Source: an uncultured bacterium (GTDB lineage: Bacteria > Oederibacteriota > Oederibacteriia > Oederibacteriales > Oederibacteriaceae). From it: a DNA stretch of 64,000 nt. The notes beneath the pieces were generated by a model. The model was not told where the DNA came from. It was given only the letters and a program-made list of their open reading frames with translations, and made no database searches. The stretch covers positions 1,088,001 through 1,152,000 of the forward strand of contig OZ218778.1 of NCBI GenBank assembly GCA_965112635.1, written 5' to 3'. The first letter of the stretch is position 1. Each line of letters opens with the position of its first letter. The position numbers were made by a program, and so were the translations under genes. Below, one piece after another: positions 1 through 64,000 of this stretch.

Positions 1-1524
<1,524 letters not shown>

Positions 1525-1576
1525 ACGGTGCCTGGTCTTGAATCTTTGTATAAATAAATGGAATCCGGGGTCACCT

Positions 1577-1584
1577 ATGAAAAA
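1577..1584. repeat. Sub-terminal inverted repeat of the IS (partner at 2912-2919)
   Basis: ATGAAAAA (1577-1584) is the reverse complement of TTTTTCAT (2912-2919). They lie 3 and 4 nt inside the TCA cores. Confidence 0.7.
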
Positions 1585-1587
1585 AGA

Positions 1588-1593
1588 AGTCAA
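1588..1593 (-). promoter_or_regulatory. -35 half of a circle-junction promoter (TTGACT); -10 half TGTGAT at 2918-2923
   Basis: On the minus strand, joining the ends at the TCA core gives TTGACT-N17-TGTGAT pointing into the transposase. Confidence 0.6.
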
Positions 1594-1619
1594 GCCAAAA
1601 GCACACCCCAAATCCGTTC

Positions 1620-1785
1620 AGAACCTACAAAGGGTCTCTAGTTCCATTTAAGGACTAGGAAGCCAGTCACCTATAGATGCTCAAAGGCATATGATGAAGT
1701 AGGAACCGGTGGCACAATCACATCTTTCGGATTTAGCTGAAATAATCCTCAGCTATTCCATGACCCCGGGGTGCTCGCCGGCCTT
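1620..1785 (-). ncRNA. Bridge RNA/seekRNA-like guide RNA of the IS110 element (3' non-coding end, overlapping the last codons of the recombinase)
   Basis: Two stem-internal-loop-hairpin domains. Loop 1 carries CCGGGGUCA (1761-1769) and AAGAUGUGA (1718-1726), matching both target flanks. Loop 2 carries UUCAUCA (1692-1698) and AUAGGUGA (1667-1674), matching both element ends. Boundaries are approximate. Confidence 0.75.
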
Positions 1786-2799
1786 TTCCTGCCCTAAAGC
1801 AACAAGCCTAAAAGTTTCCTTGCGTTTGAGCATATACCAAATGACTTCTAGGAGTTTTCGAGCCACAGCAACTCTTCCTGTATTGGCGCCATGTTTACTT
1901 TTAACCCGTTCAAACAAATCCTTGAACCGCCGGTCTTTCTTGATTATATGATGACTGTTTTCCACTAGGATCCATCTGAGCCATTTAGAACCTTGCTTTG
2001 TTAACCCCCCGTGTCTTTCTTTATCTGCGGATTGATAGGTTGATGGTGCCAGTCCAGCGTACGAGCATAACTTTTTTGGATTTGGAAACCTGTCTATCTC
2101 TCCAATCTCGCTCAAAATCAGCAGGGCAGAATAGATTCCAATTCCAGGAATGCTCTGCAACATTTGGCCTTCTTCGCTTAGCTGAATCTGTTTATTTAGT
2201 TTTTTTTTGTTCTCCAACAGTTCCTTGTTTACCGCGTCAATCAACCTCAAAAATCCATTTACTTCTTCACGATAGCTCTCTCTTAATTCAAGACCGGCTA
2301 GCCACTTACGGCCTTTCTTGCCGAAAACATCGCTCATTTCATCTTCGTGGCCATCCTTCATTAAAACCGCGTGAATCTTGCACTTTAACATTGTCCTTTG
2401 TGAGACCAGGGAGGCGCGATATCGGAGCACCTCCCTCAGGTCCCTAATTTCTCTTTTGGGAATGTAAGCGCTAGGCACCAGGTCGGCTCTGGATAAGTGG
2501 GCCAGGGTCGTACTGTCTATGGTATCCGTTTTTATTCGTGCTGAGGCGATGGCTTTCACTTTCAAGGGATGCGCTAAGGTAACTAGGGGCAGATGCTTCT
2601 CTATCGTCTCGTAAAAGAACATCCAGTTTCCGGTTGCCTCTACAACAACCTTGGTATCCCTAGGATATTTCCCGAAAAAACTCTCCATCTCCTCCCGGTT
2701 GTTATTTACTCTCCTTTTCTCTAATACCTTTCCTTTATCATCCATCGCTACGACTTGACTGAACTTCTTGTGAAGATCTACCCCCAGATGTATACTCAT
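1753..2799 (-). CDS. IS110 family transposase/recombinase
   Basis: RuvC-like DEDD residues (GVDLHK, VVVEATG, KTDTIDS), IPGIG HhH-like motif, YAGLAPSTYQSA with the catalytic Ser, and VAVARKL. RBS AGGAGG upstream. Confidence 0.95.
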   Translation of the reverse strand: MSIHLGVDLHKKFSQVVAMDDKGKVLEKRRVNNNREEMESFFGKYPRDTKVVVEATGNWMFFYETIEKHLPLVTLAHPLKVKAIASARIKTDTIDSTTLAHLSRADLVPSAYIPKREIRDLREVLRYRASLVSQRTMLKCKIHAVLMKDGHEDEMSDVFGKKGRKWLAGLELRESYREEVNGFLRLIDAVNKELLENKKKLNKQIQLSEEGQMLQSIPGIGIYSALLILSEIGEIDRFPNPKKLCSYAGLAPSTYQSADKERHGGLTKQGSKWLRWILVENSHHIIKKDRRFKDLFERVKSKHGANTGRVAVARKLLEVIWYMLKRKETFRLVALGQEKAGEHPGVME

Positions 2800-2804
2800 T
2801 TTTG

Positions 2805-2905
2805 CCGCACCTCCTTAAAAGATTTGTTCCAGCCTTACGGCTGAGAACCCAGGTTCCCCAAGAACTTTGGTCCTTGAGACCCAGTATATCTTTTAGGATG
2901 TGCGG
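2805..2905 (-). promoter_or_regulatory. Structured 5' leader of the transposase; long stem occluding the RBS
   Basis: CCGCACCTCCTTAAAAGAT (2805-2823) is a near-perfect inverted repeat of ATCTTTTAGGATGTGCGG (2888-2905). The AGGAGG RBS lies within the stem. Internal CAGCC-GUAA-GGCUG tetraloop hairpin. Confidence 0.6.
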
Positions 2906-3053
2906 TTTTCCTTTTTCATCACATCACATCTTGGCAATTGACACGTGATAATTTTCCGCCTCCCTCAGGCTTCCTTTTTCGCCGTTTCTTTCCAAAGAAA
3001 ACTGACTTTGCTACAATCATCCCATGAAATGTTTCTAGGCTTTAAAATACCTT

Positions 3054-3875
3054 ATGAAATTTATGAGAAAGGTCCAGCCTTTGACACCAGAGCTTATTGA
3101 TACCCACGCTCATCTGCACGGCCAGACCTATGCCAATGAGATCGAACAGGTGGTCGAGCGGGCTAAACAGACCGGCGTCCTCACTATGGTCACCATCGGC
3201 ACCAGCGTCCCGGACAGCAGGGAAGCGGTGCAGTTGGCGGACAAGTTCCCCGGGGTATATGCCAGCCTGGGAGTGCATCCAGACCATTATAGTCTGTGGG
3301 ATAAATCCAGTTTTAATTCCCTCAAGGAAATTGCACTTCAAAATCCCAAAGTCGTGGCTATTGGCGAGACCGGACTAGATTTTTTCCACCACAAGGATGA
3401 AGAGGCCCGGAAACAGCAGGCAGAGGTTTTTCGCCAACATATCCAGCTGGCCCGGAAACTGCACCTGCCTCTCATCATCCATTCCCGAGAGGCCCATCCC
3501 CAGACACTGCAGGTCCTTCGGGAGGAAAAGGCCGGGGAGCTTGGTGGAATAATTCATTGTTTTACCTCGGACTGGGAGGCTGCCAAGGATTATCTGGACC
3601 TGGGGTTTATGGTCGCTCTGGGCGGTATAATCACCTTTGGAAAAAAAGCAGCCCAGCTGGAAGATACGGCCAAAAAACTGCCCGAGGACCGCATTATTTT
3701 GGAAACGGACTGCCCATACCTGGCACCCGCGCCTTTCCGGGGTAAGCGCAATGAGCCGGCCTATGTGCGCCAGATCGCGGAAAAGCTGGCCGGACTCAGG
3801 ATGACCAGCCTGGAAAAGATCGCGGAATCCACGACAGCCAACGCAAAAAAGGTTTTCTCCTTTAATCGCGGGTAG
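3054..3875 (+). CDS. tatD: TatD family hydrolase/DNase
   Basis: DTHAH, GVHP, IGETGLD, IIHSREA, IIHCF, LETDCPYLAP...RGKRNEP motifs. The start may be slightly downstream (e.g. TTG 3081). Confidence 0.93.
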   Translation: MKFMRKVQPLTPELIDTHAHLHGQTYANEIEQVVERAKQTGVLTMVTIGTSVPDSREAVQLADKFPGVYASLGVHPDHYSLWDKSSFNSLKEIALQNPKVVAIGETGLDFFHHKDEEARKQQAEVFRQHIQLARKLHLPLIIHSREAHPQTLQVLREEKAGELGGIIHCFTSDWEAAKDYLDLGFMVALGGIITFGKKAAQLEDTAKKLPEDRIILETDCPYLAPAPFRGKRNEPAYVRQIAEKLAGLRMTSLEKIAESTTANAKKVFSFNRG

Positions 3876-3930
3876 GGTAGGATTGAAGGACAGTCGTTAA
3901 AGACATTGAACCGAACAGGGAAAGGTGTTT

Positions 3931-6147
3931 ATGGGGAAATTTTGCTGGAAAATCCTTTTGGGGCTATGGCTGGCGGTCCTGTCCGGTAATGCTTTTGGGG
4001 GCAGCACCGGTATCACTGAATTTGTAGACCTGGGCCCTGTTTACAACTGCAGTGTTTTCGCCGACCCGCAGGCCTATCGCCAGGCCACAGGCGACGGCCT
4101 GGTCATGGGGTCCCTGGGGAACATCTATTTTCCCGACAACGGTTTCAACAACCAGGGCTGCTTCATCCCCCTGACCCTCACGGCCATCACCATACCGCTC
4201 ACTTTTTACGCGACCAGCCAGGAAATCAATTCCAAGGTTTCCAGCAACCCGCCGGCTTTGTTCCGGGACAGCCAGGGTTATCCCAACGTGGTCATGGTCC
4301 ATTTCCCAGCCCTTTATATGACACAGATGGTCGCGGTCCAGACCCCCACTCCCGTGCCCATGCCGACCCCGCCGCCGACCAGGACGCCCGTGGGAAATAT
4401 ACGCCTGCCCGGTTATTTGATGGAGTCAGATGAGACGCCTCCCAGTCCCGGCAACCTGACCCTTACGGCTCTCCAACCCAATATCTTACCCAACGCAGCC
4501 GGATTGACCCTGACCGCAGGAGGGCTCACTTTGACCGCCTCCACCCTAGCCGGGGGAGTTACGATAACCGCCGTTTCCACCGGGTCCAAATACAACGCGG
4601 TCAGGCTGACGGACAAGGATTTTAAGCTCAATTTTGAAACACCCGTGGATACCATCATCCTGTTGCTGGCCGCGGAGGGCCAACCCGGCCAGAAGCAGGG
4701 GACCAACCTCCCTCTCAAGATCACCTGTATCTATGACGACGATATAGACCAGACCGGGATCGGCCAGGTGCCTCTGGCCCTGGGGCCCGCGGCCGCCACC
4801 AGCCTCACCCTCACTTCTTCCATTTTCAGCGAAGGGCACGAATGCCTGGCGAGCTTCCCGGTCGTCCGGGACAGCGGGGATATTGTCCCAAGCACCATAT
4901 CCTGGTACGCCTATGCCATCCATCCGGACCGGCTTAAAAACCTTAAGCAATTGGTGCTCAACTGTCCGGGATCGGGAGGGACCGCGGGAAGCGTGCTATT
5001 GGGGGCTGTTTCCTATAAAAGGACGCCCAATCCGGAGCTGGTGCTCAATGCGCCGGCCTCGATCGAGTCGTATACCCCGTTTTTAGTGACGGTCACGGCC
5101 ATGGACGGCTATGGATTCGTGGACACCGGTTACCGGGGGATCGTGCATTTTGCGACCACGGACCCCTTCTTTATCACGGTGACCGCGGACACGGCCACAC
5201 CCATGCCCACCCCCTCCGAGGAGTTCATGGCGGCCGGGGTCACGCCAGCGGCCCTGCCGGCTGACTATACTTTCAAGCCGGAACAAAAAGGGCAGGCCGT
5301 CATACCGGTAAGCCTGGCCAGCACGGGTTCCTTCACCCTTTCCGCCCAGGACACCAAGAACGCCAAGCAGACGGCTACCGTCCCGGTCGCAACCGCCAAA
5401 AACAAACTGCTGGCGATTCTCGCGGACCGGAGGCTCTCCAGCATCAACCTGTGCCTTTTGCCCACGGCCTATCTGGGCCAGTACAAACATGATTCAGGGT
5501 GGGGGTTCACCAATTCTTACGCCTTTTCCTGGTATATCGGGAATATTTATTACGTGGAGGGCGGACAGACCAATTACACCCAGCCGCTGGGCACCTATCT
5601 TCTGACCGGGGACCTCAAAGCCGGAATGCTAGGGGAAACAGACTGGTCTCCGGCCCTGGCCGGCGGCGTCAGCGGAGGTTTCCTGTTCGTCTCGGGATCC
5701 AATCCAGGCCAGGCCCAATCCCTGAGCCAGTTCAGCACAAATAGTCTCCTCAACTTTTTTACCGTGGGGAGCAAAAAAGTCTGGAACGGGGCCGTTCACG
5801 CCGGGTTTGTCTGGGGCAATTTCCCTGGCTTCATGGCCACCCTGAGCCCCTATGTCCTGTCCACCCCGGACCAGCTGACCGCAGACACCCAGACCGGGCT
5901 CACCGGGAGCGCCAACCTGGACCAGGCGCCCAAACACGCGGTCTACGTGGGATTCAACTATCCCCTGTTCGGGGAACTGAGCTTGAAAACCGAGGTTGTG
6001 TATCCCTACGAGCTGGGGAACGTTTACCTCATCAACACGCAGATCTCCCATTTCACCAGTTTTGACCTGTCCTATTTGAGGCACAAGAACGGCTTTCAGC
6101 TGATGGGCTACGTGAACATCAGGGTACAGTTCTATCCCTCAGATTGA
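3931..6147 (+). CDS. Secreted/surface protein: signal peptide, Pro/Thr-rich linkers, Ig-like module, C-terminal YjbH-like beta-rich domain
   Basis: Signal-peptide-like N-terminus ending in AFG. TPTPVPMPTPPPTRTP and TATPMPTPS linkers. Ig-like segment TVTAMDGYG...GYRGIVHF...LPADYTF. DLKAGMLGETDWSPALAGG resembles YjbH barrels (by eye). Confidence 0.55.
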   Translation: MGKFCWKILLGLWLAVLSGNAFGGSTGITEFVDLGPVYNCSVFADPQAYRQATGDGLVMGSLGNIYFPDNGFNNQGCFIPLTLTAITIPLTFYATSQEINSKVSSNPPALFRDSQGYPNVVMVHFPALYMTQMVAVQTPTPVPMPTPPPTRTPVGNIRLPGYLMESDETPPSPGNLTLTALQPNILPNAAGLTLTAGGLTLTASTLAGGVTITAVSTGSKYNAVRLTDKDFKLNFETPVDTIILLLAAEGQPGQKQGTNLPLKITCIYDDDIDQTGIGQVPLALGPAAATSLTLTSSIFSEGHECLASFPVVRDSGDIVPSTISWYAYAIHPDRLKNLKQLVLNCPGSGGTAGSVLLGAVSYKRTPNPELVLNAPASIESYTPFLVTVTAMDGYGFVDTGYRGIVHFATTDPFFITVTADTATPMPTPSEEFMAAGVTPAALPADYTFKPEQKGQAVIPVSLASTGSFTLSAQDTKNAKQTATVPVATAKNKLLAILADRRLSSINLCLLPTAYLGQYKHDSGWGFTNSYAFSWYIGNIYYVEGGQTNYTQPLGTYLLTGDLKAGMLGETDWSPALAGGVSGGFLFVSGSNPGQAQSLSQFSTNSLLNFFTVGSKKVWNGAVHAGFVWGNFPGFMATLSPYVLSTPDQLTADTQTGLTGSANLDQAPKHAVYVGFNYPLFGELSLKTEVVYPYELGNVYLINTQISHFTSFDLSYLRHKNGFQLMGYVNIRVQFYPSD

Positions 6148-6777
6148 TCGTTTTCCCTTGTTGACCTGCCTTAGTTTCCGGGCGGGATTGCCGACCATGA
6201 CGCTGTGGGGAGGCACATCTTTGGTGACCACGCATCCCATGCCCAGAACGCTGTGCCGGCCGATGGTCAGTTTTTCCCTGCAGGAACAAGCCTGTCCCAG
6301 ATAGCATTCAGATTCCACCTTGGTGTAACCAGCCAGGGACACCCGGCTGGCCAGCATCACCCCGTCTTTGATGACGACATCGTGATTGATGACGGTGTGG
6401 CTGAGACAGAAAACGAAATTCCCCAGTTGGGCCCTGTCGCCGATGAAACAATGAGGATAGATGACGCAACCGAGGCCTATCTTGGCCGAGGGAAAGACAC
6501 AGGATGAAGGGTCTACCAGGGAAACAAGACGGTCCGAAGGCAAAGCGTAACGGTCAGGCCATTTTTGGTCCGGGACAATATACGCCTTGGGGAACTTGGC
6601 CAGCCTGTCCACGGTACCAAGGACTGGGTATCCCCCCCTGTCCTGGCCAATGAACCGCTTTTCCGTGGTCAGAAAACCCAGAAGGTTCCACGTTTTTTTG
6701 CTTTTGTTGACCCGCTCCGTGATATAGGCCAATTCTTCGCCGTGGCGTCCCCCGCTTAAAATGATAAGGTCCTTCAT
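6139..6777 (-). CDS. NeuD/PglD-like hexapeptide sugar N/O-acetyltransferase
   Basis: N-terminal Rossmann-like GGRHG, left-handed beta-helix repeats, INHD, and VMVGNPARK C-terminus. Confidence 0.85.
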   Translation of the reverse strand: MKDLIILSGGRHGEELAYITERVNKSKKTWNLLGFLTTEKRFIGQDRGGYPVLGTVDRLAKFPKAYIVPDQKWPDRYALPSDRLVSLVDPSSCVFPSAKIGLGCVIYPHCFIGDRAQLGNFVFCLSHTVINHDVVIKDGVMLASRVSLAGYTKVESECYLGQACSCREKLTIGRHSVLGMGCVVTKDVPPHSVMVGNPARKLRQVNKGKRSI

Positions 6778-7892
6778 ACAGTTCTTTTTAGGGTTTTGAC
6801 CACCGCGGCCGCTACTTCCCTGACCTGAGCCTCGGTCAATTCGGCGAACATGGGCAGGGAGAGGACCTGCCGGCTGTATTTTTCGGCGACCGGGAAAGAA
6901 CCGGCCTTGTAGTTGAGGTCCTGATAGGCCTTTTGCAAGTGGACCGGGATGGGGTAGTGGATGCCGGTCTGGATGCCCGCCGCTTTAAGTTCCTCGGCCA
7001 ACTGGTCCCTTTTTTCCACGAGGAGGGAGAACTGGTGGTAGACATGGCGGTATTCCTGGGGTTCGCGGGGCAGGGTCAACGAGGCGCCCTTTAAAAGTTC
7101 GCGGTAGAGTTTGGCATGGGCGCGCCGGGTCTGGGTCCAGGATTCCAGGTGCTTGAGCTTGACCTTGAGCACGGCGCCCTGAAAGCCTTCCATCCGGTAG
7201 TTGAAGGCTTTGAAGTCGTGGTGGTACTTGACCTCCGTGCCCCAGTCGCGCAGCAGTTTGACTTTGCGGGCGTAGTCGGGGTTGCTCGTCGTGACAGCCC
7301 CACCTTCGCCGTAGGCGCCCAGGTTTTTCCCGGGGTAGAAACTGAAACAGCCTAGTGCACCCAGGCTGCCCGCCCGGCGGCCTTTGTATTCCGCGCCGTG
7401 AGCCTGGGCCGCATCCTCGATCACGAGAAGACCGTGCTCCTTGGCCAAAGCCAAAAGGGGATCCATGTCAGCGCAGAGCCCGTAGAGATGCACCGGCATG
7501 ATGACTTTGGTCCTGGGGGTGATGGCGGCCTTGACCTTGCGCACATCCATGTTGAAGGTCTCGGGGTCGATATCGACCAGGACGGGTTTGGCGCCTGTAT
7601 AAACAATGGCCGCCACGGTGGCGATAAAGGTGAACGGCACGGTGATCACTTCGTCGCCCGGGCCCACCCCGGCGGCCAAGAGGGCCAGATGCAGGGCGCT
7701 GGTCCCGGAATTGACGCCCACCGCGAAAGAGGTCTGGCAGTAGGAGGCAAAGTCCTTCTCAAAATCGGCTACTTCCTTGCCCAGAATGAACTGGCTTGTT
7801 TCCAGGACGTTCTGCAACGCGGCGTCTATCTCCGGTTTGATGCTGTGGTACTGAGCTTTTAGATCACCTAAAGGGACCATTTTTTCTCCCAT
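6774..7892 (-). CDS. DegT/DnrJ/EryC1/StrS family PLP sugar aminotransferase
   Basis: NSGTSALH, PVHLYG, EDAAQAHG, SFYPGKNLGAYGEGG (PLP Lys). Confidence 0.93.
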   Translation of the reverse strand: MGEKMVPLGDLKAQYHSIKPEIDAALQNVLETSQFILGKEVADFEKDFASYCQTSFAVGVNSGTSALHLALLAAGVGPGDEVITVPFTFIATVAAIVYTGAKPVLVDIDPETFNMDVRKVKAAITPRTKVIMPVHLYGLCADMDPLLALAKEHGLLVIEDAAQAHGAEYKGRRAGSLGALGCFSFYPGKNLGAYGEGGAVTTSNPDYARKVKLLRDWGTEVKYHHDFKAFNYRMEGFQGAVLKVKLKHLESWTQTRRAHAKLYRELLKGASLTLPREPQEYRHVYHQFSLLVEKRDQLAEELKAAGIQTGIHYPIPVHLQKAYQDLNYKAGSFPVAEKYSRQVLSLPMFAELTEAQVREVAAAVVKTLKRTV

Positions 7893-8015
7893 CCAGGACG
7901 GTTTTTGAGGCTACGGTGTGATGCAAACTGAAGTTTTATCAATGATATTGATGTATTTTAACAGAAGGAGAGTGAATGATAAATATTTATTAGGTGTTTC
8001 CTGCGGCCTAACCGT

Positions 8016-8753
8016 TCATTTTTTAACTGCCACGCCGATCAAAGAGATCCCAAAAGGCAGGTCGAATCTCTTTAAAAAAGGAAGTTCCCAAAGCATGACC
8101 TTGTAAAACAGCCGATTGAGGATTGGGGGGATGGGTTTGAGGATATCAGAGACGGGCGGCTTGCCGAAGTTCAGGTAGTTGTCTTTCAGGCGGACTGCCA
8201 CGATGGGAAAAAACAGAAAAAAGTTATAGAAAGAAAGTTTTTTTATGACGAAGCCGTTCTTCAAGAGCTTGCTCAGCAGGTCTTTTTTGGTGTAGCGGCG
8301 GTAGTGGCGGCCCAGCTCGTCAAAGTCCGACCAAAGGGAAGGGAAGGCAGGGACCGTTAGGAACAAAAGGCCGTCCTTTTTTAGGACACGGTGAAATTCC
8401 CGGAGCCCTTTATCTTCCGCGGGCAGGTGTTCCAGGAGGTCCAGTGCCACGACGACGTCGAAACTCTCCTTTTTGAAAGGGAGTTTTTCAGCCGCTCCCT
8501 TCACGACCGGGCGCAACCCCCTTTTACGGCAAAAGTTGAGGGCATCCTCTGAGCTATCCACGCCTGTCACGGGGCCCAACGACCGCAACAGTTCCAGGTT
8601 GGCCCCTGTGCCGCAACCCACATCCAGGATCTTCGGCGCGTGCCGGCCAGACAACCATTGGCCCATTAGGCCGAGAAGGATAGCTCGCCTGGCCAGGAAC
8701 CAGAAATGAACCTTGTCGAATTCGTAATTTTGTCTATAGGCGTCCTTTTCCAA
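8016..8753 (-). CDS. Class I SAM-dependent methyltransferase
   Basis: LDVGCGTG, LDLLEHL, TVPA...HYRRY. Confidence 0.88.
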   Translation of the reverse strand: MEKDAYRQNYEFDKVHFWFLARRAILLGLMGQWLSGRHAPKILDVGCGTGANLELLRSLGPVTGVDSSEDALNFCRKRGLRPVVKGAAEKLPFKKESFDVVVALDLLEHLPAEDKGLREFHRVLKKDGLLFLTVPAFPSLWSDFDELGRHYRRYTKKDLLSKLLKNGFVIKKLSFYNFFLFFPIVAVRLKDNYLNFGKPPVSDILKPIPPILNRLFYKVMLWELPFLKRFDLPFGISLIGVAVKK

Positions 8754-8756
8754 AGG

Positions 8757-9893
8757 TTATCCTCTAAAACTAAAAATGGCCGCTACTACCCGCTGCAGAT
8801 CTTCCTCGGCGATATTGTTATAAAAAGGAAGGCGGAGCAAACAATCGCTTATCCTCTCAGCGACAGGGCAGTCTCCCTGTTTGCCTCCGAATTTTCTGCC
8901 CATTTCGGAAAGGTGGAGCGGCTGATAGTGGAAAACTGCGAGAACGCCTTGGCTTTTTAAATGCGAGAGCAAAGCCTGCCGTTGTTCTAGGTTGGGAAGG
9001 ACGAGATAGAACATGTGGTAGGATTGCTCGCAGTGAGGAGGGACCCGGGGGAGTTGGACCCCATGGCTTGAGGCCCAATCTTTGAGGTTCTCGAAATAAA
9101 ACCCCCATATTCTTTTGCGCTTGGCCAGGATCTTTTCTTTTTCTTCAAACTGGGCGAATAAAAAGGCCGCCAAAATGTCAGAGGGCAAATAGCTGGAACC
9201 GACATCCACCCAGGTATACTTGTCCACCTGACCCCTGAAAAACCGGCTCCGGTCAGTGCCTTTTTCGCGGATGATCTCGGCTCTGGCGAGGAACTTCGCA
9301 TCGTTGATCAGGAGAGCTCCGCCCTCTCCGCAGGTGAAATTTTTGGTTTCGTGGAAACTTTGAGTGGCCAGGGAACCAAAAGTGCCCAAAAACCTGTTTT
9401 TGTACTTGCCGAACAAACCATGGGCGTTATCTTCAATGACCGTAACCCCTTTTTTCCCCGCCAGGGAGAGGATCGGGTCCATTTCGCAGCCCACGCCGGC
9501 ATAATGGACCACCACTACCGCCTTAGTCCTGGGAGTGAGGAGATCGGCTAGCTTGTTCTCGTCCAGGTTCATGGTTTTGGGGGATATGTCGATAAAAATA
9601 GGCTGGGCCCCATGAAGCACGAAAGCGTTGACCGTTGAAACAAAGGTGAAAGAAGGGATGATGACCTCCTCCCCTGGTTTAAAGTCCAGCAATAAAGCGG
9701 CCATTTCCAGGGCATGGGTGCAGGAAGTCGTTAACAAGGCGTGTTGGGTGCCCAGGTTTTTTTCGAGGAATTGCTGGCATTTTCTTGTGAATGGGCCGTC
9801 TCCAGATATGTGCCCGTCCTGGATAGATTGTTGGAGATAACGGATCTCGTTACCCTGCAGGTCAGCGCGGTTGAATGGTATTAAATAGTTCAC
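8757..9893 (-). CDS. rffA: dTDP-4-amino-4,6-dideoxygalactose transaminase (WecE/RffA-like)
   Basis: TTSCTHALE, VHYAGVGCEMD, SFHETKN, EKGTDRSRFFRGQVDKYTWVDVGSSYLPS are characteristic of WecE. Confidence 0.9.
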   Translation of the reverse strand: MNYLIPFNRADLQGNEIRYLQQSIQDGHISGDGPFTRKCQQFLEKNLGTQHALLTTSCTHALEMAALLLDFKPGEEVIIPSFTFVSTVNAFVLHGAQPIFIDISPKTMNLDENKLADLLTPRTKAVVVVHYAGVGCEMDPILSLAGKKGVTVIEDNAHGLFGKYKNRFLGTFGSLATQSFHETKNFTCGEGGALLINDAKFLARAEIIREKGTDRSRFFRGQVDKYTWVDVGSSYLPSDILAAFLFAQFEEKEKILAKRKRIWGFYFENLKDWASSHGVQLPRVPPHCEQSYHMFYLVLPNLEQRQALLSHLKSQGVLAVFHYQPLHLSEMGRKFGGKQGDCPVAERISDCLLRLPFYNNIAEEDLQRVVAAIFSFRG

Positions 9894-9914
9894 AGAGAAC
9901 TCCCGGGAGACATA

Positions 9915-10850
9915 TCATATTTTTTCGCGGATCGTATAAGGGGGCCGGTCCATGGAGCGGAAGTGGATGCGGGCGAGATACTCGCCGATAATGCCGAGGG
10001 CGAACAATTGGACCCCCGAAAAAAGAGCTATGGAAGAAGCCAGAAAGGAGAACCCTGAAACAGGGCTGCCTTGGATGAGGTATCTCCCGACCACATAAAG
10101 AAGGAGAACGATGCCAAATAGAGTAAAAATAAAACCCATCATGCTGGCGATTTGCAGGGGGATGATGGTGAATCCCGTTACCATATTCAGGGAATGGACC
10201 ACCAGCTTTTTGAAGGTATAGTTGGTGGTCCCTCTTAGTCTTTTGTGATGGGCGACCGGAACTGCCGCGAAACGGGTCGTTCCCCAGGTCAAAAGAACAT
10301 CTATGGATACTAGGGGGCTCTGGTAATTGGCGAAAGCGTCCCTGATGGCCGTGCGGAAGGCCCTGAACGCGGACACCTGGCGGGCCACTTTCACACCCAT
10401 GGTGGTTTTTAAGGCCAGCTTGGTCACTTGAGAAGCCAAGTCACGCCATAAGCCGTGCTGCTCTTTCTCTGGGGTGCCATAGACAACATCATAACCTTCA
10501 TTGAGCTTTTGCAACAGGGTGGGGATTTCCTGAGGGGGATTCTGCAGGTCGTCATCCATCGTCACGATAATGTCATAACGGGCTGCCCTTATGCCACATA
10601 GAAGCGCATTATGCTGGCCGTAGTTCCGCATGAGACAACTGCCTCGGACGCCAGGGTATTGATCAGCCAGACTTTGGATAACTTTCCAGCTTTCATCGTG
10701 ACTGGCATCATTAACGAAGATCAGTTCGTACTTGCTTGATATTTTCGGCAGGATCTTAACAAGTTCAGCCGTCAGTTCAGCCAGGTTCAATGCAGCATTG
10801 TAAACGGGAATGACGACAGAAAGCGAGTTTTTGGTTTTAACTTTTCCCAT
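9915..10850 (-). CDS. GT2 polyprenyl-phosphate glycosyltransferase (ArnC/GtrB-like)
   Basis: SVVIPVYN, VNDAS, RNYGQHNA, MDDDLQNPP, two C-terminal TM helices with GIIGEYLARI. ATG 10850 has a GGGGAG RBS. Confidence 0.9.
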   Translation of the reverse strand: MGKVKTKNSLSVVIPVYNAALNLAELTAELVKILPKISSKYELIFVNDASHDESWKVIQSLADQYPGVRGSCLMRNYGQHNALLCGIRAARYDIIVTMDDDLQNPPQEIPTLLQKLNEGYDVVYGTPEKEQHGLWRDLASQVTKLALKTTMGVKVARQVSAFRAFRTAIRDAFANYQSPLVSIDVLLTWGTTRFAAVPVAHHKRLRGTTNYTFKKLVVHSLNMVTGFTIIPLQIASMMGFIFTLFGIVLLLYVVGRYLIQGSPVSGFSFLASSIALFSGVQLFALGIIGEYLARIHFRSMDRPPYTIREKI

Positions 10851-10987
10851 CTTCTCCCCTTTTTCTCCCAAAACATTCTTATAATGATATAACTGTCCGT
10901 TGAATGCAAGCCATATAGTGTTATTGCTCTAGATTCTTGCATTTTTGACGGGTGGCATGAGAAGGTTCAAGTCGGCATTTCGTTTCC

Positions 10988-11016
10988 TTGACATAAGCAT
11001 TTTTCCAAACTATTCT
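10988..11016 (+). promoter_or_regulatory. Putative sigma70 promoter for the 11059+ operon
   Basis: TTGACA (10988-10993), 17 nt spacer, TATTCT (11011-11016), 42 nt upstream of ATG 11059. Confidence 0.55.
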
Positions 11017-11058
11017 CTAGGTTAATTGCCAATATTTAAAGACATCAGGAGGGTCACG

Positions 11059-12030
11059 ATGGAGTATACCAATCTGGGACGTACGGCTTTAAAGGTCAGC
11101 CGGTTTTGCCTGGGGACCATGAACTTCGGGCCTTTGGCCACCGAGGACGACAGCCATAAAATCATGGACCGGGCCTTGGAGCTGGGGATCAATTTTTTTG
11201 ACACGGCGGATGTTTACGGCTGGAAAAAGGGCGAGGGAGTGACAGAGCAGATCATCGGCAGGTGGTTCGGGCAGGGCGGGGGGAGAAGGGAAAAAGCCGT
11301 GCTGGCCACAAAGGTTTTCGGGGATATGGGCGACTGGCCCAACCAGTCCCGTTTGTCGGCCCTGCATATCATCAAGGCTTGCGAAGACAGCCTAAAACGC
11401 CTGCAAACAGACCATATCGACCTGTACCAAATGCACCATATCCATCCGGAGGCTCCCTGGGAAGAGATCTGGCAGGCCATGGAACAGTTGGTGAGGAGCG
11501 GCAAGGTCATTTATGTCGGGAGCAGCAATTTTGCCGCCTGGAACATCGCCCAGGCTAATGAAGCGGCCAAGAACAGGCATTTCTTGGGGCTGGTTTCCGA
11601 GCAAAGCCTGTATAACCTGAACGCCCGAACTATCGAATTGGAGGTAATCCCTGCCTGCCGTACTTATGGGCTGGGGTTGATATGCTGGAGCCCTTTGGCC
11701 GGCGGACTTTTGGGCGGGGTTCTGCGCAAAAACGCAAAGGGGAGAAGGACCCAGGAAAGGATGAAAGAAAATTTAAAAAAGAACCTGCCGAAAATAAAGG
11801 CCTATGAAAACCTTTGCGCCAAGCTGGGGGAAGAACCGGCCTTGGTAGGACTGGCCTGGCTTCTGGCCCAGCCGGCCGTGACCGCTCCGATCGTCGGCCC
11901 CCGCACCCAGGAACAACTGGAAGAAGCCGTACTGGCCTTAAAAGTAAAGCTGTCCAAAAAGACATTGGAGAAACTGGACCAGATCTTTCCTGGACCCGGG
12001 GGGGCAGCTCCCTGGGCCTATGCCTGGTGA
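11059..12030 (+). CDS. Aldo/keto reductase (EryBII/TylCII-like subfamily)
   Basis: LGTMNFG, FDTADVYG, LATK, DHIDLYQMHH, WSPLAGG, C-terminal APWAYAW. AGGAGG RBS before ATG 11059. Confidence 0.88.
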   Translation: MEYTNLGRTALKVSRFCLGTMNFGPLATEDDSHKIMDRALELGINFFDTADVYGWKKGEGVTEQIIGRWFGQGGGRREKAVLATKVFGDMGDWPNQSRLSALHIIKACEDSLKRLQTDHIDLYQMHHIHPEAPWEEIWQAMEQLVRSGKVIYVGSSNFAAWNIAQANEAAKNRHFLGLVSEQSLYNLNARTIELEVIPACRTYGLGLICWSPLAGGLLGGVLRKNAKGRRTQERMKENLKKNLPKIKAYENLCAKLGEEPALVGLAWLLAQPAVTAPIVGPRTQEQLEEAVLALKVKLSKKTLEKLDQIFPGPGGAAPWAYAW

Positions 12031-12048
12031 ACATGAAAGGACGATCCC

Positions 12049-13437
12049 TTGCCCATTGAACCGCGGGAGCCGTTGTTCGAGCTGGCCAAGCCGCCGGTGA
12101 CCTTCACCAAAGGCGTGAAGTTCCCCAAGCCCGAAAAGATCATGATCTATGACGACACCCTCCGCGACGGGGAACAAATGCCCGGGGTGGCGTTCAGCCC
12201 GGAACAAAAGGTGGAGCTGGCCAAACTTTTGAGCGATATAGGCGTGGACGTGATGGACGTGGCTTTCCCCGCTTCCTCGGCCTCGGACTGCAAGGCCATC
12301 CAGCTCATCGTGAAGGCGCAGAAAAGGGGCGACATCCGGCCGGAGGTGGAGATCCTGGCCATGTGCCGGGGGGTCATGGAAGATATCGACAAGGTCGTGA
12401 ACACGGTCCAGGAGATCGGCGCCAAACCCGATGATGTCAGCGTGCTGATCCTGTCCACCTTCTCAGACCTGCATCTCAAGTACAAACTGGGCAAGGCACT
12501 CCTCAAAAGGGAAGGCCGTTCTCTGGACGAATGGCTGGACCTGCCGGTGGAGTTCTACCGCGACGCCAACATCAAGCTCATCACCGAAGCGATCGGTTAC
12601 GCCAGGCAAAAAGGGATCTCCAGGGTGGAATTCGCCTCGGAGGACGCTTCCCGGGGAGACGTGAACTACGCGGTAGCCTGGGCCAAAGCCTGCGTCAAAG
12701 CCGGGGGGACGCGGATGTGCTTTTCCGATACCTGCGGGGTCTTCACGCCGGAGGCCGTGGACCATTACATCCCGCCGCTCGTCAAGGCCCTGGGCGGGGT
12801 GCCGCTCACGGCCCACTTCCACAATGATTTCGGCATGGGCGCCTACAACACGGTCAGAGCCCTGAGCCGGGGAGCGACCTTTGCCAGCGTCACGGCCAAC
12901 GGCATCGGCGAGAGGGCCGGCAACGCGCCCCTGCATACGGTCGTGATGATACTCAAAAACCTCTACGGGGTTACTCTTCCCCGGTTCAAATACGAAAAAC
13001 TGACGGAGCTGCGCAAGGCCATAGAAAACGCCTCGGGTATACCCATGCAGCTCCACGAGCCCATCATCGGGGAGAACGTGTTTTCGCACGAGTCGGGCAT
13101 CCATACCGCGGCCATCGTCATCCATCCCTATATCTACCAGTTCATCCACGAGAAAGAGGTGGGAGGAAAGCAGAGGTTCGTGTTCGGGAAACACAGCGGC
13201 GCCGCCGCTGTCGAGGCGGTCATCAATAAATACAAGCAGGTCCTCGATAAAAACAACATAGCCGTAAGCCCGGAGCTCGTGGAGCAGGCCCTGGAGATGG
13301 TCAAGAAAAAAAGGGAAGAAATGATCCGGGACGGGAATACCGCGGAATTCATCAAAAAGTATTATGAAAACTGCAATAACTTGGGCATTTCCGAGGAAAA
13401 GCTCATCGAATATTTAATATCTAAAAAGAAGAAATGA
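12049..13437 (+). CDS. DRE-TIM acetyl-CoA condensing enzyme (homocitrate/isopropylmalate/citramalate synthase family) lacking the LeuA regulatory domain
   Basis: DDTLRDGEQMPG, HFHNDFG, NGIGERAGNA, FSHESGIH, GKHSG. Confidence 0.85.
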   Translation: MPIEPREPLFELAKPPVTFTKGVKFPKPEKIMIYDDTLRDGEQMPGVAFSPEQKVELAKLLSDIGVDVMDVAFPASSASDCKAIQLIVKAQKRGDIRPEVEILAMCRGVMEDIDKVVNTVQEIGAKPDDVSVLILSTFSDLHLKYKLGKALLKREGRSLDEWLDLPVEFYRDANIKLITEAIGYARQKGISRVEFASEDASRGDVNYAVAWAKACVKAGGTRMCFSDTCGVFTPEAVDHYIPPLVKALGGVPLTAHFHNDFGMGAYNTVRALSRGATFASVTANGIGERAGNAPLHTVVMILKNLYGVTLPRFKYEKLTELRKAIENASGIPMQLHEPIIGENVFSHESGIHTAAIVIHPYIYQFIHEKEVGGKQRFVFGKHSGAAAVEAVINKYKQVLDKNNIAVSPELVEQALEMVKKKREEMIRDGNTAEFIKKYYENCNNLGISEEKLIEYLISKKKK

Positions 13438-13462
13438 TTTAAAATATTGGGCGGAGGAAAGC

Positions 13463-14455
13463 GTGAAAAAACAAGAAGGCCTGATCTCTGTGGTGGTGCC
13501 TGTTTATAATGAAGAGGGGAATATCGTTCCTTTTCTGGAACGGACCGAAAAGACCCTGGAAAAAACAGGCCACAACTATGAGATCATCTTTTGCCTGGAC
13601 CCTTCTCCTGACCACACCGAAGAAATTATCTGCCAGGCCATAGAAAAGGACCCCCAAGTGCGCCTGCTGGTGTTCAGCCGGAGATTTGGACAACCGGCCG
13701 CCACCTTGGCCGGCATTCATAACGCCAAGGGCGAAGCCGTGGTGGTAATCGATGTGGACCTGCAGGACCCTCCGGAGCTTATAGGGGAAATGGTCCAAAA
13801 ATGGGAAGAAGGCTATGATGTCGTTTATGCTAAGCGCAGGTCCAGAAAAGGCGAGACCTTCATCAAGGAAGCCGTGTCCCATGCCGGCTACAAATTGATC
13901 AGCGCCATCTCCGATGTCAATATCCCCAGAGATACCGGAGATTTTAGGCTGATCAACCGGCGGGTGGTAGACACTCTCAAGAGCCTCAAAGAAAGCCATG
14001 GTTTTTTGCGGGGCCTGGTGGCTTTCGTGGGTTTCAGGCAGACCGCCGTGGAGTATGACCGGGAGGAACGTGCTTCCGGCAGGGGTAAATATAACCGCTA
14101 TCTAGGTTCCCTCAAGATCGGCCTCAATGGGATCGTGAGTTTTTCCAGCCGTCCGTTACAGTGGGTATCCTTGCTGGGGGTCATGGTCGCCTGCTGCGGA
14201 TTTTTGCTGGCCTTGTGGTATATCATCCAAAAATGGATGATCCATTATGAGCTTACCCCGGGTTTGTCCACGACCGTGGTGGTGGTGACTTTTTTCTCCG
14301 GGGTTCAACTATTCTCGCTTGGGCTGATCGGTGAATATATCGGGCGCATATACGATGAGGTCAAACAGAGGCCACTCTATATCGTGGACCGGGAAATAGC
14401 ACATTCCAAAAAAAATGACGCGGTCAGTTCGATGAATAAGAGACCGGTGGCATGA
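13463..14455 (+). CDS. GT2 polyprenyl-phosphate glycosyltransferase (GtrB/YkoT-like)
   Basis: SVVVPVYNEE, FSRRFGQ, IDVDLQDPP, TGDFRL, two TMs with GLIGEYIGRIY. Confidence 0.9.
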   Translation: MKKQEGLISVVVPVYNEEGNIVPFLERTEKTLEKTGHNYEIIFCLDPSPDHTEEIICQAIEKDPQVRLLVFSRRFGQPAATLAGIHNAKGEAVVVIDVDLQDPPELIGEMVQKWEEGYDVVYAKRRSRKGETFIKEAVSHAGYKLISAISDVNIPRDTGDFRLINRRVVDTLKSLKESHGFLRGLVAFVGFRQTAVEYDREERASGRGKYNRYLGSLKIGLNGIVSFSSRPLQWVSLLGVMVACCGFLLALWYIIQKWMIHYELTPGLSTTVVVVTFFSGVQLFSLGLIGEYIGRIYDEVKQRPLYIVDREIAHSKKNDAVSSMNKRPVA

Positions 14456-15171
14456 GCAAGTGGCCTAAAAAACTGCCGACCCTGAACAAAGTCCAAAAAT
14501 CCATTGAAAATGATTTTGTAAAGAACTGGCACATGGAATTGGCCGGCAATACCAGGTACCGCTATATTGAAAAATTCAACCATTCCTATATTTTGAAACA
14601 CTGTCGCCAAGGGGGCAGGGTCCTGGAGATCGGGGCGGGCCTGGGGGAACATCTTTATTACGAGGACCTGACCAAAATTACAGAATATACCGCCCTGGAG
14701 TTAAGGCCGGCCATGGCCAGGATCATTAAAAAAAGGTTCCCGTTGGTCAAAGTGATCCTGGGAGATTGTCAGAAGAGATTCAAGGTCAGGGATGGTTATT
14801 TTGACCGTGTCGTGGCCGTCCATGTGCTGGAACATCTGCCCAATCTGCCAGCTACCCTGAAAGAGGTGCACAGAGTCCTCAAGCCAGGCGGAGAATTTTG
14901 TGTGGTCATTCCCTGTGAGGGAGGTTGGGCTTACGACATGGCGAGACGGCTGAGCGCCAAGAAACTTTTTAAACAGAAGTACGGAATGGATTATGAGTGG
15001 TTCACCAAAAGGCAGCATGTCAATTTACCCTGGGAGATCGACGAAGAGCTGGAACAATATTTTACTGTCAACAAAAGAGAATTTTTCCCTTTGAAAATTC
15101 CGATCGTGAGCTGGAATTTGGTCATCAGCATGATCTTAAAACCATTGCCGCGCAATCTGGTTAAAATTTAA
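14452..15171 (+). CDS. Class I SAM-dependent methyltransferase (paralog of 44973-45698)
   Basis: LEIGAGLG, VHVLEHLPNLPA, VIPCEGG. Confidence 0.85.
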   Translation: MSKWPKKLPTLNKVQKSIENDFVKNWHMELAGNTRYRYIEKFNHSYILKHCRQGGRVLEIGAGLGEHLYYEDLTKITEYTALELRPAMARIIKKRFPLVKVILGDCQKRFKVRDGYFDRVVAVHVLEHLPNLPATLKEVHRVLKPGGEFCVVIPCEGGWAYDMARRLSAKKLFKQKYGMDYEWFTKRQHVNLPWEIDEELEQYFTVNKREFFPLKIPIVSWNLVISMILKPLPRNLVKI

Positions 15172-15186
15172 AGGAGCGAGGGCGGG

Positions 15187-16149
15187 ATGCAGATAAAAAA
15201 AGCTTTTGTGACCGGGGCAGCGGGATTTATCGGGAGCAATCTCGTCGATCGTCTGCTGGGAAAAGGGATCCAGGTGACGGGGTTCGATAACTTTTCCACG
15301 GGTTTCCACGAATTCATTGAAAACGCCAAAAAATCCCCCCATTTTAAAATGATCAAAGGCGATGTGCTGGACACCCCTGCCTTGACCAAAGCCATGGCCA
15401 GCTGTGATTTTGTCTTTCATTTTGCAGCCAATGCGGACGTGCGTTTTGGGACAGAGAAGCCCCGCAAGGACTTAGAGCAAAATACCGTGGCTACTTTCAA
15501 TGTCCTGGAGGCGATGAGTAGATGCGGGATCAAAAGGATAGCTTTTACTTCCACGGGTTCCATCTATGGCGAAGCCAACATCCATCCCACGCCTGAAAAC
15601 GCACCGTTCCCGGTGCAGACCTCCCTCTACGGGGCTTCTAAACTGGCCGGGGAAGGCCTGCTGGAAGCTTTTAGCGAAGGGTTCGGCATGCAGGTGTATA
15701 TATTCCGGTTCGTTTCCATTCTGGGAGAACGCTACACCCACGGCCATGTATTTGATTTTTATAAAAGTCTTCTGGCTAATCCCCACACTTTACGGGTTCT
15801 GGGCAACGGCAAACAGCGCAAATCCTATCTCTATGTCCAGGATTGCGTGGAAGCGGTGCTGCTGGCCATCGCCAAGACCAAACAGAAAGTGAATATTTTC
15901 AACCTGGGCACCAATGAATACATCGAAGTGGACCAGTCCGTGGGCTGGATCAGTGATTACCTGGGCGTGAAACCCAAGATCGTGCACGGCGGAGGGGACA
16001 GAGGCTGGGTGGGTGATAATCCTTTTATCTTTTTGGATACGGAGAAGATCCAATCCCTGGGTTGGAAGCCCAAGCTGACCATTAAGCAAGGGATATTGAA
16101 TACTTTGGATTATTTCAAACAAAATCCATGGTTGCTGGAGCGCCGATGA
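15187..16149 (+). CDS. NAD-dependent nucleotide-sugar epimerase/dehydratase
   Basis: TGAAGFIGS, YGASK catalytic motif, HGHVFDF. Confidence 0.9.
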   Translation: MQIKKAFVTGAAGFIGSNLVDRLLGKGIQVTGFDNFSTGFHEFIENAKKSPHFKMIKGDVLDTPALTKAMASCDFVFHFAANADVRFGTEKPRKDLEQNTVATFNVLEAMSRCGIKRIAFTSTGSIYGEANIHPTPENAPFPVQTSLYGASKLAGEGLLEAFSEGFGMQVYIFRFVSILGERYTHGHVFDFYKSLLANPHTLRVLGNGKQRKSYLYVQDCVEAVLLAIAKTKQKVNIFNLGTNEYIEVDQSVGWISDYLGVKPKIVHGGGDRGWVGDNPFIFLDTEKIQSLGWKPKLTIKQGILNTLDYFKQNPWLLERR

Positions 16150-17462
16150 AAGTCGCTGTCTTCGGGTTGTGGCATCTGGGATCGGTGACGGCCGCCTGCC
16201 TGGGTCAGGCAGGACACACGGTCACGGGTATAGAACCGGACAAAGACAAGGTGGCCGGTTTCAGACAGGGGAAGGCCCCCTTGTTTGAACCAGGCTTGGA
16301 TGAGCTGCTCAAAAAAGGAATAGATGGCGGCCGGCTGTCCTTTACTTCTAGCCTTGAAGAGGGACTGAAAGAGGCGCAAGTTCTATGGGTGACCTTTGAT
16401 ACGCCGGTGGACGACAAGGACCGCGCGGACACGGAGTTTGTATCCAAAAAGATCCAGGAGTGTTTTCCCTATCTCAGCTCTGGCATGACGGTTCTGATCT
16501 CATCCCAGATGCCGGTGGGTAGTACCGGGAAATTGCAGGACCTGTTCAATGCTCAATACACGGACAGAAAAGTGCGTTTCTGCTATTCGCCGGAAAATCT
16601 GAGGCTAGGTAAGGCCATTGAGGTCTTTACCCGGCCTGACCGGGTCGTGGTGGGGGCGCCTGACACGGAGTCAAGGAAGGCCATCCAGCAACTGCTTTCT
16701 CCGGTCACGGACCGGATCGAGTGGATGTCGGTAGCCTCCGCCGAGATGACGAAGCACGCTATTAACACATTTTTGGCGACCTCCGTAGTGTTCATCAATG
16801 AACTGGCCACCCTGTGCGAAAAGACGGGAGCTGATGCCAAGGAAGTGGAAAGGGGTCTTAAAACCGAGCAAAGGATCGGCCCTAAGGCCTATGTTTCGGC
16901 CGGCGGGGCTTTTGCTGGTGGGACCCTGGCCAGGGACGTGGTTTTTTTAAAGGAACTGAGCGAACAACAAGGCAGAAGCAATTCCCTTTTTGGGGCGGTG
17001 CTGCAGAGCAATGAATCCCATAAGCTGTGGTCCAGAAACAAACTGGCCGGAGTAATGGGAACACTCCAAGGAAAGAGCGTTGGGGTTCTGGGATTAGCCT
17101 ACAAGACCGGGACCAGTACCCTGCGGCGTTCCAGTGCCGTGGAGCTTTGCCGCTGGCTCAAGGAACAGGGAGCTAAAGTGAGCGCTTTTGACCCGGTCAT
17201 CAAGTCGCTACCCGCTGAACTCAGCCCGGTAATCCAGTTGAGTCCAGGGGTGGAAAAACTTTTTTTGGATAACGATGCCGTGGTGGTGGCCAATGAATGG
17301 CCGGAATTAAAGGCCCTGTCCCTGAAGGACCTTTTGGGTAAAGATAAGCGGTCCGTTATCATCGATCCCAATGGATTTTTTGCAGGTCAGCCGTTGCCCC
17401 AAGGAGTAAAGTATTGCAGGGTAGGGGCGTCGGAACAGCACCTGAAAGACCAGAAAGGATAA
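16146..17462 (+). CDS. UDP-glucose/GDP-mannose dehydrogenase-like protein lacking the catalytic Cys
   Basis: GLWHLG, FDTP, SPENLRLG, AEMTKHAINTFLA, GLAYK. AFAGGTLARD replaces GFGGSC(L/F)PKD. ATG 16146 overlaps the upstream stop. Confidence 0.85.
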   Translation: MKVAVFGLWHLGSVTAACLGQAGHTVTGIEPDKDKVAGFRQGKAPLFEPGLDELLKKGIDGGRLSFTSSLEEGLKEAQVLWVTFDTPVDDKDRADTEFVSKKIQECFPYLSSGMTVLISSQMPVGSTGKLQDLFNAQYTDRKVRFCYSPENLRLGKAIEVFTRPDRVVVGAPDTESRKAIQQLLSPVTDRIEWMSVASAEMTKHAINTFLATSVVFINELATLCEKTGADAKEVERGLKTEQRIGPKAYVSAGGAFAGGTLARDVVFLKELSEQQGRSNSLFGAVLQSNESHKLWSRNKLAGVMGTLQGKSVGVLGLAYKTGTSTLRRSSAVELCRWLKEQGAKVSAFDPVIKSLPAELSPVIQLSPGVEKLFLDNDAVVVANEWPELKALSLKDLLGKDKRSVIIDPNGFFAGQPLPQGVKYCRVGASEQHLKDQKG

Positions 17463-17466
17463 AACT

Positions 17467-18336
17467 TTGAAATTAAAAGGTAAAAAAGCGCTGATCACGG
17501 GTGCCAACCAGGGCCTGGGTCTGGCTATTGCCGAGGCTTTTGTGGACGAAGGGGCTGATATTTTTATCGGGGCCAGGAATCAGATCCTTCTGGAGCAGAA
17601 GGCCCTGCGGCTTAGGGAAAAAGCCGTTCCCGGCCAGCAGATCAATACTTTCAAGCTCGATGTGGCAGACCGGGTGTCTGTGGATGCTTTTATGAGCAGA
17701 GTCAACCAAGCTTGGGGGGCCTTGGATATTCTGGTCAATAACGCCGGTGTCTATGGTCCTAAAGGGTTTATTGAAGAGGTGAACTGGAAAGAATGGGTAG
17801 AGGCCATCCAGATTAATCTGATGGGGACCGTGTATATGTGCCGGGTATGTCTACCGCTTCTAAGGAAATCTCCCCGGGGTAAGATCATCAATCTGTCCGG
17901 CGGCGGCGCCACTTCTCCCCAGCCGGGGATTTCAGCCTACGGGGCCAGCAAGGCCGGGGTGGTACGTTTTACCGAGACCCTGGCCGAAGAATTGAGAGAG
18001 AGCGGGGTGGACGTCAATATCGTCGCACCGGGAGCTTTGAACACCAGGCTTTTGGACGAAGTGCTGGAGGCTGGTCCGGAGAAAGTCGACAAAAAATTTT
18101 ATGAAAAGGCTGTGGAACAGAAAAAAAGGGGAGGCACGCCTCTTTCTAAAGGAGCCGACCTCTGTGTATATCTGGCTAGCGAAAAGAGCGATGGGATCAC
18201 GGGCAAGCTCATCAGTGCGGTGTGGGACCCCTGGGAAACCCTGCAGGAGCACAAGGGCGATCTGGACAAAAAGGACGTTTACACCCTGCGGAGGATCGTT
18301 CCCAAGGACAGGGGCTTAAAGTGGGGACTGGACTAA
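17467..18336 (+). CDS. Short-chain dehydrogenase/reductase
   Basis: TGANQGLG, NNAG, YGASK. Confidence 0.9.
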   Translation: MKLKGKKALITGANQGLGLAIAEAFVDEGADIFIGARNQILLEQKALRLREKAVPGQQINTFKLDVADRVSVDAFMSRVNQAWGALDILVNNAGVYGPKGFIEEVNWKEWVEAIQINLMGTVYMCRVCLPLLRKSPRGKIINLSGGGATSPQPGISAYGASKAGVVRFTETLAEELRESGVDVNIVAPGALNTRLLDEVLEAGPEKVDKKFYEKAVEQKKRGGTPLSKGADLCVYLASEKSDGITGKLISAVWDPWETLQEHKGDLDKKDVYTLRRIVPKDRGLKWGLD

Positions 18337-18337
18337 A

Positions 18338-19336
18338 ATGAAAATAGGCATCATTGGATGCGGTTTGATCGGGAAAAAGCGGGCGGCCAATGCGGTAGGT
18401 CATCAGGTCGCAGCGGTGGCGGATATAGACCTGACCAGGGCCAAAGAGCTGGCGGGGGGATATCCCGGGTGTCTGGCTGTTGCCGATTGGAAAAAAGTCG
18501 TTGCTATCTCCGAGATCGAGGCGGTGGTCGTGGCCACGACCCATGACCTACTATCACCGATCGGGCTTGCCTGCCTCAAGGCGGGGAAGCATGTTCTGCT
18601 GGAAAAACCCGCGGCGCGTTCCAGGAAAGAGCTCCTGCCCCTGGCTAAACTAGCTAAACAAAAGAAAAGGGTGATCAAGGTCGGGTTTAATCACCGTTTT
18701 CACCCTGCCGTTCAAAAAGCCAAGGAGATACTGGAAACGGGAGGGTGCGGGCCGCTGCTTTTCATCCGGGCAAATTACGGGCACGGCGGAAGGATCGGGT
18801 ATGACCGCGAGTGGCGGGCTCAGAAAAAAGTTGCGGGCGGGGGCGAAATGATCGATCAGGGCATGCATCTCATTGACCTGGCCAGATATTTTATGGGCGA
18901 TTTTCACGAGGTCTACGGTTATGTGCCAACTTATTTTTGGGATATGAAGGTGGAAGATAACTCTTTCCTGCATTTAAAGACCAGGAAGGGGCAGACCGCG
19001 TGGCTGCATGCCAGCTGGACCGAGTGGAAGAATATGTTCTCCCTGGAGATCTATTCCCGCACCGCCAAATTGCACATGACCGGCCTGGGAGGGAGTTACG
19101 GCCAGGAACAGCTAGTCCACTACCAAATGCTTCCGGAAATGGGTCCGCCGCAAAAAACGGTCTATGATTTTCCAGGCCAGGACCTTTCCTGGGAGTTGGA
19201 GTTCAAGGATTTTGTGCTAGCCATTGAAACAGGCCGAAGAGCATGCGGAGACATCGAGGATGGTTTGGCCGCCCTGGCGGTGACAGATGCTGTATATAAA
19301 ATGGCTGGTAAAAAGGGCATTGCAGCCAAGCTCTGA
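18338..19336 (+). CDS. Gfo/Idh/MocA family oxidoreductase
   Basis: GCGLIG, HVLLEKP, GFNHRF, GGGEMIDQGMHLID. Confidence 0.9.
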   Translation: MKIGIIGCGLIGKKRAANAVGHQVAAVADIDLTRAKELAGGYPGCLAVADWKKVVAISEIEAVVVATTHDLLSPIGLACLKAGKHVLLEKPAARSRKELLPLAKLAKQKKRVIKVGFNHRFHPAVQKAKEILETGGCGPLLFIRANYGHGGRIGYDREWRAQKKVAGGGEMIDQGMHLIDLARYFMGDFHEVYGYVPTYFWDMKVEDNSFLHLKTRKGQTAWLHASWTEWKNMFSLEIYSRTAKLHMTGLGGSYGQEQLVHYQMLPEMGPPQKTVYDFPGQDLSWELEFKDFVLAIETGRRACGDIEDGLAALAVTDAVYKMAGKKGIAAKL

Positions 19337-19443
19337 ACGAACGTTTTTACCTGAAAGATTTTTCTCAAGCCTGAAACCCCCTGACCTTACCTTATTTTTA
19401 GTGGTAGGATAGTGGATTAAAGACAGGAGGAGAGCGAAAAACA

Positions 19444-20427
19444 ATGATTATTACCCGCAGTCCTTTAAGGATCACTTTGGGAGGGGGAGGCACGGACCTT
19501 CCTTCCTATTACCGCAAATTCGGCGGTTTTTTGATCGCTGCGGCCATTGATAAATACGTTTACATCACCCTGCACCAAACCTTTGTAGATGATTTTATCT
19601 TGAAGTATTCCCTGATGGAACGAGTCCAGAAGGTCGAACAGATCAAGCATCCTATCGTGAGAGAAGCCCTCAAGCTGGCAGAAGTGGATATTGCCAGCCT
19701 GGAAATCTCTTCCATGGCCGATATTCCGGCCGGGACAGGGCTTGGTTCCTCAGGCAGTTTTACCACGGCTTTATTGAAAGCCCTGCATACCCACAAGAAA
19801 AACCTGATCCAACCCCAGGAGCTGGCCGAGCAGGCCTGCCTCATCGAATTGGAAAAGCTCAAAGAACCTATCGGTAAACAGGACCAGTATATTGCCGCCT
19901 ATGGCGGGGTGACCTGTTTTAATTTCAATGCTGATGATACGGTTACAGCCAGACCCTTAAAAGTTTCCAGAGAAACGCTTTATAACCTGGAAGACAACCT
20001 GCACCTTTTTTTCACAGGTTATTCCCGGTCGGCCTCGGGGATTTTGCGGGACCAGGACGAGAAAAGCAAAAAGGATGACCAGTCGGTCATAGAAAATCTG
20101 CACCATATCAAGGAGCTGGGTCTTAAAAGCCAAAAGGCCTTTGAAGAGGGCGACCTGGATGAGTTTGGCAAGATTCTTGACGAGCACTGGAAATACAAAA
20201 GGAAAAGGTCGCAGGGAATATCCAATCCCAAGATAGACGAATGGTACGAGTTGGGGCTGAAAAATGGTGCTTTGGGAGGCAAATTGATCGGCGCAGGAGG
20301 AGGCGGATTTTTGTGTTTTTATGCCAAGGACAAATCCCGGCTGAGGCGTGCGATGATCCAGGCTGGTCTTCAGGAAGTGCGTTTTCGTTTTGACTATAAT
20401 GGGACCGAGGTCGTGATCCAGTCATGA
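19444..20427 (+). CDS. GHMP sugar-phosphate kinase (HddA/LmbP-like)
   Basis: PLRITLGGGGTD, PAGTGLGSS, GKQDQY, GGKLIGAGGGG. Confidence 0.9.
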   Translation: MIITRSPLRITLGGGGTDLPSYYRKFGGFLIAAAIDKYVYITLHQTFVDDFILKYSLMERVQKVEQIKHPIVREALKLAEVDIASLEISSMADIPAGTGLGSSGSFTTALLKALHTHKKNLIQPQELAEQACLIELEKLKEPIGKQDQYIAAYGGVTCFNFNADDTVTARPLKVSRETLYNLEDNLHLFFTGYSRSASGILRDQDEKSKKDDQSVIENLHHIKELGLKSQKAFEEGDLDEFGKILDEHWKYKRKRSQGISNPKIDEWYELGLKNGALGGKLIGAGGGGFLCFYAKDKSRLRRAMIQAGLQEVRFRFDYNGTEVVIQS

Positions 20428-21128
20428 CACCGGCAGTGGCCATCCTGGCCGGGGGTCTGGCCACACGTCTGCGCCCCCTTACCGAAAAGATCCCCAAAGC
20501 CATGGTTGCTTTGAATGGCCTGCCTTTTATCCACCACCAAATGACCCTTCTCAAGGACAAGGGGATCAACGAGGTCGTCCTCTGCGTCAGTTATCTGGGA
20601 GAACAGATAAAAGATTACGTGGGGGACGGGTCGCGTTTTGGAGTGAAGGTCAGTTATTCCTGGGACGGAAAAGAACTGCTAGGTTCGGGCGGGGCGCTAG
20701 TCAAAGCCAGGACCCTTTTAGGCGACTCCTTTTGCATTTTGTACGGGGATTCTTACCTGGACGCTGATTATGCGGAAATTTTCAGGTTTTTCAAAAGCTC
20801 CGACAGGCTGGGCCTGATGACCGTTTTTAAAAATAATGGGAAGTTCGACCGGAGTAATGTAATATTTGAGAATGGCAGTATCGTCCGCTATGATAAAAAG
20901 TCAAAAGACCCGGCAATGGTTTACATTGATTATGGCTTGAACCTTTTGACCCAGCGGGCTTTGGACCTGGCTCCAGCGGGAAACTTTGACCTGGCCCAGC
21001 TTTTGGGCAGACTGGTGGCAGAGGGCCAACTGGCGGGGTTTGAGGTCAAAAACAGGTTTTATGAGATTGGCACACCCGCAGGAATAAAGGACACCGAAGA
21101 ATACATCAGGACCAGGGAGAAAAAATGA
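20424..21128 (+). CDS. Sugar-1-phosphate nucleotidyltransferase (HddC/LmbO-like)
   Basis: LAGGLATRLRP...PK, LLGSGG, YGDSY, FYEIGT. Confidence 0.88.
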   Translation: MTPAVAILAGGLATRLRPLTEKIPKAMVALNGLPFIHHQMTLLKDKGINEVVLCVSYLGEQIKDYVGDGSRFGVKVSYSWDGKELLGSGGALVKARTLLGDSFCILYGDSYLDADYAEIFRFFKSSDRLGLMTVFKNNGKFDRSNVIFENGSIVRYDKKSKDPAMVYIDYGLNLLTQRALDLAPAGNFDLAQLLGRLVAEGQLAGFEVKNRFYEIGTPAGIKDTEEYIRTREKK

Positions 21129-21703
21129 ACCTTAAGCAGTATGTGGACAATTTCCTTAAAGAAACAGAAGAAATCGTCAAAACCATCGACCGGGACGCTA
21201 TCGTCCGCGCGGTGGAAATCCTTAGAAAGATCCGTGACCAGCAGGGCAGGCTTTTTATCCTTGGGGTAGGCGGCAGCGGAGCCAATGCCTCTCATGCGGT
21301 CAATGATTTCAGGAAAATAGCCGGGATGGAAGCTTACGCCCCGACCGACAATGTTTCTGAGCTCACGGCATGGACCAACGACAGCGGATGGGAAACGGTG
21401 TTCGAGGAATGGCTCAAGGAATCCAAACTAAAAGCCGGCGACGGATTGTTAGTGTTCTCGGTGGGCGGCGGTACGGCGACCACTTCTCTCAATCTAGTCA
21501 GAGCCATGGATCTGGCCAAGAAGGTAAAGGCCAACATCGTGGCCGTGGTCTCCCGCGACGGAGGCCATGCCGCCAAGGTCGCGGATGCCTGCGTCCTGAT
21601 CCCCGTGGTCTCAGCCGAACGCATCACTCCCCATTGCGAAGGGTGGCAGGGCGTAGTCTGGCATATGCTGGTCAACGCTCTCGTCTCTGCCCAAGGGAAG
21701 TAA
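21125..21703 (+). CDS. gmhA: SIS-domain phosphoheptose/phosphooctose isomerase (GmhA/LmbN-like)
   Basis: GVGGSGANASH, TAWTND, FSVGGG, PHCEGWQGVVWH. The symbol is family-level only; substrate chain length is unknown. Confidence 0.82.
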   Translation: MNLKQYVDNFLKETEEIVKTIDRDAIVRAVEILRKIRDQQGRLFILGVGGSGANASHAVNDFRKIAGMEAYAPTDNVSELTAWTNDSGWETVFEEWLKESKLKAGDGLLVFSVGGGTATTSLNLVRAMDLAKKVKANIVAVVSRDGGHAAKVADACVLIPVVSAERITPHCEGWQGVVWHMLVNALVSAQGK

Positions 21704-21705
21704 GC

Positions 21706-22290
21706 TTGACCAAAGCCGTGTTCCTGGACCGGGACGGGGTTCTCAACCGACTGGTCTACAATTCCGCCACCACAGAATACGAGTCCCCGCATTTTTTAAA
21801 AGACCTGGAAATGTTGCCTAACCTCAGGGAACCCCTCCTGGCCCTGCAGAAAGAAGGATACCCGCTCTTTGTGGTCTCCAACCAGCCGAGTTATGCCAAG
21901 GGAAAAACAAGCCTGGAAAACATCAAGGCCATCGCTGAAAAGGTCAGGGAGCACATGGTTCAGCAAGGTGTTGCCATCACCGAGTATTATTACTGCTACC
22001 ACCACCCGGACGGCATCGTAGCCGGATTCAGCGGACCCTGCGAGTGCCGCAAGCCCAGCCCGTTTTTCCTTCGTCAGGCGGAGAAGAAATACGGTCTAGA
22101 TTTGGGGCAAAGCTGGATGGTCGGGGACGAGGACAGGGATATTTTGTGCGGGCAGGCCGCCGGGGTCAAAACCATCGTCCTCAATAATGCAAATTCAGCC
22201 AAAAAACGAGGCCAGGCAAAGCCCGATTTCAGGGCTAAGGACCTGGCAGATGCCGTCCAAAGGATTATGAAAGAAAGCAAGAAAACCTAA
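21706..22290 (+). CDS. gmhB: HAD-IIIA sugar-bisphosphate phosphatase (GmhB/LmbK-like)
   Basis: FLDRDGVLN, VSNQ, CYHHP...CECRKP, MVGD...D. Start set at TTG 21706 just after the gmhA stop. The symbol is family-level only. Confidence 0.88.
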   Translation: MTKAVFLDRDGVLNRLVYNSATTEYESPHFLKDLEMLPNLREPLLALQKEGYPLFVVSNQPSYAKGKTSLENIKAIAEKVREHMVQQGVAITEYYYCYHHPDGIVAGFSGPCECRKPSPFFLRQAEKKYGLDLGQSWMVGDEDRDILCGQAAGVKTIVLNNANSAKKRGQAKPDFRAKDLADAVQRIMKESKKT

Positions 22291-22330
22291 AAAAAGGTAT
22301 AATGTTCAGCGAATTTAAGGAGGTTTCCTT

Positions 22331-23047
22331 TTGTCTTTAAAAGAGTTAAAAATAAAGATCTTTGCCGACGGCGCTGACTTGAACGGCATGGTGCAGTTGT
22401 CCAAAGTAGGATGGGTCAAGGGATTTACCACCAATCCCACCCTGATGCGCAAGGCAGGCATCGTGGATTACGAGAAGTTCGCCAAAGAAGTCCTGCTGGC
22501 CATCCCACAGCTACCCATTTCTTTTGAGGTTTTTTCAGATGATTTTGCGGACATGGAGCGGCAGGCCAGGAAGATCGCGAGTTGGGGTAAGAGTGTATAT
22601 GTGAAGATCCCGGTGACCAATACCAAGGGGGAATCCTCGGCACCCCTTATCCGCAAGCTGGCCCAGGACGGCCTGCAGCTCAACGTCACGGCTATCACCA
22701 CCATCAACCAGGTCAGAGAGGTCTCGGGAGCTTTAAAGGCCGGCGTGCCGGGCATTATCTCCGTTTTCGCAGGCAGGATCGCTGATACCGGGGTGGACCC
22801 GGTCCCCCTGATGCAAGAATGTCTCAGGATCGCGCATGCCAAACCCGCGTTAGAACTTCTCTGGGCCAGCAGCCGGGAAGTGCTCAACCTCCTGCAGGCG
22901 GAAGCCATTGGTTGCGATATCATTACCGTCACCAACGATATACTCAAAAAAGCTTCCCAGCAGCTGGGAATGGATCTGGGGGCCATGTCCCTGGAAACCG
23001 TAAAAATGTTCGACAAGGACGCTACTTCTGCCGGATTTAAGTTGTAA
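22331..23047 (+). CDS. Small transaldolase-family protein (cluster-encoded; LmbR-like position)
   Basis: FADGAD, GFTTNPTL, ISFEV, VKIP (Schiff-base Lys), NVT, SVFAGR, LWAS. Confidence 0.9.
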   Translation: MSLKELKIKIFADGADLNGMVQLSKVGWVKGFTTNPTLMRKAGIVDYEKFAKEVLLAIPQLPISFEVFSDDFADMERQARKIASWGKSVYVKIPVTNTKGESSAPLIRKLAQDGLQLNVTAITTINQVREVSGALKAGVPGIISVFAGRIADTGVDPVPLMQECLRIAHAKPALELLWASSREVLNLLQAEAIGCDIITVTNDILKKASQQLGMDLGAMSLETVKMFDKDATSAGFKL

Positions 23048-23081
23048 GCAAAATCAACCTTATTTAAGGATGAGGTGAGCT

Positions 23082-24140
23082 ATGAAAGATTTGTGCGGAG
23101 GCCACAAGCGGAGGTTCCATTTTCTAGGAGAGGCTGTCTTGGGACTACTTTTGGCAGTGATTGTCTGGCAGGGGGCAGGATGCCATAAGAAAAAACCACA
23201 GGTGGTTGCTCCGGAGGAGCCGCAGATTCCTGGGATTTTTGCCACTGAGGAAAACAACCCGGCAGCAGCGAACAAACCCGTTGTACGGACAGAGACTTCC
23301 CCTGAAGTGTTCGACCGGATCATCACCCTGCAATTAGGACACCCCTTTGGGTTGGCTTTTTCTCGGGAAGGGCTTTTATACATAGCGGATACTTACAATT
23401 GTAGGATCGTGGTCGTTGATAGCAAAGGAATCATCAAAAAAACATGGGGGAAACAAGGTTCTGGTCCCGGTGATTTTTTATTTCCTTTCAGCATTGCTGT
23501 GAATGGGGACGGAGAAGTTTATGTGGCTGATTCCAAAAACCATCGGATACAGAAGTTCAATAAGAACGGAAACTATCTACTGAGTTGGGGCAGGTTGGGA
23601 ACTGGGCACGGAGAGTTCCAGTTCCCCTATGGCGTGGCTGTGGATACCAAAGGACTCGTTTATGTGGTGGATACTTTGAATTACCGTATCCAAAAATTTA
23701 CTGGATCTGGAAAATATATTGGACAGTTCGGAGAAAAAGGCAAACAGCCCGGAGCTTTTAATTATCCGTTCGCCTTGGCTATCAGCAGGAAGGGGCATGT
23801 CTATGTGGCTGACCAAGCCAATCACCGCATAGAGAAATTTACCCTTTCCGGAGATTACATTCTGAGCTGGGGGGCCTATGGCAATAAGAACCCCGAAGAT
23901 TTTGATAACCCTCTAGGAGTTTATGTGGATGACCATGAGCGGGTCTATGTTTCTGACACAGGAAACAAAGCTGTAAAGCTCTTTGACAGCGAGGGGCGTT
24001 TCATCGATATTTTTTCAGGATCTCAACAGCCGCTGGACCCTCTGGCCGACCCTGCCGGTTTAACTATGGACTCCGCAGGAAAGGTCTATGTGGCTGATCC
24101 GGAGAATAGCCGCATCTGCGTATTCCGGTTCCATATGTAG
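23082..24140 (+). CDS. NHL-repeat beta-propeller, probable lipoprotein
   Basis: Six repeats of the form F.FP.GVAVD..G.VYVADT.N.RIQKF. Hydrophobic segment followed by GAGC lipobox-like Cys. Confidence 0.85.
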   Translation: MKDLCGGHKRRFHFLGEAVLGLLLAVIVWQGAGCHKKKPQVVAPEEPQIPGIFATEENNPAAANKPVVRTETSPEVFDRIITLQLGHPFGLAFSREGLLYIADTYNCRIVVVDSKGIIKKTWGKQGSGPGDFLFPFSIAVNGDGEVYVADSKNHRIQKFNKNGNYLLSWGRLGTGHGEFQFPYGVAVDTKGLVYVVDTLNYRIQKFTGSGKYIGQFGEKGKQPGAFNYPFALAISRKGHVYVADQANHRIEKFTLSGDYILSWGAYGNKNPEDFDNPLGVYVDDHERVYVSDTGNKAVKLFDSEGRFIDIFSGSQQPLDPLADPAGLTMDSAGKVYVADPENSRICVFRFHM

Positions 24141-24190
24141 TGAAAGGGAGAAACACAAAAAACCGCTCCACCCCATGAGAGAAATGCAAA

Positions 24191-27043
24191 ATGGCTAAAG
24201 CTCTAAAGAGTTCAAAAAAAACAAAAGTGTCCGGTACCACGGCCCCCAGGCCCACCCTTAGGTGGATGGAACGAATATCAGGCCTGATCTATGGCGTATC
24301 CCAGCCGGCCCCAGGAGAGGGGGGGGATCCTCGGGCAAATTCGAGACAGATAAAAAAACAGGATAAACTTCAAAAGACCCAAACAGCCACATTTTTTCTC
24401 TCTCCAGAAGCTTATCAAAATGATGCCAAGAACTTTATTAAGGATCTATTCGTCGTTGGCTTGTTTGTATTCCTTTTATTATTGCTTTTGATATCCTTGT
24501 TGTCTGGACATTTTTTACTGGCTCTCCTAGCTATTTTTTTTGAAAGCCAATTGCTCGATCATATGCCTTGGGAACATATTTTCCCGGGTCAAAATAGAAC
24601 AAAAATATCCCTGCTTATCCTGCATTATTTTTTTGCCCCCCCCTTGCTTTTAAGTCTTGCCGCTGTGTTAGCCATCATTGGGCAAGTCAATTTTATCCTG
24701 CATCAGTTTAGGCCGGGTGCTTTATATTACCTGATGGCCATTATCTGTACTTTCGGATATGAAACCAAAGCCGCTCCAATGTCCGTTGAGCCAGGGCCTC
24801 CAGCGCCCATCAAAGGCAAAGAGATTAAAGCTCGTACGGTCCAGGGAGAGCCTCGCTTGAACCCATTCTATATTTTTGTCCCTATTCTGATGTTTGCCTG
24901 GGCTTTTTCGTATTTTATTATGGATATTTATCCCTATATGGGATTAGTGCTGTGGCTCCTGGGCGTCGGTCTTTTTATGTTCGGATTATGGAGAGCAGAG
25001 AATATCAAATATCCCCAGAATCTTGAACCCTTTACCAATAACCAAAAGATAGGCCTGGCGGCCATCCTCGTTACAGCCTTTATAGTCAGAGTCTTTAAAT
25101 TACAAGATATTCCACATGGCCTGGTCCATGACGAATGCTCCCGGTTGCTTGTATCTTTTTCGCTGCCTCTTCCTTTTTCGGTCAATGAATGGAACTATCC
25201 CAATATGCCGTTATTGCTCAATGGTCTTTACAGGTTTTTATTCTCGGACAACACCATCGCGTTCAGGATGGCGAGCGTGGTGCCGGGAACCCTCACCGTT
25301 TATCTGGTCTTTCAGTTTACCCGGTTTTGTTTCGGCAACCGGGCCGGGTTGTTCGCCGCATTCTTAAGCGCCTTCACTTTTCTGCCTATCGCCATCAGTC
25401 GCATGACCTACGACCAAGTGCATATTCCCTTCGCGACCGTCGGGGTGACCTACTTTTTTTACAAGGGGTTGAAGCTGCGAAGGAAGCTGGACTTTGCCTG
25501 GGCAGCCTGTTTCTTGTGTTTCGGCCTGCATTCCTACGCTGCCCTCAGGATACTCCCCTTTATTATCGCTGCTTTTTTGATCTATCTCTGTTTCAGGGAT
25601 AGAAAACTTTTAACGGAAAATAAGTGGGGGTTTTTGGTCTTTGCAGCGGTGACCCTGGTGCTGATGGGCCCCCTCATTTATGAAATGTTCGGCAAGGGAT
25701 CAGACCTGTGGCGCCGTCCCGTGGGCCTGTTCATTATCAGAGACACTCCCCTGTGGCAATGGCCCGCTTTTGTCACTAACGCGGTCATCATGATCTTGAA
25801 AGATTATTTTTACAGCGCCACGATCTATCTAGCCTACTGCATACGGTGGTTGGGTTTGCCGGAAAAGCCGGTTTTTGATCTCATTACTGCCGCCTGTTGC
25901 ATCGCTTCTCTGGGGATCGTTTTCCGGAGGATCAAAGAGCCTATCTATATTTTGATCTTAATGACCGCTTTTCTCAGCCTGTTGCCCCAAGCGGGTTCCA
26001 TGTTCCACTATCCAGTAGCCCGGACGCTTGGGCTGCTTCCTCCGGTATTTATGCTGGCAGGGCTTTTCCTGGGGAGAGGCTATGAATTGACCCTAAAAAC
26101 ATCTTCGCGTTTTATGAAAATCATTTTGCAGGGTCTATTTGCGGTTATTTTGGGCTATGTTTTCATTGCCAATGTCAGGATGTATTTTGTGACCAATGCG
26201 GAATATGTGGATTACTTCCCTTATGAGTCCGGTTTGCTTGGAAACGAAGGCATTTATGAGTGTGCCAGGCAGGAGATGGCCTTTGACAAGTTGGGCTATG
26301 CGGTCACCAGTGAATTGGCCAGTCATCCGACTTCTATTGTGGTCACCGCTGGAAGGGTTGAAAATCTTCAGGGGTACGCCTCTTACCTAGATATGCCTTA
26401 CACAAGGGTGTTAAAAAAAGGTTCTCCCGGCGTTGTTTATTTCTTTTGGCCTGACAAGACCAATGAAAGATTGAATCTATTAAAGGCCTTTTATCCCGCG
26501 GGCAAATACGGGAATTTTCAGAACCCCAAAACAAAAGATGTGCTGTATTGGTCCTATATCGTCAGCCAGGACGAACTGAAGGCCAATCAGGGGCTCAACG
26601 TCCAATACTACAACAATTTGGATTTTGCGGGTAAGCCGGTCACCCAGACCGCAGGGGAAGAGGTCGCTTATTATTGGAGAGAAAACCATCAACCGGTCAA
26701 AGCGCCCTTCAGCGCCCGTTTTTCGGGAGGTTTCTATTTTTCAACCGACCAAACCATCACTTATACTTTAGAAGCCATGGATCAAACTAGGTTTTTTATT
26801 GACGATAAGCTTGTCCTGTTTATTAAATCTTCCAACCGCATCACCAGCGTGGCTAAAGCCATTTTCCTGAAAGCCGGACCTCACCGTTTAAGAGTAGAAA
26901 CCATAGAAAGGTCAGGTCTGGGTGGGCTAGGCCTGTTCTGGAACGGGCCCTATTCCGGGCCCAAAGCGATCATTCCCAGAGAATCAATGTTGCCGACCTC
27001 AACTATGGAACGACTGTTCACCCTTAAAAAGATCAAACAATAA
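24191..27043 (+). CDS. GT-C (ArnT/PMT-like) membrane glycosyltransferase with C-terminal PA14 domain, paralog A1
   Basis: Multi-TM. R.FKLQDIPHGLVHDE loop motif, GLHSYAALR. C-terminal GLNVQYYNN...PFSARFSG...GPHRLRVE...LFWNGP is PA14-like. Confidence 0.8.
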   Translation: MAKALKSSKKTKVSGTTAPRPTLRWMERISGLIYGVSQPAPGEGGDPRANSRQIKKQDKLQKTQTATFFLSPEAYQNDAKNFIKDLFVVGLFVFLLLLLLISLLSGHFLLALLAIFFESQLLDHMPWEHIFPGQNRTKISLLILHYFFAPPLLLSLAAVLAIIGQVNFILHQFRPGALYYLMAIICTFGYETKAAPMSVEPGPPAPIKGKEIKARTVQGEPRLNPFYIFVPILMFAWAFSYFIMDIYPYMGLVLWLLGVGLFMFGLWRAENIKYPQNLEPFTNNQKIGLAAILVTAFIVRVFKLQDIPHGLVHDECSRLLVSFSLPLPFSVNEWNYPNMPLLLNGLYRFLFSDNTIAFRMASVVPGTLTVYLVFQFTRFCFGNRAGLFAAFLSAFTFLPIAISRMTYDQVHIPFATVGVTYFFYKGLKLRRKLDFAWAACFLCFGLHSYAALRILPFIIAAFLIYLCFRDRKLLTENKWGFLVFAAVTLVLMGPLIYEMFGKGSDLWRRPVGLFIIRDTPLWQWPAFVTNAVIMILKDYFYSATIYLAYCIRWLGLPEKPVFDLITAACCIASLGIVFRRIKEPIYILILMTAFLSLLPQAGSMFHYPVARTLGLLPPVFMLAGLFLGRGYELTLKTSSRFMKIILQGLFAVILGYVFIANVRMYFVTNAEYVDYFPYESGLLGNEGIYECARQEMAFDKLGYAVTSELASHPTSIVVTAGRVENLQGYASYLDMPYTRVLKKGSPGVVYFFWPDKTNERLNLLKAFYPAGKYGNFQNPKTKDVLYWSYIVSQDELKANQGLNVQYYNNLDFAGKPVTQTAGEEVAYYWRENHQPVKAPFSARFSGGFYFSTDQTITYTLEAMDQTRFFIDDKLVLFIKSSNRITSVAKAIFLKAGPHRLRVETIERSGLGGLGLFWNGPYSGPKAIIPRESMLPTSTMERLFTLKKIKQ

Positions 27044-27151
27044 ACTCCCTCGCCTGAACACTTCAGGAGAGGATGTAATGCCCAATGGGGTTCTGCGGTT
27101 CCATGGTCCTAAAAAATCTGACCCAAAAATATCAATCTAAATGGAATTTTT

Positions 27152-30064
27152 ATGAAAAACCTTTTAAAAAAGTCCAACGATGAAGAGGGGATAAAAAATC
27201 CCGTTCTTCCCAGCTCCTGGCAGAAGTGGGCAAAATGGCTGTCCAGGTTCATTTACGGAAGCTCTGAGCAGGAAGACAGTCTAAAAGTATCCCTGAGGGT
27301 TCCGGGAGCCCCAGAAAAAGAGGGAACCGTTGGGCAGGGCCCAGCAGCGCCCTTCTATCTTTCCAATAAAGCATTTCGAAAAAACAATAAATTATTCTTC
27401 AAAAACGCTTTATTGACCTGCTTGTTTATTTTAGTTTTGTGCTGGATCATCCTTGCTTTGTTTTATTGGGAAATAGTTCTGTCAGTTGTTTTAATTTTTA
27501 TAGAGTCTCAATTATTGAAATTAATACCCTGGCAAACTATTTTTCCGGAACAGGACAGGCAGAAAACATTTTTTCAGGCTGTTGAGTGCATTTGTCCGCC
27601 CTTTTTCCTTTTCGGTCTTGCCTTTGCGCTGGCCATTGTAGGCCAGATATTCCTTATCCGGCTTCAATTCAAACCAGGCTCCATATTTTACCTGGCTGCC
27701 ATTGCCCTGGCTTATTTCTATGAGAAAAGGACCGGTAGCGGGGTTCCTCTTGATGCCCAACCCGTTCCCAACAGTACTCCAGGAAATCCTAGCCGAACCG
27801 TATCCCGTCCCGTGTCTTTGAACCCTTTTTATATTTTTGTTCCCCTTATGCTTTATTCAACCGCTCTTACCTATTTAACGACGGATATTTATAAATATAA
27901 GATATCTGATATCCAGCAATACGGCAGTTTGTCGCTATGGGCGGGAAGTATCGGGCTTTTTATGTTCGGGCTATGGTGGGCTGACCCGGTCAAGTTTCCC
28001 AGGAATTCAGACCCTTTGACCCGTTATCAAAAGATAGGCCTGGCCGCCATCCTCATCATGGCCGCGGCAGCCCGGCTCTATAGGTTAAACGACATCCCGC
28101 ACGGGATGATCCACGACGAAGTGGCCCAATTATTGCTGTCTTTTTCCATTCCGATGCCGTTCCAGATCAATGAATGGTTCACGGAAAATTTTACGGAATT
28201 CCTTTCCGGCATTTCCTGGTACCTATCCTTCAAATTCCTTCCCGTGGATAATTGCGTAGGGTTCAGGCTGGGCAACGCGATCCCGGGTATATTCACCGTT
28301 TACTTGATCTTTCAATTCACCAGATTCTGCTTTGGGAACCGAGCCGCGCTTATCACCGCGTTTATTTGGGCTTTTTCGTTGATGCCCGTATCCATCAGCC
28401 GTTCGACCTATTGCGAAGTGCATGTACCCATGGTGACCGTCGGGGTGACCTACTTTTTATACAAGGGCTTAAAACTAAGAAGGAGCATCGACTTTGCCTG
28501 GGCGGGATTTTTCCTTAGTTTTGGCTTTTACTCCTATCCCAGTCTCAGGATCGTTCCTTTTATAGTCCTGTTCTTTTTGATCTTTCTTTTCTTTAAAGAT
28601 AGAAAAATGATCGAGGAGAACAGGCAGGGGTTGATTGTTTTTGTGGCGGTCATTCTGGCCTGGATGTATCCCTTGTTTAATGAGACCTATTTTAAGAACC
28701 AGGACATATGGTCCCGGGCCAAAGCCATTTTCACTCTGAAGGGTGCCCCTGTTCTTTTGTGGCCCTATTATATCGTCCAAAATTATTTCAGGATACTTTA
28801 CGAATATTATTGCAGCGCCACCATGTACAGTGAGTATTGCATCCGGTGGATGGGACTGCCCGGAAAACCTATTTTTGACCTGATCACCGCGGCCAGCAGT
28901 ATCGCCTGCCTAGGCATCGCCTTGCGGAGGCTTAAAGATGCCGCTTTCCTTTTAGTCTTGATGACCGCGTTGCTCAGCATCACGCCCCAGGCCATCACTC
29001 CGTTCGGCTATCCGACGGCCCGGACGTGCGGGTTCCTTCCACCGATCATCATGCTAGCTGGAATTTTCCTGTCCCGGGGTTATGAACTGACCTTGCTGAC
29101 CACGTTGCGACCCTGTAAATCATGGCTACTGGGTCTTTTGGCGGTCATCCTAGGCTTTGTTTGTATTTACAATCTCCATTTTTACTTCGTATCCAACGCT
29201 CAATATGCGGATTTTTTTCCCCAGAATGAAGGTCTGCTGGGTAATGAGGGGGTTTTTGAGGGTTCTAAAAAAGAGATGGAATTTGACAAACTAGGGTATG
29301 CGGTATCCAGCGAATTTGCCGCGCATCCAACAGCCATTGTGGAGACCGGATACAGGGTCCATAATGTCCTGGGATTCTATGCCCCTTATGATACGCCTTA
29401 CCTCAGGAAGTTAAATAAAGATTTCCAGGGGATTGTCTATTTTTTCTATCCCAACAAGAACGACGAGAGAAAGAATATATTGAAAGCCCTTTATCCAGGC
29501 GGTCATTACTGCGCCTTGCTGAACCCAAAGACAAACAACGAGGTATATTGGTCCTATATCGCCGGACGGAATGAAGTGCTGGCCGACCAGGGATTGCATG
29601 GCCTATATTACGACAATCTAAACTTTGAGGGAAGGCCGGTCACGCGGACTGCCTGGGAAAAGGTCTCTTATCTTTGGAAGGCAAAACGCCGGCCGGTGAA
29701 ACCTCCGTTCAGCGCGCGTTATTCAGGAGGGGTTTATTTTGCGGTGGATCAAAGCCATACCTTTACTTTAGAAGCCATGGATCAAACCAGGCTGTTCATT
29801 GACGATAAGCTTGTCCTGTCCCTGGAACAGTCCGACCGGGTTACCAGCGTGTCCACACCCATACTGCCGATGAAAGCCGGACCCCATCGTTTAAGAGTGG
29901 AAGCAAAAGTAAGATCAGTTAAGGGCAGTTTGAATCTGTACTGGAATTCAATCATCAACGGGCAGGAGATCATGCCCAGAGAGGCGCTGCTGCCCCCAGC
30001 TATAGTCGAGCGCCTGTTTGTTCTTAATAATAAAAAAATGCTTTTGCCTATAAGTAAGAAGTAA
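27152..30064 (+). CDS. GT-C glycosyltransferase with PA14 domain, paralog A2
   Basis: IPHGMIHDE. Colinear with A1 and A3 throughout. PA14-like GLHGLYYDN...PFSARYSG. Confidence 0.8.
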   Translation: MKNLLKKSNDEEGIKNPVLPSSWQKWAKWLSRFIYGSSEQEDSLKVSLRVPGAPEKEGTVGQGPAAPFYLSNKAFRKNNKLFFKNALLTCLFILVLCWIILALFYWEIVLSVVLIFIESQLLKLIPWQTIFPEQDRQKTFFQAVECICPPFFLFGLAFALAIVGQIFLIRLQFKPGSIFYLAAIALAYFYEKRTGSGVPLDAQPVPNSTPGNPSRTVSRPVSLNPFYIFVPLMLYSTALTYLTTDIYKYKISDIQQYGSLSLWAGSIGLFMFGLWWADPVKFPRNSDPLTRYQKIGLAAILIMAAAARLYRLNDIPHGMIHDEVAQLLLSFSIPMPFQINEWFTENFTEFLSGISWYLSFKFLPVDNCVGFRLGNAIPGIFTVYLIFQFTRFCFGNRAALITAFIWAFSLMPVSISRSTYCEVHVPMVTVGVTYFLYKGLKLRRSIDFAWAGFFLSFGFYSYPSLRIVPFIVLFFLIFLFFKDRKMIEENRQGLIVFVAVILAWMYPLFNETYFKNQDIWSRAKAIFTLKGAPVLLWPYYIVQNYFRILYEYYCSATMYSEYCIRWMGLPGKPIFDLITAASSIACLGIALRRLKDAAFLLVLMTALLSITPQAITPFGYPTARTCGFLPPIIMLAGIFLSRGYELTLLTTLRPCKSWLLGLLAVILGFVCIYNLHFYFVSNAQYADFFPQNEGLLGNEGVFEGSKKEMEFDKLGYAVSSEFAAHPTAIVETGYRVHNVLGFYAPYDTPYLRKLNKDFQGIVYFFYPNKNDERKNILKALYPGGHYCALLNPKTNNEVYWSYIAGRNEVLADQGLHGLYYDNLNFEGRPVTRTAWEKVSYLWKAKRRPVKPPFSARYSGGVYFAVDQSHTFTLEAMDQTRLFIDDKLVLSLEQSDRVTSVSTPILPMKAGPHRLRVEAKVRSVKGSLNLYWNSIINGQEIMPREALLPPAIVERLFVLNNKKMLLPISKK

Positions 30065-30166
30065 ATTAAAGATTGCAGGTTTGAGCGCTTCGCCCGAGGA
30101 ATAGTGCTAAAATAATTATCTTAAACTCAGGGGTTAAGTCGACGAATCGGAGGAGAGAGGGTCTTT

Positions 30167-33031
30167 ATGGCTGGAGCTTTTAAAAAAACCGACAGAAAAA
30201 AAACGGTCCGGCAGAGAAACCCTCAAGATCATTTGCGGGTTTGGGCGGAGAGGCTGTCGCGGCTTATTTATGGAAGCGATGACCAAAAGGAAAAAAAGCC
30301 GGAAGGTAACATTTTTTTCTCGGATTCGGGGAAGATGAAAAGGCCGAAGGCCGAAAAACAAGCCGTAGCCAATAAGTTCTATTTTTCTCAAGAAGCCTAT
30401 AAAAATGACAGAAAGATGTTCTTGAAGAATATTTTATTGGTTGGTTTGTTTGTTCTCCTTTTACTATGGGCCGTTATTGAATTGTATAAGTGGAACCTTT
30501 TCATGGTCCTGGTGCTGCTTTTTGTGGCCAGCCAATTACTCCAATTTATTCCCTGGGGAGATGTTTTCCCGGGTCAGGAAAGGCCCAAATCATTTTTAAA
30601 GGCAGTAAAAGACTTTTTCCCTCCTTACGGGCTTTTCCTTTTTTCCTCCCTTTTAGCCGTCGCGGGCCAGATTTTTTTTATTTTGCATGAGTTCAAGCCC
30701 GGGGCTTTGTGTTATTTAAGTGCTATTCTTTTGGCTTTTGGCTATGAAGCGAGGAACTGCTCGACGACCCCTGACCATTGGACCGCAACTCCCATACAAG
30801 ACAAGGAAAATCCAACTTTGGCCGGTAAAAGACCCGCTCGCTTCAGATTTATTTATATCGTTGTGCCGATCGGGATCTTTTTATGGGCCTTTTCTTATTT
30901 TATTGCCGGGGTCGAACAATTTTTGGGAGTGTGGTTATGGGTAGCCAGCATCAGTATTTTTATGTTCGGATTGTGGAGAGCCGAGCCCGTCAAATTTCCC
31001 CAGGCAGAACCCCTGACCCGTTATCAGAGGATCGGTTTGGCCGTTATCTTTATCATGGCCGTATTGGTCAGGTTCTATAAACTCCAGGACCTTCCTCACG
31101 GGTTTGTTCATGATGAAATAGCCCAGTTATTGCTAGGTATCGGATTTCCCCTGCCATTTTTTATCAATGAATGGAACTGCGCGAGTTTACCCTTTTTGCT
31201 CAATGGTGTTTCCTGTTATTTATCAACCACTTTCCTCCATTTGGATAATTGTATAGGTTACAAACTGGTCTGTGTGGCGGCCGACTTAACGACCATCTAT
31301 CTCCTCTTTCAATTTACCCGGTTTTGTTTCGGAAACCGGGCTGGACTGTTCGCCGCCTTTCTATGGACCTTTTCGTTCCTGCCCATTGCTATGAGTCATA
31401 TGACCTATGAGCACGTAGAGGTGCCCATGGCGACCGTGGGCTTATTCTTTTTTCTGTACAGAGGCCTAAAACTCCGCAGGAAAATAGATTTTGCGTGGGC
31501 CGGATTTTTCTTCAGCTTTGGCCTTTATGCCTATGCTTCCTTCAGGATCGTTCCCATTATTGCCGTGCTATTTTTAGCCTATGTTTTTTTCCGGGAAAAG
31601 AAATGGATCTACGGGAACATCCAAGGACTAACTATTTTTGGGGTGACCATTCTGGCGTGGCTGGCACCCATCTTGTATCAGGTGTTTTTCCAGCATATTG
31701 ATGTTATGACCCGGGCTTTGTGGACCATCCACGTGCGCAACTATCCGTTGAGGATGGCGATCCCTATGGTACTCCAGGATTATTATTACAGCGCGGTGAT
31801 GTATTCTGAGCTGTGCGCCCGATGGATCGGTCTGCCCGGAAAACCCGTATTTGACCTGGCCACCGCTGCCTGCAGTATCGCTTGCCTCGGTATCGTCGGC
31901 CGCAGGATCAAAGAGCCGATTTTTGTTCTGATCTTATTGATGGCTTTTTTGGGTATGATGCCCGGCGCCCTGACCGAGATGGCTTATCCCACAGCCCGTA
32001 CGACCCAATTCCTTCCGCCGGTCTTTATGCTGGCAGGGTTGTTCCTAGGCAGAGGTTTTGAGGCTACCCTCGGCATTACATCCAGGCTGAAAAAATACAT
32101 TTTTCAGGGTTTGTTCGTTATTCTTCTGGTCTATGTGCTCATCGACGGCATCCATCTTTATTTCGTGGCCAATGCTGAATTTGCAGACTACGCTCCCCGT
32201 CACAGCATGGGCAGCCAATACCTGGGCGAAGCGGATGAATATGAGGCGGCCAGGAAAGAAATGGCGTTTGACAGGGAGGGCTATGCCATATCTGGCGGAG
32301 TGAACAATAACTATTCTCTTCTCCTGCTTAATTGGGTAAGGCCCTATCATTATTCCGATTTTAACCCGTCCCTTGATCTGCCATACCGACATCATTTGGG
32401 CCGGGATTGTCCGGGTGTTGCTTATCTGTTCTTCCCTGGTCCCATCAATGAGGACAAGAAAGAATTTCTGGAATATTTTTATCCCAAGGGAAAGTATGAG
32501 GGCGGCGTGGACCCGAAAACAAAATACGAGATGTTCTGGTCTTATGCGGTCAGCCGTGATGAAGTATTAGCCAACCAGGGGCTGACCGGAAAATATTACG
32601 GCAACCCGGGTTTTGAGGGGAAGCCCGTCACGCAAACCGCCGGGGCTGGGTTGATCTATGATTGGGAGCTAAACTCTCCGGTCAAGGCGCCCTTCAGTGC
32701 TTCTTTTTCTGGAGGATTCATTTTTTCCAATGATCAGATGGTCACTTTCACTTTGAAATCCAGGGATCAAGCCAAATGTTATATTGATGGCAAACTTGTT
32801 CTGTCCATCCAATCCTCGCCACGTATGAAGGGCACGGCAAAGATGGTTTCCCTGAAAACCGGACCTCACCGTATAAAGGTTGAGACCGTGGAAACCTCCG
32901 GCCGGGGAGGACTGGGATTGTTCTGGAACGCGGCCGGAGCAACCCAAAACGGAATTATCCCGAGCGAACTCTTGCTGTCTGACGCGGCCATCGATCGGTT
33001 GATCGCCTTTAAGCATCCGCAGGCTCATTAA
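30167..33031 (+). CDS. GT-C glycosyltransferase with PA14 domain, paralog A3
   Basis: LPHGFVHDE. Shares FQFTRFCFGNRAG and GLPGKPVFDL with A1/A2. PA14-like C-terminus. Confidence 0.8.
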   Translation: MAGAFKKTDRKKTVRQRNPQDHLRVWAERLSRLIYGSDDQKEKKPEGNIFFSDSGKMKRPKAEKQAVANKFYFSQEAYKNDRKMFLKNILLVGLFVLLLLWAVIELYKWNLFMVLVLLFVASQLLQFIPWGDVFPGQERPKSFLKAVKDFFPPYGLFLFSSLLAVAGQIFFILHEFKPGALCYLSAILLAFGYEARNCSTTPDHWTATPIQDKENPTLAGKRPARFRFIYIVVPIGIFLWAFSYFIAGVEQFLGVWLWVASISIFMFGLWRAEPVKFPQAEPLTRYQRIGLAVIFIMAVLVRFYKLQDLPHGFVHDEIAQLLLGIGFPLPFFINEWNCASLPFLLNGVSCYLSTTFLHLDNCIGYKLVCVAADLTTIYLLFQFTRFCFGNRAGLFAAFLWTFSFLPIAMSHMTYEHVEVPMATVGLFFFLYRGLKLRRKIDFAWAGFFFSFGLYAYASFRIVPIIAVLFLAYVFFREKKWIYGNIQGLTIFGVTILAWLAPILYQVFFQHIDVMTRALWTIHVRNYPLRMAIPMVLQDYYYSAVMYSELCARWIGLPGKPVFDLATAACSIACLGIVGRRIKEPIFVLILLMAFLGMMPGALTEMAYPTARTTQFLPPVFMLAGLFLGRGFEATLGITSRLKKYIFQGLFVILLVYVLIDGIHLYFVANAEFADYAPRHSMGSQYLGEADEYEAARKEMAFDREGYAISGGVNNNYSLLLLNWVRPYHYSDFNPSLDLPYRHHLGRDCPGVAYLFFPGPINEDKKEFLEYFYPKGKYEGGVDPKTKYEMFWSYAVSRDEVLANQGLTGKYYGNPGFEGKPVTQTAGAGLIYDWELNSPVKAPFSASFSGGFIFSNDQMVTFTLKSRDQAKCYIDGKLVLSIQSSPRMKGTAKMVSLKTGPHRIKVETVETSGRGGLGLFWNAAGATQNGIIPSELLLSDAAIDRLIAFKHPQAH

Positions 33032-33063
33032 TATTATTCGGTAGATTTCAGGAGGTAGATCGT

Positions 33064-33942
33064 TTGGAGTTTAAGTGGCCCATCCCGCCGGGCGCACCCC
33101 AGGCCCCCTTGTGGACCGGTTCAGGTTTTGTGGTGGGAGGCGAGAAAACCCCTATTCTACAATTTGAAACGAACCCCGTGGCCTGGGACAATGAACTGAC
33201 CCTTTTTCACGAAAGCCACGCTGAGCACGACCATTTTATTGATGCCGCTTCCCGCAGGAACGCCCTTGGCGAATTGAAAGCGTTTGTCAAAATCCCCCAG
33301 CCGGTCATATTGGAGATCGGGTCATCTTCCGGCTTTTTACTACCCCTCATTAGGGAAAAGTTCCCCCAGGGACTGGTCATCGGATCGGATAATTTTGCCG
33401 AGGCCTTGGTGTCGCGGGCGAAGCAGGACCCCTCTTTTCCCCTGCTTGCCTTTGATGTTTTGAAATCACCCCTCGCCAGCGACTGCCTTGACGCCATCGT
33501 CCTGCTGGATGTGCTGGAACATATCAAAGAGGATGGCCAAGCCCTGGCCGAAGTGTTCAGGATGCTCAAGCCGGGCGGTATCGCGGTGATCGAAGTACCG
33601 GCCGGCCCCCATCTTTATGGCATCTATGACGAAATGCTCAAGCATTACCGCCGCTATGACCTCAAAACTTTGAGGACCCAGGCTGAGCGCTGCGGTTTTA
33701 AAGTCTTGCGCGCCTCCCATCTGGCTTTTTTGTTATACCCCTTCTTTGCCTTGGTCAAAAAACACGACAAGAAGCTGATGGAAAGGGGCAGCCGTTTCAA
33801 AGAGGATAAAGTCGCCCAGCGTATTGTTTTTACCCGCCGGAACCTGTTCATGGACGGGATCATGCGGATGGAGCATTGGATCGGCAGAAAAATATCCTAT
33901 CCTTTCGGTATCCGCTGCCTGCTTACCTTACAGAAACCTTAG
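33064..33942 (+). CDS. Class I SAM-dependent methyltransferase (related to 8016-8753)
   Basis: LEIGSSSG, LDVLEHI, EVPAG...HYRRY. Confidence 0.85.
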   Translation: MEFKWPIPPGAPQAPLWTGSGFVVGGEKTPILQFETNPVAWDNELTLFHESHAEHDHFIDAASRRNALGELKAFVKIPQPVILEIGSSSGFLLPLIREKFPQGLVIGSDNFAEALVSRAKQDPSFPLLAFDVLKSPLASDCLDAIVLLDVLEHIKEDGQALAEVFRMLKPGGIAVIEVPAGPHLYGIYDEMLKHYRRYDLKTLRTQAERCGFKVLRASHLAFLLYPFFALVKKHDKKLMERGSRFKEDKVAQRIVFTRRNLFMDGIMRMEHWIGRKISYPFGIRCLLTLQKP

Positions 33943-36725
33943 GGCCGTTCCTTGCTTTGAACCTGTGGGACCGGCTGGGAGGCGGGAACCCCGGACACGC
34001 CAGCCAGTTGCCTGGCGAAAGATACATGGCCGGAGCCGGGAGTAAGGTCGAGATAGGGGACAGCCTGCCAAGGTTCGTTGACCCTGTGCCAGATGAGATG
34101 GAAACCGCCCTCTGTGGTTACATTGAGAGTGTGTTTGCCGGCCTTAAGGACAAGGCGGGGCATGGCATTCCTGGCCGGGGTAAACTCCGCGGCCAGTTTC
34201 CCGTCCAGTTGTAATTTTTGATGGCCGGGAAAATCTTGGAAGGAAAATTCATATTCCCCGGGCTGTTCGACCCAAAGGGACCCTTGCGCCTTGAATGCAC
34301 CCGGAACCTCACCGCCCTGATAATAAAAAAGATAAGGGTCTCCTTCCGCGGGGGACAGGGGCTCGAGGAAAAAGCCGTGCTGACCCAGGGGGACATGGGT
34401 GAACTGGCTGGCGGTGAATTCCCGGGGAATATGATCTTTACCCTGGAAGAAAAGATGGATGTGATTTTTTTTGTCATGGCGCGTATAAGACAGTTCACAC
34501 TCATGCCATCCGGTCAAAAAAGAGGCCGGCTGGGTGCCCCCCCCATTCCAGATGACCTGGATCCCGTCTAATTTCAGGTTGCATTCCTGGCCGATCGTAC
34601 GGTTGTCCGTGTAAAAGGTGTAGGTGCCGGCGTCCAGGTAGCAATATCCTTTGTATCTTAAAAAACAGGTGTTTTCAGGGGTCTGCGGACCGGGGTTAAA
34701 AGGGTTCTCGATAGACAGGTTTTCGGGTTGGTGGTGTTTGGAGCCGCTTGCCCTAAATTTCACGCTCAGGCCCCAAGCACTTTCCATATCCTGTTTAGAG
34801 GTTTTGAAGGCGTAGCCCCACAGCGTCCCATCCCAGCCTTTGATCTCCTGGATAACCCCGTGAGGATATATAGACGGCAGAAAACCCTCCATTCCGGTGA
34901 GCAGCCGTAAATAAAAAAGAGAATCGCCGGAACAGGACTGGCGCAGGGGCCATTGGGTCATATCCAGCGTATCAATTTGCCCATAGTTGCGCAGAAAACC
35001 GAGGTAGTAGTAGAGCGTTTCCGGCTGGTAAAAGCCGCTCGGCATATCCGGCGGCAGAACCAGGCGGGCTTGGCCCGTATTCCTGAGAAAGTAGCGGCCG
35101 ATAGCGTTCATTTCATCAGACTTCCAGACAGGGTCTTTTTGGCGTTCTACGAAAAAGCATTGGGCGTGATACTGGAGATATATAGGGAAGATGATCAATA
35201 GGACCAGCCAGGCCGGCAGTTTGAGAGGCCTGACCAAAAATCTATCCAGCCCGACCCCCGCGAACAAAAAGATAAAAGGGAATAGGCCGGTGAGCCGTTC
35301 TATTTGCGGGTAAAAGAAGTCGGAAAGACAAGCCGGGACAAAGCCGGCGATGAACAACAAAAGCAGGAGCACGGACCTTTTGTCCCTTAAACGGCTGGCC
35401 GTATAAGAAAGGCCAAGGACCCACAGCACTCCGGTGATGATGTCCAAGGGAGGGTTTTTGTAGCTGGCAATGACAAAGTAGTTGTAGTAGTTCGCGTAAT
35501 AAAAATTGAAAAAAGTGATATTTTTGTAAGCGATGTCCGCATAGAGAGCCATTTTAGGCGCCAAGGCCAGCTGCTGCAGATGAGAAGCCTCGCGATGTAT
35601 GTTGCCCAGGGCGTTGGAAAAGGAGAACAGCGTGAAATGGCTGATGTAGGGAATGGCCATGGCCAAAAAACCGAGCCAGAACCAAACGCTCTGCTGAATA
35701 AGGGAGCGGTTGGCTTTACCCTCTGTCCAGATCAAAAATAGCCAGAACAACAGGAAAAAGAAGGGGAAAAGATGCATGGTGAAATATCCGTACATTCCCA
35801 GTCCCATTGTGATGCCTGCCAATAAAAGCAGAAGGCTTTTGCCGGTCCGCAGGCCCTGGAGCAAAAGGCACCCGAAGAGGGTCACGCAAAGCACGTTAGG
35901 CAGGAAAATGCTGCCAATGCGGGCAAAGGTGAGCAGGTCGGAAAAAGCCGCGATGAAAAAGGCCGCGCTCAAACCCACCCACGTACCGAAAAAGGCGCGG
36001 CCCAGGAGATAAACGCACAGGGGTATCAGGATGGCCAGGATGGAATTGTTTATTTTTCTGGCAAATACGGGGTCATGGGAAAATATGTTCTCGGAGACGG
36101 CCGCGCCGTATACCCATAAATGGGACAATCCGCTAAAGGACGCGTTGAAAAAAGGATAGCCGCTCATAACTTTTTGCATCGCGCTGCCTTTGGCATCCTG
36201 GCTTTGCATCAGGAGGTCATCCACATAACAATTGGCAGGCAGGTCATTGTAATGATAGAAAACAAGACCGCAGGATAACAGCAACAGACCCACTAAAGCG
36301 AAGGCTTCCCATTTTTTAAAGGGAACAGCCGGGCCATGGGTCATCCCCCGGTTTCGGCGGTCCTGCCACAAGGCCAGACAATATAAAGCGATAAGTTGTC
36401 CGAAACAGATGAGGGATACCAGTGTGTTCAAATTAAAATAAACAAAGAAAACCTGTAAAACATTGACCAGCACAAAGAGCACGGATAGGACTTTAATCGT
36501 TTTGGAAGAGTTGGGGCGTACTACGGTTAAGGTTGTTTTGGTATCAGGTTGGCTAAGGAAGCCAAAGATAAGGGCCAGCAGGGCGGCTAAAAACCATAGA
36601 TGAAGGCCCTGGGATAAATGAGCCTTATTGAGTTGAACCTGGCCCAGGACCCCGAAAAAAATACCCAAGAGAGCGAGCGCTGCCAGGAGAAAAGATTTTA
36701 TCCATCCTTTTCGAACTGCCACCAC
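33939..36725 (-). CDS. GT-C glycosyltransferase with PA14-like domains, paralog B1
   Basis: LPANCYVDD loop, RIGSIFLPN, GYFTMHL. Beta-rich C-terminus with GWHECE and GEYEFSF. Colinear with 45695-48475. Confidence 0.75.
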   Translation of the reverse strand: MVAVRKGWIKSFLLAALALLGIFFGVLGQVQLNKAHLSQGLHLWFLAALLALIFGFLSQPDTKTTLTVVRPNSSKTIKVLSVLFVLVNVLQVFFVYFNLNTLVSLICFGQLIALYCLALWQDRRNRGMTHGPAVPFKKWEAFALVGLLLLSCGLVFYHYNDLPANCYVDDLLMQSQDAKGSAMQKVMSGYPFFNASFSGLSHLWVYGAAVSENIFSHDPVFARKINNSILAILIPLCVYLLGRAFFGTWVGLSAAFFIAAFSDLLTFARIGSIFLPNVLCVTLFGCLLLQGLRTGKSLLLLLAGITMGLGMYGYFTMHLFPFFFLLFWLFLIWTEGKANRSLIQQSVWFWLGFLAMAIPYISHFTLFSFSNALGNIHREASHLQQLALAPKMALYADIAYKNITFFNFYYANYYNYFVIASYKNPPLDIITGVLWVLGLSYTASRLRDKRSVLLLLLFIAGFVPACLSDFFYPQIERLTGLFPFIFLFAGVGLDRFLVRPLKLPAWLVLLIIFPIYLQYHAQCFFVERQKDPVWKSDEMNAIGRYFLRNTGQARLVLPPDMPSGFYQPETLYYYLGFLRNYGQIDTLDMTQWPLRQSCSGDSLFYLRLLTGMEGFLPSIYPHGVIQEIKGWDGTLWGYAFKTSKQDMESAWGLSVKFRASGSKHHQPENLSIENPFNPGPQTPENTCFLRYKGYCYLDAGTYTFYTDNRTIGQECNLKLDGIQVIWNGGGTQPASFLTGWHECELSYTRHDKKNHIHLFFQGKDHIPREFTASQFTHVPLGQHGFFLEPLSPAEGDPYLFYYQGGEVPGAFKAQGSLWVEQPGEYEFSFQDFPGHQKLQLDGKLAAEFTPARNAMPRLVLKAGKHTLNVTTEGGFHLIWHRVNEPWQAVPYLDLTPGSGHVSFARQLAGVSGVPASQPVPQVQSKERP

Positions 36726-37109
36726 AAACCTTTCGTGCTACGGAGTGCGTTCAAAAGACCACGAGCCAGTCGCTTCGCTCGCCTCGACGGCTAGGCGGGC
36801 CGACTAGGCGAGCTCCCCGCGGGACGAGGTGAACCACCCGAAGGGGAATAGTGCTCCAATTATAAGTCTTTTTCATATTATCAGATTTCCAGAAACTTTT
36901 TAACCAATGGCCGGGAGTGAACAAGCCAACCGTTGTGGATCAAAAACCCGCTGTTTCCTCAAAAAATAATCCAAAACGCCCCAGATTGCCGTAAAACTAG
37001 GAACAAAGAATTACTTATGCTACTATCTTTTTAGCAACACTCTCGTCTGAAATTTGATGGAAGATGGGCCGATCCAAGGCCGTTACCATCAGGAGAATGA
37101 TCAAATACC

Positions 37110-38516
37110 ATGAATATTCTGTTTGTGAATCCCAATTATTTTGAGTTCATTTATGGTAGTTACGCGGTTAAATTTGCCCCTGAAAGAAGCACTCCCATGC
37201 CGCTGGGGATGGGACTGCTCTCAGCTATTCTCCAAAAAGAGGGGCATACTGTCCAGATATTGGATATGAATATTCTGAATATTGGCATTGAAGCTCTGCA
37301 AAAAAAGATCACTGAGTTTGAACCGGAAATGATCTGTTTTACCATGACCACAGCTTTGTTTTCATTGATAAAAGAATATGTTGAAAAAATCAGAAGATTT
37401 GGATTTAAAGGCAAGATTGCGGTGGGCGGACCGCATCCGACCGCACTGCCCCGGCAAGTTCTGGAAACAACAGACATTGATTACGCAGTTGTTTCTACCG
37501 GTGATGTGCTGATAAAAAAGCTGGCTGCGGGGACGCTGAATTACAAAAATATCTGGCGAAAAGTTGAAGGCAAAGCCGTGGAGGGAGAACAGGAAGCGGG
37601 CGACAAGGTCGTTATGGATGACCTGCCTTATGCCTTGTATAACAAGGAGGATATCCCGAAATATACTTTGACCCCTTTGTATGCCAGAAACAATCCGGTC
37701 GCTTATATGGAGACCAGCCGGGGTTGTTTCAGCAAGTGCATCTACTGCAACAAGAACATATACGGATATAAATTTGTTGTAAAGTCCCCTGTAAGGGTCG
37801 TGAATGAAATGGAATATTTGCTCGGCTTGGGCTATCGGGAAATCCATATTATAGATGATGGTTTTACCACTAACACTCATAGGGTTTGCCAGATATGCGA
37901 AGAGATATTGAAAAGAGGATTGAAATTCACCTGGTATCCCAGGGGCGGGATACGCGTGGACAGGGTAGAGCAGAAAATGTTCGACCTCATGAAGGCCGCA
38001 GGGTGTTTCCGGGTGCCGTTTGGGGTGGAATCCGGGTCCCAAAGGGTGCTGGATATTTCCTGCAAGGGGATAAAAGTTGAACAAGCGGAAAAAGCAGTAA
38101 GCCTGGCCAAAAAAGCCGGGCTGGAGGTGGAATGCTATTTTATGATAGGACTTCCCACGGAAACCGAGAAGGATGTCAAAGCATCGTATGAACTGGCCAA
38201 AAAAATGGACCCTGATTATATGAAGTTCGCCATCACCATTCCATTGCCCGGCACAAAACTTTTTGATGACTGGAAAAAAGAGGGCAGAATCCTGACCGAG
38301 GACTGGGATAAGTATATCTTTACCATGAATCCGTCAGTATTGTATAAGCACGACCAGATGTCCGCGGACAAAATATATGAGCTCTATAACAAATATAACC
38401 GGAATTACTTTTTAAGGCCGTCTTATATTCTGGAAAGGATCCGCAAGGGCATTAAAAATCATAATTTGTTTTTCTATATACGGAACGGGGTCAAGCTGCT
38501 GCTGAATTTCAGGTAG
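37110..38516 (+). CDS. Cobalamin-binding radical SAM protein (class B methyltransferase-like)
   Basis: N-terminal B12-binding domain (PLGMGLL, GGPHPT), TSRGCFSKCIYC (CxxxCxxC), GVESGSQ, FMIGLPTET, PLPGT. Confidence 0.9.
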   Translation: MNILFVNPNYFEFIYGSYAVKFAPERSTPMPLGMGLLSAILQKEGHTVQILDMNILNIGIEALQKKITEFEPEMICFTMTTALFSLIKEYVEKIRRFGFKGKIAVGGPHPTALPRQVLETTDIDYAVVSTGDVLIKKLAAGTLNYKNIWRKVEGKAVEGEQEAGDKVVMDDLPYALYNKEDIPKYTLTPLYARNNPVAYMETSRGCFSKCIYCNKNIYGYKFVVKSPVRVVNEMEYLLGLGYREIHIIDDGFTTNTHRVCQICEEILKRGLKFTWYPRGGIRVDRVEQKMFDLMKAAGCFRVPFGVESGSQRVLDISCKGIKVEQAEKAVSLAKKAGLEVECYFMIGLPTETEKDVKASYELAKKMDPDYMKFAITIPLPGTKLFDDWKKEGRILTEDWDKYIFTMNPSVLYKHDQMSADKIYELYNKYNRNYFLRPSYILERIRKGIKNHNLFFYIRNGVKLLLNFR

Positions 38517-38539
38517 GCGTATCGTCCGGCCAAAGGAGG

Positions 38540-39520
38540 ATGATTGTGGAATTCAAAAAATATTTTCTGGTAGGCGGAGCCGGGTTCATTGGCTCCCATT
38601 TTACGGATGCCCTGTTGAAAAGGGACGATGTGGAAAAAGTCACCATTTACGATAACTTTTCTTCGGGAAGGGAGTGGCATTTTAAAAGTCATTTATCAGA
38701 CCCCCGTTTTAATGTTATCCGGGGGGATGTGCATGAGACCGTGCGGCTCAATCTGCTCATGAGCGGCCATGACACGGTCATGCATTTCGCCTCCAACCCG
38801 GATATTGCCAAAGCGGCGACCGACCCCAATGTTGATTTTGTCCAGGGCATTTACCTGACCCATTATGTCCTGGAGGCGATACGGCTCAATCAGGTCAAAA
38901 GGGTCATTTATATTTCAGGGAGCGGAGTTTATGGGGATTTGGGGGCTGTGGAAACACCGGAAAATTACAGCCCGCTCCTGCCTGTTTCCACCTATGGGGC
39001 CAGCAAGCTGGCCGGAGAGGTCTTTATCTCCAGCTATTGCCATATGTTCGGTTTGACCGCCTGTATTTTCAGGTTTGCCAATGTAGTCGGACCCCGTCAA
39101 ACCCATGGAGTAGGGTATGATTTTGCCAAACGCCTGCTCCAGGATCCCTCAAAGATAAGGATCCTTGGCGATGGCAGCCAGAGTAAATCGTATATTTATG
39201 TGGAAGATGTGGTTTCCGCTGTCATGACAGCCCATGAAAAGCAAACCACAGCCTATGAAATATATAATGTGGGAACCAAGGACTACATCACGGTGAAAGA
39301 GATCGCGGACATTGCTGTGGAATGCGCGGGTATCAAGGAAAAGGTGAGGTATGAGTTCACAGGAGGCGACAGGGGATGGAAAGGCGATATTCCCGTGATG
39401 CGGTTAAATACGGACAAGATCCGTTCCCTGGGCTGGGCCAACCGCCGCGATTCCAAAGAAGCAGTCAGGGATTCCATCCAGGCCATTCTCAAAGACCTTA
39501 AAGCTGGATTGATCCAGTGA
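38540..39520 (+). CDS. NAD-dependent nucleotide-sugar epimerase/dehydratase (paralog of 15187-16149)
   Basis: GGAGFIGS, YGASK, THGVGYDF, GGDRGWKGD. Confidence 0.9.
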   Translation: MIVEFKKYFLVGGAGFIGSHFTDALLKRDDVEKVTIYDNFSSGREWHFKSHLSDPRFNVIRGDVHETVRLNLLMSGHDTVMHFASNPDIAKAATDPNVDFVQGIYLTHYVLEAIRLNQVKRVIYISGSGVYGDLGAVETPENYSPLLPVSTYGASKLAGEVFISSYCHMFGLTACIFRFANVVGPRQTHGVGYDFAKRLLQDPSKIRILGDGSQSKSYIYVEDVVSAVMTAHEKQTTAYEIYNVGTKDYITVKEIADIAVECAGIKEKVRYEFTGGDRGWKGDIPVMRLNTDKIRSLGWANRRDSKEAVRDSIQAILKDLKAGLIQ

Positions 39521-40740
39521 AAAAGGATGTGCCGGTGATCCGTCATCTATTTCCCAAAACAGGCAGGCTCTCCAAACCGGAACTGACTTTTGTGATCCCC
39601 GCCCTGAACGAAGAGGTCACCATCGGAGAGTTCGTGGAGTGGTGCAAACTGGGACTGGCCAGACTAAAGGTTAAAGGCCAGATACTCATCGTGGACAGCT
39701 CTGCGGACCGGACCGCGGATATCGCCTTAAAGCATGGGGCCGAGGTGCTGAAGGTCCCCCATCTGGGTCTGGGCAGGGCCTATATTGACGCTATCCCTTA
39801 TGTGAAAGGGCGGTATGTGATCCTGGGAGACGCGGACCTGACCTATGATACCCGCCAGATCCAGCCTTTCTGGAAAAAGTTCCAGGAGGGATATGAATTC
39901 ATCATGGGTTCCCGGATCAAAGGGACTATCGAGGCCGGGGCCATGCCGGCTCTGCATCTTTATTTTGGCAACCCTTTGACTACATGGATCCTCAACCGTA
40001 TTTATGGTTGCAAGTTTTCGGATATCCATTGCGGGATAAGGGGGGTGACACTGGAGGGACTGAAAAGGATGAGGTTAGTATCCCAAAGCTGGCAGTATGC
40101 TTCCGAAATGATCATTAAAGCCGTCCAGCTTGACCTCAAGATCACCGAAGTGCCGGTGGTCTTCCATAAGGACCGTATTGGGCGCTCCAGCCATTTGAAG
40201 CGGATGGGCTGGATGGCGCCGTGGTCGGCCGGCTGGAGCACTCTCAAGACCCTTTTCACTTTTGGGGCGGATTTTTTTATGTTCAAAACAGGGTTTTTGA
40301 TGGCATTTCTTGGATCTATCGGTTCCGTGGCCCTGTATGACGGACCCATTCATATCGGCGCTGTAGGTTTTTCTTTGCACTGGATGCTTTTATTTATGCT
40401 CATTTTTTTGGTAGGTCTGCAATTTTTCTTTATGGGCGTTTTGGCTAGGTCGTTCTACGACATTGAGGATAAAAGGTCGGATAAATGGAAAAAATTTTTT
40501 TCTCTGGATCATAATATCCCGTTTTCTATTCTTATTGTCGCGAGCGGTTTTCTGAGTATGGTCCCGGTCATCCAGGTGTATTTCCAGAATGGATTAAGTT
40601 TACCGCCTCATCTTGGCGCTGAATCCTATCAGGCCGTCGGCGGTATTGGCCTGATCCTTTCCGCGGCCATTTATTTCACTTCCTCCCTTCTTTATAATGC
40701 CATCATCATCAACCGTAAAACCATTCAGAGAGACCACTAA
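39517..40740 (+). CDS. GT2 polyprenyl-phosphate (DPM-like) glycosyltransferase with 4 C-terminal TMs
   Basis: FVIPALNEE, IVDSS, GLGRAY, GDADLTYD, SDIHCG, hydrophobic C-terminus. Confidence 0.88.
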   Translation: MKKDVPVIRHLFPKTGRLSKPELTFVIPALNEEVTIGEFVEWCKLGLARLKVKGQILIVDSSADRTADIALKHGAEVLKVPHLGLGRAYIDAIPYVKGRYVILGDADLTYDTRQIQPFWKKFQEGYEFIMGSRIKGTIEAGAMPALHLYFGNPLTTWILNRIYGCKFSDIHCGIRGVTLEGLKRMRLVSQSWQYASEMIIKAVQLDLKITEVPVVFHKDRIGRSSHLKRMGWMAPWSAGWSTLKTLFTFGADFFMFKTGFLMAFLGSIGSVALYDGPIHIGAVGFSLHWMLLFMLIFLVGLQFFFMGVLARSFYDIEDKRSDKWKKFFSLDHNIPFSILIVASGFLSMVPVIQVYFQNGLSLPPHLGAESYQAVGGIGLILSAAIYFTSSLLYNAIIINRKTIQRDH

Positions 40741-40750
40741 AGGAAGGCCT

Positions 40751-41887
40751 ATGAATAAAGCAGGCTATTTTAAATGGAGTTTCAGCCGAAGCCGGGTGGT
40801 TTGCCGGGTCAAGGGAAAGGAAGGGTTCGTTGACTCCCAAGACCATTGGCAAAACGCGGTGCTCAGGCTCCTGGATCTGGACCAGACCAAAGCCATGAAA
40901 TGGGTGGAAAAAGTACTGGCCTCAGGATGCAAGGAAGGGCGCGTTCCCTGGGTGCTCCTGCCTCCGGAACAGCGGGTCCGGGCCCTTATAAAAGGAACTG
41001 CCGAGTTTTATGGTCTTACCAAAGGCCGGAAAAGATTCAAGGGTTTCAGGTTTTCCCGCTATAAGATACTGGGGGAGAGCATTGACCAGGTCTGGGTCAG
41101 CAGAGGGGGAATGGATAAGACAATAGGTATTGTAGGCAACCGCTCCCTGGGGCATGGTATCGCTGTGCATAGCCGGGGGAGGGAGCCTTTATTGTTAACA
41201 CCCTGTGATTATGAAGAAAATTATTTCGAAAATAACATCCAGGGCCTGGGCTATGGGAGTTATTCCTCCCAGGAAAGCTGGAGGATGGAGAAAGCAAGGC
41301 GGCAGATACGCCAGATCAAAGGGTGGGTCCTGTCTTTAGGGCTAGCCAAGTCCAAAGTCAAACTATTAGATGTTGGTTCTGGTTACGGCTATTTCAGGAA
41401 AGCCGCGGAAGAAGCCGGGTGGCAGCATGAGGGCATAGATGTCAGCCGGCATGCCGGACAATTTTCCCAAAAGAGGTTCGGGTTTAAAACTTTTATCGGA
41501 GATCTCAAAAGTTTTGCCCGGCATTCCCAAGGGGGGTTTGACCTCATTGCCATGTTTGATTCCCTAGAGCATTCGCGGGAGCCTTTAGAGGAACTTCGGA
41601 CAGCCGCAAAGCTGCTGGCTCCAGGAGGAGCTTGTGTCCTGCGGACGCCGAACTTGCTTTCGCTGGAAAAGGATATTTTTGGCCCTTATTATCATTCAAT
41701 AAAGAACGAACATTTACATTATTTTTCGCCTAAAAGCCTGTGTTGGTTCTTGGAAAAAGCCGGACTTTCCCCTGTTTTTTTAACAACCGAATCCCATCTT
41801 TTACGGGGATTTCTGGGCGGTTCCTTGATGACCTATGCCAGGCTTTTGCAGGGGTCGGATATAATAGCCTTAGCGCAAAAAATCTAG
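40751..41887 (+). CDS. Class I SAM-dependent methyltransferase with an N-terminal extension
   Basis: LDVGSGYG, FDSLEH, RTPN, EHLHYFS. ATG 40751 follows an AGGAAGG RBS. Confidence 0.82.
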   Translation: MNKAGYFKWSFSRSRVVCRVKGKEGFVDSQDHWQNAVLRLLDLDQTKAMKWVEKVLASGCKEGRVPWVLLPPEQRVRALIKGTAEFYGLTKGRKRFKGFRFSRYKILGESIDQVWVSRGGMDKTIGIVGNRSLGHGIAVHSRGREPLLLTPCDYEENYFENNIQGLGYGSYSSQESWRMEKARRQIRQIKGWVLSLGLAKSKVKLLDVGSGYGYFRKAAEEAGWQHEGIDVSRHAGQFSQKRFGFKTFIGDLKSFARHSQGGFDLIAMFDSLEHSREPLEELRTAAKLLAPGGACVLRTPNLLSLEKDIFGPYYHSIKNEHLHYFSPKSLCWFLEKAGLSPVFLTTESHLLRGFLGGSLMTYARLLQGSDIIALAQKI

Positions 41888-41927
41888 TCAAAAAAACTAG
41901 CAAAAAAAAGAGCGGAAAGAGAAATAG

Positions 41928-42929
41928 ATGAATTTTGCTGTCTGCGGTTTTGGTTTGATCGGCAAAGAAAGGGTCAAAGCCCTGATGGAACTGAAACAGG
42001 AGGGTTGTCCGGTTGGCGCTATCTTTGTTTATGACCCCTATTATCCCGAAAAAAACAGAAAACCCCTCCGAGGCGTGACCTGGTTGGACAGCACCCAGGA
42101 TATCCTGGCCAGGCATCCGGATTGGGCCATCCTGGCTGTTCCCCATGACACTGCTCCCGCTTTGGTCAGGGAATTACTTCCCGCAAATCCCAGGATGCTC
42201 ATGGAAAAACCATTTTGCAGGAACTTAAGCGAGGCGAAAAAACTGGCCAAGAGCATCCCGGACCCCAAAAGATTTTGGGTTGGATTTAATTACCGGTTTT
42301 ATCCGGCTGTGGCGCGTTTGCTGCGGGACTTCCGGAACGGTTGGTTCGGCAAAATTATCAGCATCAATATGTGTCTCGGCCAAGGAGGGGCTCCGGGTAT
42401 GGAGAAGTCCTGGAAACTCGACCCGCAAAGGGGCGGCGAGGGATGCCTGCTTGATCCCGGCATCCACCTGCTGGACTTGGTCTTCCTGTTGAGCCAGGGT
42501 GATATCAAGCCAGTGAAAGGCCTGACTTGGAAAGGTTTCTGGAATACGGGGATAACTGAAGAGTGCTCCTATCTTATGAAGGGAAAAGGATTTACGATCC
42601 AGTTGGAAGCGTCCTTATTAAGGTGGCGCAATACTTTTAAGATCGAAGTCCATGGTCAGGATGGGTATGGTTTGGTGAACGGGAGGGGCGGTCATTATGG
42701 TCCTCAGACCTATATCAGGGGAAAAAGGTGGGGCTGGCAAAAGGCAGCCAGCCAGGCTGCGAGCGAGGAAGAACTGGTAAGAGTGGGCCGTCCCGAATCC
42801 TTTAAAGACGAACTGCGCGCGTTGATCCATGCTCGTAGCAAGAGCTATCCTGCTCCCTGTTCCCTCAAAGAAGCCATGGAAGTGATGACCCTATATGACC
42901 GTTGTCTTAAATTTGGCGAATGGGTCTGA
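41928..42929 (+). CDS. Gfo/Idh/MocA family oxidoreductase (paralog of 18338-19336)
   Basis: GFGLIG, MEKP, VGFNYRF, GCLLDPGIHLLD. Confidence 0.88.
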   Translation: MNFAVCGFGLIGKERVKALMELKQEGCPVGAIFVYDPYYPEKNRKPLRGVTWLDSTQDILARHPDWAILAVPHDTAPALVRELLPANPRMLMEKPFCRNLSEAKKLAKSIPDPKRFWVGFNYRFYPAVARLLRDFRNGWFGKIISINMCLGQGGAPGMEKSWKLDPQRGGEGCLLDPGIHLLDLVFLLSQGDIKPVKGLTWKGFWNTGITEECSYLMKGKGFTIQLEASLLRWRNTFKIEVHGQDGYGLVNGRGGHYGPQTYIRGKRWGWQKAASQAASEEELVRVGRPESFKDELRALIHARSKSYPAPCSLKEAMEVMTLYDRCLKFGEWV

Positions 42930-42937
42930 GCGATGAA

Positions 42938-44161
42938 ATGAAAAAGGATGTGTCTATGATCCGTCATCTATTTCCCAAAACAGGCAAGGTTTCTAAGCCG
43001 GAACTGACATTCCTTATTCCCGCCCTGAATGAAGAGGTCACCATCGGAGAATTCGTGGGCTGGTGCAAACAGGGGATGGCCAGCCTTAAGGTCAAAGGCC
43101 AGATCCTCATCGTGGACAGTTCTACGGACCGGACCGCGGAAATAGCTTTAAAGCACGGGGCGGAGGTGTTGAAGGTCCCGCGGCTGGGGTTGGGCAGGGC
43201 TTATATTGACGCTATCCCTTATGTGAGAGGGCGGTTTGTGATATTAGGAGACGCGGACCTGACCTATGACATGCGGCAAATCCAGCCATTTTGGAGGAAG
43301 TTCCAGGAAGGGTATGAGTTCATCATGGGTTCCCGGATGAAAGGGAAGATCGAAGACGGGGCTATGCCAGCCCTGCACAGGTATTTTGGGACCCCCTTGA
43401 CCACCTGGATATTGGACTGGATCTACGGGTGCAAATTTTCGGACATTCATTGTGGGATACGAGGGGCGACGCTGGAGGGGCTGAAAAGGATGCGGCTCAT
43501 ATCCCAGAGCTGGCAGTACGCTCCCGAGATGATCATTAAAGCGGTCCAACTTAATTTAAAAACGACTGAGGTTGAAGTTGTTTTTCATAAAGACAGGGAA
43601 GGCAGGACCAGCCATCATAAGCGTATTGGATGGTATGCTCCCTGGGTCGCGGGCTGGCTAACGCTAAAAACCATTTTCACTTTCAGTGCTGATTTTTTTA
43701 TGTACAAGCTAGGGATTGTCACGGCCATTTTGGGTTTTATCGGTACTGCAATATTGTTCCAGGGGCCAGTTCAGGTCGGGGAATTTGGTTTTTCCATACA
43801 CTGGATGATCCTGTTTGTCCTTTTTTTTCTGGGCGGTTTACAATATTTTTTTATGGGTGTTTTGGCAAAATCATTCTATGATCTTGAAGATGTGCGTTCT
43901 AAGAAATGGAAAAAACTTTTTGCCCTGGAATTGGCGGTCCCGGTATCATTTTTGCTTGTTCTGATGGGTTTGATATGTGCTATCCCTCTTATTGCAGCTT
44001 ATTTAAGTAATGGGTTGCGGCTATCTGCTATTGTAGGGGTAGCCTCTTATCATACTATTGCTGGCATGGGTCTTATTTTGTCTGCGGCTATATATTTCAC
44101 CTCCTCGCTTCTCTTCAACGCCATTATTATAGGTCGTAATGTGAGAGTACAGAAGCCATAA
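42938..44161 (+). CDS. GT2 polyprenyl-phosphate glycosyltransferase, close duplicate of 39517-40740
   Basis: Nearly identical N-terminal catalytic domain (IRHLFPKTG..SKPELTF.IPALNEEVTIGEFV). Confidence 0.88.
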   Translation: MKKDVSMIRHLFPKTGKVSKPELTFLIPALNEEVTIGEFVGWCKQGMASLKVKGQILIVDSSTDRTAEIALKHGAEVLKVPRLGLGRAYIDAIPYVRGRFVILGDADLTYDMRQIQPFWRKFQEGYEFIMGSRMKGKIEDGAMPALHRYFGTPLTTWILDWIYGCKFSDIHCGIRGATLEGLKRMRLISQSWQYAPEMIIKAVQLNLKTTEVEVVFHKDREGRTSHHKRIGWYAPWVAGWLTLKTIFTFSADFFMYKLGIVTAILGFIGTAILFQGPVQVGEFGFSIHWMILFVLFFLGGLQYFFMGVLAKSFYDLEDVRSKKWKKLFALELAVPVSFLLVLMGLICAIPLIAAYLSNGLRLSAIVGVASYHTIAGMGLILSAAIYFTSSLLFNAIIIGRNVRVQKP

Positions 44162-44202
44162 TTTATTTTCCAATATTTTAGTTTTATGATGAGAAAGGAA
44201 TT

Positions 44203-44934
44203 GTGATGTTTCAGCACCTTTTCAAAGGTGGTTTTTATAATTCCCTTTTTAAAAATATAATCCATTGGTTACGCCTTCCAGATGCCCGTCTCTATACTTT
44301 CTATTTGGCGCGGCCAACCTATCGGCCTTGGCTTTCTAAAGCATTTAAAGAAATTTACAATGAGATATCCCCTTATACCCTAGTTAGTCAAGATAGATGT
44401 TATATTCTCTACTCTTTAGCAAAACAATGTCTTTGGATAGAAGGGGATTTTGCTGAGTGTGGGGTTTATAAAGGTGGTACAGCTATGCTTCTTAACAGGG
44501 TTTTAAATCAAGGACAAAAGAAAATAAAAAAACTTCATTTATTTGATTCCTTTGAGGGTATGCCAGAGGGTGGACATAAATTGGATTCCTATGAACAAGG
44601 CGAGTTCCGCGATGTGAATTACCAAGATGTAAAAAAACGATTGAATACTCCTGGAAGGGTTTTTTTTTATAAAGGCAAAATTCCATCCACTTTTAGCAGA
44701 ATTAATAAATGCAATTTTGCTTTAGTCCATATAGATGTTGATATTTATCAGTCTATAGCAGATTGTTGTCGTTTTTTATATCCCCGTCTCCGAAAAGGAG
44801 GGGCTATGATATTTGATGATTACGGGTTTCCCAGCTGTGCCGGTGGACGAAAAGCTGTAGACGAATATTTTTATAATAAACCTGAAGTACCGATTGTGCT
44901 GCCAACTGCCCAAGCCATAGTTATTAAGCTTTAA
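44203..44934 (+). CDS. TylF/MycF/NovP family sugar O-methyltransferase
   Basis: GDFAECGVYKGG, LFDSFEGMP, HIDVDIY, IFDDYG. Visibly AT-rich. Confidence 0.9.
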   Translation: MMFQHLFKGGFYNSLFKNIIHWLRLPDARLYTFYLARPTYRPWLSKAFKEIYNEISPYTLVSQDRCYILYSLAKQCLWIEGDFAECGVYKGGTAMLLNRVLNQGQKKIKKLHLFDSFEGMPEGGHKLDSYEQGEFRDVNYQDVKKRLNTPGRVFFYKGKIPSTFSRINKCNFALVHIDVDIYQSIADCCRFLYPRLRKGGAMIFDDYGFPSCAGGRKAVDEYFYNKPEVPIVLPTAQAIVIKL

Positions 44935-44972
44935 AGAAATCAATAACGATAGATGCAAGGGAGCTTTCAGGG

Positions 44973-45698
44973 ATGAAGCAAGGAAAATGGCCTAAAAAAA
45001 CCCCGGAATTAAACATCCAAGAGACTGATATCGCTAGCGATTGGATGCAATATTGGTTTGAAATCAATAAAGACAAGTATTCTTCGATTATAGATTTCGG
45101 ACACCGATACGTAGTGAGTCGTTCTTTCCCGGGATTCCTCCGGACCATGGATATTGGAGCAGGTCTTGGTGACCATTTAAAGTATGAGAAGCTGTCCGAT
45201 AAACAACTAGAAAACTATGTTGTAGTCGAACAAAGAGAGAATATGTTAGCCAAATTAAAAGAAATGTGGCCAGAAATTAAGGTGTTTGCGGGTGATTGTC
45301 AAATGCACATGCCTTTTTCTGAAAACTATTTTGACCGGATAATCGCCGTCCATCTATTAGAACATTTGCCCAATCTCCCTGCTTTCCTCAAACAGGCAAG
45401 AAAGTTATTAAACAAAGAAAAGGGTCAATTCCTAGTTGTCATTCCATGTGAAGGGGGGCTAGGTTATTCTTTGGGGAGGCGGTTTACTTCGCAGCGCCTT
45501 TTTGAAAAAAGATATCGCTGTTCCTATAACAAGTTTATCGAGTCCGAGCATGTTAATACGGCTGCCGAGATTCTGACCGAGCTAAAAAAACAGTTCAAAA
45601 TTATAGATCGATATTACTATCCCCTGCGTTTTCCTTCGGTCCATATCAACCTGTGCCTCGGGTTAACTCTGCGGCCATTGGAGGGGAACCCCCTTTGA
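44973..45698 (+). CDS. Class I SAM-dependent methyltransferase (paralog of 14452-15171)
   Basis: KWPKK N-terminus, DIGAGLG, VHLLEHLPNLPA, VIPCEGG. Confidence 0.85.
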   Translation: MKQGKWPKKTPELNIQETDIASDWMQYWFEINKDKYSSIIDFGHRYVVSRSFPGFLRTMDIGAGLGDHLKYEKLSDKQLENYVVVEQRENMLAKLKEMWPEIKVFAGDCQMHMPFSENYFDRIIAVHLLEHLPNLPAFLKQARKLLNKEKGQFLVVIPCEGGLGYSLGRRFTSQRLFEKRYRCSYNKFIESEHVNTAAEILTELKKQFKIIDRYYYPLRFPSVHINLCLGLTLRPLEGNPL

Positions 45699-48475
45699 AG
45701 AGCAAAAGCAGGTCAGGGATACGGATCTTCCAGGCCGAGGTCGCTTTTTTGGCTGTTCTTTTTGGAGTGTGGGGCCAGATCTATTTTAACCGCGAAATGT
45801 TTTCACCGGGGGTCCATTGCTGGGGGGTTGCCTTTGCGCTGGCCATGGCCCTTGGTTTCCTCAGCGACCCCGGCGAGGAGGTCGTGTTTCCAGCGGCAGA
45901 ACCGGGCCCTTTCCTGAATTTCATGATATTAGTCGGAACCTATGTTATCGCTTTTTTTATCCAAGCAATATTAATTTATAAAGATCAGGGCCGCTTTGTT
46001 TCTGTTTTCTGCGTTGTTCAAGTGCTGTCGCTCTATGTATGGGCCAGGATATCAGACAGCAATTTCTCCCCAGGTTTCCCTGAACAGCGCACAGCTTTTG
46101 CCAAATGGGAGGTTTATGCTTTGGCCGGCCTGATCCTTCTTTCCTGTCTGCTGATCTTCTATCGTTATAGTGAGCTGCCGGTTACAGCTTATATGGACGA
46201 TGAATCAACCACTGCGGACAGTTTGGACCCCATAGGTAAATCCAACCAGGGTTCGCCGTTCTATGAAGGGACCTATAATGGTTTACCTATCCTAATGATG
46301 TACAGCAAGGCTTTTTTTGACAAGTTCTTTCACGACGACCCGCTCCTGGCCCGGAAATTCGATAATTCCCTCCAGGGGGTTATCCTGCCGATTTGCGTTT
46401 TTTTTCTGGTGAGGTGCGCTTTTGGCCCGGTCCTGGGAATAGGGGCAGGAGTTTTCACGGCCGGTTGTTCGAGCTTGATCGTGTTCGAACGCATCGGCAG
46501 TATATTTTTACCCAATGCCCTGTTCGCGGTCCTGCTGGCGGGGCTGTTGATCCAGGGACTCAAGACAGGGAAAAACCATTATTTAATGCTGGCGGGTTTA
46601 TCCATGGGTTTCGGTTTGCATGGATATTTTACGATGCATCTAGCCCCCCTTTATTTAGCGCTATTCTGGGCCGTCATGATCTTCTTTGACAAAGCTCACT
46701 GGTCCTTTAGGATCCGACAAGGGGTCTGGTTTTGGCTGAGTTTCCTGGCCATGGGACTGCCTTATCTTATCTGGACGGCTTTGCATTTCCATTTCATGGC
46801 CCAGGGGACCATCCGCGTGGAAACTTTTGGCCTCAGCGCCCAATCAGTATGGGCCCACAAGATCGCTCTATATCAGGATATTGTTGCCAAATATTTTACT
46901 TTTTTTAATTATAACCACAATAATCCCTTGCTCTATCCCTTTATGGCAAGCTTTACCAAACCCCCATTGGAAACTATCGTTGCTGTGCTGTGGGTGCTGG
47001 GGTTGGCCTATACCATAGCCCGGTTGCGCAGCAAGGTCTACCTCATTCTGTTGCTGGTGTTCCTGGCCACCATTTCTCCGGCATTTTTGTCGGACCAGCA
47101 ATACCCCAAGATAGACCGTTTGATAGCGACTTTTCCTTTTGTGCTCATTTTCGCGGCTATTGGGGCGGATAAATTTATAGCCAGACCTTTCAGGCTGTCC
47201 CTTCTAGTCGTTCTGCTGGTTATTTTCCCGTTTTACCTGCACTATCATGTCACGACCTATTTTGTGGAGCGCGTAAAGCATCCGTGGTGGAAATCTGAGG
47301 AGGTCTTCACCGTGGGAGACTACTATCTTAAACACACCGGAAATGGACATGTTTATTTACCTGCGGACAAAACCAAATGGCTGTTCTGGCCCTATCCCAA
47401 CTATATCAACAATTACCTTCATGCTTTACGGGAAAAGGGCCAGGTGACCAACAGGGATATCGCGGACTGGCCGTTCCATGAAATGATGCCGAGGGAACCG
47501 CTAGTTTTTATGCCGCTGAATTCAGAGATCAAAGATTATGTTGAAACGCTTTATCCCAGTGCTACTTCCGAAGAGGTCCGGGGTTTTGACGGGATACTCT
47601 GGGGGTATAACCTAAAGATCCCCTGGGGAGAATATAATGCCGGATTAGGATTAAAGGTCGATTATTGGAGAGGAGAGGAGAGGCGCTCCCGGCCTGATGG
47701 GACAGCGGTGGAAAACCCTGTGCATCCCGGACCATTTACGCCGGACGGCCCCTGCACCTTAGATTATAGCGGTTATTGTTACCTGGACGGAGACACCTAT
47801 TCTTTTTTTCAACAGCAGCAGGGAGCCCAGCAGCAGTGCGACCTCAGGATAGACCAGGTGCCGGTGATCCAAAACGGGATGGGAGGGGAGCCGGTCTCCA
47901 TTTTACCGGGATGGCATGAATGCGAAATAAGCTGCAGGCGGCCCAATAAAAATGACGGGGTCCATATCCTTTGCCAAGGAAAAAACTCTCCGCCCCGCGA
48001 GTTTACCTTCACCCAGTTCACCCATCTTCCGCTGGGGCTGCATGGTTTTTTCCTCAGGCCGCAGGCCCCGGGAAAAGAGGCTAAGACCAGCTTGATGTAT
48101 TACGGCGGAATGGATATTCCTGGGAAATTTATTGCGGAAGGGGAGTTGGAGGTCGAACAGCCGGGGGAATATGAATTTACTTTCCGGGATTTTCTTGCCT
48201 ATGAACAGTTTTATTTGGACGGGAAACTGGCCGGCCAGATGGTCCAGGGTAAACCCCTCATCGAGAAGCTTACCCTTAAGGTCGGCCGGCATCATTATAA
48301 GCTGACCCTGGTGGAAGGGGTGGTCCTGATGTGGCATCGGACCAATGAACCCTGGGAGCCTGTGCCCTACAAAAACCTGTTCCCAGGCGGGTTCCATGAG
48401 GCTTTTGCCCGCCAACTGGCGGCCCTGTCCGCCCAGCCGGCCTCTCGGCCAAAACCTGCGGCAGCCAAAAAGTGA
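45695..48475 (+). CDS. GT-C glycosyltransferase with PA14-like domains, paralog B2
   Basis: LPVTAYMDDE, RIGSIFLPN, GYFTMHL. Colinear with 33939-36725. TTG 45695 overlaps the upstream stop (start inferred). Confidence 0.75.
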   Translation: MKSKSRSGIRIFQAEVAFLAVLFGVWGQIYFNREMFSPGVHCWGVAFALAMALGFLSDPGEEVVFPAAEPGPFLNFMILVGTYVIAFFIQAILIYKDQGRFVSVFCVVQVLSLYVWARISDSNFSPGFPEQRTAFAKWEVYALAGLILLSCLLIFYRYSELPVTAYMDDESTTADSLDPIGKSNQGSPFYEGTYNGLPILMMYSKAFFDKFFHDDPLLARKFDNSLQGVILPICVFFLVRCAFGPVLGIGAGVFTAGCSSLIVFERIGSIFLPNALFAVLLAGLLIQGLKTGKNHYLMLAGLSMGFGLHGYFTMHLAPLYLALFWAVMIFFDKAHWSFRIRQGVWFWLSFLAMGLPYLIWTALHFHFMAQGTIRVETFGLSAQSVWAHKIALYQDIVAKYFTFFNYNHNNPLLYPFMASFTKPPLETIVAVLWVLGLAYTIARLRSKVYLILLLVFLATISPAFLSDQQYPKIDRLIATFPFVLIFAAIGADKFIARPFRLSLLVVLLVIFPFYLHYHVTTYFVERVKHPWWKSEEVFTVGDYYLKHTGNGHVYLPADKTKWLFWPYPNYINNYLHALREKGQVTNRDIADWPFHEMMPREPLVFMPLNSEIKDYVETLYPSATSEEVRGFDGILWGYNLKIPWGEYNAGLGLKVDYWRGEERRSRPDGTAVENPVHPGPFTPDGPCTLDYSGYCYLDGDTYSFFQQQQGAQQQCDLRIDQVPVIQNGMGGEPVSILPGWHECEISCRRPNKNDGVHILCQGKNSPPREFTFTQFTHLPLGLHGFFLRPQAPGKEAKTSLMYYGGMDIPGKFIAEGELEVEQPGEYEFTFRDFLAYEQFYLDGKLAGQMVQGKPLIEKLTLKVGRHHYKLTLVEGVVLMWHRTNEPWEPVPYKNLFPGGFHEAFARQLAALSAQPASRPKPAAAKK

Positions 48476-48535
48476 TTTTTTGATCTTCCGCTTTCCGGCA
48501 AAATTCTCCCCGCAATGCGGGAAAACACAGGAAAC

Positions 48536-49372
48536 TTACAGGGAACGATGCTTTTTGGTTTTGAAATATTTGGGGAATACAGAACGGACTTCCCGCATCC
48601 TGGTCAACTGGGGCTTTTTCAGGATGAGGATGTCGAACAGAGACGGCCAGAAATGGCGGATGTAGATGGCCAGGGCCATCAACCACCCCGTGACCACAGT
48701 GCGGTAGCGGTCTTTTTCCACGGCCCGGATGATAGCTCTGGATACTTTTTCGACCGGGACATTGAACTTGGTATAAGAACGGTAGGGCCTGCGGTGAAAA
48801 GTGGGATGTTTGAAAAAATCGGTCTGAACCCGGCCCGGAAGGACCAGGTGCATATGGATATTATAGGCTTCCAGCTCCCAGCGCAGGGCTTCGGTCAAGC
48901 CCACCATCCCGTACTTGGACGAGGTGTAGGCGGACGGGGGTAGCAGAGGCAAAAATCCGGCGATGGAAGCCACATTGACGATATGTCCGGCGCGTTTATT
49001 TATCATGGCGGGTAAAAAAGCATAGATACAGCGCAGGGTCCCCAGCAGGTTGACCTGGAGCATGCGCTCATTCTCCTCATAGGGGAGCTCCTCAAAGGGA
49101 AGATAGACGGCATAGCCCGCGTTGTTCACCAGGATATCCGGGCAGCCGCAGGAAGCCAGGACCTGACGGGCCATGCGGCTGACCTGGCGGAAGTCGGAGA
49201 CATCGCAGCAAAAGGCTTTGACCTGGGAAGAGGTTTTGGAAAGGTCTTTGCGGGCGGCCTCCAGCTTGGCGCGCTTATCAGCTACAATGGCCACCTCATG
49301 GCCGAGCTTCAGGTAGGAAAGGGCTAGGTGTTTTCCTATGCCGCTAGACCCGCCGATGATCAAAACGAACAT
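48536..49372 (-). CDS. Short-chain dehydrogenase/reductase
   Basis: GGSSGIG, NNAG, YTSSK. ATG 49372 follows an AAGGA RBS. Confidence 0.85.
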   Translation of the reverse strand: MFVLIIGGSSGIGKHLALSYLKLGHEVAIVADKRAKLEAARKDLSKTSSQVKAFCCDVSDFRQVSRMARQVLASCGCPDILVNNAGYAVYLPFEELPYEENERMLQVNLLGTLRCIYAFLPAMINKRAGHIVNVASIAGFLPLLPPSAYTSSKYGMVGLTEALRWELEAYNIHMHLVLPGRVQTDFFKHPTFHRRPYRSYTKFNVPVEKVSRAIIRAVEKDRYRTVVTGWLMALAIYIRHFWPSLFDILILKKPQLTRMREVRSVFPKYFKTKKHRSL

Positions 49373-49413
49373 TAATTTTTCCTTTCTTAAACAAAGCTCA
49401 GAAAGCATGATGC

Positions 49414-49575
49414 TTAGTTGTCCGCTGAAAAAGTCCCCATTCGAGGACTATAAAGAGTCCATTTAGAGACTTTTTCAGCTCACTAAGACGGATGAAACTC
49501 CTCGATCGCCGGAGGCATCTCGGAGTAACAGTCTGCTGAAAGATTGAGAAAAACCATTTTTCAGCTGACTGTTAA
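49414..49575. repeat. Two adjacent palindromes (MITE/REP-like)
   Basis: GCTGAAAAAGTC 49424-49435 / GACTTTTTCAGC 49468-49479 (12/12). TAACAGTCTGCTGAAA 49526-49541 / TTTCAGCTGACTGTTA 49559-49574 (15/16). Confidence 0.65.
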
Positions 49576-49707
49576 TATACCATATTCCTACCTGTGCCTT
49601 GTGCGCCAGAAATCGTTTTGTTAAACTCCATGATGTCAACATCCACGGTTTAACTCATTTTAGCCCTCGTATGAGGACAGCCGTGGTTCTTGAGCGGAGG
49701 AGCAGCG

Positions 49708-51405
49708 ATGGAATTCGTGAAAAAGTATTATTTTTTGTTCTTTTTGCTGGCTAATTTTATTTTTTTGCTCTCGGGTCACATGGTCATTGCATTTGTTTTT
49801 TTTGTGCTTTTCCTGGTCCCTTTCCTTAAATTTTTACAAAATTTTCTTTTGAATCCAGGACAAAGACCAAGCCGGGGCAAAACGACCCGGAGCGTGCGGG
49901 CCAAAAAGACAAAGGGAATGCTGGAGATAAAAGGCAGGCCTTTGCCTGTGCCAGGAGTTTCTTTGGAGATCCTGGCTTTATTACGCGTAGGAGCCATGCT
50001 TATCGTGTTATTGGCCTATGCTTTTTGGGGGACCTATGGGACTTTTAACTTCACGGGGAATTTTTTTACCGGCAACAGCCATTACGCCGACCTGGCCGAG
50101 GGTTTTTTGTCAGGTCAATTGAGCACTTTGATACAGCCTGACCCCAGAATATTGCAGTTGAAAGACCCTTATGACCATGCCCAAAATTATCCCTATCTCA
50201 CGATGGCCTCTTACGATGCCTCGTTATATAAAGGTAAAATGTATCTTTACTATGGCTGTGTCCCTTGCCTGGCCTACTATGTTCCCTATAAACTCATATT
50301 CAGGTCTCCGGCCGCCGATTCTTCAGGGCTGATATTTTTCTTGTTCCTGGGTTTTATTTTCCAGTTCTTTATTTTGATGAAAATAAAGGACCGCTTTTTC
50401 AACGGGGTTTCGGAGTTCCAGCTAAATCTGGCGGGTTTGGCGCTGGGATTGGCCAATGCCTCGCCCTTTTTGTTAGCCAGGCCGGCTGTTTATGAGGTAG
50501 CGATCGCTAGCGCTTTTTGTTGCATGAGCATAGCGCTTTTTTTCCTTTATCAATATCTTATGGAAAGCAGGCGAGCCGGACAAATTGTTTTATTGAGCCT
50601 TTTTCTGGGATTGTCCGTGGGTTGCCGGCCAAATTTCGTGGTAGCCGTTGTATTTTTCCTTGTTGCTTTTTTCCTCTATCTGTATTTCCGTGCTCCAAAA
50701 AATAAACTGGTTTTTATGGCCCTATGTCTGGTCGTGCCAGCGGGTGTCGTCGGATTGGGTTTAGGTTTATATAATTATCTGAGGTTTGATTCTTTTTTTG
50801 AATTTGGCCAAAAATACGCTTTGGCAGGAGCATCATCCAGTCTTTTTCATTTTAACTTGTCCAATTTGGGAACTGGATTTTATATGTATTTTTTCAGGCC
50901 GTTCACGCTTTTAAGTCAGTTTCCCCATATTTTTTTGTCGGATAAAGCAGCCGCGTTCTTTGCAATCCCGGCAGGATATCAGATGGAAAAAGTCGCCGGA
51001 TTTTTTTGCATAACACCGCTGGCCCTTTTTATTTTAGTTTTCCCTATCCTTGGGATAGTTCATTTTTTCCGGCCAGAAGGACAATCCCGTGATTTGGTCC
51101 TGTATTTACTGTCCATAGTTTGTATGGCGCTCTTGATCGCGGCTCCTATTTTGATGATCTCCGCAGCAACTGAGAGATATTTAATAGATTTCTCCCCCTA
51201 TTTTCTTTTTGTGGCCATCGTGAGCGCGTGGTTGTGGGAGACCAATATGAGGCGATTTTACTCGGCGAGAGCCCTGAAAATATTATTTATTTGCCTGGCT
51301 ATTTTGAGCATTTTGATCGGGGCTGGCCTGGGTTTTACCGGATATTATGATATTTTTAAAGCGGTAAACCCGAAATTTTTTGGTTTTTTTAGCGCCTTTC
51401 TTTGA
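49708..51405 (+). CDS. Polytopic membrane protein, putative GT-C-fold glycosyltransferase without PA14, paralog C1
   Basis: >10 TMs. Loop DPYD...DASLYKGKMYLYYG, LLARPAVYE, YNYLRFDSFFEFGQKY, ERYLIDF. GGAGGAG RBS. Confidence 0.55.
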   Translation: MEFVKKYYFLFFLLANFIFLLSGHMVIAFVFFVLFLVPFLKFLQNFLLNPGQRPSRGKTTRSVRAKKTKGMLEIKGRPLPVPGVSLEILALLRVGAMLIVLLAYAFWGTYGTFNFTGNFFTGNSHYADLAEGFLSGQLSTLIQPDPRILQLKDPYDHAQNYPYLTMASYDASLYKGKMYLYYGCVPCLAYYVPYKLIFRSPAADSSGLIFFLFLGFIFQFFILMKIKDRFFNGVSEFQLNLAGLALGLANASPFLLARPAVYEVAIASAFCCMSIALFFLYQYLMESRRAGQIVLLSLFLGLSVGCRPNFVVAVVFFLVAFFLYLYFRAPKNKLVFMALCLVVPAGVVGLGLGLYNYLRFDSFFEFGQKYALAGASSSLFHFNLSNLGTGFYMYFFRPFTLLSQFPHIFLSDKAAAFFAIPAGYQMEKVAGFFCITPLALFILVFPILGIVHFFRPEGQSRDLVLYLLSIVCMALLIAAPILMISAATERYLIDFSPYFLFVAIVSAWLWETNMRRFYSARALKILFICLAILSILIGAGLGFTGYYDIFKAVNPKFFGFFSAFL

Positions 51406-51503
51406 ACCTGTACGCAAAACAACCCTTTTCATTAATGCGTTTTCCTAAAGATATTAATTATAAGTTGTCATGTTGATGTGTCGGGAAGCGGGAAGGGGTA
51501 TGC

Positions 51504-51532
51504 TTGACCTTATCTGGTCTATCCACTATGAT
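51504..51532 (+). promoter_or_regulatory. Putative sigma70 promoter upstream of 51591
   Basis: TTGACC (51504-51509), 17 nt spacer, TATGAT (51527-51532). Confidence 0.5.
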
Positions 51533-51590
51533 TTGTAAATTGTATCCTGTTAAGCAGGCTGATTGAAAACACTCAAAAAACAAAAGGAAT

Positions 51591-53069
51591 ATGATGTCAA
51601 AAAAGATCATTCTTCCCTTATTAACACTTGTGGTTATTATCCGTTTCTATTTTTATTTCGGCACTTTCGGGACTTTCCAGTTCTATGACCAGGTTAACTA
51701 CTATAAATTCCTGATGCAGAGTTTTGTGGCCGGACATCTTTATATGCCCCAGGTTCCCAGCCCGGACCTGCTCAAATTGGCCGACCCCTATGACCCTAAA
51801 CAGAACGCCCAATATGTGCTGCCGGATGCTTCGTTATATAAAGGGAGATATTATCTATATTTTGGTCCTTTACCCGTTATTTTCTTTTATCTTCCTTACA
51901 AATATATCTTGAGGCTGGACCCCAGCCAGCCCATGTGCATCATCTTTTTCCTTTCCATCGGGCTGATCGTGCAGATGCTCATCCTGGCCCGAATTAAATC
52001 CAAATATTTCCCGGATATTTCAGATTATCAGCTGGCTTTCGCAGGTTTGTTGGCTGGGCTGGCCAATTTCAGCCTGTTCCTGCTGGCCAGGCCCAATTTT
52101 TATGAGGAGGCTATCAGTTCGGCTTATTGTTTTTTAAGCCTGGCCCTATTTTTCCTGTATAACTTTTTGAACCATGGCCTTAAAAAAAAGTACATTGCCC
52201 TGTTCAGTTTATGCCTGGCTTTGACCGTGGCCGGCCGGCCTCATTTCAGTGCTGTTTGCGTGGTCATGGCTCTGGGTATTGCGCTTTATTTATTAAAGCG
52301 CGTTCCCAGGGAACAGTTCATTGGATTGCTGACTTGGCTGCTCGTTCCGATGCTGGGAATAGGTTTCCTGATAGGACTTTATAATTATTTGAGATTTGAT
52401 TCTTTCTTTGAATTCGGCCAAAAGTATGCTCTGGGAGGATATGTGAACATCCATTCTTCAGGTTTTATTTCGGCCGCGAAAATCCTGACCGTTAATTTAC
52501 CTACAAACCTATTCCTGAATTTTTGCCAGCCTTATACAGCCTCTCATGCTTTCCCATTCTTTACAGCAACCTGGACGAACGCTTCTATTCCTCTTCCTGC
52601 GGGTTACTGGTTCATGGAAAGTTTAACCGGTCTATTGTATGCTTCACCCTTTGTAGGTCTTGTGGTGATGCTCCCGGTATTGCTCTGGTTTTATTACCAC
52701 AAACAAACAGGGGAGCAAAAAAAACAAACCAGCCCCTTATTGTGGTTCGTGTTTTTTGTTTGCCTGGCCGCTGTGGCCATCGCTCTTCTTGTCTGCAGTC
52801 TGCCCACCTCCACGATGCGCTATGTTTTTGATTTCAGCTCCTTGTTCGTCATGCTGGCGGTCCTCAGCCTGTGGTTTTTACTGACCAGCGGGGTCAACCC
52901 GGCTTTTATACGCATAGTAAATTGCGTGTTCATTGTGCTGGGTATTTTTAGCATCGTGGTGGGATTATTTTTGGGTTTTATAGGGTATAGATATCTTTTC
53001 CAGACCTATAACCCGGCTGAATTTCAGCATTTGTCTGTTTTTTTCAATTATTTTAGTTCTATTTTCTAA
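51591..53069 (+). CDS. Polytopic membrane protein, putative GT-C-fold glycosyltransferase, paralog C2
   Basis: Shares DPYD, DASLYKG, LLARP, YNYLRFDSFFEFGQKYAL and RY..DF with C1. Confidence 0.55.
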   Translation: MMSKKIILPLLTLVVIIRFYFYFGTFGTFQFYDQVNYYKFLMQSFVAGHLYMPQVPSPDLLKLADPYDPKQNAQYVLPDASLYKGRYYLYFGPLPVIFFYLPYKYILRLDPSQPMCIIFFLSIGLIVQMLILARIKSKYFPDISDYQLAFAGLLAGLANFSLFLLARPNFYEEAISSAYCFLSLALFFLYNFLNHGLKKKYIALFSLCLALTVAGRPHFSAVCVVMALGIALYLLKRVPREQFIGLLTWLLVPMLGIGFLIGLYNYLRFDSFFEFGQKYALGGYVNIHSSGFISAAKILTVNLPTNLFLNFCQPYTASHAFPFFTATWTNASIPLPAGYWFMESLTGLLYASPFVGLVVMLPVLLWFYYHKQTGEQKKQTSPLLWFVFFVCLAAVAIALLVCSLPTSTMRYVFDFSSLFVMLAVLSLWFLLTSGVNPAFIRIVNCVFIVLGIFSIVVGLFLGFIGYRYLFQTYNPAEFQHLSVFFNYFSSIF

Positions 53070-53104
53070 GGCCAGAGTGAAAAAAGGAAAAAGGTGGAGT
53101 TAAA

Positions 53105-56100
53105 ATGACAGCCCTGCAAGTTTGGATCGCAGCTATTATATTATTGGTGCTCAATGGGTTTTTGCTTTTTTCCGGTTATATCGTTGGTCTGGCCGGCATT
53201 TTGATCGCCGTCGGGATGGTGGGATGGTTTTATATCCTGCGTTTCAGCCAACAGCAGATGAAGGCCGCGGCAAAACAGGCCGGCGCCAGAGAACCTAGGC
53301 TTAGGCCCAGCCCAACAGGTAAAAAAGGCGGGGTCAAAGATCTTAAGCCTGGTCTCAGGCAGGCGGGAAAAACCGAGGCTAAGCTGTCTGGGGTTAAGGA
53401 TAAAAGGCCGCCCATCAACCTGCTTAGTGTTTATTTGAACTTGCTGCCCATCGCGTTTCTAAAGAAAACTTACCCCTTTTTACTGCTGGCTGGCTTAGGG
53501 ATTTTGTTTGCCGGTCAATTATGGATCCATTCCGGCTTCTTTGTCCTCGGCATAATAGGATACATTTTTGCCTTTATTATCATTGGTTTGAGCGCCTTGT
53601 CGCTGGTGGAATCTCCCTGGGAGAGGGAGACGGCTGGTTCTGAAAGGGCCCTTAAGACCGCTCCATCTAAAGACCATCAAACTGACAGTATGTTTTATCT
53701 TGGTATTTTCCTTTCCTATTATTTTGTAACCCTTCTGATACTGATAAAGCAGCCGGACAATTTTCTGGGGTTGCTCTTCAGCCTGCTCAGCGTTTTTTTC
53801 TTTGCCTCCTGGATCTATTTTTCGCAGCCCTTCACGGGCTCCTGGGGAAGTAAAAAATCAAGCGCTAGGAAAAAGCTGCTGGGTCACGAAGGTATCGCCT
53901 TTTTAGCCATCATGGTTTTTGCCTTTTTGTTGAGGGCCTATCGCCTCTGTACGGTCCCCGCAGCTTTTTACTACAACAACGATATTCCATCCCTTAATAT
54001 CGCTGCCAATATCATGGCCCAGATCCAGTCTCCCTTCGGCCTGGTGCTGGGAACGATCAATACCTGTTTTTATACGCTCCTCCTTCCGCTGTCCAAGATC
54101 TTTGTGGCTGACCCGCTGGTGGTCACCAGGTTCGCGATGCTGGTTTGCGGCATGGGCTCCATCCTAGCCCTGTATCTGCTGGTCCGAGAACTCTTTGACG
54201 CTAAAACAGCTTTTTGGGGGAGTTTTTTGATCAGCATTTCCCTGCTGCACCTCCATCTCAGCCGCATTTGGCAGCCCCTGATGCCGGCCATGTTTTTTTC
54301 CCTGGTCACCCTTTATTTCTTTTACAGGACTTACAGGGCCACGGGTATTTTGCCGGTCATCCTGGGAGGCCTGGCCCTGGGATTTTTGGTTTTGAGCTTC
54401 CCCCCGGCGGCCACTTGCCTCGTATTGGCCGTGCTGATGATGCTGTATGTTTACTTTTTTGACCCTTTCTCCTTCAGGGACAAGGTCAACCGGATGGCGC
54501 TTCTCTGCATGCTGGGTGTCGTCATGGCCACTCCTGTGCTGGCCTACATGCTCAACCACTGGGTCGAGTTTTCCGGTGCTTTTAAACAGTCAACCATCGT
54601 TGGTCTGCCTTTCAAGGAGTGGGTCCCGGCCTATTTCAGGAATATAGGTTTTTACGTCAGTATTTTTACTTTCAAGGCCCTGGCGCCAGCGGTAAATTTC
54701 TACCTGCCTAATCCCGGGGCGCCCCTTTTGGACACCCTGTCTTTTGGGTTTTGCCTCCTAGGATTGTTTTACGGTTTATTCAGGATATATCAGATGCGCT
54801 ATATAGTCCTCCTAGGGGGCGGATTCGTCACCTTTTTGACCCTCTGCCTGTTGAACAACAGCGACCCTTCTTACGGTATCCTTTTGGTCCCCATGTTCTG
54901 CGCCCTGGGCGGAGTAGGGGTTAGCAAGATCGAGGAATGTCTGGCCAGGTTCTTTCCGCAAGGGAAAAAAGCCGTCTTTGCCCTGCTGGTTTTATGCTTG
55001 ATCTTGGCCGCTGGTTTTAACGCGAAAAAATATTTTGTGGATTACGGGAAAACCTCGTTCAATCAATTCAATACCTGGCCTGATGTGGTCGCGGCCCGCC
55101 AGATCGAGAGATCTCTGGATTTAAAAGAGCGGGTCATTTCCGACTGGGTAGGCTCGCCTATCGTCAACAGCGCCCTGTACCCCCGTACCATGGAGGCTTT
55201 TCAGCCCAGCCTGCACCTGCCCATACAAACCCCGGTCCTGAGCAATGTTTCCTTTTATTTCCGGCCACCCACAGCTATGGTTTTCAGCAGCGAAAATTTC
55301 CTGCCCTTTTTAAGATACTTTTATCCCGGAGGTAAAGAGGAAAAATTCGCTGAAAAGGGTGTGGCGCTGTATTCTTCCTATAAGGTCCCTAAAGACCAGG
55401 TCATGGCCATCCAGGGCCTAACGGCTTCTTATTTTAAAAAGGGGGATGAAAAGCCGTATTGGGTCAAGAAAGAGATGGGTGTGTCTCTGACCAATACTGC
55501 CAGTCTTATCCAGGGGAGTATCGGGCTGGTCCGGTGGTCGGGCTCGTTCTTTTCCCAACAAGGCGGGACTTATTTGTTCAGTCTGGTGATGAAGGGGCAG
55601 GGCCGGGTCCTCGTGGATGGACAGAAGGTGGCCGGCGGCAGCAACAGTGCCGTCAAAAGCCTGGATGGGAAGATCGATATCACCACCGGGGCCCACCATC
55701 TAGAGGTCGTCTATGCGCCCGTGGCAGGAGGAGAGGTCAGTGTTTACTGGACCGAACCCGGTGGGGGGAAAGCCCTTATCCCTGGCGAGAGATTGTGCAC
55801 GATGGCGGCTCCCCCCTTTGGAGCCACGGGGTTTTACTACCCCAATACAGATTTTAGGGGTTCACCGGCTTTTGAAAAAGCTGATCTGATGCTGACCACG
55901 CCTTGGGCCGGGATACTGCCTTTTAAAAAACCATTCAGCGTGGCCTGGAAGGGACTTTTGCAGATAAAGCAAGCGGGGAATTATAAATTTTATCTCAAAA
56001 GCGTTCATCCGGCTTCTCTCACCATCAATAACATTAAAATCATTACTAAGACCTCCAAGGGACCAGGCGAGGCGGCTGCCGCCGTGGCCTTGAAAAACGG

Positions 56101-56224
56101 CCAGTATCCGTTCTTGTTGAGGTATCAACAGCTGGATACCGATGCGAATAAAGGTCTGGAGTTGTCCTGGGAAACCCCGGAGGGGATACGGGATTATATT
56201 CCCGTTGACCAGATCACGCATTGA
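53105..56224 (+). CDS. GT-C glycosyltransferase with two PA14 domains
   Basis: RAYRLCTVPAAFYYNND loop, LHLSRI. Two PA14-like units (GLTASYF...VRWSG...GAHHLEV; GATGFYY...PFSVAWKG...LSWETP). Confidence 0.78.
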   Translation: MTALQVWIAAIILLVLNGFLLFSGYIVGLAGILIAVGMVGWFYILRFSQQQMKAAAKQAGAREPRLRPSPTGKKGGVKDLKPGLRQAGKTEAKLSGVKDKRPPINLLSVYLNLLPIAFLKKTYPFLLLAGLGILFAGQLWIHSGFFVLGIIGYIFAFIIIGLSALSLVESPWERETAGSERALKTAPSKDHQTDSMFYLGIFLSYYFVTLLILIKQPDNFLGLLFSLLSVFFFASWIYFSQPFTGSWGSKKSSARKKLLGHEGIAFLAIMVFAFLLRAYRLCTVPAAFYYNNDIPSLNIAANIMAQIQSPFGLVLGTINTCFYTLLLPLSKIFVADPLVVTRFAMLVCGMGSILALYLLVRELFDAKTAFWGSFLISISLLHLHLSRIWQPLMPAMFFSLVTLYFFYRTYRATGILPVILGGLALGFLVLSFPPAATCLVLAVLMMLYVYFFDPFSFRDKVNRMALLCMLGVVMATPVLAYMLNHWVEFSGAFKQSTIVGLPFKEWVPAYFRNIGFYVSIFTFKALAPAVNFYLPNPGAPLLDTLSFGFCLLGLFYGLFRIYQMRYIVLLGGGFVTFLTLCLLNNSDPSYGILLVPMFCALGGVGVSKIEECLARFFPQGKKAVFALLVLCLILAAGFNAKKYFVDYGKTSFNQFNTWPDVVAARQIERSLDLKERVISDWVGSPIVNSALYPRTMEAFQPSLHLPIQTPVLSNVSFYFRPPTAMVFSSENFLPFLRYFYPGGKEEKFAEKGVALYSSYKVPKDQVMAIQGLTASYFKKGDEKPYWVKKEMGVSLTNTASLIQGSIGLVRWSGSFFSQQGGTYLFSLVMKGQGRVLVDGQKVAGGSNSAVKSLDGKIDITTGAHHLEVVYAPVAGGEVSVYWTEPGGGKALIPGERLCTMAAPPFGATGFYYPNTDFRGSPAFEKADLMLTTPWAGILPFKKPFSVAWKGLLQIKQAGNYKFYLKSVHPASLTINNIKIITKTSKGPGEAAAAVALKNGQYPFLLRYQQLDTDANKGLELSWETPEGIRDYIPVDQITH

Positions 56225-56374
56225 GTTAGCAGACTGTTAAGCTGGGCTTGCCGCCTTTAAGCGGCCAACCCTGAACTTTAAGGCCCGGAGTTTTTACCCG
56301 GCCAATCATTATTAGGCGCTGTGCTTTTACGGGCAGGCAGCCCATGGCGACAGGATCGCCTGAGAGGAGACAAC

Positions 56375-59254
56375 TTGGCAAAAGAACATAAATCAACCAT
56401 CCCTACAGGGCTGCCGCAAAACCAGCCCGCGGAAAAGATAGTGGTGCCGGGCATCCTCAGCAAAAATCTAAATTTGAATTTTTATCTTTTTATAGGGATG
56501 CTTGTCTTGGCCCTCATTGGACAGGTTTTCTTTTTATTCAGGAAGATAAACACCGCCTTATTTTTTTACGAGATCAGCATCATCCTGGTTTTTGTTCAAA
56601 GCTATCTCCAGAGCAAACTTCGCCCCGAAGGTGTTTATTCGGTGATCCCGGCCCCTGGTCCAACCACCCGCCTATCGGGTTCTTTCCGCTGGAGCCTGCT
56701 TCTTGCCGTTATTTTGAGTTTAAATTCGCTGACTTATTTTTCAAAATCTTTTGATAAGGCCGGCTTCGTTATGTATCTCTGCAGTATTTTATTGTGCGCC
56801 GGCACGATTTTTTGGGCGGATAGGAAGAGTGGCCCTCAACCGGAAAGCCATCCGATTTTCTGGAAAAGTCCCTATGTCTGGCTGTTATTGCTCATCTGTC
56901 TAATGGGCTGGGTCATGCGGGGATGCAATTTGAACAATATCCCGGTGGGGGGATATGAAGACGAACTGGTCTGGGTCTGGCAGGGACTGGAAGTGTTTCT
57001 CGGGCATGTGGCCACTCCTTTTAATCTAGAAGGAGCCGGTGTTTCCAGCCTGATGGTGCATTTTTTTATGGCTCTGTTCCTCAAAGTTTTCCCCTCCGCG
57101 GACAATCTGATCGCCTGCAAAATGGTATCTGTATTTTTTGGGACCCTGGCGGTGCTGGCCATTTATTTTATGCTCGCAAATTTATTCAGCCGAAGAGTAG
57201 GGTTAATCGGTTCGTTCTTGCTGGCCTTTTCTTACTGGCATGCGTGCGCCAGCCGGCTTGTTTATGACCATATAGAATCCCCGTTCTTTGGGATCATTGC
57301 AGTTTATTTCCTTTTTAAAGCTTTCAAAACCGGGAGGTTAATCCACTTCTTTCTTGGCGGAGCGGCGCTGGGGTTTGGGATGTACTTTTATGTGACCGGC
57401 AGAATCCTGCCGTTCGTGTTTGTCCTTTTTCTTATTTACCTCTTCATTTTTCAAAGGGGAATGCTCCGGGCGCATGGGAAAGGTCTTCTGGTCTTTTTTA
57501 TCGCCGTTTTTTTAATTGTTTCTCCGTTCCTCAAAAGCATCAATCCCTGGGGCCCAAGCTATAGTAGCCGTATCAGCCAAACCTCTCTCTATAATGAGAT
57601 CGGGGGCAAGCATTATGCGGCAGCTTTGGCCAAAAATTTTGTCAACTACCTTTTGATGTGCAATGGGATAGGGAACCATAAGGTGCGCTATATACCTGAA
57701 GCTTTCTGGCCCCAGTTAGATTTCTTTTCGTCCATCTTTTTTGCTTTGGGGCTCATGTTTGCCTTATTTCGCTTTAGAGACCCCCGTTATTTGTTCCTGC
57801 TGATCTGGTATTTTTTAATGATCGTCCCAGGAGTTGTTTCTATTGCCGGGGACGCTCCCGCTTCCTGGCGTGTATCGGGCAGCATCCCGCCCATTATTGC
57901 TTTTGCCGCCATCTTTTTTGACCGTGTCGTTGGTTTTGTGGAGGAGCAAAAACTGAAGATAAGGAAAATCGGAAGGGTGGTCCTGGGGGTTGTCCTGCTT
58001 TATATTGCCGTCTTTGGGCTGTGGGCTATTTTCAAGGTCTATGCAACCTCCAAAGCAAATTTTTATGAGGCTCTTCCCATTGAAACGATTATGAGCAGGG
58101 CCATCATCAGCAAGATGCCCCAGTATGATGTCTATGCGACGACAGGCGGAGGACTGGTCCAGATGGCTTTTAATATTCTTACGACCCGGCACGGAGAATT
58201 TAAAAGCTTTGACCCTTACAGAGATATACCGGCCAGCCTGTGCCCGAATAAAAAGGGAGCTTATTATTTTGTAGGCGGCCCCCAGACGTCTTTGGCCGAA
58301 CCACTTTTAAGAGTTTATTACCCTCATGCCAAGTGGACCAATTGTAAAGATGTGAATAAAATTTATGACGGGGAGTACCTTTATAGAAGCGTGGAGATCA
58401 GTTCCCAAGAAGTATCTTCTTATTACGGGGTTGATGCCGCTTATTATAAAGGTGGAGACATTTCAGGGAAGCCAACCCTGCAGCAGGTAGAGCCTCAGAT
58501 CCGTTTTGCCTGGCCGGGCATCAAGCCACCGCTTCCTTTTCCATTCTCGGCAGTATGGCAGGGTGAACTGAACATCCCCGAATTCGGGAAATACAAACTT
58601 GGAATTAAAGCAAAAGGCAAAATGAATATGTTCCTTGATGAAAAACCGATTCTGTCGCATTTACCCAGTAAGGTGCCGGGAGGCAAATGGACCGATGTTG
58701 AACTTATTAAAGGCAGGCACGCGTTTAAAATCGTATATACCTCGCCGAGTTCGGGAGGAGATGTTGTCGAATTATTTTACGGGCAGTATAAAAGCACGGG
58801 TGTCACTGTTCAGGTCGTTCCGGCCTCCAGTATCATCCGTCCGTCTTCATTCAGGATCCATAACGGTTTGATAACAAATTATTACAAAACTTTGGACTGG
58901 AAGGGAGCACCGGTGGCCACACAGCTGGTGCCTGTTTTAATTTCAAGCTGGGGTGACAGTGATCCCTTCCCAGGACCTTTCAGCGTCGAGTTCAATGGGA
59001 AGATCAGAATTGACCAGGAAGGTTTTTATATGTTCCACTTGGGAAGTTATGGGGATGCCTATTTGTATATTGATGGCAAAATCGTTGATGTCAACAGAAG
59101 CAGTTTTACCGATTGCAAGGTATATTTAACTAAAAAGGACCATGCTCTCCGCATGCGGTATACCTTTCGGGGCGGGGCAAAATCAATCCAGTTATGGTGG
59201 ACGCCTCCTAGCGGAGTCCGGGAATTGGTGCCGTTTGAAGTATTGACCCCTTAA
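56375..59254 (+). CDS. GT-C glycosyltransferase with two PA14 domains
   Basis: IPVGGYEDE, WHACASR, GMYFYVTGR. Two PA14-like units (PFSAVWQG; NGLITNYY...PFSVEFNG...LWWTPP). TTG 56375 follows a GAGGAG RBS. Confidence 0.8.
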   Translation: MAKEHKSTIPTGLPQNQPAEKIVVPGILSKNLNLNFYLFIGMLVLALIGQVFFLFRKINTALFFYEISIILVFVQSYLQSKLRPEGVYSVIPAPGPTTRLSGSFRWSLLLAVILSLNSLTYFSKSFDKAGFVMYLCSILLCAGTIFWADRKSGPQPESHPIFWKSPYVWLLLLICLMGWVMRGCNLNNIPVGGYEDELVWVWQGLEVFLGHVATPFNLEGAGVSSLMVHFFMALFLKVFPSADNLIACKMVSVFFGTLAVLAIYFMLANLFSRRVGLIGSFLLAFSYWHACASRLVYDHIESPFFGIIAVYFLFKAFKTGRLIHFFLGGAALGFGMYFYVTGRILPFVFVLFLIYLFIFQRGMLRAHGKGLLVFFIAVFLIVSPFLKSINPWGPSYSSRISQTSLYNEIGGKHYAAALAKNFVNYLLMCNGIGNHKVRYIPEAFWPQLDFFSSIFFALGLMFALFRFRDPRYLFLLIWYFLMIVPGVVSIAGDAPASWRVSGSIPPIIAFAAIFFDRVVGFVEEQKLKIRKIGRVVLGVVLLYIAVFGLWAIFKVYATSKANFYEALPIETIMSRAIISKMPQYDVYATTGGGLVQMAFNILTTRHGEFKSFDPYRDIPASLCPNKKGAYYFVGGPQTSLAEPLLRVYYPHAKWTNCKDVNKIYDGEYLYRSVEISSQEVSSYYGVDAAYYKGGDISGKPTLQQVEPQIRFAWPGIKPPLPFPFSAVWQGELNIPEFGKYKLGIKAKGKMNMFLDEKPILSHLPSKVPGGKWTDVELIKGRHAFKIVYTSPSSGGDVVELFYGQYKSTGVTVQVVPASSIIRPSSFRIHNGLITNYYKTLDWKGAPVATQLVPVLISSWGDSDPFPGPFSVEFNGKIRIDQEGFYMFHLGSYGDAYLYIDGKIVDVNRSSFTDCKVYLTKKDHALRMRYTFRGGAKSIQLWWTPPSGVRELVPFEVLTP

Positions 59255-59271
59255 TATCGTTCAAAAGTCCG

Positions 59272-60195
59272 ATGTGCCCAGGGCAGTGCAAAATGGAATT
59301 TATTCCCTGTAATCTTTGCGGGGCCGATGATTATAAAGTTGTTTATGAGGCCAGTCCTGGGGAGCCGCCGTGCCCGGAATCGCAATACTGCTGCACCAGC
59401 CCAGGCCTAGCCTTTCACGACCGCATTGTCCGTTGCAAGCAATGTGGCTTGATGTATTCCAACCCCCGGGTTCTCTCCCAAGAGATCGAAAAAAATTACA
59501 GGCTTATCCAGGACGATACCTATCTCCAAGAAAAAGAAGGGCGCGTTTTGACCTTTATCAGGAGCCTTGAGGAGTTGGAGAAGGTTAAAAAAGGAGGGAA
59601 ACTCCTTGAAATAGGCTGCTACACGGGTTTTTTTTTGGATCTTGCCAGGCAAAGGGGATGGGATACGCAGGGAGTGGAGTTGTCTGCATGGGCTGCGCGG
59701 CACGCAACGGATACTTTAAAATTAAAGGTCTTCCAAGGCACATTAAGTGAGGCTCGGATGCCTGGAGAACAATTCGATGTTGTGGTTTTATGGGACGTCA
59801 TTGAGCATATGACCGACCCTCTCCATGAGCTTAGGGAGATAAATCGAGTTTTAAAAAAGGACGGCGTGGTTGTACTGACAACGATTTTTATGGATACTTT
59901 GCCCGCTTTGCTGACAAGAGAGAAATATCCATTTTTGATGACAATGCATCTCTATTATTTTACGCGAAAAACAATGGGCAAAATGATGGAAAAAGCAGGG
60001 TTGCAAATTTTTAAAATTGGGAAACATGTGAGGGTTTTGAGGTTAGTTTATTTTTTAAGATATATTAAATTGTTCAGTGTATTATTATATGAACTGTCCA
60101 CTTGGGTCGTAAAAAAGTTAAAATGGGAAGCCAAGCCGGTGTCTGTCAGCTTTTCCGGATTAAAGACAATTTATTGCAGAAAGATAAATTCCTGA
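59272..60195 (+). CDS. Class I SAM methyltransferase with N-terminal Zn-ribbon
   Basis: CNLC...CKQCGL, LEIGCYTG, WDVIEH, HLYYF. The start may be ATG 59293. Confidence 0.87.
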   Translation: MCPGQCKMEFIPCNLCGADDYKVVYEASPGEPPCPESQYCCTSPGLAFHDRIVRCKQCGLMYSNPRVLSQEIEKNYRLIQDDTYLQEKEGRVLTFIRSLEELEKVKKGGKLLEIGCYTGFFLDLARQRGWDTQGVELSAWAARHATDTLKLKVFQGTLSEARMPGEQFDVVVLWDVIEHMTDPLHELREINRVLKKDGVVVLTTIFMDTLPALLTREKYPFLMTMHLYYFTRKTMGKMMEKAGLQIFKIGKHVRVLRLVYFLRYIKLFSVLLYELSTWVVKKLKWEAKPVSVSFSGLKTIYCRKINS

Positions 60196-60213
60196 GATAG
60201 AAAGAGGTTTGTT

Positions 60214-61089
60214 TTGCTGGAACGAGTGCGCGCCTGTTTTCTTTGCGGTTCCCAGGATTACTGGCCGCTTTTTACGGTCAAAAAGACCGTTTCTGTGGTC
60301 AAATGCCCTGGTTGCGGCCTCCTTTATGTGAATCCCCGGCCCACGGACGAAGAATTCCGCAACATTTACCAGAACGAATCCTATTTTAAAAATAAGAATG
60401 TTTTACTTTATGGGTATGACGATTACATGAAAGAGGAACCATTATATCGAGACCTGTTTAAAAGGTGCCTTGAAGACCTAGAACAATATAAGCCAAAAGG
60501 GACCATGCTGGACGTGGGGTGCGCCACCGGTTTTTTCTTAGACGTAGCCCAGTCCCGGGGTTGGGAAACCTATGGAGTGGAAATTTCAAAGTTTGCTTCC
60601 GGTTATGCCAGAGAACATTTCAAACTGAACATTTTTACCGGCACCCTTGCCGAAGCGAAATTACAGAGCGGAATGTTCGATGCGGTCGTGATGTACGATC
60701 AGATCGAGCATGTCCGGGAACCCCTGGAGCAACTCCAGGAAGCTTATCGGCTCCTCAAACCAGGAGGCATCTTGACCATCAATACCCCCAACGCAGGAGG
60801 ACTTTTGAGCAAGATCATGCGCCGCCGCTGGTTCCATTTCAAAGAAGATCACCTGTTTTTCTTTTCCAATACCACGATCAGCAAGGCTCTTGCCGCCGCA
60901 GGTTTTCAGGTCCTTAAGGTCAAGCCCAGCGGCAAAGTCGTCACTTTACGGTACCTCATTGGCAGGTTGAACCATTACAGCAGATTTTTAGCCAGGTTTT
61001 TGGACTATCTTTTAGGCGAATTCAGGTTCGTCAATAAGGCTTTCTATCTATATATCGGGGAGATGGTCGTTTATGCCAAAAAACCCTGA
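60214..61089 (+). CDS. Class I SAM methyltransferase with N-terminal Zn-ribbon
   Basis: CFLC...CPGCGL, LDVGCATG, DQIEH, TPN, DHLFFF. Confidence 0.87.
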   Translation: MLERVRACFLCGSQDYWPLFTVKKTVSVVKCPGCGLLYVNPRPTDEEFRNIYQNESYFKNKNVLLYGYDDYMKEEPLYRDLFKRCLEDLEQYKPKGTMLDVGCATGFFLDVAQSRGWETYGVEISKFASGYAREHFKLNIFTGTLAEAKLQSGMFDAVVMYDQIEHVREPLEQLQEAYRLLKPGGILTINTPNAGGLLSKIMRRRWFHFKEDHLFFFSNTTISKALAAAGFQVLKVKPSGKVVTLRYLIGRLNHYSRFLARFLDYLLGEFRFVNKAFYLYIGEMVVYAKKP

Positions 61090-61870
61090 AATGACCAGCA
61101 GGGAATTTCTCCATGGATATTTGCGAATAAGACCCGTATCCACCGCTTTATGGAGGACTGCGGAATTCATCGAGTTCAAGCGGCTTAAGATCAAGCCCCC
61201 TCTGCTGGATCTAGGCTGTGGAGACGGATTGTTTGCCATGCAACTATTTGGCAAGGGGATAGAAGCAGGAATTGACCTGAACCGCGAAGAGGTCGGCCTC
61301 GCCGTCAAGAAGGGAGTCTACAAGCGGGTCTATGTCCAGAACGCCAGGCGGCTTCCTTTCCCTACCAATCATTTCAATACGGTGTTCAGCAACTGCGTCA
61401 TGGAGCACGTGGGTCCCTTGGATGAAGTCCTCAGGGAGATCCGCCGTGTTTTGAAGCGGGGCGGGAAATTCGTCTTCACAGTGCCTGGAGATCACTTTAA
61501 CCGTTTACTTTTTTACCCCAGGATCTTCCGCGCTGGTGGACTCAAAGCCATGGGTGACTGGTATACAAGATCTCTCAATAAAAGCTTGGCGCATGTTCAG
61601 GTGGAGGGGCCTGTTTTCTGGGAGAAAAGATTAGAAAAAGCAGGTTTGAAATTAGTTTATTCCAATTATTTTATGCCGCATGGCGCCATGGCGTTCTTTG
61701 ATATTACTATTCTCTGGGGGGCCCCCTCCAAACTATGGCGTCGCTATTTTAACCGCTGGACGATCTTTCCCCGTTTCTGGTGGGTTTGGCTGTGGGAAGG
61801 CTTTTTTTACCGTCTTTTAATGAAAAAAGAAAAAGTCGGGGGCGGATTGATTTTGGTCGCACAAAAATAG
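61073..61870 (+). CDS. Class I SAM-dependent methyltransferase
   Basis: LDLGCGDG, SNCVMEH, FTVP. Confidence 0.85.
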   Translation: MPKNPEMTSREFLHGYLRIRPVSTALWRTAEFIEFKRLKIKPPLLDLGCGDGLFAMQLFGKGIEAGIDLNREEVGLAVKKGVYKRVYVQNARRLPFPTNHFNTVFSNCVMEHVGPLDEVLREIRRVLKRGGKFVFTVPGDHFNRLLFYPRIFRAGGLKAMGDWYTRSLNKSLAHVQVEGPVFWEKRLEKAGLKLVYSNYFMPHGAMAFFDITILWGAPSKLWRRYFNRWTIFPRFWWVWLWEGFFYRLLMKKEKVGGGLILVAQK

Positions 61871-61899
61871 TTTCTAGCATTAAGCCACAGGAGTTTCTT

Positions 61900-62613
61900 T
61901 TGAAACCAGTAGTGATGATTCCAACTTATAATGAAAAAGACAATATACTCCTGTTGATCGGCGCGTTATTGTCGCTGCCCGTTAAGCTGGATATCCTTGT
62001 GGTGGACGATAATTCCCCGGATGGAACGTGGAAACTTGTTGAAAAGCTTTCCAAAAAAAACAAGCATGTCCATCTGCTGAGAAGGTTGAACAAGCGGGGA
62101 CGAGGGCCAGCCGGTGTCGACGGGTTCCTCCAGGCGTTGAAAATGGGTGCAGACGTCATCGTTGAAATGGACGCGGATTTTTCCCATGACCCGAAATATA
62201 TTCCCCAGATGCTGAAAGAAATAAAGCATTGGGATGTCGTGATCGGGTCCAGGGCCGTGCCAGGCGGCAGGGATAACCGCAGGGGTTTCCTGAGGTCCTT
62301 GATCACCTGGTTGGCCAGACGATTCATACAATTTCATCTTAATCTTCCCATTCAGGACGTTTCCGGAGGGTATCGTTGTTTCAGAGGCAAGGTGCTCAAA
62401 GCTATCGATCTGGAAAATGTGGTTTCTCGCGGTCCTTCTATTCTGCAGGAAATATCCTATAAGGCTTTTTTAAAAGGGTTTAGGTTCAAGGAGATCCCTA
62501 TTATTTTTACTGACCGTGCCCGAGGGGCTACCAAGCTGAACTTAAAAACCCTTTTAGAATCCTTGATGATGGTATTAGTGATCAAAAAGCGTTATTCTAT
62601 GAAGAACATTTAA
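61900..62613 (+). CDS. Polyprenol-monophosphomannose synthase-like GT2 (Dpm1/Ppm1 family)
   Basis: IPTYNEKDN, VVDDNSPDGT, MDADFSHDP, GSR, D.SGGYRC, PIIFTDR. TTG 61900 follows AGGAG. Confidence 0.9.
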   Translation: MKPVVMIPTYNEKDNILLLIGALLSLPVKLDILVVDDNSPDGTWKLVEKLSKKNKHVHLLRRLNKRGRGPAGVDGFLQALKMGADVIVEMDADFSHDPKYIPQMLKEIKHWDVVIGSRAVPGGRDNRRGFLRSLITWLARRFIQFHLNLPIQDVSGGYRCFRGKVLKAIDLENVVSRGPSILQEISYKAFLKGFRFKEIPIIFTDRARGATKLNLKTLLESLMMVLVIKKRYSMKNI

Positions 62614-62643
62614 GCATTATTTCATACAAATACGAGGAAAAAG

Positions 62644-64000
62644 ATGCTGGATAAGAAAATCGCAAAAGGTTTACGACAGATCGTCGGCGACGAGGACGTT
62701 TTCACGGCCCCCGAGGAAGTCTTTACTTACGAAACCGATGCCTATCCTTTTGGCAAAACAGCACCTTTGGCGGTTGTTTTACCGGAGAGCACCGACGAGG
62801 TCTCCCGCGTCGCTGCGCTCCTGTATGAGGCGGGTATTCCCATCACTCCGAGGGGTTCAGGGACCAGCTTGAGCGGGGGAAGCATCCCCATGCCAGGCAG
62901 TGTGCTGATCCCATTGACGAAGATGAACAAGGTTCTAGAAATCGACGTGTTCAATCGACGGGCCTTGGTCGAGAGCGGCGCCGTTAACATGGCCCTTAAC
63001 AAAAAGGTCCAGCCTTATGGCCTACAGTATGCCCCCGACCCTTCCAGCCAGTTGATCTGCACTTTTGGAGGGAATATCGCCCATAATTCCGGGGGCGCCC
63101 ATACTTTAAAATACGGGGTGACCTCCCATCATATCCTGGGCATGGAAATCGTGACCCCGCATGGTCAGGCCGTTTGGCTGGGGAATATGATAGAGGATCA
63201 GCCTGGGTATAATCTCGCTGGCGTCACTATCGGGTCGGAAGGCACCCTAGGGATTGTGACCAAGGTTTGGGTGCGCTTGATCCCGCTGCCCTTAGGAGTC
63301 CAAACCATCCTGGCCTCATTCCAACAAGCGGAGCAGGCGACCCAAACGGTTTCCGACATCATACGAGTAGGTATCATACCGGCCGCGTTGGAATTGATGG
63401 ACCGGGTTATCCTGCAGGCAGTGGAGCAGGCTTTCCATTATGGTTTTTCCAGCCAGGCCGAGGCGGTTTTGTTGATCGAGGTGGATGGCTTGCCGGCTGG
63501 TCTGGACCGGCAGAGCCAGCGGATCCAGGAGATTTGCCAGAAGAACAAAGCGCTGGAAGTTAAGGCCGCCAAAGACGAGGCGGAAAGGACCCTCCTATGG
63601 ACGAGCCGTAAAAAAGCGGCTGCGGCCATCGGCTACCTCAGCCCCAGTTATTGCATCCAGGACGGCGTAATACCTCGGAGCAAACTGCCTGAAGTCCTTC
63701 CTTTCATCTATGAAATTGGCAAGAAATATCGCCTCAGGATCGGCAATATTTTCCATGCAGGAGACGGCAATCTGCACCCCAATATCCTTTTTGATGATAA
63801 AAATGAAGATGAGGTCAAAAGGGCGATGGCGGCTGGAGAGGATATCATTAAGGTATGCCTGAAATTCGGAGGGGCTATTACGGGAGAGCACGGTGTCGGT
63901 ATCGAGAAAAAAAGTTCTATCCCGCTATTTTTTGACGAGCATGACCTGGGTCTCATGAAGAAAGTAAAGGATGTTTTCGATCCCAAGGGTCTGTGCAACG
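62644..64000 (+). CDS. glcD: FAD-linked oxidase, glycolate oxidase subunit GlcD-like; runs off the window end
   Basis: Translated by hand from ATG 62644 (absent from the ORF track because no stop falls in the window): PRGSGTSLSGG, APDPSS, GGNIAHNSGG...KYGVT, GSEGTLGI, HAGDGNLHP, GEHGVG. Confidence 0.85.
   Translation, partial: MLDKKIAKGLRQIVGDEDVFTAPEEVFTYETDAYPFGKTAPLAVVLPESTDEVSRVAALLYEAGIPITPRGSGTSLSGGSIPMPGSVLIPLTKMNKVLEIDVFNRRALVESGAVNMALNKKVQPYGLQYAPDPSSQLICTFGGNIAHNSGGAHTLKYGVTSHHILGMEIVTPHGQAVWLGNMIEDQPGYNLAGVTIGSEGTLGIVTKVWVRLIPLPLGVQTILASFQQAEQATQTVSDIIRVGIIPAALELMDRVILQAVEQAFHYGFSSQAEAVLLIEVDGLPAGLDRQSQRIQEICQKNKALEVKAAKDEAERTLLWTSRKKAAAAIGYLSPSYCIQDGVIPRSKLPEVLPFIYEIGKKYRLRIGNIFHAGDGNLHPNILFDDKNEDEVKRAMAAGEDIIKVCLKFGGAITGEHGVGIEKKSSIPLFFDEHDLGLMKKVKDVFDPKGLCN

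Follow-up and report, generated by a model that had tools for sequence, protein, structure and literature searches.

An intact IS1111-type element with probable RNA-guided insertion into a REP-like repeat of an uncultured bacterium

In this study, we characterised an insertion sequence of 1,353 bp located at 1574-2926 (minus strand) of the window, i.e. the whole stretch of 64,000 nucleotides that was analysed. We consider it very probable that a single explanation covers the whole of it, namely an active-looking IS1111-type element of the IS110 family with RNA-guided insertion. It belongs to a known class, that of elements with bridge/seek RNAs (described in 2024), of which it is an ordinary example and a further member. 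The original prediction had proposed an intact IS110/IS1111 element with an RNA whose four guides can be read against its own target and donor. All the strings and coordinates that it gave are present in the sequence, and its central proposal is borne out by the protein families, by the position of the RNA in the right end and by the covariation of both stems and guides among relatives. Its description of the core and of the extent of two guides had to be amended.

Methods

Element boundaries were set by the divergence of flanks among copies and by comparison with unoccupied sites, a single copy of the core triplet (2924-2926) being counted in the span. Residue numbers of the IS621 protein were taken from PMC11208158.

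Relatives were gathered as 160 loci (transposases 40-55% identical) from metagenome and genome contigs. A scan of the genome contigs with a single protein returned no relative, and the scan was repeated with an alignment. The subterminal inverted repeats served to define the element ends, both in the window element and in 63 of the 160 loci. For the RNA consensus, 19 right-end regions were aligned and analysed with RNAalifold, and a covariance model (hereafter R1) was built on the result. The pairing that RNAalifold returned between guide columns 26-28 and 80-82 was treated as spurious and left out of the model. Guides were read at fixed model positions; all four regions were present in 45 of the 50 R1 matches in elements with defined ends, which yielded 32 non-redundant RNA types. 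Anchored exact-run matching of flanks to the right end was also tried and found too strict, and the model-aligned guide columns were used instead.

Results

The element, its copies and its ends

The genome (a single 2.88-Mb contig) carries four full copies of the element, all in the same orientation. One of them, at genome position 2,021,907, is an exact second copy of the window element, matching it at each of the 1,353 bp; the remaining two share one sequence, which is 92.6% identical to the window copy and differs from it at 100 positions. Besides these four copies and one 354-bp fragment of a 79%-identical relative, no further IS110 paralogue was found in the genome.

The non-coding ends measure 179 nt on the right and 127 nt on the left. 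Comparison of the two variants placed 100 of the 100 differences in coding sequence (73 of them at third codon positions); the 127-nt left end and the 179 non-coding nt of the right end do not differ between the two. The 177-nt RNA described below holds one difference, at 1769, i.e. the distal base of the right target guide. Such invariance of the ends and the RNA would fit strong constraint on both, or exchange between copies. The left subterminal inverted repeat, ATGAAAAAGG (2910-2919, minus strand), begins 4 nt inside the core, and the right one, ATGAAAAAAG (1577-1586, plus strand), stops 3 nt inside it; the two share 8 contiguous matches and 9/10 overall.

A -35-like hexamer, TTGACT (1588-1593, minus strand), was read by eye near the right end. 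In a circular form of the element it could belong to a junction promoter, in which TTGACT (1593-1588) would be followed, after 17 nt, by TGTGAT (2923-2918), a putative -10-like hexamer without the conserved A at position 2. At this putative promoter the relatives have TTGACA in the same place and TTAAAT, TAATAT or TAACAT in the left end, which, as sequences, are better junction hexamers than those of the window element. A consensus scan of 1400-3100 returned four promoter-like sites, all on the plus strand, versus 2.2 expected, with no promoter-like site on the minus strand and no terminator-like site.

The neighbours of the element are all on the plus strand: a 470-aa frame with no Pfam match (112-1524, open at the window start), a TatD-family DNase gene (3054-3875, PF01026 at 7e-86) and a 740-aa frame whose N-terminus is hydrophobic (3925-6147).

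Element ends were also found on short contigs of other metagenomes (runs X1, X2 and X4), some of them 100% identical and with flanks absent from this genome, and internal pieces on contigs of the same runs were 90-99% identical. The contigs of four metagenome runs yielded no joint, and so neither a circle junction nor an empty site at this locus.

A peculiar arrangement was observed at the ends of the genome contig (G000:C1:2875643-2876006 joined to 1-1372; L005, L004, L198), where the 354-bp 3' fragment of the 79%-identical relative is followed by half a repeat and then by a full element copy. The other flank of this copy, AGTCTTGAAACTTGA, suits the guide of the fragment better than the copy's own guide. 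The arrangement could have arisen by nested insertion or by recombination between elements, or it could be an artefact of assembly at the ends of the contig.

The transposase

The transposase gene (1753-2799, minus strand) is the sole long reading frame of the element and is intact. It encodes 348 aa (plus stop), with a DEDD (RuvC-like) N-terminal domain and a C-terminal Tnp domain containing a conserved serine. The protein matches PF01548 (DEDD_Tnp_IS110, 6.1e-24) and PF02371 (Transposase_20, 1.9e-24) in Pfam, and the NCBIfam model NF033542, 'IS110 family RNA-guided transposase', at 244 bits for a cut-off of 140. Residues D8, E54, D92, D95 and S257 are conserved in an alignment of 24 sequences (alignment A1, including 23 homologues), and these catalytic residues line up with the DTAK, EATG, KTDTVD and YESG stretches of the IS621 protein. 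The solved structure of the latter (8wt6) is the best PDB match (E 2.3e-13), the best stretch covering residues 173-326 and a weaker one residues 4-125. The motif at the catalytic serine reads GLAPSTYQSA, i.e. SA, so that the serine is present and A stands for G; SA is also found in the two closest homologues and SG in the other 21 of alignment A1. In a word-based search, the nearest non-self proteins were 75% and 71% identical, followed by others at about 50-56%.

The right target guide is encoded in the last transposase codons, P-G-V-M (1753-1788, minus strand). A C-terminal 'GVM' tail occurs in 9 of the 24 sequences of alignment A1; its recurrence is probably due to a conserved RNA and a shared half-target, and not to a conserved protein tail.

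The guide RNA and its fold

A predicted bridge/seek RNA gene was located at 1612-1788 (minus strand), where a target-binding domain is followed by a donor-binding domain and the last 12 transposase codons are overlapped. This is the sole match of model R1 in the window (116 bits, E 2.7e-31). A search of window positions 1-6000 against Rfam 15 (E <= 1) returned no family at the RNA; two weak matches elsewhere (a snoRNA and a frameshift element, E 0.4-0.9) were discarded as unrelated. None of the sequencing runs listed for the element is on record as RNA.

The segment 1620-1785 (minus strand), put forward in the original prediction as a two-domain RNA, does fold in this way: its single-sequence minimum free energy (MFE) structure gives both domains, with an energy that is not in itself unusual (-51.3 kcal/mol, z = -1.51; 15 of 200 shuffles equally stable). 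All positions that follow in this paragraph are on the minus strand. The target-binding domain occupies 80 nt (1704-1783), with an inner hairpin at 1759-1729. Its outer stem is formed by GGCCGGCGAGCAC (1783-1771) and GUGCCACCGGUU (1715-1704), and the hairpin pairs UAGCUGA (1755-1749) with UCAGCUA (1740-1734). The donor-binding domain (1624-1703) is closed by CCUAC (1703-1699) and GUAGG (1628-1624) and contains an inner hairpin of AUGC (1690-1687) and GCAU (1680-1677). The donor closing stem was found at the same place, with different sequences, in single folds of at least five relatives, while a longer-context MFE fold of the window sequence showed an alternative pairing in its place.

The loops of this structure carry the four guides, again on the minus strand. 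The right target guide (RTG), CCGGGGUCA (1761-1769), is predicted to pair with the transposase-sense strand of the core and right target, with 9/9 agreement to CCGGGGTCA on the plus strand (1565-1573). The left target guide (LTG), AAGAUGUGA (1718-1726), i.e. AAGAUGUG(A), is the same as the left target plus core in the transposase sense and is complementary at 9/9 positions to TCACATCTT on the plus strand (2924-2932). In the donor-binding domain, the right donor guide (RDG) is UUCAUCA (1692-1698), of which CAUCA (1696-1692) would pair with the core and the first left-end bases (2922-2926, plus strand), giving 5 nt at the core and 6/9 overall. The left donor guide (LDG), AUAGGUGA (1667-1674), is the same as the last right-end bases plus core, all 8 of its 8 positions being complementary to TCACCTAT on the plus strand (1571-1578).

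The guide matches are far beyond chance. On both strands of the 2.88-Mb genome, the two target-loop 9-mers occur 126 and 21 times (expectation per 166-nt window of 3.5e-3 and 5.8e-4), and the only places where both fall within 166 nt, in the same order, are the two identical copies of the element.

Conservation and covariation among relatives

Model R1 matched 88 places in 177 sources (E <= 0.01). The position of the RNA relative to the gene was read for the 50 R1 matches in elements with defined ends; in these the RNA sits 3' of the transposase gene, within the right end.

Compensatory changes support the fold. RNAalifold returned 27 pairs for the 19 aligned sequences, 15 of them with compensatory changes. 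For 47 distinct sequences, in an alignment that was fitted to R1 and thus somewhat favours structure, 94.4% of cells were paired (versus 75.7% when shuffled and 33-41% when slid), and compensatory changes were present in 22 of the 24 stem pairs. They affected all 11 pairs of the target-domain outer stem, in which 97.1% of cells were paired, and four of the five pairs of the donor inner hairpin.

The check suggested with the original prediction, i.e. covariation between loop strands and insertion sites in homologues, was carried out on the 32 RNA types, and all four guides were found to covary with their flanks or ends. Over the seven non-core positions, the mean number of matches with the element's own sequence was 4.59 for the RTG (3.42 when permuted), 4.62 for the LTG (2.44), 5.41 for the RDG (4.02) and 5.25 for the LDG (4.56). 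For each of the four guides, the own value was reached in 0 of 10,000 permutations, a test that ignores shared ancestry and measures association, related elements having guides and targets in common.

Individual elements illustrate this association. GUUUUUCA occurs with flank TGAAAAAC (L093/L152), GGGACA with TGTCCC (L048), and a 51%-identical multi-copy element combines GGCCUG with flank GGCCTG. Likewise, the LDG shifts in step with the element's own end sequence, reading AUGAGUG, AUAGAUG, AUAAGUG or AUGGAUG in relatives. Within the genome studied here, the fragment of the 79%-identical relative has an LTG of AGACUUG (AGAUGUG in the element), which fits a second repeat subfamily, GGGGTCAAGTCTTGA.

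One copy of the 51%-identical relative (L125:2186-2280) has its right end joined at TGA to the sequence that follows the LTG in another copy of the RNA gene, and a second, partial R1 match (56 bits) is present there. It looks as if this element had inserted into DNA encoding its own guide.

Core and guide register

Copies of the core are present at the right-end junction (1571-1573) and at the left-end junction (2924-2926), both reading TCA on the plus strand, and a 3-nt core had been deduced from them. The relatives point to a shorter one. All 63 relatives with defined ends read TGA at the 5' junction; at the 3' junction they share TG, after which A, G, T or C may stand. Because the base after TG varies at the 3' junction, the shared core is, on this comparison, most likely TG (CA on the plus strand of the window) rather than 3 nt. 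The window element is the only one with A as third base in both target and donor, and in several lineages the third RTG base shifts along with the 3' junction.

The same comparison bears on the length of the target guides, for which 9 + 9 nt had been proposed. Both 9/9 matches hold, but the LTG AAGAUGUGA ends in an A that stays unchanged across different targets in 32 of 33 rows, the remaining row (L140) being poorly aligned. Because this base does not track the target, the target guides are better described as about 9 + 8 nt including the core. At other copies of the element, mismatches to the guides are tolerated at distal positions.

The RDG had been matched to TTCATCA at 2915-2921, with CAUCA against 2922-2926 as an alternative. 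Since the family alignment shows the RDG extending up to the core and no further, the alternative is the pairing to be retained; UUCAUCA matches 7/7 only in the wrong register, 5 nt in from the end, which is best read as a reflection of the tandem CATCA-CATCA at the element end.

The bases next to the core in the bottom-strand guides follow a pattern of their own. In the LDG, the base after the core tracks the first base of the right target in 6 of the 10 rows where this is not A (i.e. C, G or T) and in 23 of the 23 rows where it is A. In the LTG, 32 of 33 rows have A after the core, which is also the base with which the element begins.

Target repeat and insertion sites

All copies of the element lie between ...GGGG-TCA and (C/A)(A/C/G)TCTTG, in the motif GGGGTCA-CATCTTGACA. 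In the window, the left half of the interrupted REP-like motif is GGAATCCGGGG (1560-1570, plus strand), which precedes all copies and the unoccupied sites, and the right half, delimited by comparison of copies and unoccupied sites, is CATCTTGGCAATTGACAC (2927-2944, plus strand). The genome contains 19 unoccupied sites of the form GGGGTCnnnTCTT[GT]A, three of which are exact GGGGTCACATCTTG with a single TCA; the target CCGGGG-TCA-CATCTT, as first predicted, therefore exists in uninterrupted form. A search of the window for the 15-nt target with up to 3 mismatches gave 3 matches versus 1.78 expected and no empty site there. Because copies can be compared with unoccupied sites that have a single TCA, the element is seen to insert into a repeated motif with no duplication beyond the short core. 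In metagenome contigs of other runs, the same element end adjoins other flanks ending in GGGTCA.

Inverted pairs of the motif (GGGGTCACATCTTGACA...) flank 278-aa genes at G000:C1:1775600-1776520 (L196) and 1522657-1523578 (L197). These genes match Y1_Tnp in Pfam and 'REP-associated tyrosine transposase' in NCBIfam (80.5 bits, cut-off 80), and five full paralogues and two fragments of REP-associated tyrosine transposase are present in the genome. Because the inverted motif pairs flank such genes, we regard the target as a REP-like repeat; at least three subfamilies of it occur in the genome.

Discussion

A model of insertion

The proposed mechanism combines the features described above with what is known of IS621, ISEc11 and ISPa11, by analogy with which transcription, binding of the RNA by the protein, a circular intermediate and the chemistry are attributed to this element. 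An RNA of about 170 nt with two internal loops would be transcribed from the segment that overlaps the last transposase codons and continues just beyond the gene. In the target loop, CCGGGGUCA would pair with one strand of the DNA on the right side of the crossover point and AAGAUGUG with the opposite strand on the left side, the two guides together specifying AAGATG-TG-ACCCCGG, i.e. the REP-like repeat of this genome. In the donor loop, CAUCA and AUAGGUG would read the joined ends of the excised circular element. The RNA-bound DEDD/Ser recombinase would then bring circle and target together and exchange strands at the TG core, with a scarless, orientation-specific insertion as the outcome. 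Natural covariation of guides and targets also suggests that the system may be reprogrammable.

Alternative explanations

The role of the donor-binding domain is where another reading has most to be said for it. The guide could be the 80-nt target domain alone, acting as a short seekRNA, with the ends recognised by the protein, which would use the subterminal inverted repeats to do so; the agreement between the second domain and the ends would then be a leftover or would serve another purpose, such as processing or stability. According to the part of PMC11187229 that deals with ISEc11, a short seekRNA of 70-100 nt with target matches only was enough for transposition to occur; what the long form does was left undecided there. 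The short RDG of the window element agrees with this idea, and the long subterminal repeats of IS1111 elements could bind the protein. We nevertheless hold it to be improbable, since both donor guides covary with the element's own ends across the 32 RNA types, the LDG changes in step with five different end sequences and the donor inner hairpin shows compensatory changes. Moreover, the donor domain is free of differences between variants that are 9.8% apart in coding sequence.

If the RNA were left out altogether, the internal copies of flank and end sequences might act as DNA, offering the transposase additional sites to bind; transposons do commonly contain internal repeats of their end sequences. 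Such sites would hardly account for compensatory changes in 22 of 24 stem pairs, which point to selection on an RNA fold, nor for guides that match both strands of a target outside the element, and relatives in the family have been shown to bind such RNAs; this explanation is very improbable. Scarcely credible, finally, is that the element is a dead relic whose matches merely record its last insertion. The reading frame is intact and the catalytic residues are retained, two identical copies occupy different loci, additional flanks appear in other metagenome contigs and the two variants have exactly the same non-coding ends. Nor would the covariation of guides across 32 RNA types be explained if the matches were a mere trace of the last insertion. 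RNA-guided insertion by an IS1111-type element, with both domains of the RNA taking part, is thus the reading that we retain.

Comparison with known systems

The IS1111 group is defined by subterminal inverted repeats of 7-17 bp, and a bridge RNA was predicted in the right end of 93% of its elements (Durrant et al. 2024, PMC11208160). Siddiquee et al. (2024, PMC11187229) list as its traits the subterminal inverted repeats, a downstream non-coding region and seekRNAs, the latter being 70-100 nt within longer forms of 145-170 nt, in which the top-strand match precedes the bottom-strand match. In the same source the transposase is described as 330-350 aa long with a GL-P----S(t)G motif, and SG, TG or TA follows the serine in the family.

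With ISEc11, ISPa11 and ISKpn4, all of the IS1111 group, the window element shares a 330-350-aa DEDD + Tnp transposase, subterminal inverted repeats and a guide RNA downstream. It also shares a target domain of about 80 nt in an RNA of about 150-170 nt, a top-strand match (here CCGGGGUCA) placed 5' of the bottom-strand one (AAGAUGUGA) and no target duplication beyond the core. Like ISPa11, which uses the Pseudomonas aeruginosa REP, it inserts into a repeated REP-like sequence. It differs from the group as described by SA after the serine, by an RTG inside the coding sequence, by its host of an uncultured lineage and by its target, here the GGGGTC...TTGACA repeat found on either side of REP-associated tyrosine transposase genes.

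IS621 (Durrant et al. 2024, PMC11208160; Hiraizumi et al. 2024, PMC11208158) resembles the element in its two-loop RNA, in guides on opposite strands around a short core, in its DEDD + serine active site and in having a REP element as target. In IS621, however, the RNA is in the left end, the LTG comes before the RTG and the core is CT, whereas here the RNA is in the right end, the RTG comes before the LTG and the core would be TG; its protein is only a distant sequence match to the window transposase (E 2.3e-13). ISPpu9 and ISPpu10 of Pseudomonas putida are likewise IS110-family elements with several copies in repetitive extragenic sequences, but they belong to another subgroup and another host. 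REP targets are on record for IS621, ISPa11 and ISPpu9.

Significance

Knowledge of the bridge/seek RNA class is unchanged by this element. What it adds is one natural RNA-guided recombinase ortholog from an uncultured lineage, with a fully readable guide code, for which four guides, the target repeat, unoccupied sites, a second in-genome guide variant and dozens of relatives with different targets are documented together. It may serve as an example for annotation and could be taken up as a candidate in recombinase mining, and it illustrates how strongly the non-coding ends can be conserved relative to the gene.

The pattern of bases next to the core raises a further idea, which we put forward tentatively and regard as doubtful: in the IS1111 clade represented here, the base 3' of the core in both bottom-strand guides may be set to the recombined junctions and not to the substrates. 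This would amount to a one-base 'handshake' on the guide strands opposite to those described for IS621. The RNA would then also read the integrated junctions, which would bear on excision and on direction control in IS1111 elements. Taken with the in-genome guide variants matched to two REP subfamilies, it would make the clade a natural series for studying retargeting.

Follow-up and report, generated by a model that had tools for sequence, protein, structure and literature searches.

The window, that is, the whole stretch of 64,000 nucleotides analysed here, contains a 56-kb cluster (6139-62613) in which 42 genes were counted (Table 1). These comprise seven PMT_2 GT-C proteins of 928-1039 aa, two smaller polytopic proteins, five GT2s, nine SAM methyltransferases, one B12-radical-SAM enzyme, one NHL propeller and 17 sugar-pathway enzymes. 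The GT-C, GT2, methylating and rare-sugar genes which an earlier note on this DNA had placed here were recovered by Pfam, apart from the two smaller polytopic proteins, which are GT-C by predicted fold, and its "about ten methylating enzymes" correspond to nine class-I SAM methyltransferases and the B12-binding radical-SAM enzyme, which probably acts in sugar C-methylation or rearrangement. The Pfam scan covered 47 of the 56 listed ORFs of at least 150 aa; the other nine are the 5'-open form of 112-1524 and eight shadow ORFs within longer genes (5629-6084(-), 7398-7862(+), 12463-13194(-), 13439-13999(-), 21334-21792(-), 22468-23016(-), 37362-38084(-) and 47903-48415(-)). Five ORF starts lie 18-120 bases from those given before (45653/45695, 49690/49708, 56321/56375, 42920/42938 and 61780/61900). 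The true start of GT2e is probably located approximately 100-135 bases downstream of the listed one, and since the GmhB-like domain begins at residue 114, the start of that gene is probably near 21700.

Table 1. Genes of the cluster, with family assignments and their basis
Gene	Position	Strand	Assignment and basis
N-acetyltransferase	6139..6777	-	Sugar N-acetyltransferase (hexapeptide; NeuD/PglB/VioB family); Pfam Hexapep; TIGR03570 E 5e-40, below cut-off
DegT	6774..7892	-	Sugar aminotransferase, PseC-like; PF01041 E 8e-130; best NCBIfam PseC 290 bits, below cut-off
MT1	8016..8753	-	SAM methyltransferase; Methyltransf_11 E 6e-24
WecE-like	8757..9893	-	dTDP-4-amino-4,6-dideoxyhexose transaminase; NF008687 555 bits vs cut-off 375
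GT2a	9915..10871	-	ArnC/GtrB-type polyprenyl-P-sugar synthase; 2 C-terminal TM helices; PF00535; full-length NCBIfam ArnC and PgfS matches
AKR	11026..12030	+	Aldo/keto reductase; PF00248 E 5e-72
HMGL-like	12049..13437	+	HMGL-like/isopropylmalate-synthase-like enzyme; PF00682; NCBIfam IPMS/homocitrate synthase, all below cut-off
GT2b	13463..14455	+	PgfS/ArnC-type polyprenyl-P-sugar synthase; 2 C-terminal TM helices; PgfS E 8e-80
MT2	14452..15171	+	SAM methyltransferase; Pfam
Epim1	15187..16149	+	NDP-sugar epimerase/dehydratase; PF01370; NCBIfam
6-dehydrogenase	16128..17462	+	Nucleotide-sugar 6-dehydrogenase; TIGR03026 304 bits vs cut-off 189.8
SDR1	17467..18336	+	Short-chain dehydrogenase; PF00106
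GFO1	18338..19336	+	GFO/IDH/MocA oxidoreductase; Pfam
HddA-like	19444..20427	+	GHMP kinase, heptose-7-P kinase-like; NF049969 E 7e-49, below cut-off
NTP	20424..21128	+	Sugar-1-P nucleotidyltransferase, HddC/MurU-like; Pfam, NCBIfam
GmhA-like	21125..21703	+	SIS-domain isomerase; Pfam, NCBIfam
GmhB-like	21370..22290	+	HAD phosphatase; NF006506 E 4e-35; listed ORF overlaps GmhA
TAL	22331..23047	+	Transaldolase/fructose-6-P aldolase family; PF00923; would supply sedoheptulose-7-P
NHL	23082..24140	+	NHL-repeat beta-propeller; PF01436 E 2e-45; N-terminal hydrophobic anchor or signal (one TM, hydropathy)
GTC1	24191..27043	+	6-TM N-terminal extension, GT-C core (about 278-794), PA14 (about 799-937); D314-E315 present
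GTC2	27152..30064	+	GT-C + PA14; GTC1 paralog, 49% identical
GTC3	30167..33031	+	GT-C + PA14; GTC1 paralog, 48% identical
MT3	33064..33942	+	SAM methyltransferase; Pfam
GTC4	33939..36725	-	GT-C + divergent PA14-like C-terminus; acidic pair DD; PMT_2 33.7 bits
B12-rSAM	37110..38516	+	B12-binding radical-SAM enzyme; PF04055 + PF02310; best NCBIfam HpnJ, below cut-off
Epim2	38540..39520	+	NDP-sugar epimerase/dehydratase; Pfam; co-travels with heptose cassette
GT2c	39517..40740	+	AglJ/DPMS-like polyprenyl-P-sugar synthase; 3-4 C-terminal TM helices; AglJ E 1e-33
MT4	40697..41887	+	SAM methyltransferase, 396 aa, extra N-terminal part; Pfam
GFO2	41928..42929	+	GFO/IDH/MocA oxidoreductase; Pfam
GT2d	42920..44161	+	GT2c paralog (74.6% identical); candidate polyprenyl-P-heptose synthase
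TylF-type	44203..44934	+	O-methyltransferase; PF05711 E 1e-24
MT5	44973..45698	+	SAM methyltransferase; Pfam
GTC5	45653..48475	+	GT-C + divergent PA14-like C-terminus; acidic pair DD
SDR2	48536..49408	-	Short-chain dehydrogenase; Pfam
GTCs1	49690..51405	+	Small GT-C, family without Pfam/NCBIfam model; 40% identical to GTCs2
GTCs2	51591..53069	+	Small GT-C, GTCs1's family; AF2 pLDDT 92.4
GTC6	53105..56224	+	GT-C + two PA14; NN replaces acidic pair; conserved Arg absent
GTC7	56321..59254	+	GT-C + two PA14; DE pair present
MT6	59272..60195	+	SAM methyltransferase; Pfam
MT7	60214..61089	+	SAM methyltransferase; Pfam
MT8	61073..61870	+	SAM methyltransferase; Pfam
GT2e	61780..62613	+	DPMS-catalytic-domain-like GT2; C-terminal TM helices absent

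The grouping of PMT_2 and GT2 genes exceeds chance: 7 of the 26 PMT_2 matches in the 2,876,006-bp genome fall within 35 kb (approx. 0.3 expected), and 5 of the 12 ORFs related to the GT2s of the window fall within 56 kb (approx. 0.24 expected). Among the 47 scanned window ORFs there were no matches to Glycos_transf_1, Bac_transf, Glycos_transf_4, Polysacc_synt, Wzy_C, ABC2_membrane or GtrA, in agreement with the earlier failure to recognise a GT4, an initiating transferase, Wzx/Wzy, an ABC exporter or GtrA there. No small hydrophobic ORF was found in the intergenic gaps, and neither these gaps nor the 47 ORFs yielded a flippase gene.

The seven large proteins had been described as GT-C enzymes fused to PA14 domains. 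The first part of this description holds for all of them: each matches PMT_2 (PF13231), six above the gathering score and GTC5 just below it in the ORF scan (24.0 vs. 26.1 bits), and in a six-frame genome search all seven copies pass the cut-off (GTC5 at 29.1 bits). PA14 (PF07691) is above cut-off in five; the C-terminal parts of GTC4 and GTC5 have no Pfam match even at E<=10 and resemble the PA14 parts of the other copies only at the profile-profile level (hhalign probability 90.4%, E 1.4e-6, 103 columns). Wzy/WaaL-like proteins or transporters had been considered as alternatives to the GT-C fold, but the AF2 model of GTC1 (pLDDT 83.8) shows a GT-C fold; its top structural match is ArnT (5f15; residues 282-794, Z 27.7, rmsd 4.3, 435 aligned), with STT3, AglB, ALG12 and Pmt4 at Z 23-27. 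Since STT3-type enzymes (Z 27.4) match about as well as ArnT, the fold alone cannot separate monosaccharide from oligosaccharide donors. The PA14 part of GTC1 matches RsgI3 PA14 (Z 19.1, rmsd 2.1) and sugar-bound MpIBP PA14 structures (Z 15), in keeping with the carbohydrate binding proposed previously. Across 76 aligned family members, D314 is conserved in 75, E315 in 72, R404 in 74 and R611 in 75, and an acidic pair is retained in six of the seven window copies. Lacking both this pair and the conserved Arg, GTC6 may be divergent or inactive. Proteins that fuse GT-C and PA14 in this way occur widely, with 2,527 cluster representatives at E<=1e-30.

The two smaller polytopic proteins, GTCs1 and GTCs2, have no Pfam or NCBIfam match. 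Nevertheless, their earlier classification as GT-C-like agrees with the predicted fold: the best matches of the GTCs2 model are Pmt1/2 (Z 21.6), ALG12 (20.9) and ArnT (20.2), and the first 49 ranks contain only GT-C enzymes and the GT-C-like PIG-U (Z 21.6 to 10.4), followed by a drop to Z 5.1. On these modelling grounds, both are GT-C proteins. A search of genome contigs found 199 relatives of GTCs2.

PF00535 was matched at all five places where polyprenyl-P GT2s had been proposed. By hydropathy, four of them carry C-terminal TM helices, numbering two or 3-4; GT2e has a single N-terminal hydrophobic stretch (residues 56-74), which lies inside the GT2 domain. The proposed class is supported by NCBIfam resemblance for all five (closest matches ArnC, PgfS, AglJ, Dol-P-hexose transferase and PpgS) and by a PDB search of three, in which every match at E<=1e-5 was ArnC, GtrB or DPMS (GT2a 7/7, GT2d 2/2, GT2e 7/7; best for GT2e, P. 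furiosus DPMS, E 4e-30). All NCBIfam matches are far below the equivalog cut-offs, and the donor sugars are therefore guesses.

Comparison with other genomes revealed that the gene set, including tailoring genes, is conserved within the phylum. Among 12 loci from 8 such genomes, chosen for their GT-C matches, a related GT2 lies beside the GT-C genes in 9, and genes of the B12-rSAM, methyltransferase, NHL, DegT and heptose types are found repeatedly. For example, B12-radical-SAM homologues occur inside the GT-C arrays of L008, L013, L016, L017 and L019. At L042, one of the loci of the small GT-C family, a GT2b homologue (phmmer E 1e-128) adjoins that family, with an MT2 homologue (E 8e-79) between the two. 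Epim2 is found in same-phylum genomes (phmmer E 1e-114), and GT2d homologues (E 1e-122 to 1e-125) reside inside the heptose operons of G011 and G035 (contiguous, Epim2-HddA-MT-GT2d-NTP-GmhA-GmhB-TAL) and of G018 (GT2d-MT-NTP-GmhA-GmhB-TAL-MT-GT-C). In Legionellales records, the small GT-C family lies within an NTP/GT2/GmhA/TAL/HddA/GT-C/Epim2 cassette; the window HddA and Epim2 are 62% and 61% identical to those of a Legionella sp. cassette. Among the 80 small GT-C loci kept, which are the closest homologues, a related GT2 occurs within 8 kb in 25 (22 of these within 3 kb) and is absent in 55, and HddA and Epim2 occur in 13 and 14, respectively. In the window itself, the heptose genes (19444-23047) are 15-20 kb away from GT2c/GT2d. 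The cassette shared with Legionellales points to a polyprenyl-P-heptose donor, and the unusual and much-tailored sugars which the cluster appears to load probably include a heptose.

We consider it likely (probability about 0.7) that the locus encodes, in an LPS-bearing (diderm) bacterium, an enlarged version of a three-component-type system for periplasmic glycosylation; LpxC is present in the genome. The mechanism appears to follow known three-component logic, at an unusual scale, with uncharacterised enzyme families and without a local flippase. New elements are the recurrence of the gene set in the phylum, the Legionellales cassette combining heptose, GT2 and GT-C genes, the adjacency of NHL and GT-C+PA14 genes, and the wide distribution of the fused family. 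The analysis shows folds, similarities to known families, and the arrangement and conservation of neighbouring genes; from these we infer the donors, flipping, acceptor and order of additions as follows. Cytoplasmic enzymes would make and tailor nucleotide sugars, for which NDP-heptose (via the candidate kinase, nucleotidyltransferase, isomerase, phosphatase and transaldolase), an N-acylated 4-amino-4,6-dideoxyhexose and uronic or keto-sugar derivatives are candidates; the nine SAM methyltransferases and the B12-radical-SAM enzyme would act on the nucleotide-bound or lipid-bound sugar at the cytoplasmic face. The five ArnC/GtrB/DPMS-class GT2s would then load single sugars onto polyprenyl phosphate, GT2c and GT2d most likely producing polyprenyl-P-heptose, and a protein encoded outside the locus would flip the lipid-linked monosaccharides. 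In the periplasm, the nine GT-Cs would transfer the sugars to a glycan-bearing acceptor, with the C-terminal PA14 domains binding the carbohydrate acceptor, a part which carbohydrate-binding modules play in EmbC, AftD and GT136. Because the GT-Cs outnumber the donors (at most five), one glycan, or a small number of them, would receive several sugars at several positions. A primer or backbone for this would come from elsewhere, as in mycobacterial arabinan. The earlier scheme of an assembly line in which each GT2 charges a different sugar is a possible arrangement, but GT2c and GT2d are close paralogs (74.6% identical), and the nine GT-Cs may or may not serve a single acceptor. The earlier statement that no characterised system has this architecture at this scale overlooks mycobacterial arabinan/mannan assembly and GT-Cs with carbohydrate-binding modules (PMC11127046).

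It had been recognised that a conventional Wzx/Wzy or ABC pathway elsewhere might consume these sugars. Indeed, elsewhere the genome has matches to Wzx (1), Wzy_C (7), Bac_transf (1), Glycos_transf_4 (3), ABC2_membrane (5) and GT4 (11), and such a pathway may operate; thus, the locus may build a whole glycan or decorate one made elsewhere. It is less likely, though quite possible, that the GT-Cs work independently of one another as Gtr-like side-chain transferases, each adding one sugar to Wzx/Wzy or ABC polymers (O antigen, capsule or EPS), the locus being a depot of modification modules. According to PMC11127046, published three-component systems modify after polymerisation, and the modules look separable, GT2a and the amino-sugar genes forming a divergent operon and cassettes being single in other genomes. 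However, a single block combines nine GT-Cs and five GT2s with about 27 tailoring genes, and for about 88 kb in each direction from it profile searches of the genome detected no gene for a backbone. Together with the tandem triplication of GTC1-GTC3 (48-49% identical) and the genome-wide ratio of GT-C to GT4 matches (26 to 11), this fits glycan building in which GT-Cs have a large share.

A role in protein O-glycosylation, in which the PMT_2 enzymes resemble Pmt, TMTC or TMEM260 in modifying Ser/Thr of secreted or periplasmic proteins and later GT-Cs extend the glycan, is rather unlikely, although the enzymes are assigned to PMT_2, with a DE pair in the first loop, and GTC1 shows strong structural similarity to Pmt4 and Pmt1/2 (Z 22-23). 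Candidate acceptors are the NHL propellers, whose genes neighbour those for GT-C+PA14 proteins in each of the three clusters of this genome as well as in L010, L015 and L018 (4 of 12 NHL-like ORFs are no more than 6 kb from a PMT_2 match, 0.95 expected), and a Thr/Pro-rich secreted protein of 740 aa at 3925-6147 (10% Thr, PTP-rich linker). Against this, Pfam found no MIR or TPR acceptor-binding domain, solved PA14 relatives bind carbohydrates, the NHL linker is not Ser/Thr-rich and the top structural match, ArnT, is a lipid-A glycosyltransferase. It is far less probable still that the GT2s are conventional Leloir enzymes, lengthening in the cytoplasm an oligosaccharide linked to undecaprenyl-PP, and that at least one GT-C acts as oligosaccharyltransferase or ligase of the finished block. 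The GT-C model resembles STT3, AglB and PglB nearly as closely as it does ArnT (Z 21-27), and in databases two GTC7 homologues have STT3 (PF02516) as well as PMT_2 among their precomputed matches, but none of the seven large GT-Cs matches STT3 in Pfam, the window has no initiating phosphoglycosyltransferase or Wzx, and nine transferases for a single block transfer would be unparsimonious. Moreover, the PDB relatives of the three searched GT2s are all polyprenyl-monophosphate sugar synthases, a class of which C-terminal TM hairpins are a hallmark.

For the flipping step of the three-component-type system, GtrA has no match anywhere in this genome (G000). There, two GT2e paralogs (2172657 and 2176781) come immediately after GT-C+PA14 genes, and next is an LPG_synthase_TM protein (2177656). 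Two such "flippase-like" proteins beside other GT2/GT-C pairs of the genome are candidate flippases by neighbourhood only. In two other genomes, G005 and G031, a canonical GtrA is located 6-8 kb upstream of GT2b+GT-C arrays.

The reading that we favour for this locus, at a probability of roughly 70%, is a lipid-linked monosaccharide route, in which each sugar would pass from a nucleotide sugar to polyprenyl phosphate, be flipped and then be transferred by a GT-C enzyme. Nucleotide sugars would be made and tailored in the cytoplasm, GT2 synthases would load their sugars onto polyprenyl phosphate, a protein encoded outside the locus would flip the lipid-linked sugars, and the GT-Cs would transfer them in the periplasm, with PA14 gripping a carbohydrate acceptor. 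The use of polyprenyl-phosphate-linked donors by the GT-Cs is deduced solely from the adjacent GT2 synthases.

The genome is a single contig of 2,876,006 bp, in which Pfam and NCBIfam scans resolve the locus into 42 genes. Seven encode PMT_2 membrane proteins (GTC1-7; 928-1039 aa) and two encode polytopic proteins without a Pfam or NCBIfam family (GTCs1, 571 aa, and GTCs2, 492 aa); five GT2s (GT2a-e) and one NHL propeller are also present. Tailoring genes number about 27. The approximately ten methylating enzymes reported in the earlier note proved to be nine class-I SAM methyltransferases and one B12-binding radical-SAM enzyme, and there are 17 sugar-pathway enzymes (two DegT aminotransferases, a NeuD/PglB/VioB-type acetyltransferase, two epimerase/dehydratases, a nucleotide-sugar dehydrogenase, two SDRs, two GFO/MocA oxidoreductases, an aldo-keto reductase, an HMGL-like enzyme, and HddA-, nucleotidyltransferase-, GmhA-, GmhB- and transaldolase-like proteins). 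The window holds 56 ORFs of at least 150 aa, of which 47 were scanned with Pfam, the other nine being the 5'-open form of the ORF at 112-1524 and eight shadow ORFs within longer genes. Among the 47 there was no match to GT4, Bac_transf, Glycos_transf_4, Wzx, Wzy_C, ABC2_membrane or GtrA, in agreement with the same note, which had recognised no GT4, initiating transferase, Wzx/Wzy, ABC or GtrA gene in the locus; nor was a hydrophobic small ORF found in the intergenic gaps (each ≤384 bp).

The left border consists of MetRS, a restriction-modification system, an IS110 transposase, TatD and a 740-aa secreted protein, and the right border of an FAD-linked oxidase, an 822-aa protein with a weak GH123_N match and an AcrB/OEP efflux system. 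The 740-aa protein has a signal-like N-terminal helix, 10% Thr, a linker PTPVPMPTPPPTRTP and TLTA motif repeats. Neither Pfam nor NCBIfam assigns it to a family, the ESM Atlas gives no usable match, and it may be a surface protein or serve as an acceptor. The GC content of the locus (49.2% vs 51.35% for the genome; 24th percentile of 56-kb windows) does not mark it as a compositional island.

Coordinates of the features discussed. Positions refer to the window unless a handle precedes them (G000, source genome; C1, its contig; G005 and G031, same-phylum genomes; L-numbers, fetched loci)
Feature	Position	Strand	Remark
Restriction-modification system	L028 8749-13524		Eco57I-type methylase and ResIII/T5orf172 protein, left of locus
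ResIII ORF	112-1524		C-terminal portion of 848-aa protein
IS110-family transposase	1753-2799	-	Just left of locus
740-aa protein	3925-6147	+	Directly left of locus
Glycosylation locus	6139-62613
GT2a	9915-10871	-
Aldo-keto reductase and isopropylmalate/homocitrate-synthase-like (HMGL-like) enzyme	11026-13437	+	Lead operon containing GT2b; unusual pair for a sugar pathway
GT2b	start 13463
GmhA, HddA, GmhB, HddC families	19444-22290		Adjacent; to 23047 with transaldolase-like gene
NHL propeller	23082-24140		Immediately upstream of GTC1-3
GTC1	24191-27043
GTC2	27152-30064
GTC3	30167-33031
GTC4	33939-36725	-
Epim2 (epimerase/dehydratase)	38540-39520
GT2c	start 39517
GT2d	start 42920
GTC5	45653-48475
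GTCs1	49690-51405
GTCs2	51591-53069
GTC6	53105-56224	+
GTC7	56321-59254
GT2e	61780-62613
FAD-linked oxidase and following 822-aa protein	62644-63999 and L027 2026-4494		Oxidase with FAD_binding_4 and FAD-oxidase_C; begins 30 bp past GT2e, same strand
GT2 between two GT-Cs	G000:C1:1927005
LPG_synthase_TM protein	G000:C1:1932324-1933301		Beside GT2/GT-C group
GT-C+PA14 cluster	G000:C1:2169850-2177584		NHL gene precedes GT-C+PA14 at 2169850
GT2 pair	G000:C1:2172657 and 2176781		Each immediately after GT-C+PA14 gene
LPG_synthase_TM protein	G000:C1:2177656-2178657		Beside GT2/GT-C group
GT-C+PA14 cluster	G000:C1:2603815-2628329		Three tandem NHL genes adjoin DUF2298 protein at 2603815; one NHL gene follows pair 2622190/2625186
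DUF2298/UbiA row	G000:C1:2603815-2612474 (L022)
GT2 in this row	G000:C1:2606342		Between DUF2298 protein and PMT_2+DUF2298 fusion
Canonical GtrA	G005:C14:19481-19822		6-8 kb upstream of GT2b+GT-C array
Canonical GtrA	G031:C76:193372-193713		6-8 kb upstream of GT2b+GT-C array

All seven large proteins match PMT_2, six of them above the gathering score in the Pfam ORF scan and seven in the six-frame genome search. An AlphaFold2 model of GTC1, computed on a 76-row alignment of family members (pLDDT 83.8, pTM 0.81), superimposes over residues 282-794 on ArnT (5f15; Z 27.7, rmsd 4.3, 435 residues aligned) and reaches Z 23-27 with yeast STT3, AglB, ALG12 and Pmt4; structural ranks 1-27 are GT-C enzymes without exception, and GTC2-7 are tied to GTC1 by alignment at 18-49% identity and by their PMT_2 matches. 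Residues 1-277, with six predicted helices, have no counterpart among the structural matches listed. Across the 76 aligned rows, D314 is conserved in 75, E315 in 72, R404 in 74 and R611 in 75. The first-loop acidic pair reads DE in GTC1, 2, 3 and 7 and DD in GTC4 and GTC5. In GTC6, which carries two PA14 domains, it is replaced by NN, and the Arg kept in 75/76 family members is also missing; judging from its sequence, GTC6 may be a non-catalytic, glycan-binding paralog.

PA14 (PF07691) scores above the gathering threshold in five large proteins. For GTC4 and GTC5, the C-terminal part has no Pfam match even at E ≤10 and is related to the PA14 of the other copies by hhalign only (90.4%, E 1.4e-6), so that the proposal of seven GT-C+PA14 proteins stands for the GT-C family in all seven and, by Pfam, for PA14 in five. 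In the GTC1 model, residues 799-937 match the RsgI3 PA14 (Z 19.1, rmsd 2.1) and sugar-bound PA14 domains from the Marinomonas adhesin (Z 15), and the structural neighbours of this predicted part are sugar-bound PA14 domains. Because the GTC1-ArnT alignment extends into the periplasmic C-terminal domain of ArnT, the PA14 part C-terminal to it is expected to lie in the periplasm.

Of the 38 homologues of GTCs2 in the database, just one bears a Pfam domain (TPR repeats). With a model built from a 35-row alignment (pLDDT 92.4), the top 34 Foldseek rows all belong to GT-C enzymes or to PIG-U, a GT-C-like subunit, and VIA-align gives Z 21.6 for Pmt1/2, 20.9 for ALG12, 20.2 for ArnT and 19.2 for AftB. 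Ranks 1-49 are GT-C or GT-C-like throughout, after which the score drops to Z 5.1. The first-loop Asp D78 is nearly invariant among the 35 homologues. GTCs1 and GTCs2 are thus, by predicted fold, GT-C enzymes of a family lacking Pfam and NCBIfam models, as had been supposed for these two polytopic proteins. A Wzy/WaaL-like or transporter fold, against which the earlier note had asked that the GT-C assignment be checked, was rejected for the large proteins: there is no non-GT-C helical entry among the 50 structural matches listed for GTC1. For GTCs2, the first non-GT-C row is FtsW at Z 5.1. A search with GTCs2 as query found no member of the small family in the 40 same-phylum genomes. In genome_contigs, 199 relatives were found, of which those from Legionella species, Tatlockia and other gammaproteobacterial MAGs are the most similar, followed by Melainabacteria, Opitutaceae, Anaerolineales and Acidobacteriota.

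The five GT2s belong by sequence to the polyprenyl-phosphate sugar synthase class (ArnC/GtrB/DPMS), as had been claimed. The best NCBIfam matches of GT2a and GT2b are ArnC and PgfS, full length, those of GT2c and GT2d are AglJ and the Dol-P-hexose transferase, and those of GT2e are AglJ, PgfS, ArnC and PpgS, with all scores far below the equivalog cut-offs. In a PDB sequence search that covered GT2a, GT2d and GT2e, every match at E ≤1e-5 (7/7, 2/2 and 7/7, respectively) was ArnC, GtrB (sll0501) or P. furiosus DPMS. Hydropathy indicates two C-terminal TM helices in GT2a and GT2b and three to four in GT2c and GT2d, which are 74.6% identical and whose helices show no match to GtrA (PF04138) at E ≤10. 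GT2e, like the PpgS/DPM1 type, has no such helices, its sole flagged stretch (residues 56-74) lying inside the GT2 domain.

The identity of one donor is suggested by the heptose-pathway genes. All four families of the GDP-D-glycero-alpha-D-manno-heptose pathway (GmhA, HddA, GmhB, HddC) are matched, with NCBIfam scores below the equivalog cut-offs; the sugar-1-P nucleotidyltransferase (NTP), likewise below cut-off, scores higher with MurU than with HddC. In two same-phylum genomes (G011 and G035), Epim2-HddA-MT-GT2d-NTP-GmhA-GmhB-TAL form a contiguous operon (MT, SAM methyltransferase; TAL, transaldolase-like), and a third (G018) has the order GT2d-MT-NTP-GmhA-GmhB-TAL-MT-GT-C; the GT2d homologues of these three operons match at phmmer E 1e-122 to 1e-125. 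The small GT-C family keeps similar company. Among 80 loci kept from its 199 relatives, a related GT2 lies ≤8 kb from the small GT-C in 25 and ≤3 kb in 22, and HddA is found nearby in 13, Epim2 in 14, GmhA in 12, TAL in 11 and the nucleotidyltransferase in 11. Legionella spp., Tatlockia and gammaproteobacterial MAGs (L031-L040) carry a cassette of ~8 kb that combines heptose genes, a 237-aa GT2, the small GT-C and an epimerase, in the usual Legionellales order NTP(-), FAD amine-oxidase-like, GT2, GmhA, TAL, HddA, GT-C, Epim2(-). Identities with the window genes are 62% (HddA), 61% (Epim2), 55% (TAL), 53% (GmhA) and 50% (NTP) for a Legionella sp. cassette and 49%, 56%, 60%, 57% and 51%, respectively, for G011, and they are mixed as to the direction of transfer, HddA being closer to Legionella sp. 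and TAL to G011. In a further locus (L042), a GT-C and homologues of MT2 (8e-79) and GT2b (1e-128) are consecutive. Thus, two unrelated GT-C families in two phyla adjoin the same heptose genes and a DPMS-class GT2, which is the strongest argument that heptose is passed via a polyprenyl-phosphate carrier, and polyprenyl-P-heptose is a predicted donor. A literature search found no paper on polyprenyl-phosphate-linked heptose as a GT-C donor.

The genome as a whole is rich in GT-Cs, with 26 PMT_2 vs 11 GT4 matches. PA14 gives 18 matches in 13 ORFs; ten of these ORFs also contain PMT_2, and five of the ten lie in the window. LpxC is present, which indicates a diderm cell with lipid A in which the GT-Cs face the periplasm. 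The genome encodes 12 window-related GT2 ORFs, five of them in the window and most of the others beside GT-C genes. No gene for a dedicated flippase (GtrA, SMR, MATE) was found with the GT2s and GT-Cs in the window. A genome-wide check, also suggested in the earlier note, gave no match to GtrA and one weak SMR match at a distant position (912 kb); MOP-family proteins (a MATE pair, one Wzx and MurJ) occur only at 139 kb, at 1300 kb and, in the case of MurJ, at 2167 kb. The only two LPG_synthase_TM ("flippase-like") proteins of the genome are candidate polyprenyl-P-sugar flippases by neighbourhood. In the DUF2298/UbiA row, a DUF2298 membrane protein is followed by a GT2, a PMT_2+DUF2298 fusion of 1502 aa and a prenyltransferase of the UbiA family, beside three tandem NHL propellers; the UbiA-family enzyme is reminiscent of polyprenyl-P-ribose synthases. 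The two other GT-C+PA14 clusters have a GC content of 37-42% vs 51.35% for the genome and may be acquired islands, which sets them apart from the window locus.

NHL genes recur beside GT-C genes in the window and elsewhere in the genome, and tandem NHL genes adjoin GT-Cs of 1175-1226 aa in L010, L015 and L018. Four of 12 NHL-like ORFs lie ≤6 kb from a PMT_2 match, compared with 0.95 on average, and never more than 6, under random placement (10,000 trials), and seven of 12 lie ≤10 kb away. The NHL propellers may act as a scaffold or an acceptor, or be unrelated to the system. Among the papers listed in the literature search, none dealt with this association.

Two alternatives to the route proposed here share its chemistry and differ in the acceptor alone. 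Independent Gtr-like decoration of conventionally made polymers is possible but less likely than not. It is favoured by the conventional glycan pathways elsewhere in the genome (1 Bac_transf, 3 Glycos_transf_4, 1 Wzx, 7 Wzy_C and 5 ABC2_membrane matches), the nearest of which lies ~88 kb from the window; consumption of these sugars by such a pathway is what the earlier note had named as damaging to the lipid-linked route. The presence of nine transferases for at most five donors, the tandem paralogs and the lack of nearby backbone genes speak for several additions to one glycan or a few, on a primer that is synthesised elsewhere. Protein O-glycosylation is an unlikely alternative to which the PMT_2 family and the Z scores with Pmt proteins would draw attention; against a GT39 PMT, the MIR domain, a lumenal PMT hallmark between TM helices, is absent by Pfam from all seven large proteins. 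Block transfer by an oligosaccharyltransferase can be given very little credence. The STT3 comparison yields structural Z of 21-27 and a weak AglB profile match (E 1e-3), and the seven large proteins have no PF02516 match.

The lipid-linked monosaccharide route could be extended to a bolder picture, which we regard as doubtful. A whole, heavily methylated heteroglycan would be built outside the cytoplasm by GT-Cs from at least three to five tailored polyprenyl-P-monosaccharide donors, including lipid-linked heptose, with PA14 reading the chain and NHL serving as a periplasmic scaffold or acceptor, and this would be the main surface-glycan route of the phylum. If true, it would be a bacterial counterpart of GT-C assembly in the ER lumen or in mycobacteria.

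Lipid-linked monosaccharide donors and GT-Cs are usually regarded either as a device for adding side branches (Gtr, Arn) or as something particular to mycobacteria. The chemistry itself is already known from the Gtr, Arn, Pgf and GT136 three-component systems and from mycobacterial arabinan/mannan assembly. In the Pgf system (PgfS and two GT-C partners), it serves adhesin glycosylation in a monoderm; GT2b resembles PgfS of Streptococcus mutans (best NCBIfam match, E 8e-80, full length, 268 bits vs an equivalog cut-off of 500). As in the ArnB/ArnA/ArnC/ArnT pathway for lipid A aminoarabinose, GT2a, similar to ArnC over its full length (PDB E 2e-46), is grouped with DegT aminotransferases and an N-acyltransferase, and ArnT is the top structural match of GTC1. 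Unlike the Arn pathway, the locus has no ArnA-type formyltransferase/decarboxylase or ArnE/F among the 47 scanned ORFs, its aminotransferase passes the NCBIfam model for 4-amino-4,6-dideoxyhexose, and its GT-Cs are ~400 residues longer than ArnT, with a 6-TM extension and PA14. Eukaryotic ER-lumen GT-Cs (ALG3/9/12/6/8/10; PMT, TMTC, TMEM260) likewise make stepwise lumenal additions, from Dol-P-Man or Dol-P-Glc, and fuse the core to an acceptor-recognition domain (MIR or TPR, where the locus has PA14); ALG12, ALG9 and Pmt4 are strong structural matches to the locus models. The locus differs in its bacterial periplasmic setting and in its proposed rare, methylated donor sugars.

Many mycobacterial GT-Cs (EmbA/B/C, AftA-D, MptA-C, PimE) also polymerise outside the cytoplasm from lipid-linked monosaccharides (decaprenyl-P-arabinose, polyprenyl-P-mannose), with transferases outnumbering donors and carbohydrate-binding modules on Emb and AftD (in part PMC11127046). 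In mycobacteria the genes are scattered and two donors serve, whereas the locus is compact, with at least three to five tailored donors proposed, in a diderm with LPS. Emb/Aft chains gave no sequence match at E ≤1 and a structural Z of just 15-18 with the GTC1 model. PMC11127046 already describes GT-Cs bearing carbohydrate-binding modules. In its three-component systems (GtrA/GtrB/GtrC of Shigella/Salmonella; Citrobacter youngae ORF15/ORF14/ORF12, GT136), a polyprenyl-P-sugar synthase is likewise joined to an extracytoplasmic GT-C, the GT-C may bear such a module C-terminally and auxiliary enzymes vary the sugar. Unlike these systems, the locus unites nine GT-Cs, five synthases and its tailoring genes in one block, without a flippase gene (or a GtrA match in the genome) or an adjacent backbone pathway, and its module is PA14.

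New features are the scale of the locus and its compactness, a genome rich in GT-Cs and poor in GT4, the lack of a local flippase and the model-less GT-C family and, as far as the literature was searched, the PA14 fusion family, the predicted polyprenyl-P-heptose donor and the NHL association. For the GT-C+PA14 fusion, no study was found in the literature search, and among the GT39/GT83 papers on MAGs that were listed, none appeared relevant by title or abstract. SI Fig. S11 of PMC11127046, on further three-component systems, could bear on the novelty. A 2.9-Mb diderm genome couples nine GT-Cs to five donor synthases in one locus, with related arrays across the phylum. This makes testable a fused GT-C+PA14 family named by automatic pipelines, a model-less GT-C family accompanying the heptose pathway in several phyla, and heptose delivery from a polyprenyl phosphate carrier. 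If the heptose prediction is true, it would broaden GT-C donor chemistry and the periplasmic glycoengineering toolbox, and would explain complex envelopes in lineages with few Leloir transferases.

GTC1 is matched in 33 of 41 genomes (the source genome, with 15 matches, included; the next highest has nine), the 40 comparison genomes being related at phylum level only. Twelve loci were taken from eight same-phylum genomes, chosen where GT-C matches occurred; as many as five GT-Cs lie within 19 kb (L008), and genes for B12-radical-SAM enzymes, methyltransferases, NHL propellers, DegT and the heptose pathway appear repeatedly. A related GT2 accompanies nine of these 12 chosen loci. GtrA is present in five of the 41 genomes and without a match in 36; its position upstream of GT2b+GT-C arrays in G005 and G031 ties those arrays to the classical three-component scheme. 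Among cluster representatives, a profile of the seven large proteins matches 35,959 at E ≤1e-3 and 2,527 at E ≤1e-30, and most of the best 150 cover both the GT-C and PA14 parts. ESM Atlas clusters are automatically named PA14/PMT_2, and the largest has 674 members, most commonly from Chloroflexota. The source genome, which gave one 16S rRNA match, seems to be the sole representative of its family among the genomes compared.

Follow-up and report, generated by a model that had tools for sequence, protein, structure and literature searches.

A conserved nine-gene cassette in an Oederibacteriota genome as a candidate route to a nucleotide-activated higher-carbon sugar for surface display

Introduction

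The GDP-octose enzymes of lincosamide biosynthesis, a route worked out by experiment, are described from Streptomyces lincolnensis and S. caelestis, and the roles of the Lmb families are given in sections of two papers (PMC12945683, PMC4351081). LmbR is the transaldolase, LmbN the isomerase, LmbP the kinase, LmbK the phosphatase and LmbO the guanylyltransferase, while LmbM is an epimerase, LmbL a dehydrogenase, LmbZ/CcbZ an oxidoreductase and LmbS an aminotransferase (PMC12945683, PMC4351081). The role of the transaldolase in this octose route is stated in a passage of PMC4351081.

A second close system is the synthesis of GDP-D-glycero-alpha-D-manno-heptose by GmhA, HddA, GmhB and HddC, which is found in S-layer glycan and capsule loci. 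These enzymes belong to the same four families as the activation enzymes of the locus described here, and the reaction logic is common to both: the sugar phosphate is isomerized, phosphorylated at C1, stripped of its distal phosphate and nucleotidylated.

The operon and its neighbors

The window analyzed is a 64,000-nucleotide stretch of contig OZ218778.1 from an uncultured member of the Oederibacteriota (assembly GCA_965112635.1). Nine enzyme families follow one another on the plus strand at 15187-23047, and Pfam and NCBIfam profile matches bear out every family of the contiguous run named in the original prediction. An ArnC/PgfS-like GT2 and a methyltransferase lie upstream of the nine, and three PMT_2+PA14 GT-C enzymes lie downstream. 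The features are as follows.

13463..14455, plus strand: GT2 of the polyprenyl-phosphate glycosyltransferase type (ArnC/PgfS/GtrB-like); PF00535, 109.5 bits
14452..15171, plus strand: class I SAM-dependent methyltransferase; Methyltransf_11/23/25
15187..16149, plus strand: extended SDR of the NAD-dependent epimerase/dehydratase family, LmbM-type position; PF01370, 176 bits
16128..17462, plus strand: UGDH-family (UDPG_MGDP_dh) three-domain dehydrogenase, LmbL-type position; TIGR03026, 304 bits (cut-off 189.8)
17467..18336, plus strand: classical SDR (FabG-like); adh_short, 178.9 bits
18338..19336, plus strand: Gfo/Idh/MocA NAD(P) oxidoreductase, LmbZ/CcbZ-type position; PF01408, PF22725, PF02894
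19444..20427, plus strand: GHMP sugar-phosphate kinase of HddA/WcbL type, LmbP-type position; NF049969 (HddA), 167 bits
20424..21128, plus strand: sugar-1-phosphate nucleotidyltransferase, LmbO/HddC-type position; MurU, 119 bits, the best NCBIfam match
21125..21703, plus strand: SIS-domain ketose/aldose phosphate isomerase, a distant GmhA relative, LmbN-type position; TIGR00441, 55.7 bits
21706..22290, plus strand: HAD-IIIA sugar-bisphosphate phosphatase, GmhB/LmbK-type position; NF006506, 120.9 bits; TIGR01656, 116 bits
22331..23047, plus strand: transaldolase of TIGR02134 type, LmbR-type position; 359.9 bits (cut-off 281.95)
23082..24140, plus strand: NHL-repeat beta-propeller protein with an N-terminal hydrophobic segment; NHL, 150.9 bits
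24191-27043, 27152-30064 and 30167-33031, plus strand: three tandem GT-C glycosyltransferases; PMT_2 and PA14 matches

The genes overlap or are separated by 1-40 nt, with the sole exception of a 107-nt gap at 19337-19443. The start of the HAD phosphatase was corrected from the listed open reading frame start at 21370 to a TTG at 21706, just past the SIS stop, and this start is followed by the motif FLDRDG. The UGDH-like gene may start at an ATGA overlap at 16146 as an alternative to 16128.

Compared at the level of families, the operon resembles the lincosamide set in holding the same eight families in one cluster, with the transaldolase as an integral first step, and in pairing a UGDH-family enzyme with a Gfo/Idh/MocA enzyme. 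Unlike the lincosamide clusters, the operon lacks an LmbS-type aminotransferase, a nonribosomal peptide synthetase (NRPS) and mycothiol/ergothioneine genes. Its classical SDR is additional, having no counterpart in the lmb sugar set, and it is flanked by a polyprenyl-phosphate GT2, a methyltransferase and GT-C enzymes. Compared with the GDP-heptose clusters, it differs in its constant transaldolase, which in some organisms is fused to other members of the set, and in an isomerase with gaps at two functional regions.

Distribution of the cassette

The nine-gene set is a mobile cassette that occurs across many non-actinobacterial phyla. Collinear sets are present on a chromid of Rhizobium jaguaris (L048), where the collinearity extends to the GT2, in a Verrucomicrobiota metagenome-assembled genome (L024) and in Ca. 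Aquilonibacter (L020); the latter two are collinear for all nine genes. All nine are also present in L009 and on plasmid 3 of Lawsonia intracellularis (L049). The grouping goes beyond chance, for unrelated phyla share both these families and their order. The co-occurrence of the eight Lmb-type families with an extra SDR, noted in the original prediction, proves to be one conserved unit. In nine-gene loci the epimerase orthologs share 60-67% identity and the Gfo/Idh/MocA orthologs 49-63%. The SDR is kept with both neighboring genes at 45-60% identity in ten loci (L009, L020, L023, L024, L037, L038, L042, L043, L048 and L049). A search of the literature for this cassette found no paper describing it.

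The cassette has two parts that differ in their distribution. Loci L004, L006-L008, L014, L015, L019, L021, L035, L036, L039, L040 and L044 have a core of five or six genes but lack the UGDH-like/SDR/Gfo block, and the two halves stand in swapped order in L038 and L049. The block itself adjoins the core wherever it was seen (L009, L020, L023, L024, L037, L038, L041/L042, L048 and L049), and in genome G033 it is present without the UGDH-like gene. Of the 99 phylum genomes, 4 encode UGDH-like orthologs of at least 49% identity, and three of these 4 also carry the transaldolase; the contig of the fourth (G038, 76% complete) stops right after the Gfo gene.

The transaldolase

The transaldolase belongs to the pathway: its gene neighborhoods, its fusions and its distribution across genomes tie it to the isomerase and the phosphatase. 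It is present in 11 of the 99 phylum genomes, and the cassette SIS isomerase is present in exactly those 11. Among 21 transaldolase-bearing loci, 19 have the SIS isomerase and 15 the kinase. Additionally, 13 long proteins checked among the best 150 representatives include four HAD-transaldolase fusions (P0122, P0125, P0134 and P0151) and one transaldolase-SIS fusion (P0130). In alignment with 1vpx and 3s0c, the enzyme keeps both the Schiff-base Lys (VYVKIPVT) and the Phe typical of transaldolases (SVFAGR), and by sequence it is catalytically complete.

The genome also encodes a transaldolase of the fsa type, so that the cassette enzyme is its second transaldolase. This type is found in 41 of the 99 phylum genomes, where it is inherited family by family, but is missing from 9 of the 11 cassette genomes, so that a supply role of the cassette transaldolase is possible there. 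In the tree, the branches of stand-alone transaldolases (L017, L018 and that of Streptomyces sp. 3211, L047) fall within those of the cassette enzymes; the transaldolase sequence thus marks no special clade.

Activation enzymes

All four activation enzymes score below the NCBIfam Hdd/Gmh equivalog cut-offs. An Hdd/Gmh model is the top NCBIfam match for the kinase, isomerase and phosphatase, whereas MurU outscores HddC for the nucleotidyltransferase (HddC 90 bits against a cut-off of 300). The same holds for solved structures, with MurU 4y7t at 105.8 bits and HddC 6jq8 at 71.7 bits. The kinase falls far short of the NF049969 cut-off of 600, and among PDB structures it is closest to the heptose kinases 3k85 (171.8 bits), 4usk and 4n3o. 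A paralog of 39% identity, HddA-like, lies within another glycan locus of the genome and scores 151 bits on the HddA model, so the cassette kinase scores no lower than the genome's other HddA-like kinase.

The isomerase is far below the TIGR00441 cut-off of 209.45. Its alignment with GmhA 5i01 (45.8 bits) is broken by gaps where the phosphate loop and catalytic helix lie, and a closer GmhA-like SIS protein is encoded elsewhere in the genome (165 bits versus 55.8 for the cassette SIS). The phosphatase misses the NF006506 cut-off of 178 and exceeds that of TIGR01656 (84); a closer GmhB-like gene is also found elsewhere (163.7 versus 122 bits).

Tailoring enzymes

The epimerase matches GalE, LegB and RmlB models about equally, each below its cut-off. 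The UGDH-like protein has the same three-domain architecture as UDP-glucose/GDP-mannose 6-dehydrogenases and scores above the TIGR03026 cut-off, but it departs from them at the GGxCxxKD motif. Its AGGTLARD aligns to GGSCFPKD of PDB 4a7p, placing Thr at the catalytic Cys position. The Thr is found in all ten cassette orthologs and in all 120 of the best database relatives, and Arg replaces the Lys of the motif throughout the subfamily; the E-x-x-K-x-x-x-N segment is kept. Two-step oxidation to a uronic acid such as UDP-glucuronate is therefore not expected of this enzyme. Source databases label its relatives 'UDPglucose 6-dehydrogenase'. The classical SDR is a candidate ketoreductase, and the closest solved structures of the Gfo/Idh/MocA enzyme are sugar C-3 and other dehydrogenases (6a3f, 7xr9).

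Proposed pathway and alternatives

We consider it slightly better than an even chance (about 0.55) that the operon encodes a complete pathway of its own for a nucleotide-activated higher-carbon sugar displayed outside the cytoplasm, an octose made by a lincosamide-type route. The sugar would have seven or, more likely, eight carbons, the latter by analogy with the Lmb enzymes. By the same analogy, the transaldolase would transfer a C3 unit from fructose-6-phosphate or sedoheptulose-7-phosphate onto ribose-5-phosphate, giving octulose-8-phosphate, which the isomerase would convert to octose-8-phosphate and the kinase, phosphatase and nucleotidyltransferase to NDP-octose. The epimerase, the Cys-less dehydrogenase and the Gfo enzyme may then carry out side-chain oxidation and dehydration (6,8-dehydration). 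The extra SDR would reduce the resulting ketone, in place of transamination by LmbS, and the product would be an 8-deoxy-octose, possibly O-methylated by the methyltransferase. Points that speak against this reading are the missing aminotransferase, the failure to find a GtrA-type flippase in the genome, and the G033 block that has no UGDH-like gene.

The operon could instead be a modified NDP-heptose pathway, in which the transaldolase merely boosts sedoheptulose-7-phosphate, divergent GmhA, HddA, GmhB and HddC homologs activate it, and the redox enzymes tailor the C7 sugar, for example by oxidation and epimerization at C6 or C4. The kinship of the kinase to solved heptose kinases agrees with this possible but less probable reading, as do the Hdd/Gmh models among the NCBIfam matches of all four activation enzymes and a GT9 (heptosyltransferase-family) gene after the transaldolase in L020. 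The absence of the fsa-type enzyme from most cassette genomes and the inseparability of stand-alone and cassette transaldolases in the tree also point this way. However, sedoheptulose-7-phosphate is a general pentose-phosphate intermediate that transketolase already makes, so a fixed or fused transaldolase is unneeded for its supply, and to our knowledge the characterized GDP-heptose clusters have none. The strict sharing of transaldolase and cassette isomerase by the same genomes, the wide margin by which all four equivalog cut-offs are missed, and the presence elsewhere in the genome of another transaldolase, closer GmhA- and GmhB-like genes and a second HddA-like gene likewise argue against a heptose. 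A literature search for a link between a transaldolase, hddA and gmhA found none.

It is improbable that the locus joins two unrelated modules, with the epimerase, UGDH-like, SDR and Gfo enzymes tailoring an ordinary UDP-hexose and the five downstream genes making a heptose or octose. The many loci with the core alone and the swapped halves would suit such an arrangement, but each locus seen to carry the block has the core next to it, the phylum genomes with the UGDH-like gene carry the transaldolase too (save the one whose contig ends after Gfo), and the Cys-less dehydrogenase is not expected to make the usual UDP-glucuronate. Very unlikely is a different transaldolase acceptor, a hexose-6-phosphate or a triose or tetrose derivative, which would lead to a nine-carbon or differently configured sugar. 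The sequence does not fix the acceptor, and the isomerase departs from GmhA at both of its gapped regions; nevertheless, we know of no precedent for such a route, and the sole characterized pathway with this enzyme set runs on ribose-5-phosphate, as Sasaki et al. in 2012 reportedly found for the lincosamides.

Proposed lipid-linked glycosylation

The GT2 is expected to load the finished sugar onto a lipid carrier. This part of the original prediction has gained ground from the GT2 being a conserved upstream partner, from its two C-terminal membrane segments and from the GT-C enzymes that follow. It scores 268 bits on the NCBIfam PgfS model and 181 bits on ArnC, both below the cut-offs, and its C-terminal hydrophobic segments (residues 237-255 and 268-286) are as in polyprenyl-phosphate glycosyltransferases. 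In L037, L042, L043 and L048 (genomes G033, G027, G038 and R. jaguaris), orthologs of 62-71% identity precede the same sugar genes. The methyltransferase, probably a sugar O-methyltransferase, is a variable accessory: a 46% ortholog stands at the same site in L037, L042, L037, L009, L023 and L024 have other methyltransferases next to the cassette, and none was found at the corresponding site in L043 or L048.

Each of the three GT-C enzymes has a PMT_2 membrane domain, a C-terminal PA14 domain and 8-12 hydrophobic segments. They are candidate periplasmic transferases using the lipid-linked sugar: the GT2 would transfer the sugar to polyprenyl phosphate and, after flipping, the PMT_2/PA14 enzymes would pass it to a surface glycan or protein. 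In L035, L039 and L040 the cassette likewise has GT-C genes next to it, with weak similarity (22%) to these. The membership of the NHL-repeat protein in the system is uncertain; it matches a ScyF-like model at 181 bits, below the cut-off, has a hydrophobic segment at residues 12-30, and has only weak look-alikes (22-27%), in L035 and L036.

The arrangement recalls the GtrA/GtrB/GtrX, ArnC/ArnT and PgfS-type systems, in which a two-segment GT2 is likewise followed by polytopic GT-C enzymes. It departs from these three-component periplasmic systems in that the GT-C enzymes carry PA14 and number several paralogs, the cassette produces its own donor sugar, and no GtrA-type flippase was found in this genome. 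The R. jaguaris version does include a GtrA-family gene, placed after the GT2 and before the epimerase.

Gene content of the operon

Nine genes reading in one direction occupy 15187-23047 (ORF listing with Pfam and NCBIfam scans), and all of the contiguous enzyme families that the original prediction had placed there are confirmed. They form a core (kinase, nucleotidyltransferase, SIS isomerase, HAD phosphatase and transaldolase) and a tailoring block (epimerase, dehydrogenase, SDR and Gfo/Idh/MocA oxidoreductase), together referred to here as the cassette.

Genes of the cassette and its immediate flanks
13463-14455, directly upstream, same direction as the nine genes: GT2 (PgfS 268 bits and ArnC 181 bits, both below cut-off)
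14452-15171, directly upstream, same direction: methyltransferase
within 15187-23047: epimerase/dehydratase-family extended SDR (Pfam/NCBIfam)
within 15187-23047: UGDH-family dehydrogenase (TIGR03026, 304 bits, cut-off 189.8); an alternative start is possible at an ATGA overlap at 16146
within 15187-23047: classical SDR (Pfam/NCBIfam)
within 15187-23047: Gfo/Idh/MocA oxidoreductase (Pfam/NCBIfam)
within 15187-23047: GHMP kinase (Pfam/NCBIfam)
within 15187-23047: nucleotidyltransferase (Pfam/NCBIfam)
within 15187-23047: SIS isomerase (Pfam/NCBIfam)
within 15187-23047: HAD-IIIA phosphatase, starting at TTG 21706, three bases past the SIS stop, followed by FLDRDG
within 15187-23047: transaldolase (TIGR02134, 359.9 bits, cut-off 281.95)
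downstream of the nine genes: NHL propeller protein
downstream: three tandem proteins of 950-970 residues, all of which combine a PMT_2 membrane domain with PA14 (Pfam)

Conservation and transfer of the cassette

Scanning a single genome per species for the transaldolase turned up 21 loci in Ignavibacteriota, Acidobacteriota, Elusimicrobiota, Verrucomicrobiota, Myxococcota, Margulisiibacteriota, Bacillota and other phyla, which were then compared with the window proteins by tblastn. The SIS gene accompanies the transaldolase gene in 19 of the 21 loci (the exceptions are L017 and L018) and the kinase gene in 15. All nine genes occur in window order in "Ca. Aquilonibacter" (L020) and a Verrucomicrobiota genome (L024); L009 has all nine split over two strands and L023 has eight. 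In the plasmid collection, the chromid of Rhizobium jaguaris CCGE525 (L048; NZ_CP032695.1, about 962-975 kb) carries the order GT2-(GtrA-family gene)-epimerase-dehydrogenase-SDR-Gfo-kinase-transferase-SIS-HAD-transaldolase at 38-65% identity, and plasmid 3 of Lawsonia intracellularis (L049) carries all nine genes under generic annotation only.

The transaldolases of the window's own phylum, Oederibacteriota, are scattered at at least five separate places among those of other phyla in the transaldolase tree, which points to repeated transfer. Genes for IS66 and Mu-type transposases and a group II intron-type reverse transcriptase lie 3' of the R. jaguaris cluster. On these comparative grounds the cassette is best described as a conserved, mobile unit. 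In L020 a gene for a GT9-family protein follows the transaldolase gene. In Lawsonia the transaldolase gene is overlapped by one for a lysylphosphatidylglycerol-synthase-TM-domain protein, and the cassette is flanked by genes for two proteins that are about 1090 residues long and have no Pfam match.

The transaldolase as a pathway enzyme

The transaldolase passes the curated cut-off of TIGR02134 and, when aligned with 1vpx and 3s0c (motifs KIP and S-x-F-x-GR), keeps the Schiff-base lysine in VYVKIPVT and has phenylalanine in SVFAGR, where fructose-6-phosphate aldolases have tyrosine. The active site is complete and of the transaldolase rather than the aldolase kind.

Several observations connect this enzyme to the genes beside it. 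Thirteen proteins longer than 300 residues were found among the best 150 of 622 transaldolase representatives (E ≤ 1e-30). Four of these are HAD-transaldolase fusions (P0122, P0125, P0134 and P0151), one carries a HAD fragment on the transaldolase (P0137), one is a transaldolase-SIS fusion (P0130), two have unrelated domains (P0167 and P0223) and five contain the transaldolase domain alone. Two further HAD-transaldolase proteins (P0318 and P0353) are listed relatives of a transaldolase representative. Within the phylum, cassette-type transaldolase is found in 11 of 99 species genomes from seven families (G000, the window's genome, and G011, G015, G017, G018, G027, G033, G035, G045, G048 and G050) and cassette-type SIS is found in the same 11, a pattern rather than a statistic since relatives are not independent. 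The window's genome also has a second transaldolase of the fsa type. This vertically inherited type follows family lines (41 of 99 phylum genomes); among the 11 genomes with the cassette, G000 and G045 alone carry it. The remaining nine showed no transaldolase besides that of the cassette with these two queries, and their cassette-free sister genomes have neither type. Taken together, the synteny, the HAD and SIS fusions, the shared 11 of 99 genomes and the presence of a second transaldolase indicate that the enzyme is integral to the pathway; a housekeeping gene placed there by chance is rejected on the first three of these.

The P0167 protein joins the transaldolase to a Radical_SAM_2/PDZ module and P0223 joins it to a NUMOD3 motif; these are either true fusions or gene-calling artefacts. 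A transaldolase on plasmid p3211-1 of Streptomyces sp. 3211 (L047; 47% identity) was considered as a member of an lmb-like cluster and rejected because its neighbors differ: an MFS transporter, a D-arabinono-1,4-lactone oxidase, the hexitol phosphatase HxpB and many IS elements. The plasmid locus is a different use of the same transaldolase type.

The activation enzymes

The four enzymes that would activate the sugar all fall below the NCBIfam equivalog cut-offs for their counterparts in GDP-heptose synthesis, which are strict (of 14 control genomes, a single one passes the GmhA cut-off and a single one that of GmhB): the isomerase scores 55.7 bits against GmhA (TIGR00441; cut-off 209.45), the kinase 167 bits against HddA (cut-off 600), the phosphatase 120.9 bits against GmhB (cut-off 178) and the transferase 90.4 bits against HddC (cut-off 300). 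The isomerase aligns with GmhA structures at only 45.8 bits, with a four-residue gap facing the helix of the GmhA catalytic glutamate and four extra residues in the phosphate-binding loop. The transferase scores 119 bits on MurU, 90 bits on HddC and 89 bits on the ManC-like family, and MurU also ranks ahead of HddC among its PDB matches. By their equivalog scores, the four proteins are not typical members of the Hdd/Gmh families.

The same genome offers an internal control: a different SIS gene (L029:9396-9983) reaches 165 bits on GmhA, and a different HAD gene reaches 163.7 bits on GmhB. There is also a second HddA-like kinase (39% identity), encoded in a glycan locus with an ABC transporter (L034, G000:C1:459000-478900), in which no SIS, HAD or transaldolase gene was found. 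Since closer GmhA- and GmhB-like paralogs and this second HddA-like kinase are encoded elsewhere, the cell appears to hold a dispersed heptose-type kit plus a separate, self-contained cassette kit. The L034 locus also contains two epimerase/reductase genes, an L-2-hydroxyglutarate-oxidase-like flavoprotein and a CDP-glucose-type transferase.

A dehydrogenase without the catalytic cysteine

From end to end, the dehydrogenase can be aligned with UDP-glucose dehydrogenases (UGDH). In UGDH enzymology the cysteine of GGxCxxKD is the nucleophile. The window protein has AGGTLARD opposite GGSCFPKD, with threonine at the catalytic cysteine and arginine at the lysine. The same cysteine-less motif is present in all ten cassette-linked orthologs (window, L009, L020, L023b, L024, L038, L042, L043, R. 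jaguaris and Lawsonia), while the ordinary UGDH genes of L010 and L023 retain the cysteine. GGTL[A/G]RD is likewise found in 120 of 120 best database relatives (52-58% identical, window protein included), which, where named by their source, are called UDP-glucose 6-dehydrogenase or UDP-glucose dehydrogenase family protein; an ESM Atlas search returned generic UGDH clusters only. Without the thiol, an acid-forming second oxidation is not expected, and a uronic-acid-forming UGDH was rejected because threonine replaces the cysteine throughout. The reaction is likely a single oxidation of an exocyclic carbinol.

Orthologs of the dehydrogenase (≥49% identity) occur in 4 of 99 phylum genomes, and the transaldolase is present in three of the four, with about 1 kb between the two genes in G045. 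The fourth genome (G038) is 76% complete and its contig stops right after the Gfo gene. In G033, a methyltransferase replaces the dehydrogenase between the epimerase and SDR genes (L037, 15334-16206), so the block can exist without the cysteine-less dehydrogenase.

Proposed export and attachment of the sugar

The GT2 encoded upstream carries two hydrophobic segments in its C-terminal part, against 8-12 in the GT-C proteins. The GT2 is conserved next to the cassette (65% identity in G033, 68% in G027, 71% in G038 and 62% in R. jaguaris). The GT-C genes lie downstream here, and weak relatives lie downstream in three other loci (L035, L039 and L040). By sequence, the combination of a polyprenyl-phosphate-type GT2 with a C-terminal membrane anchor and GT-C proteins is that of Gtr/Arn-type systems. 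A gene for a GtrA-type flippase (PF04138) was not found in the window's genome; R. jaguaris has one (L048:4425-4826). The best-supported reading is polyprenyl-phosphate transfer followed by periplasmic GT-C attachment, in which the GT2 would load the sugar onto polyprenyl phosphate and the GT-C enzymes would attach it in the periplasm.

Relation to the lincosamide route and the likely product

A 2025 review (PMC12945683) and work of the Janata group (PMC4351081) describe the lincosamide route as using LmbR (transaldolase), LmbN (octulose-8-phosphate isomerase), LmbP (kinase), LmbK (phosphatase), LmbO (guanylyltransferase), LmbM (epimerase), LmbL (dehydrogenase), LmbZ/CcbZ (NAD(P) oxidoreductase) and LmbS (aminotransferase), with LmbM, LmbL, CcbZ and CcbS converting GDP-octose to GDP-lincosamide. 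At the family level, the window encodes all eight of the nonaminotransferase sugar families of this route but lacks an LmbS-type aminotransferase and has an extra classical SDR. The predicted co-occurrence of these eight families with an additional SDR is therefore borne out at 15187-23047, and the complete eight-family set is found in six further loci (L009, L020, L024, L038, L048 and L049). No DegT-family gene was found in the operon or in the flanks of L009, L020, L023 and L024; two are present in the divergent operon of the window (6774-9893).

LmbL and CcbZ are reported to carry out the 6,8-dehydration (Wang et al. 2020), a reaction that requires a C8 hydroxyl. Because of this requirement, the steady pairing of the tailoring block with the transaldolase core fits an eight-carbon backbone better than a seven-carbon one, though it is not proof. 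The SDR may reduce a keto intermediate in place of transamination, which would give an 8-deoxy-octose. We infer an eight-carbon backbone and put the probability of a lincosamide-like octose at roughly 0.55. The octose interpretation of the original prediction is thus supported in part: the integral transaldolase and the polyprenyl-phosphate-type GT2 agree with it, and the absence of an LmbS-type aminotransferase does not.

The main competing explanation is that the product is a modified heptose. The kinase falls in the heptose-kinase structural group, its best PDB matches being 3k85, 4usm/4usk and 4n3o, and its nearest solved relatives are heptose kinases (3k85, 4usk and 4n3o). However, the activation enzymes miss the equivalog cut-offs of GmhA, HddA, GmhB and HddC alike, and the likeness of the kinase does not separate C7 from C8 since LmbP is described as a kinase of the same logic (PMC4351081). 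The transaldolase tree cannot settle the question either, as the cassette-linked enzymes form no separate clade in it; no named LmbR was present among the 120 listed relatives of P0173, the most actinobacterium-like transaldolase representative by amino-acid composition. On balance a modified heptose is rather unlikely, and other readings take up the remainder of the odds. For the lincosamide-like octose, a fuller proposal can be made only tentatively: an NDP-8-deoxy-octose, a hydroxy analogue of lincosamine and often methylated, might be passed by way of a lipid carrier to PMT-like GT-C enzymes and attached by them to surface glycans or to surface proteins rich in threonine, in many bacterial phyla and some methanogens (by transaldolase matches). 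If so, an eight-carbon sugar would be a widespread and overlooked envelope component, and the lincomycin pathway would have recruited its sugar half from this envelope cassette, giving the lincosamide sugar route an evolutionary source.

In the literature searched, with subscription journals mostly outside its coverage, no paper joining transaldolase, hddA and gmhA was found, and GDP-octose was found only in the lincosamide review (PMC12945683). Octulose 8-phosphate appears there in pentose-phosphate metabolism or lincomycin, and the papers listed for bacterial octoses and polysaccharides deal with branched octoses or unrelated matters. The operon encodes a real, widespread and apparently uncharacterized nucleotide-sugar pathway that is primed by a transaldolase and probably feeds lipid-linked glycosylation in the periplasm. 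New here are the cysteine-to-threonine change across a whole dehydrogenase subfamily, the exact phyletic match between transaldolase and isomerase, and a cluster in culturable R. jaguaris that can serve as a test bed. The last, being complete and collinear, makes the C7/C8 question directly testable. An octose would turn a class of sugars so far known from no more than a few antibiotics into a common building block of microbial surfaces, with consequences for antigen structure, for phage receptors and for the analysis of glycans, in which C8 sugars are rarely looked for. It would also put right the usual naming of a large cysteine-less subfamily as UDP-glucose 6-dehydrogenase. A heptose would still imply a distinct, widespread and uncharacterized route with its own precursor supply.

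Other features of the glycan locus

Features flanking the cassette
1753-2799 (-): IS110-family transposase, at the edge of the glycan locus
6139-10871 (-): divergent operon with a second ArnC-like GT2 (C-terminal membrane segments), two DegT-family aminotransferases, a methyltransferase and a hexapeptide acyltransferase
10988-11016: promoter-like site ahead of the aldo-keto reductase gene
11026-12030 (+): aldo-keto reductase, upstream of the GT2 and in the same direction
12049-13437 (+): HMGL-like/isopropylmalate-homocitrate-synthase-like protein without the regulatory domain, between the aldo-keto reductase and the GT2
24191-59254: at least six PMT_2 GT-C paralogs, five with PA14, at 24191, 27152, 30167, 33939 (-, no PA14), 53105 and 56321
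37110-45698 (+): B12-binding radical SAM enzyme, epimerase, two GT2s, second Gfo/Idh/MocA protein, TylF-type O-methyltransferase and further methyltransferases
45653-48475: 940-residue, 12-segment membrane protein without a Pfam match
49690-53069: two polytopic proteins without Pfam matches

Neither the aldo-keto reductase gene nor the HMGL-like gene was found beside the cassette in L004-L024. The divergent operon at 6139-10871 resembles a further module for a lipid-linked (N-acyl amino) sugar, and the genes at 37110-45698 are another sugar-tailoring module of the same locus.
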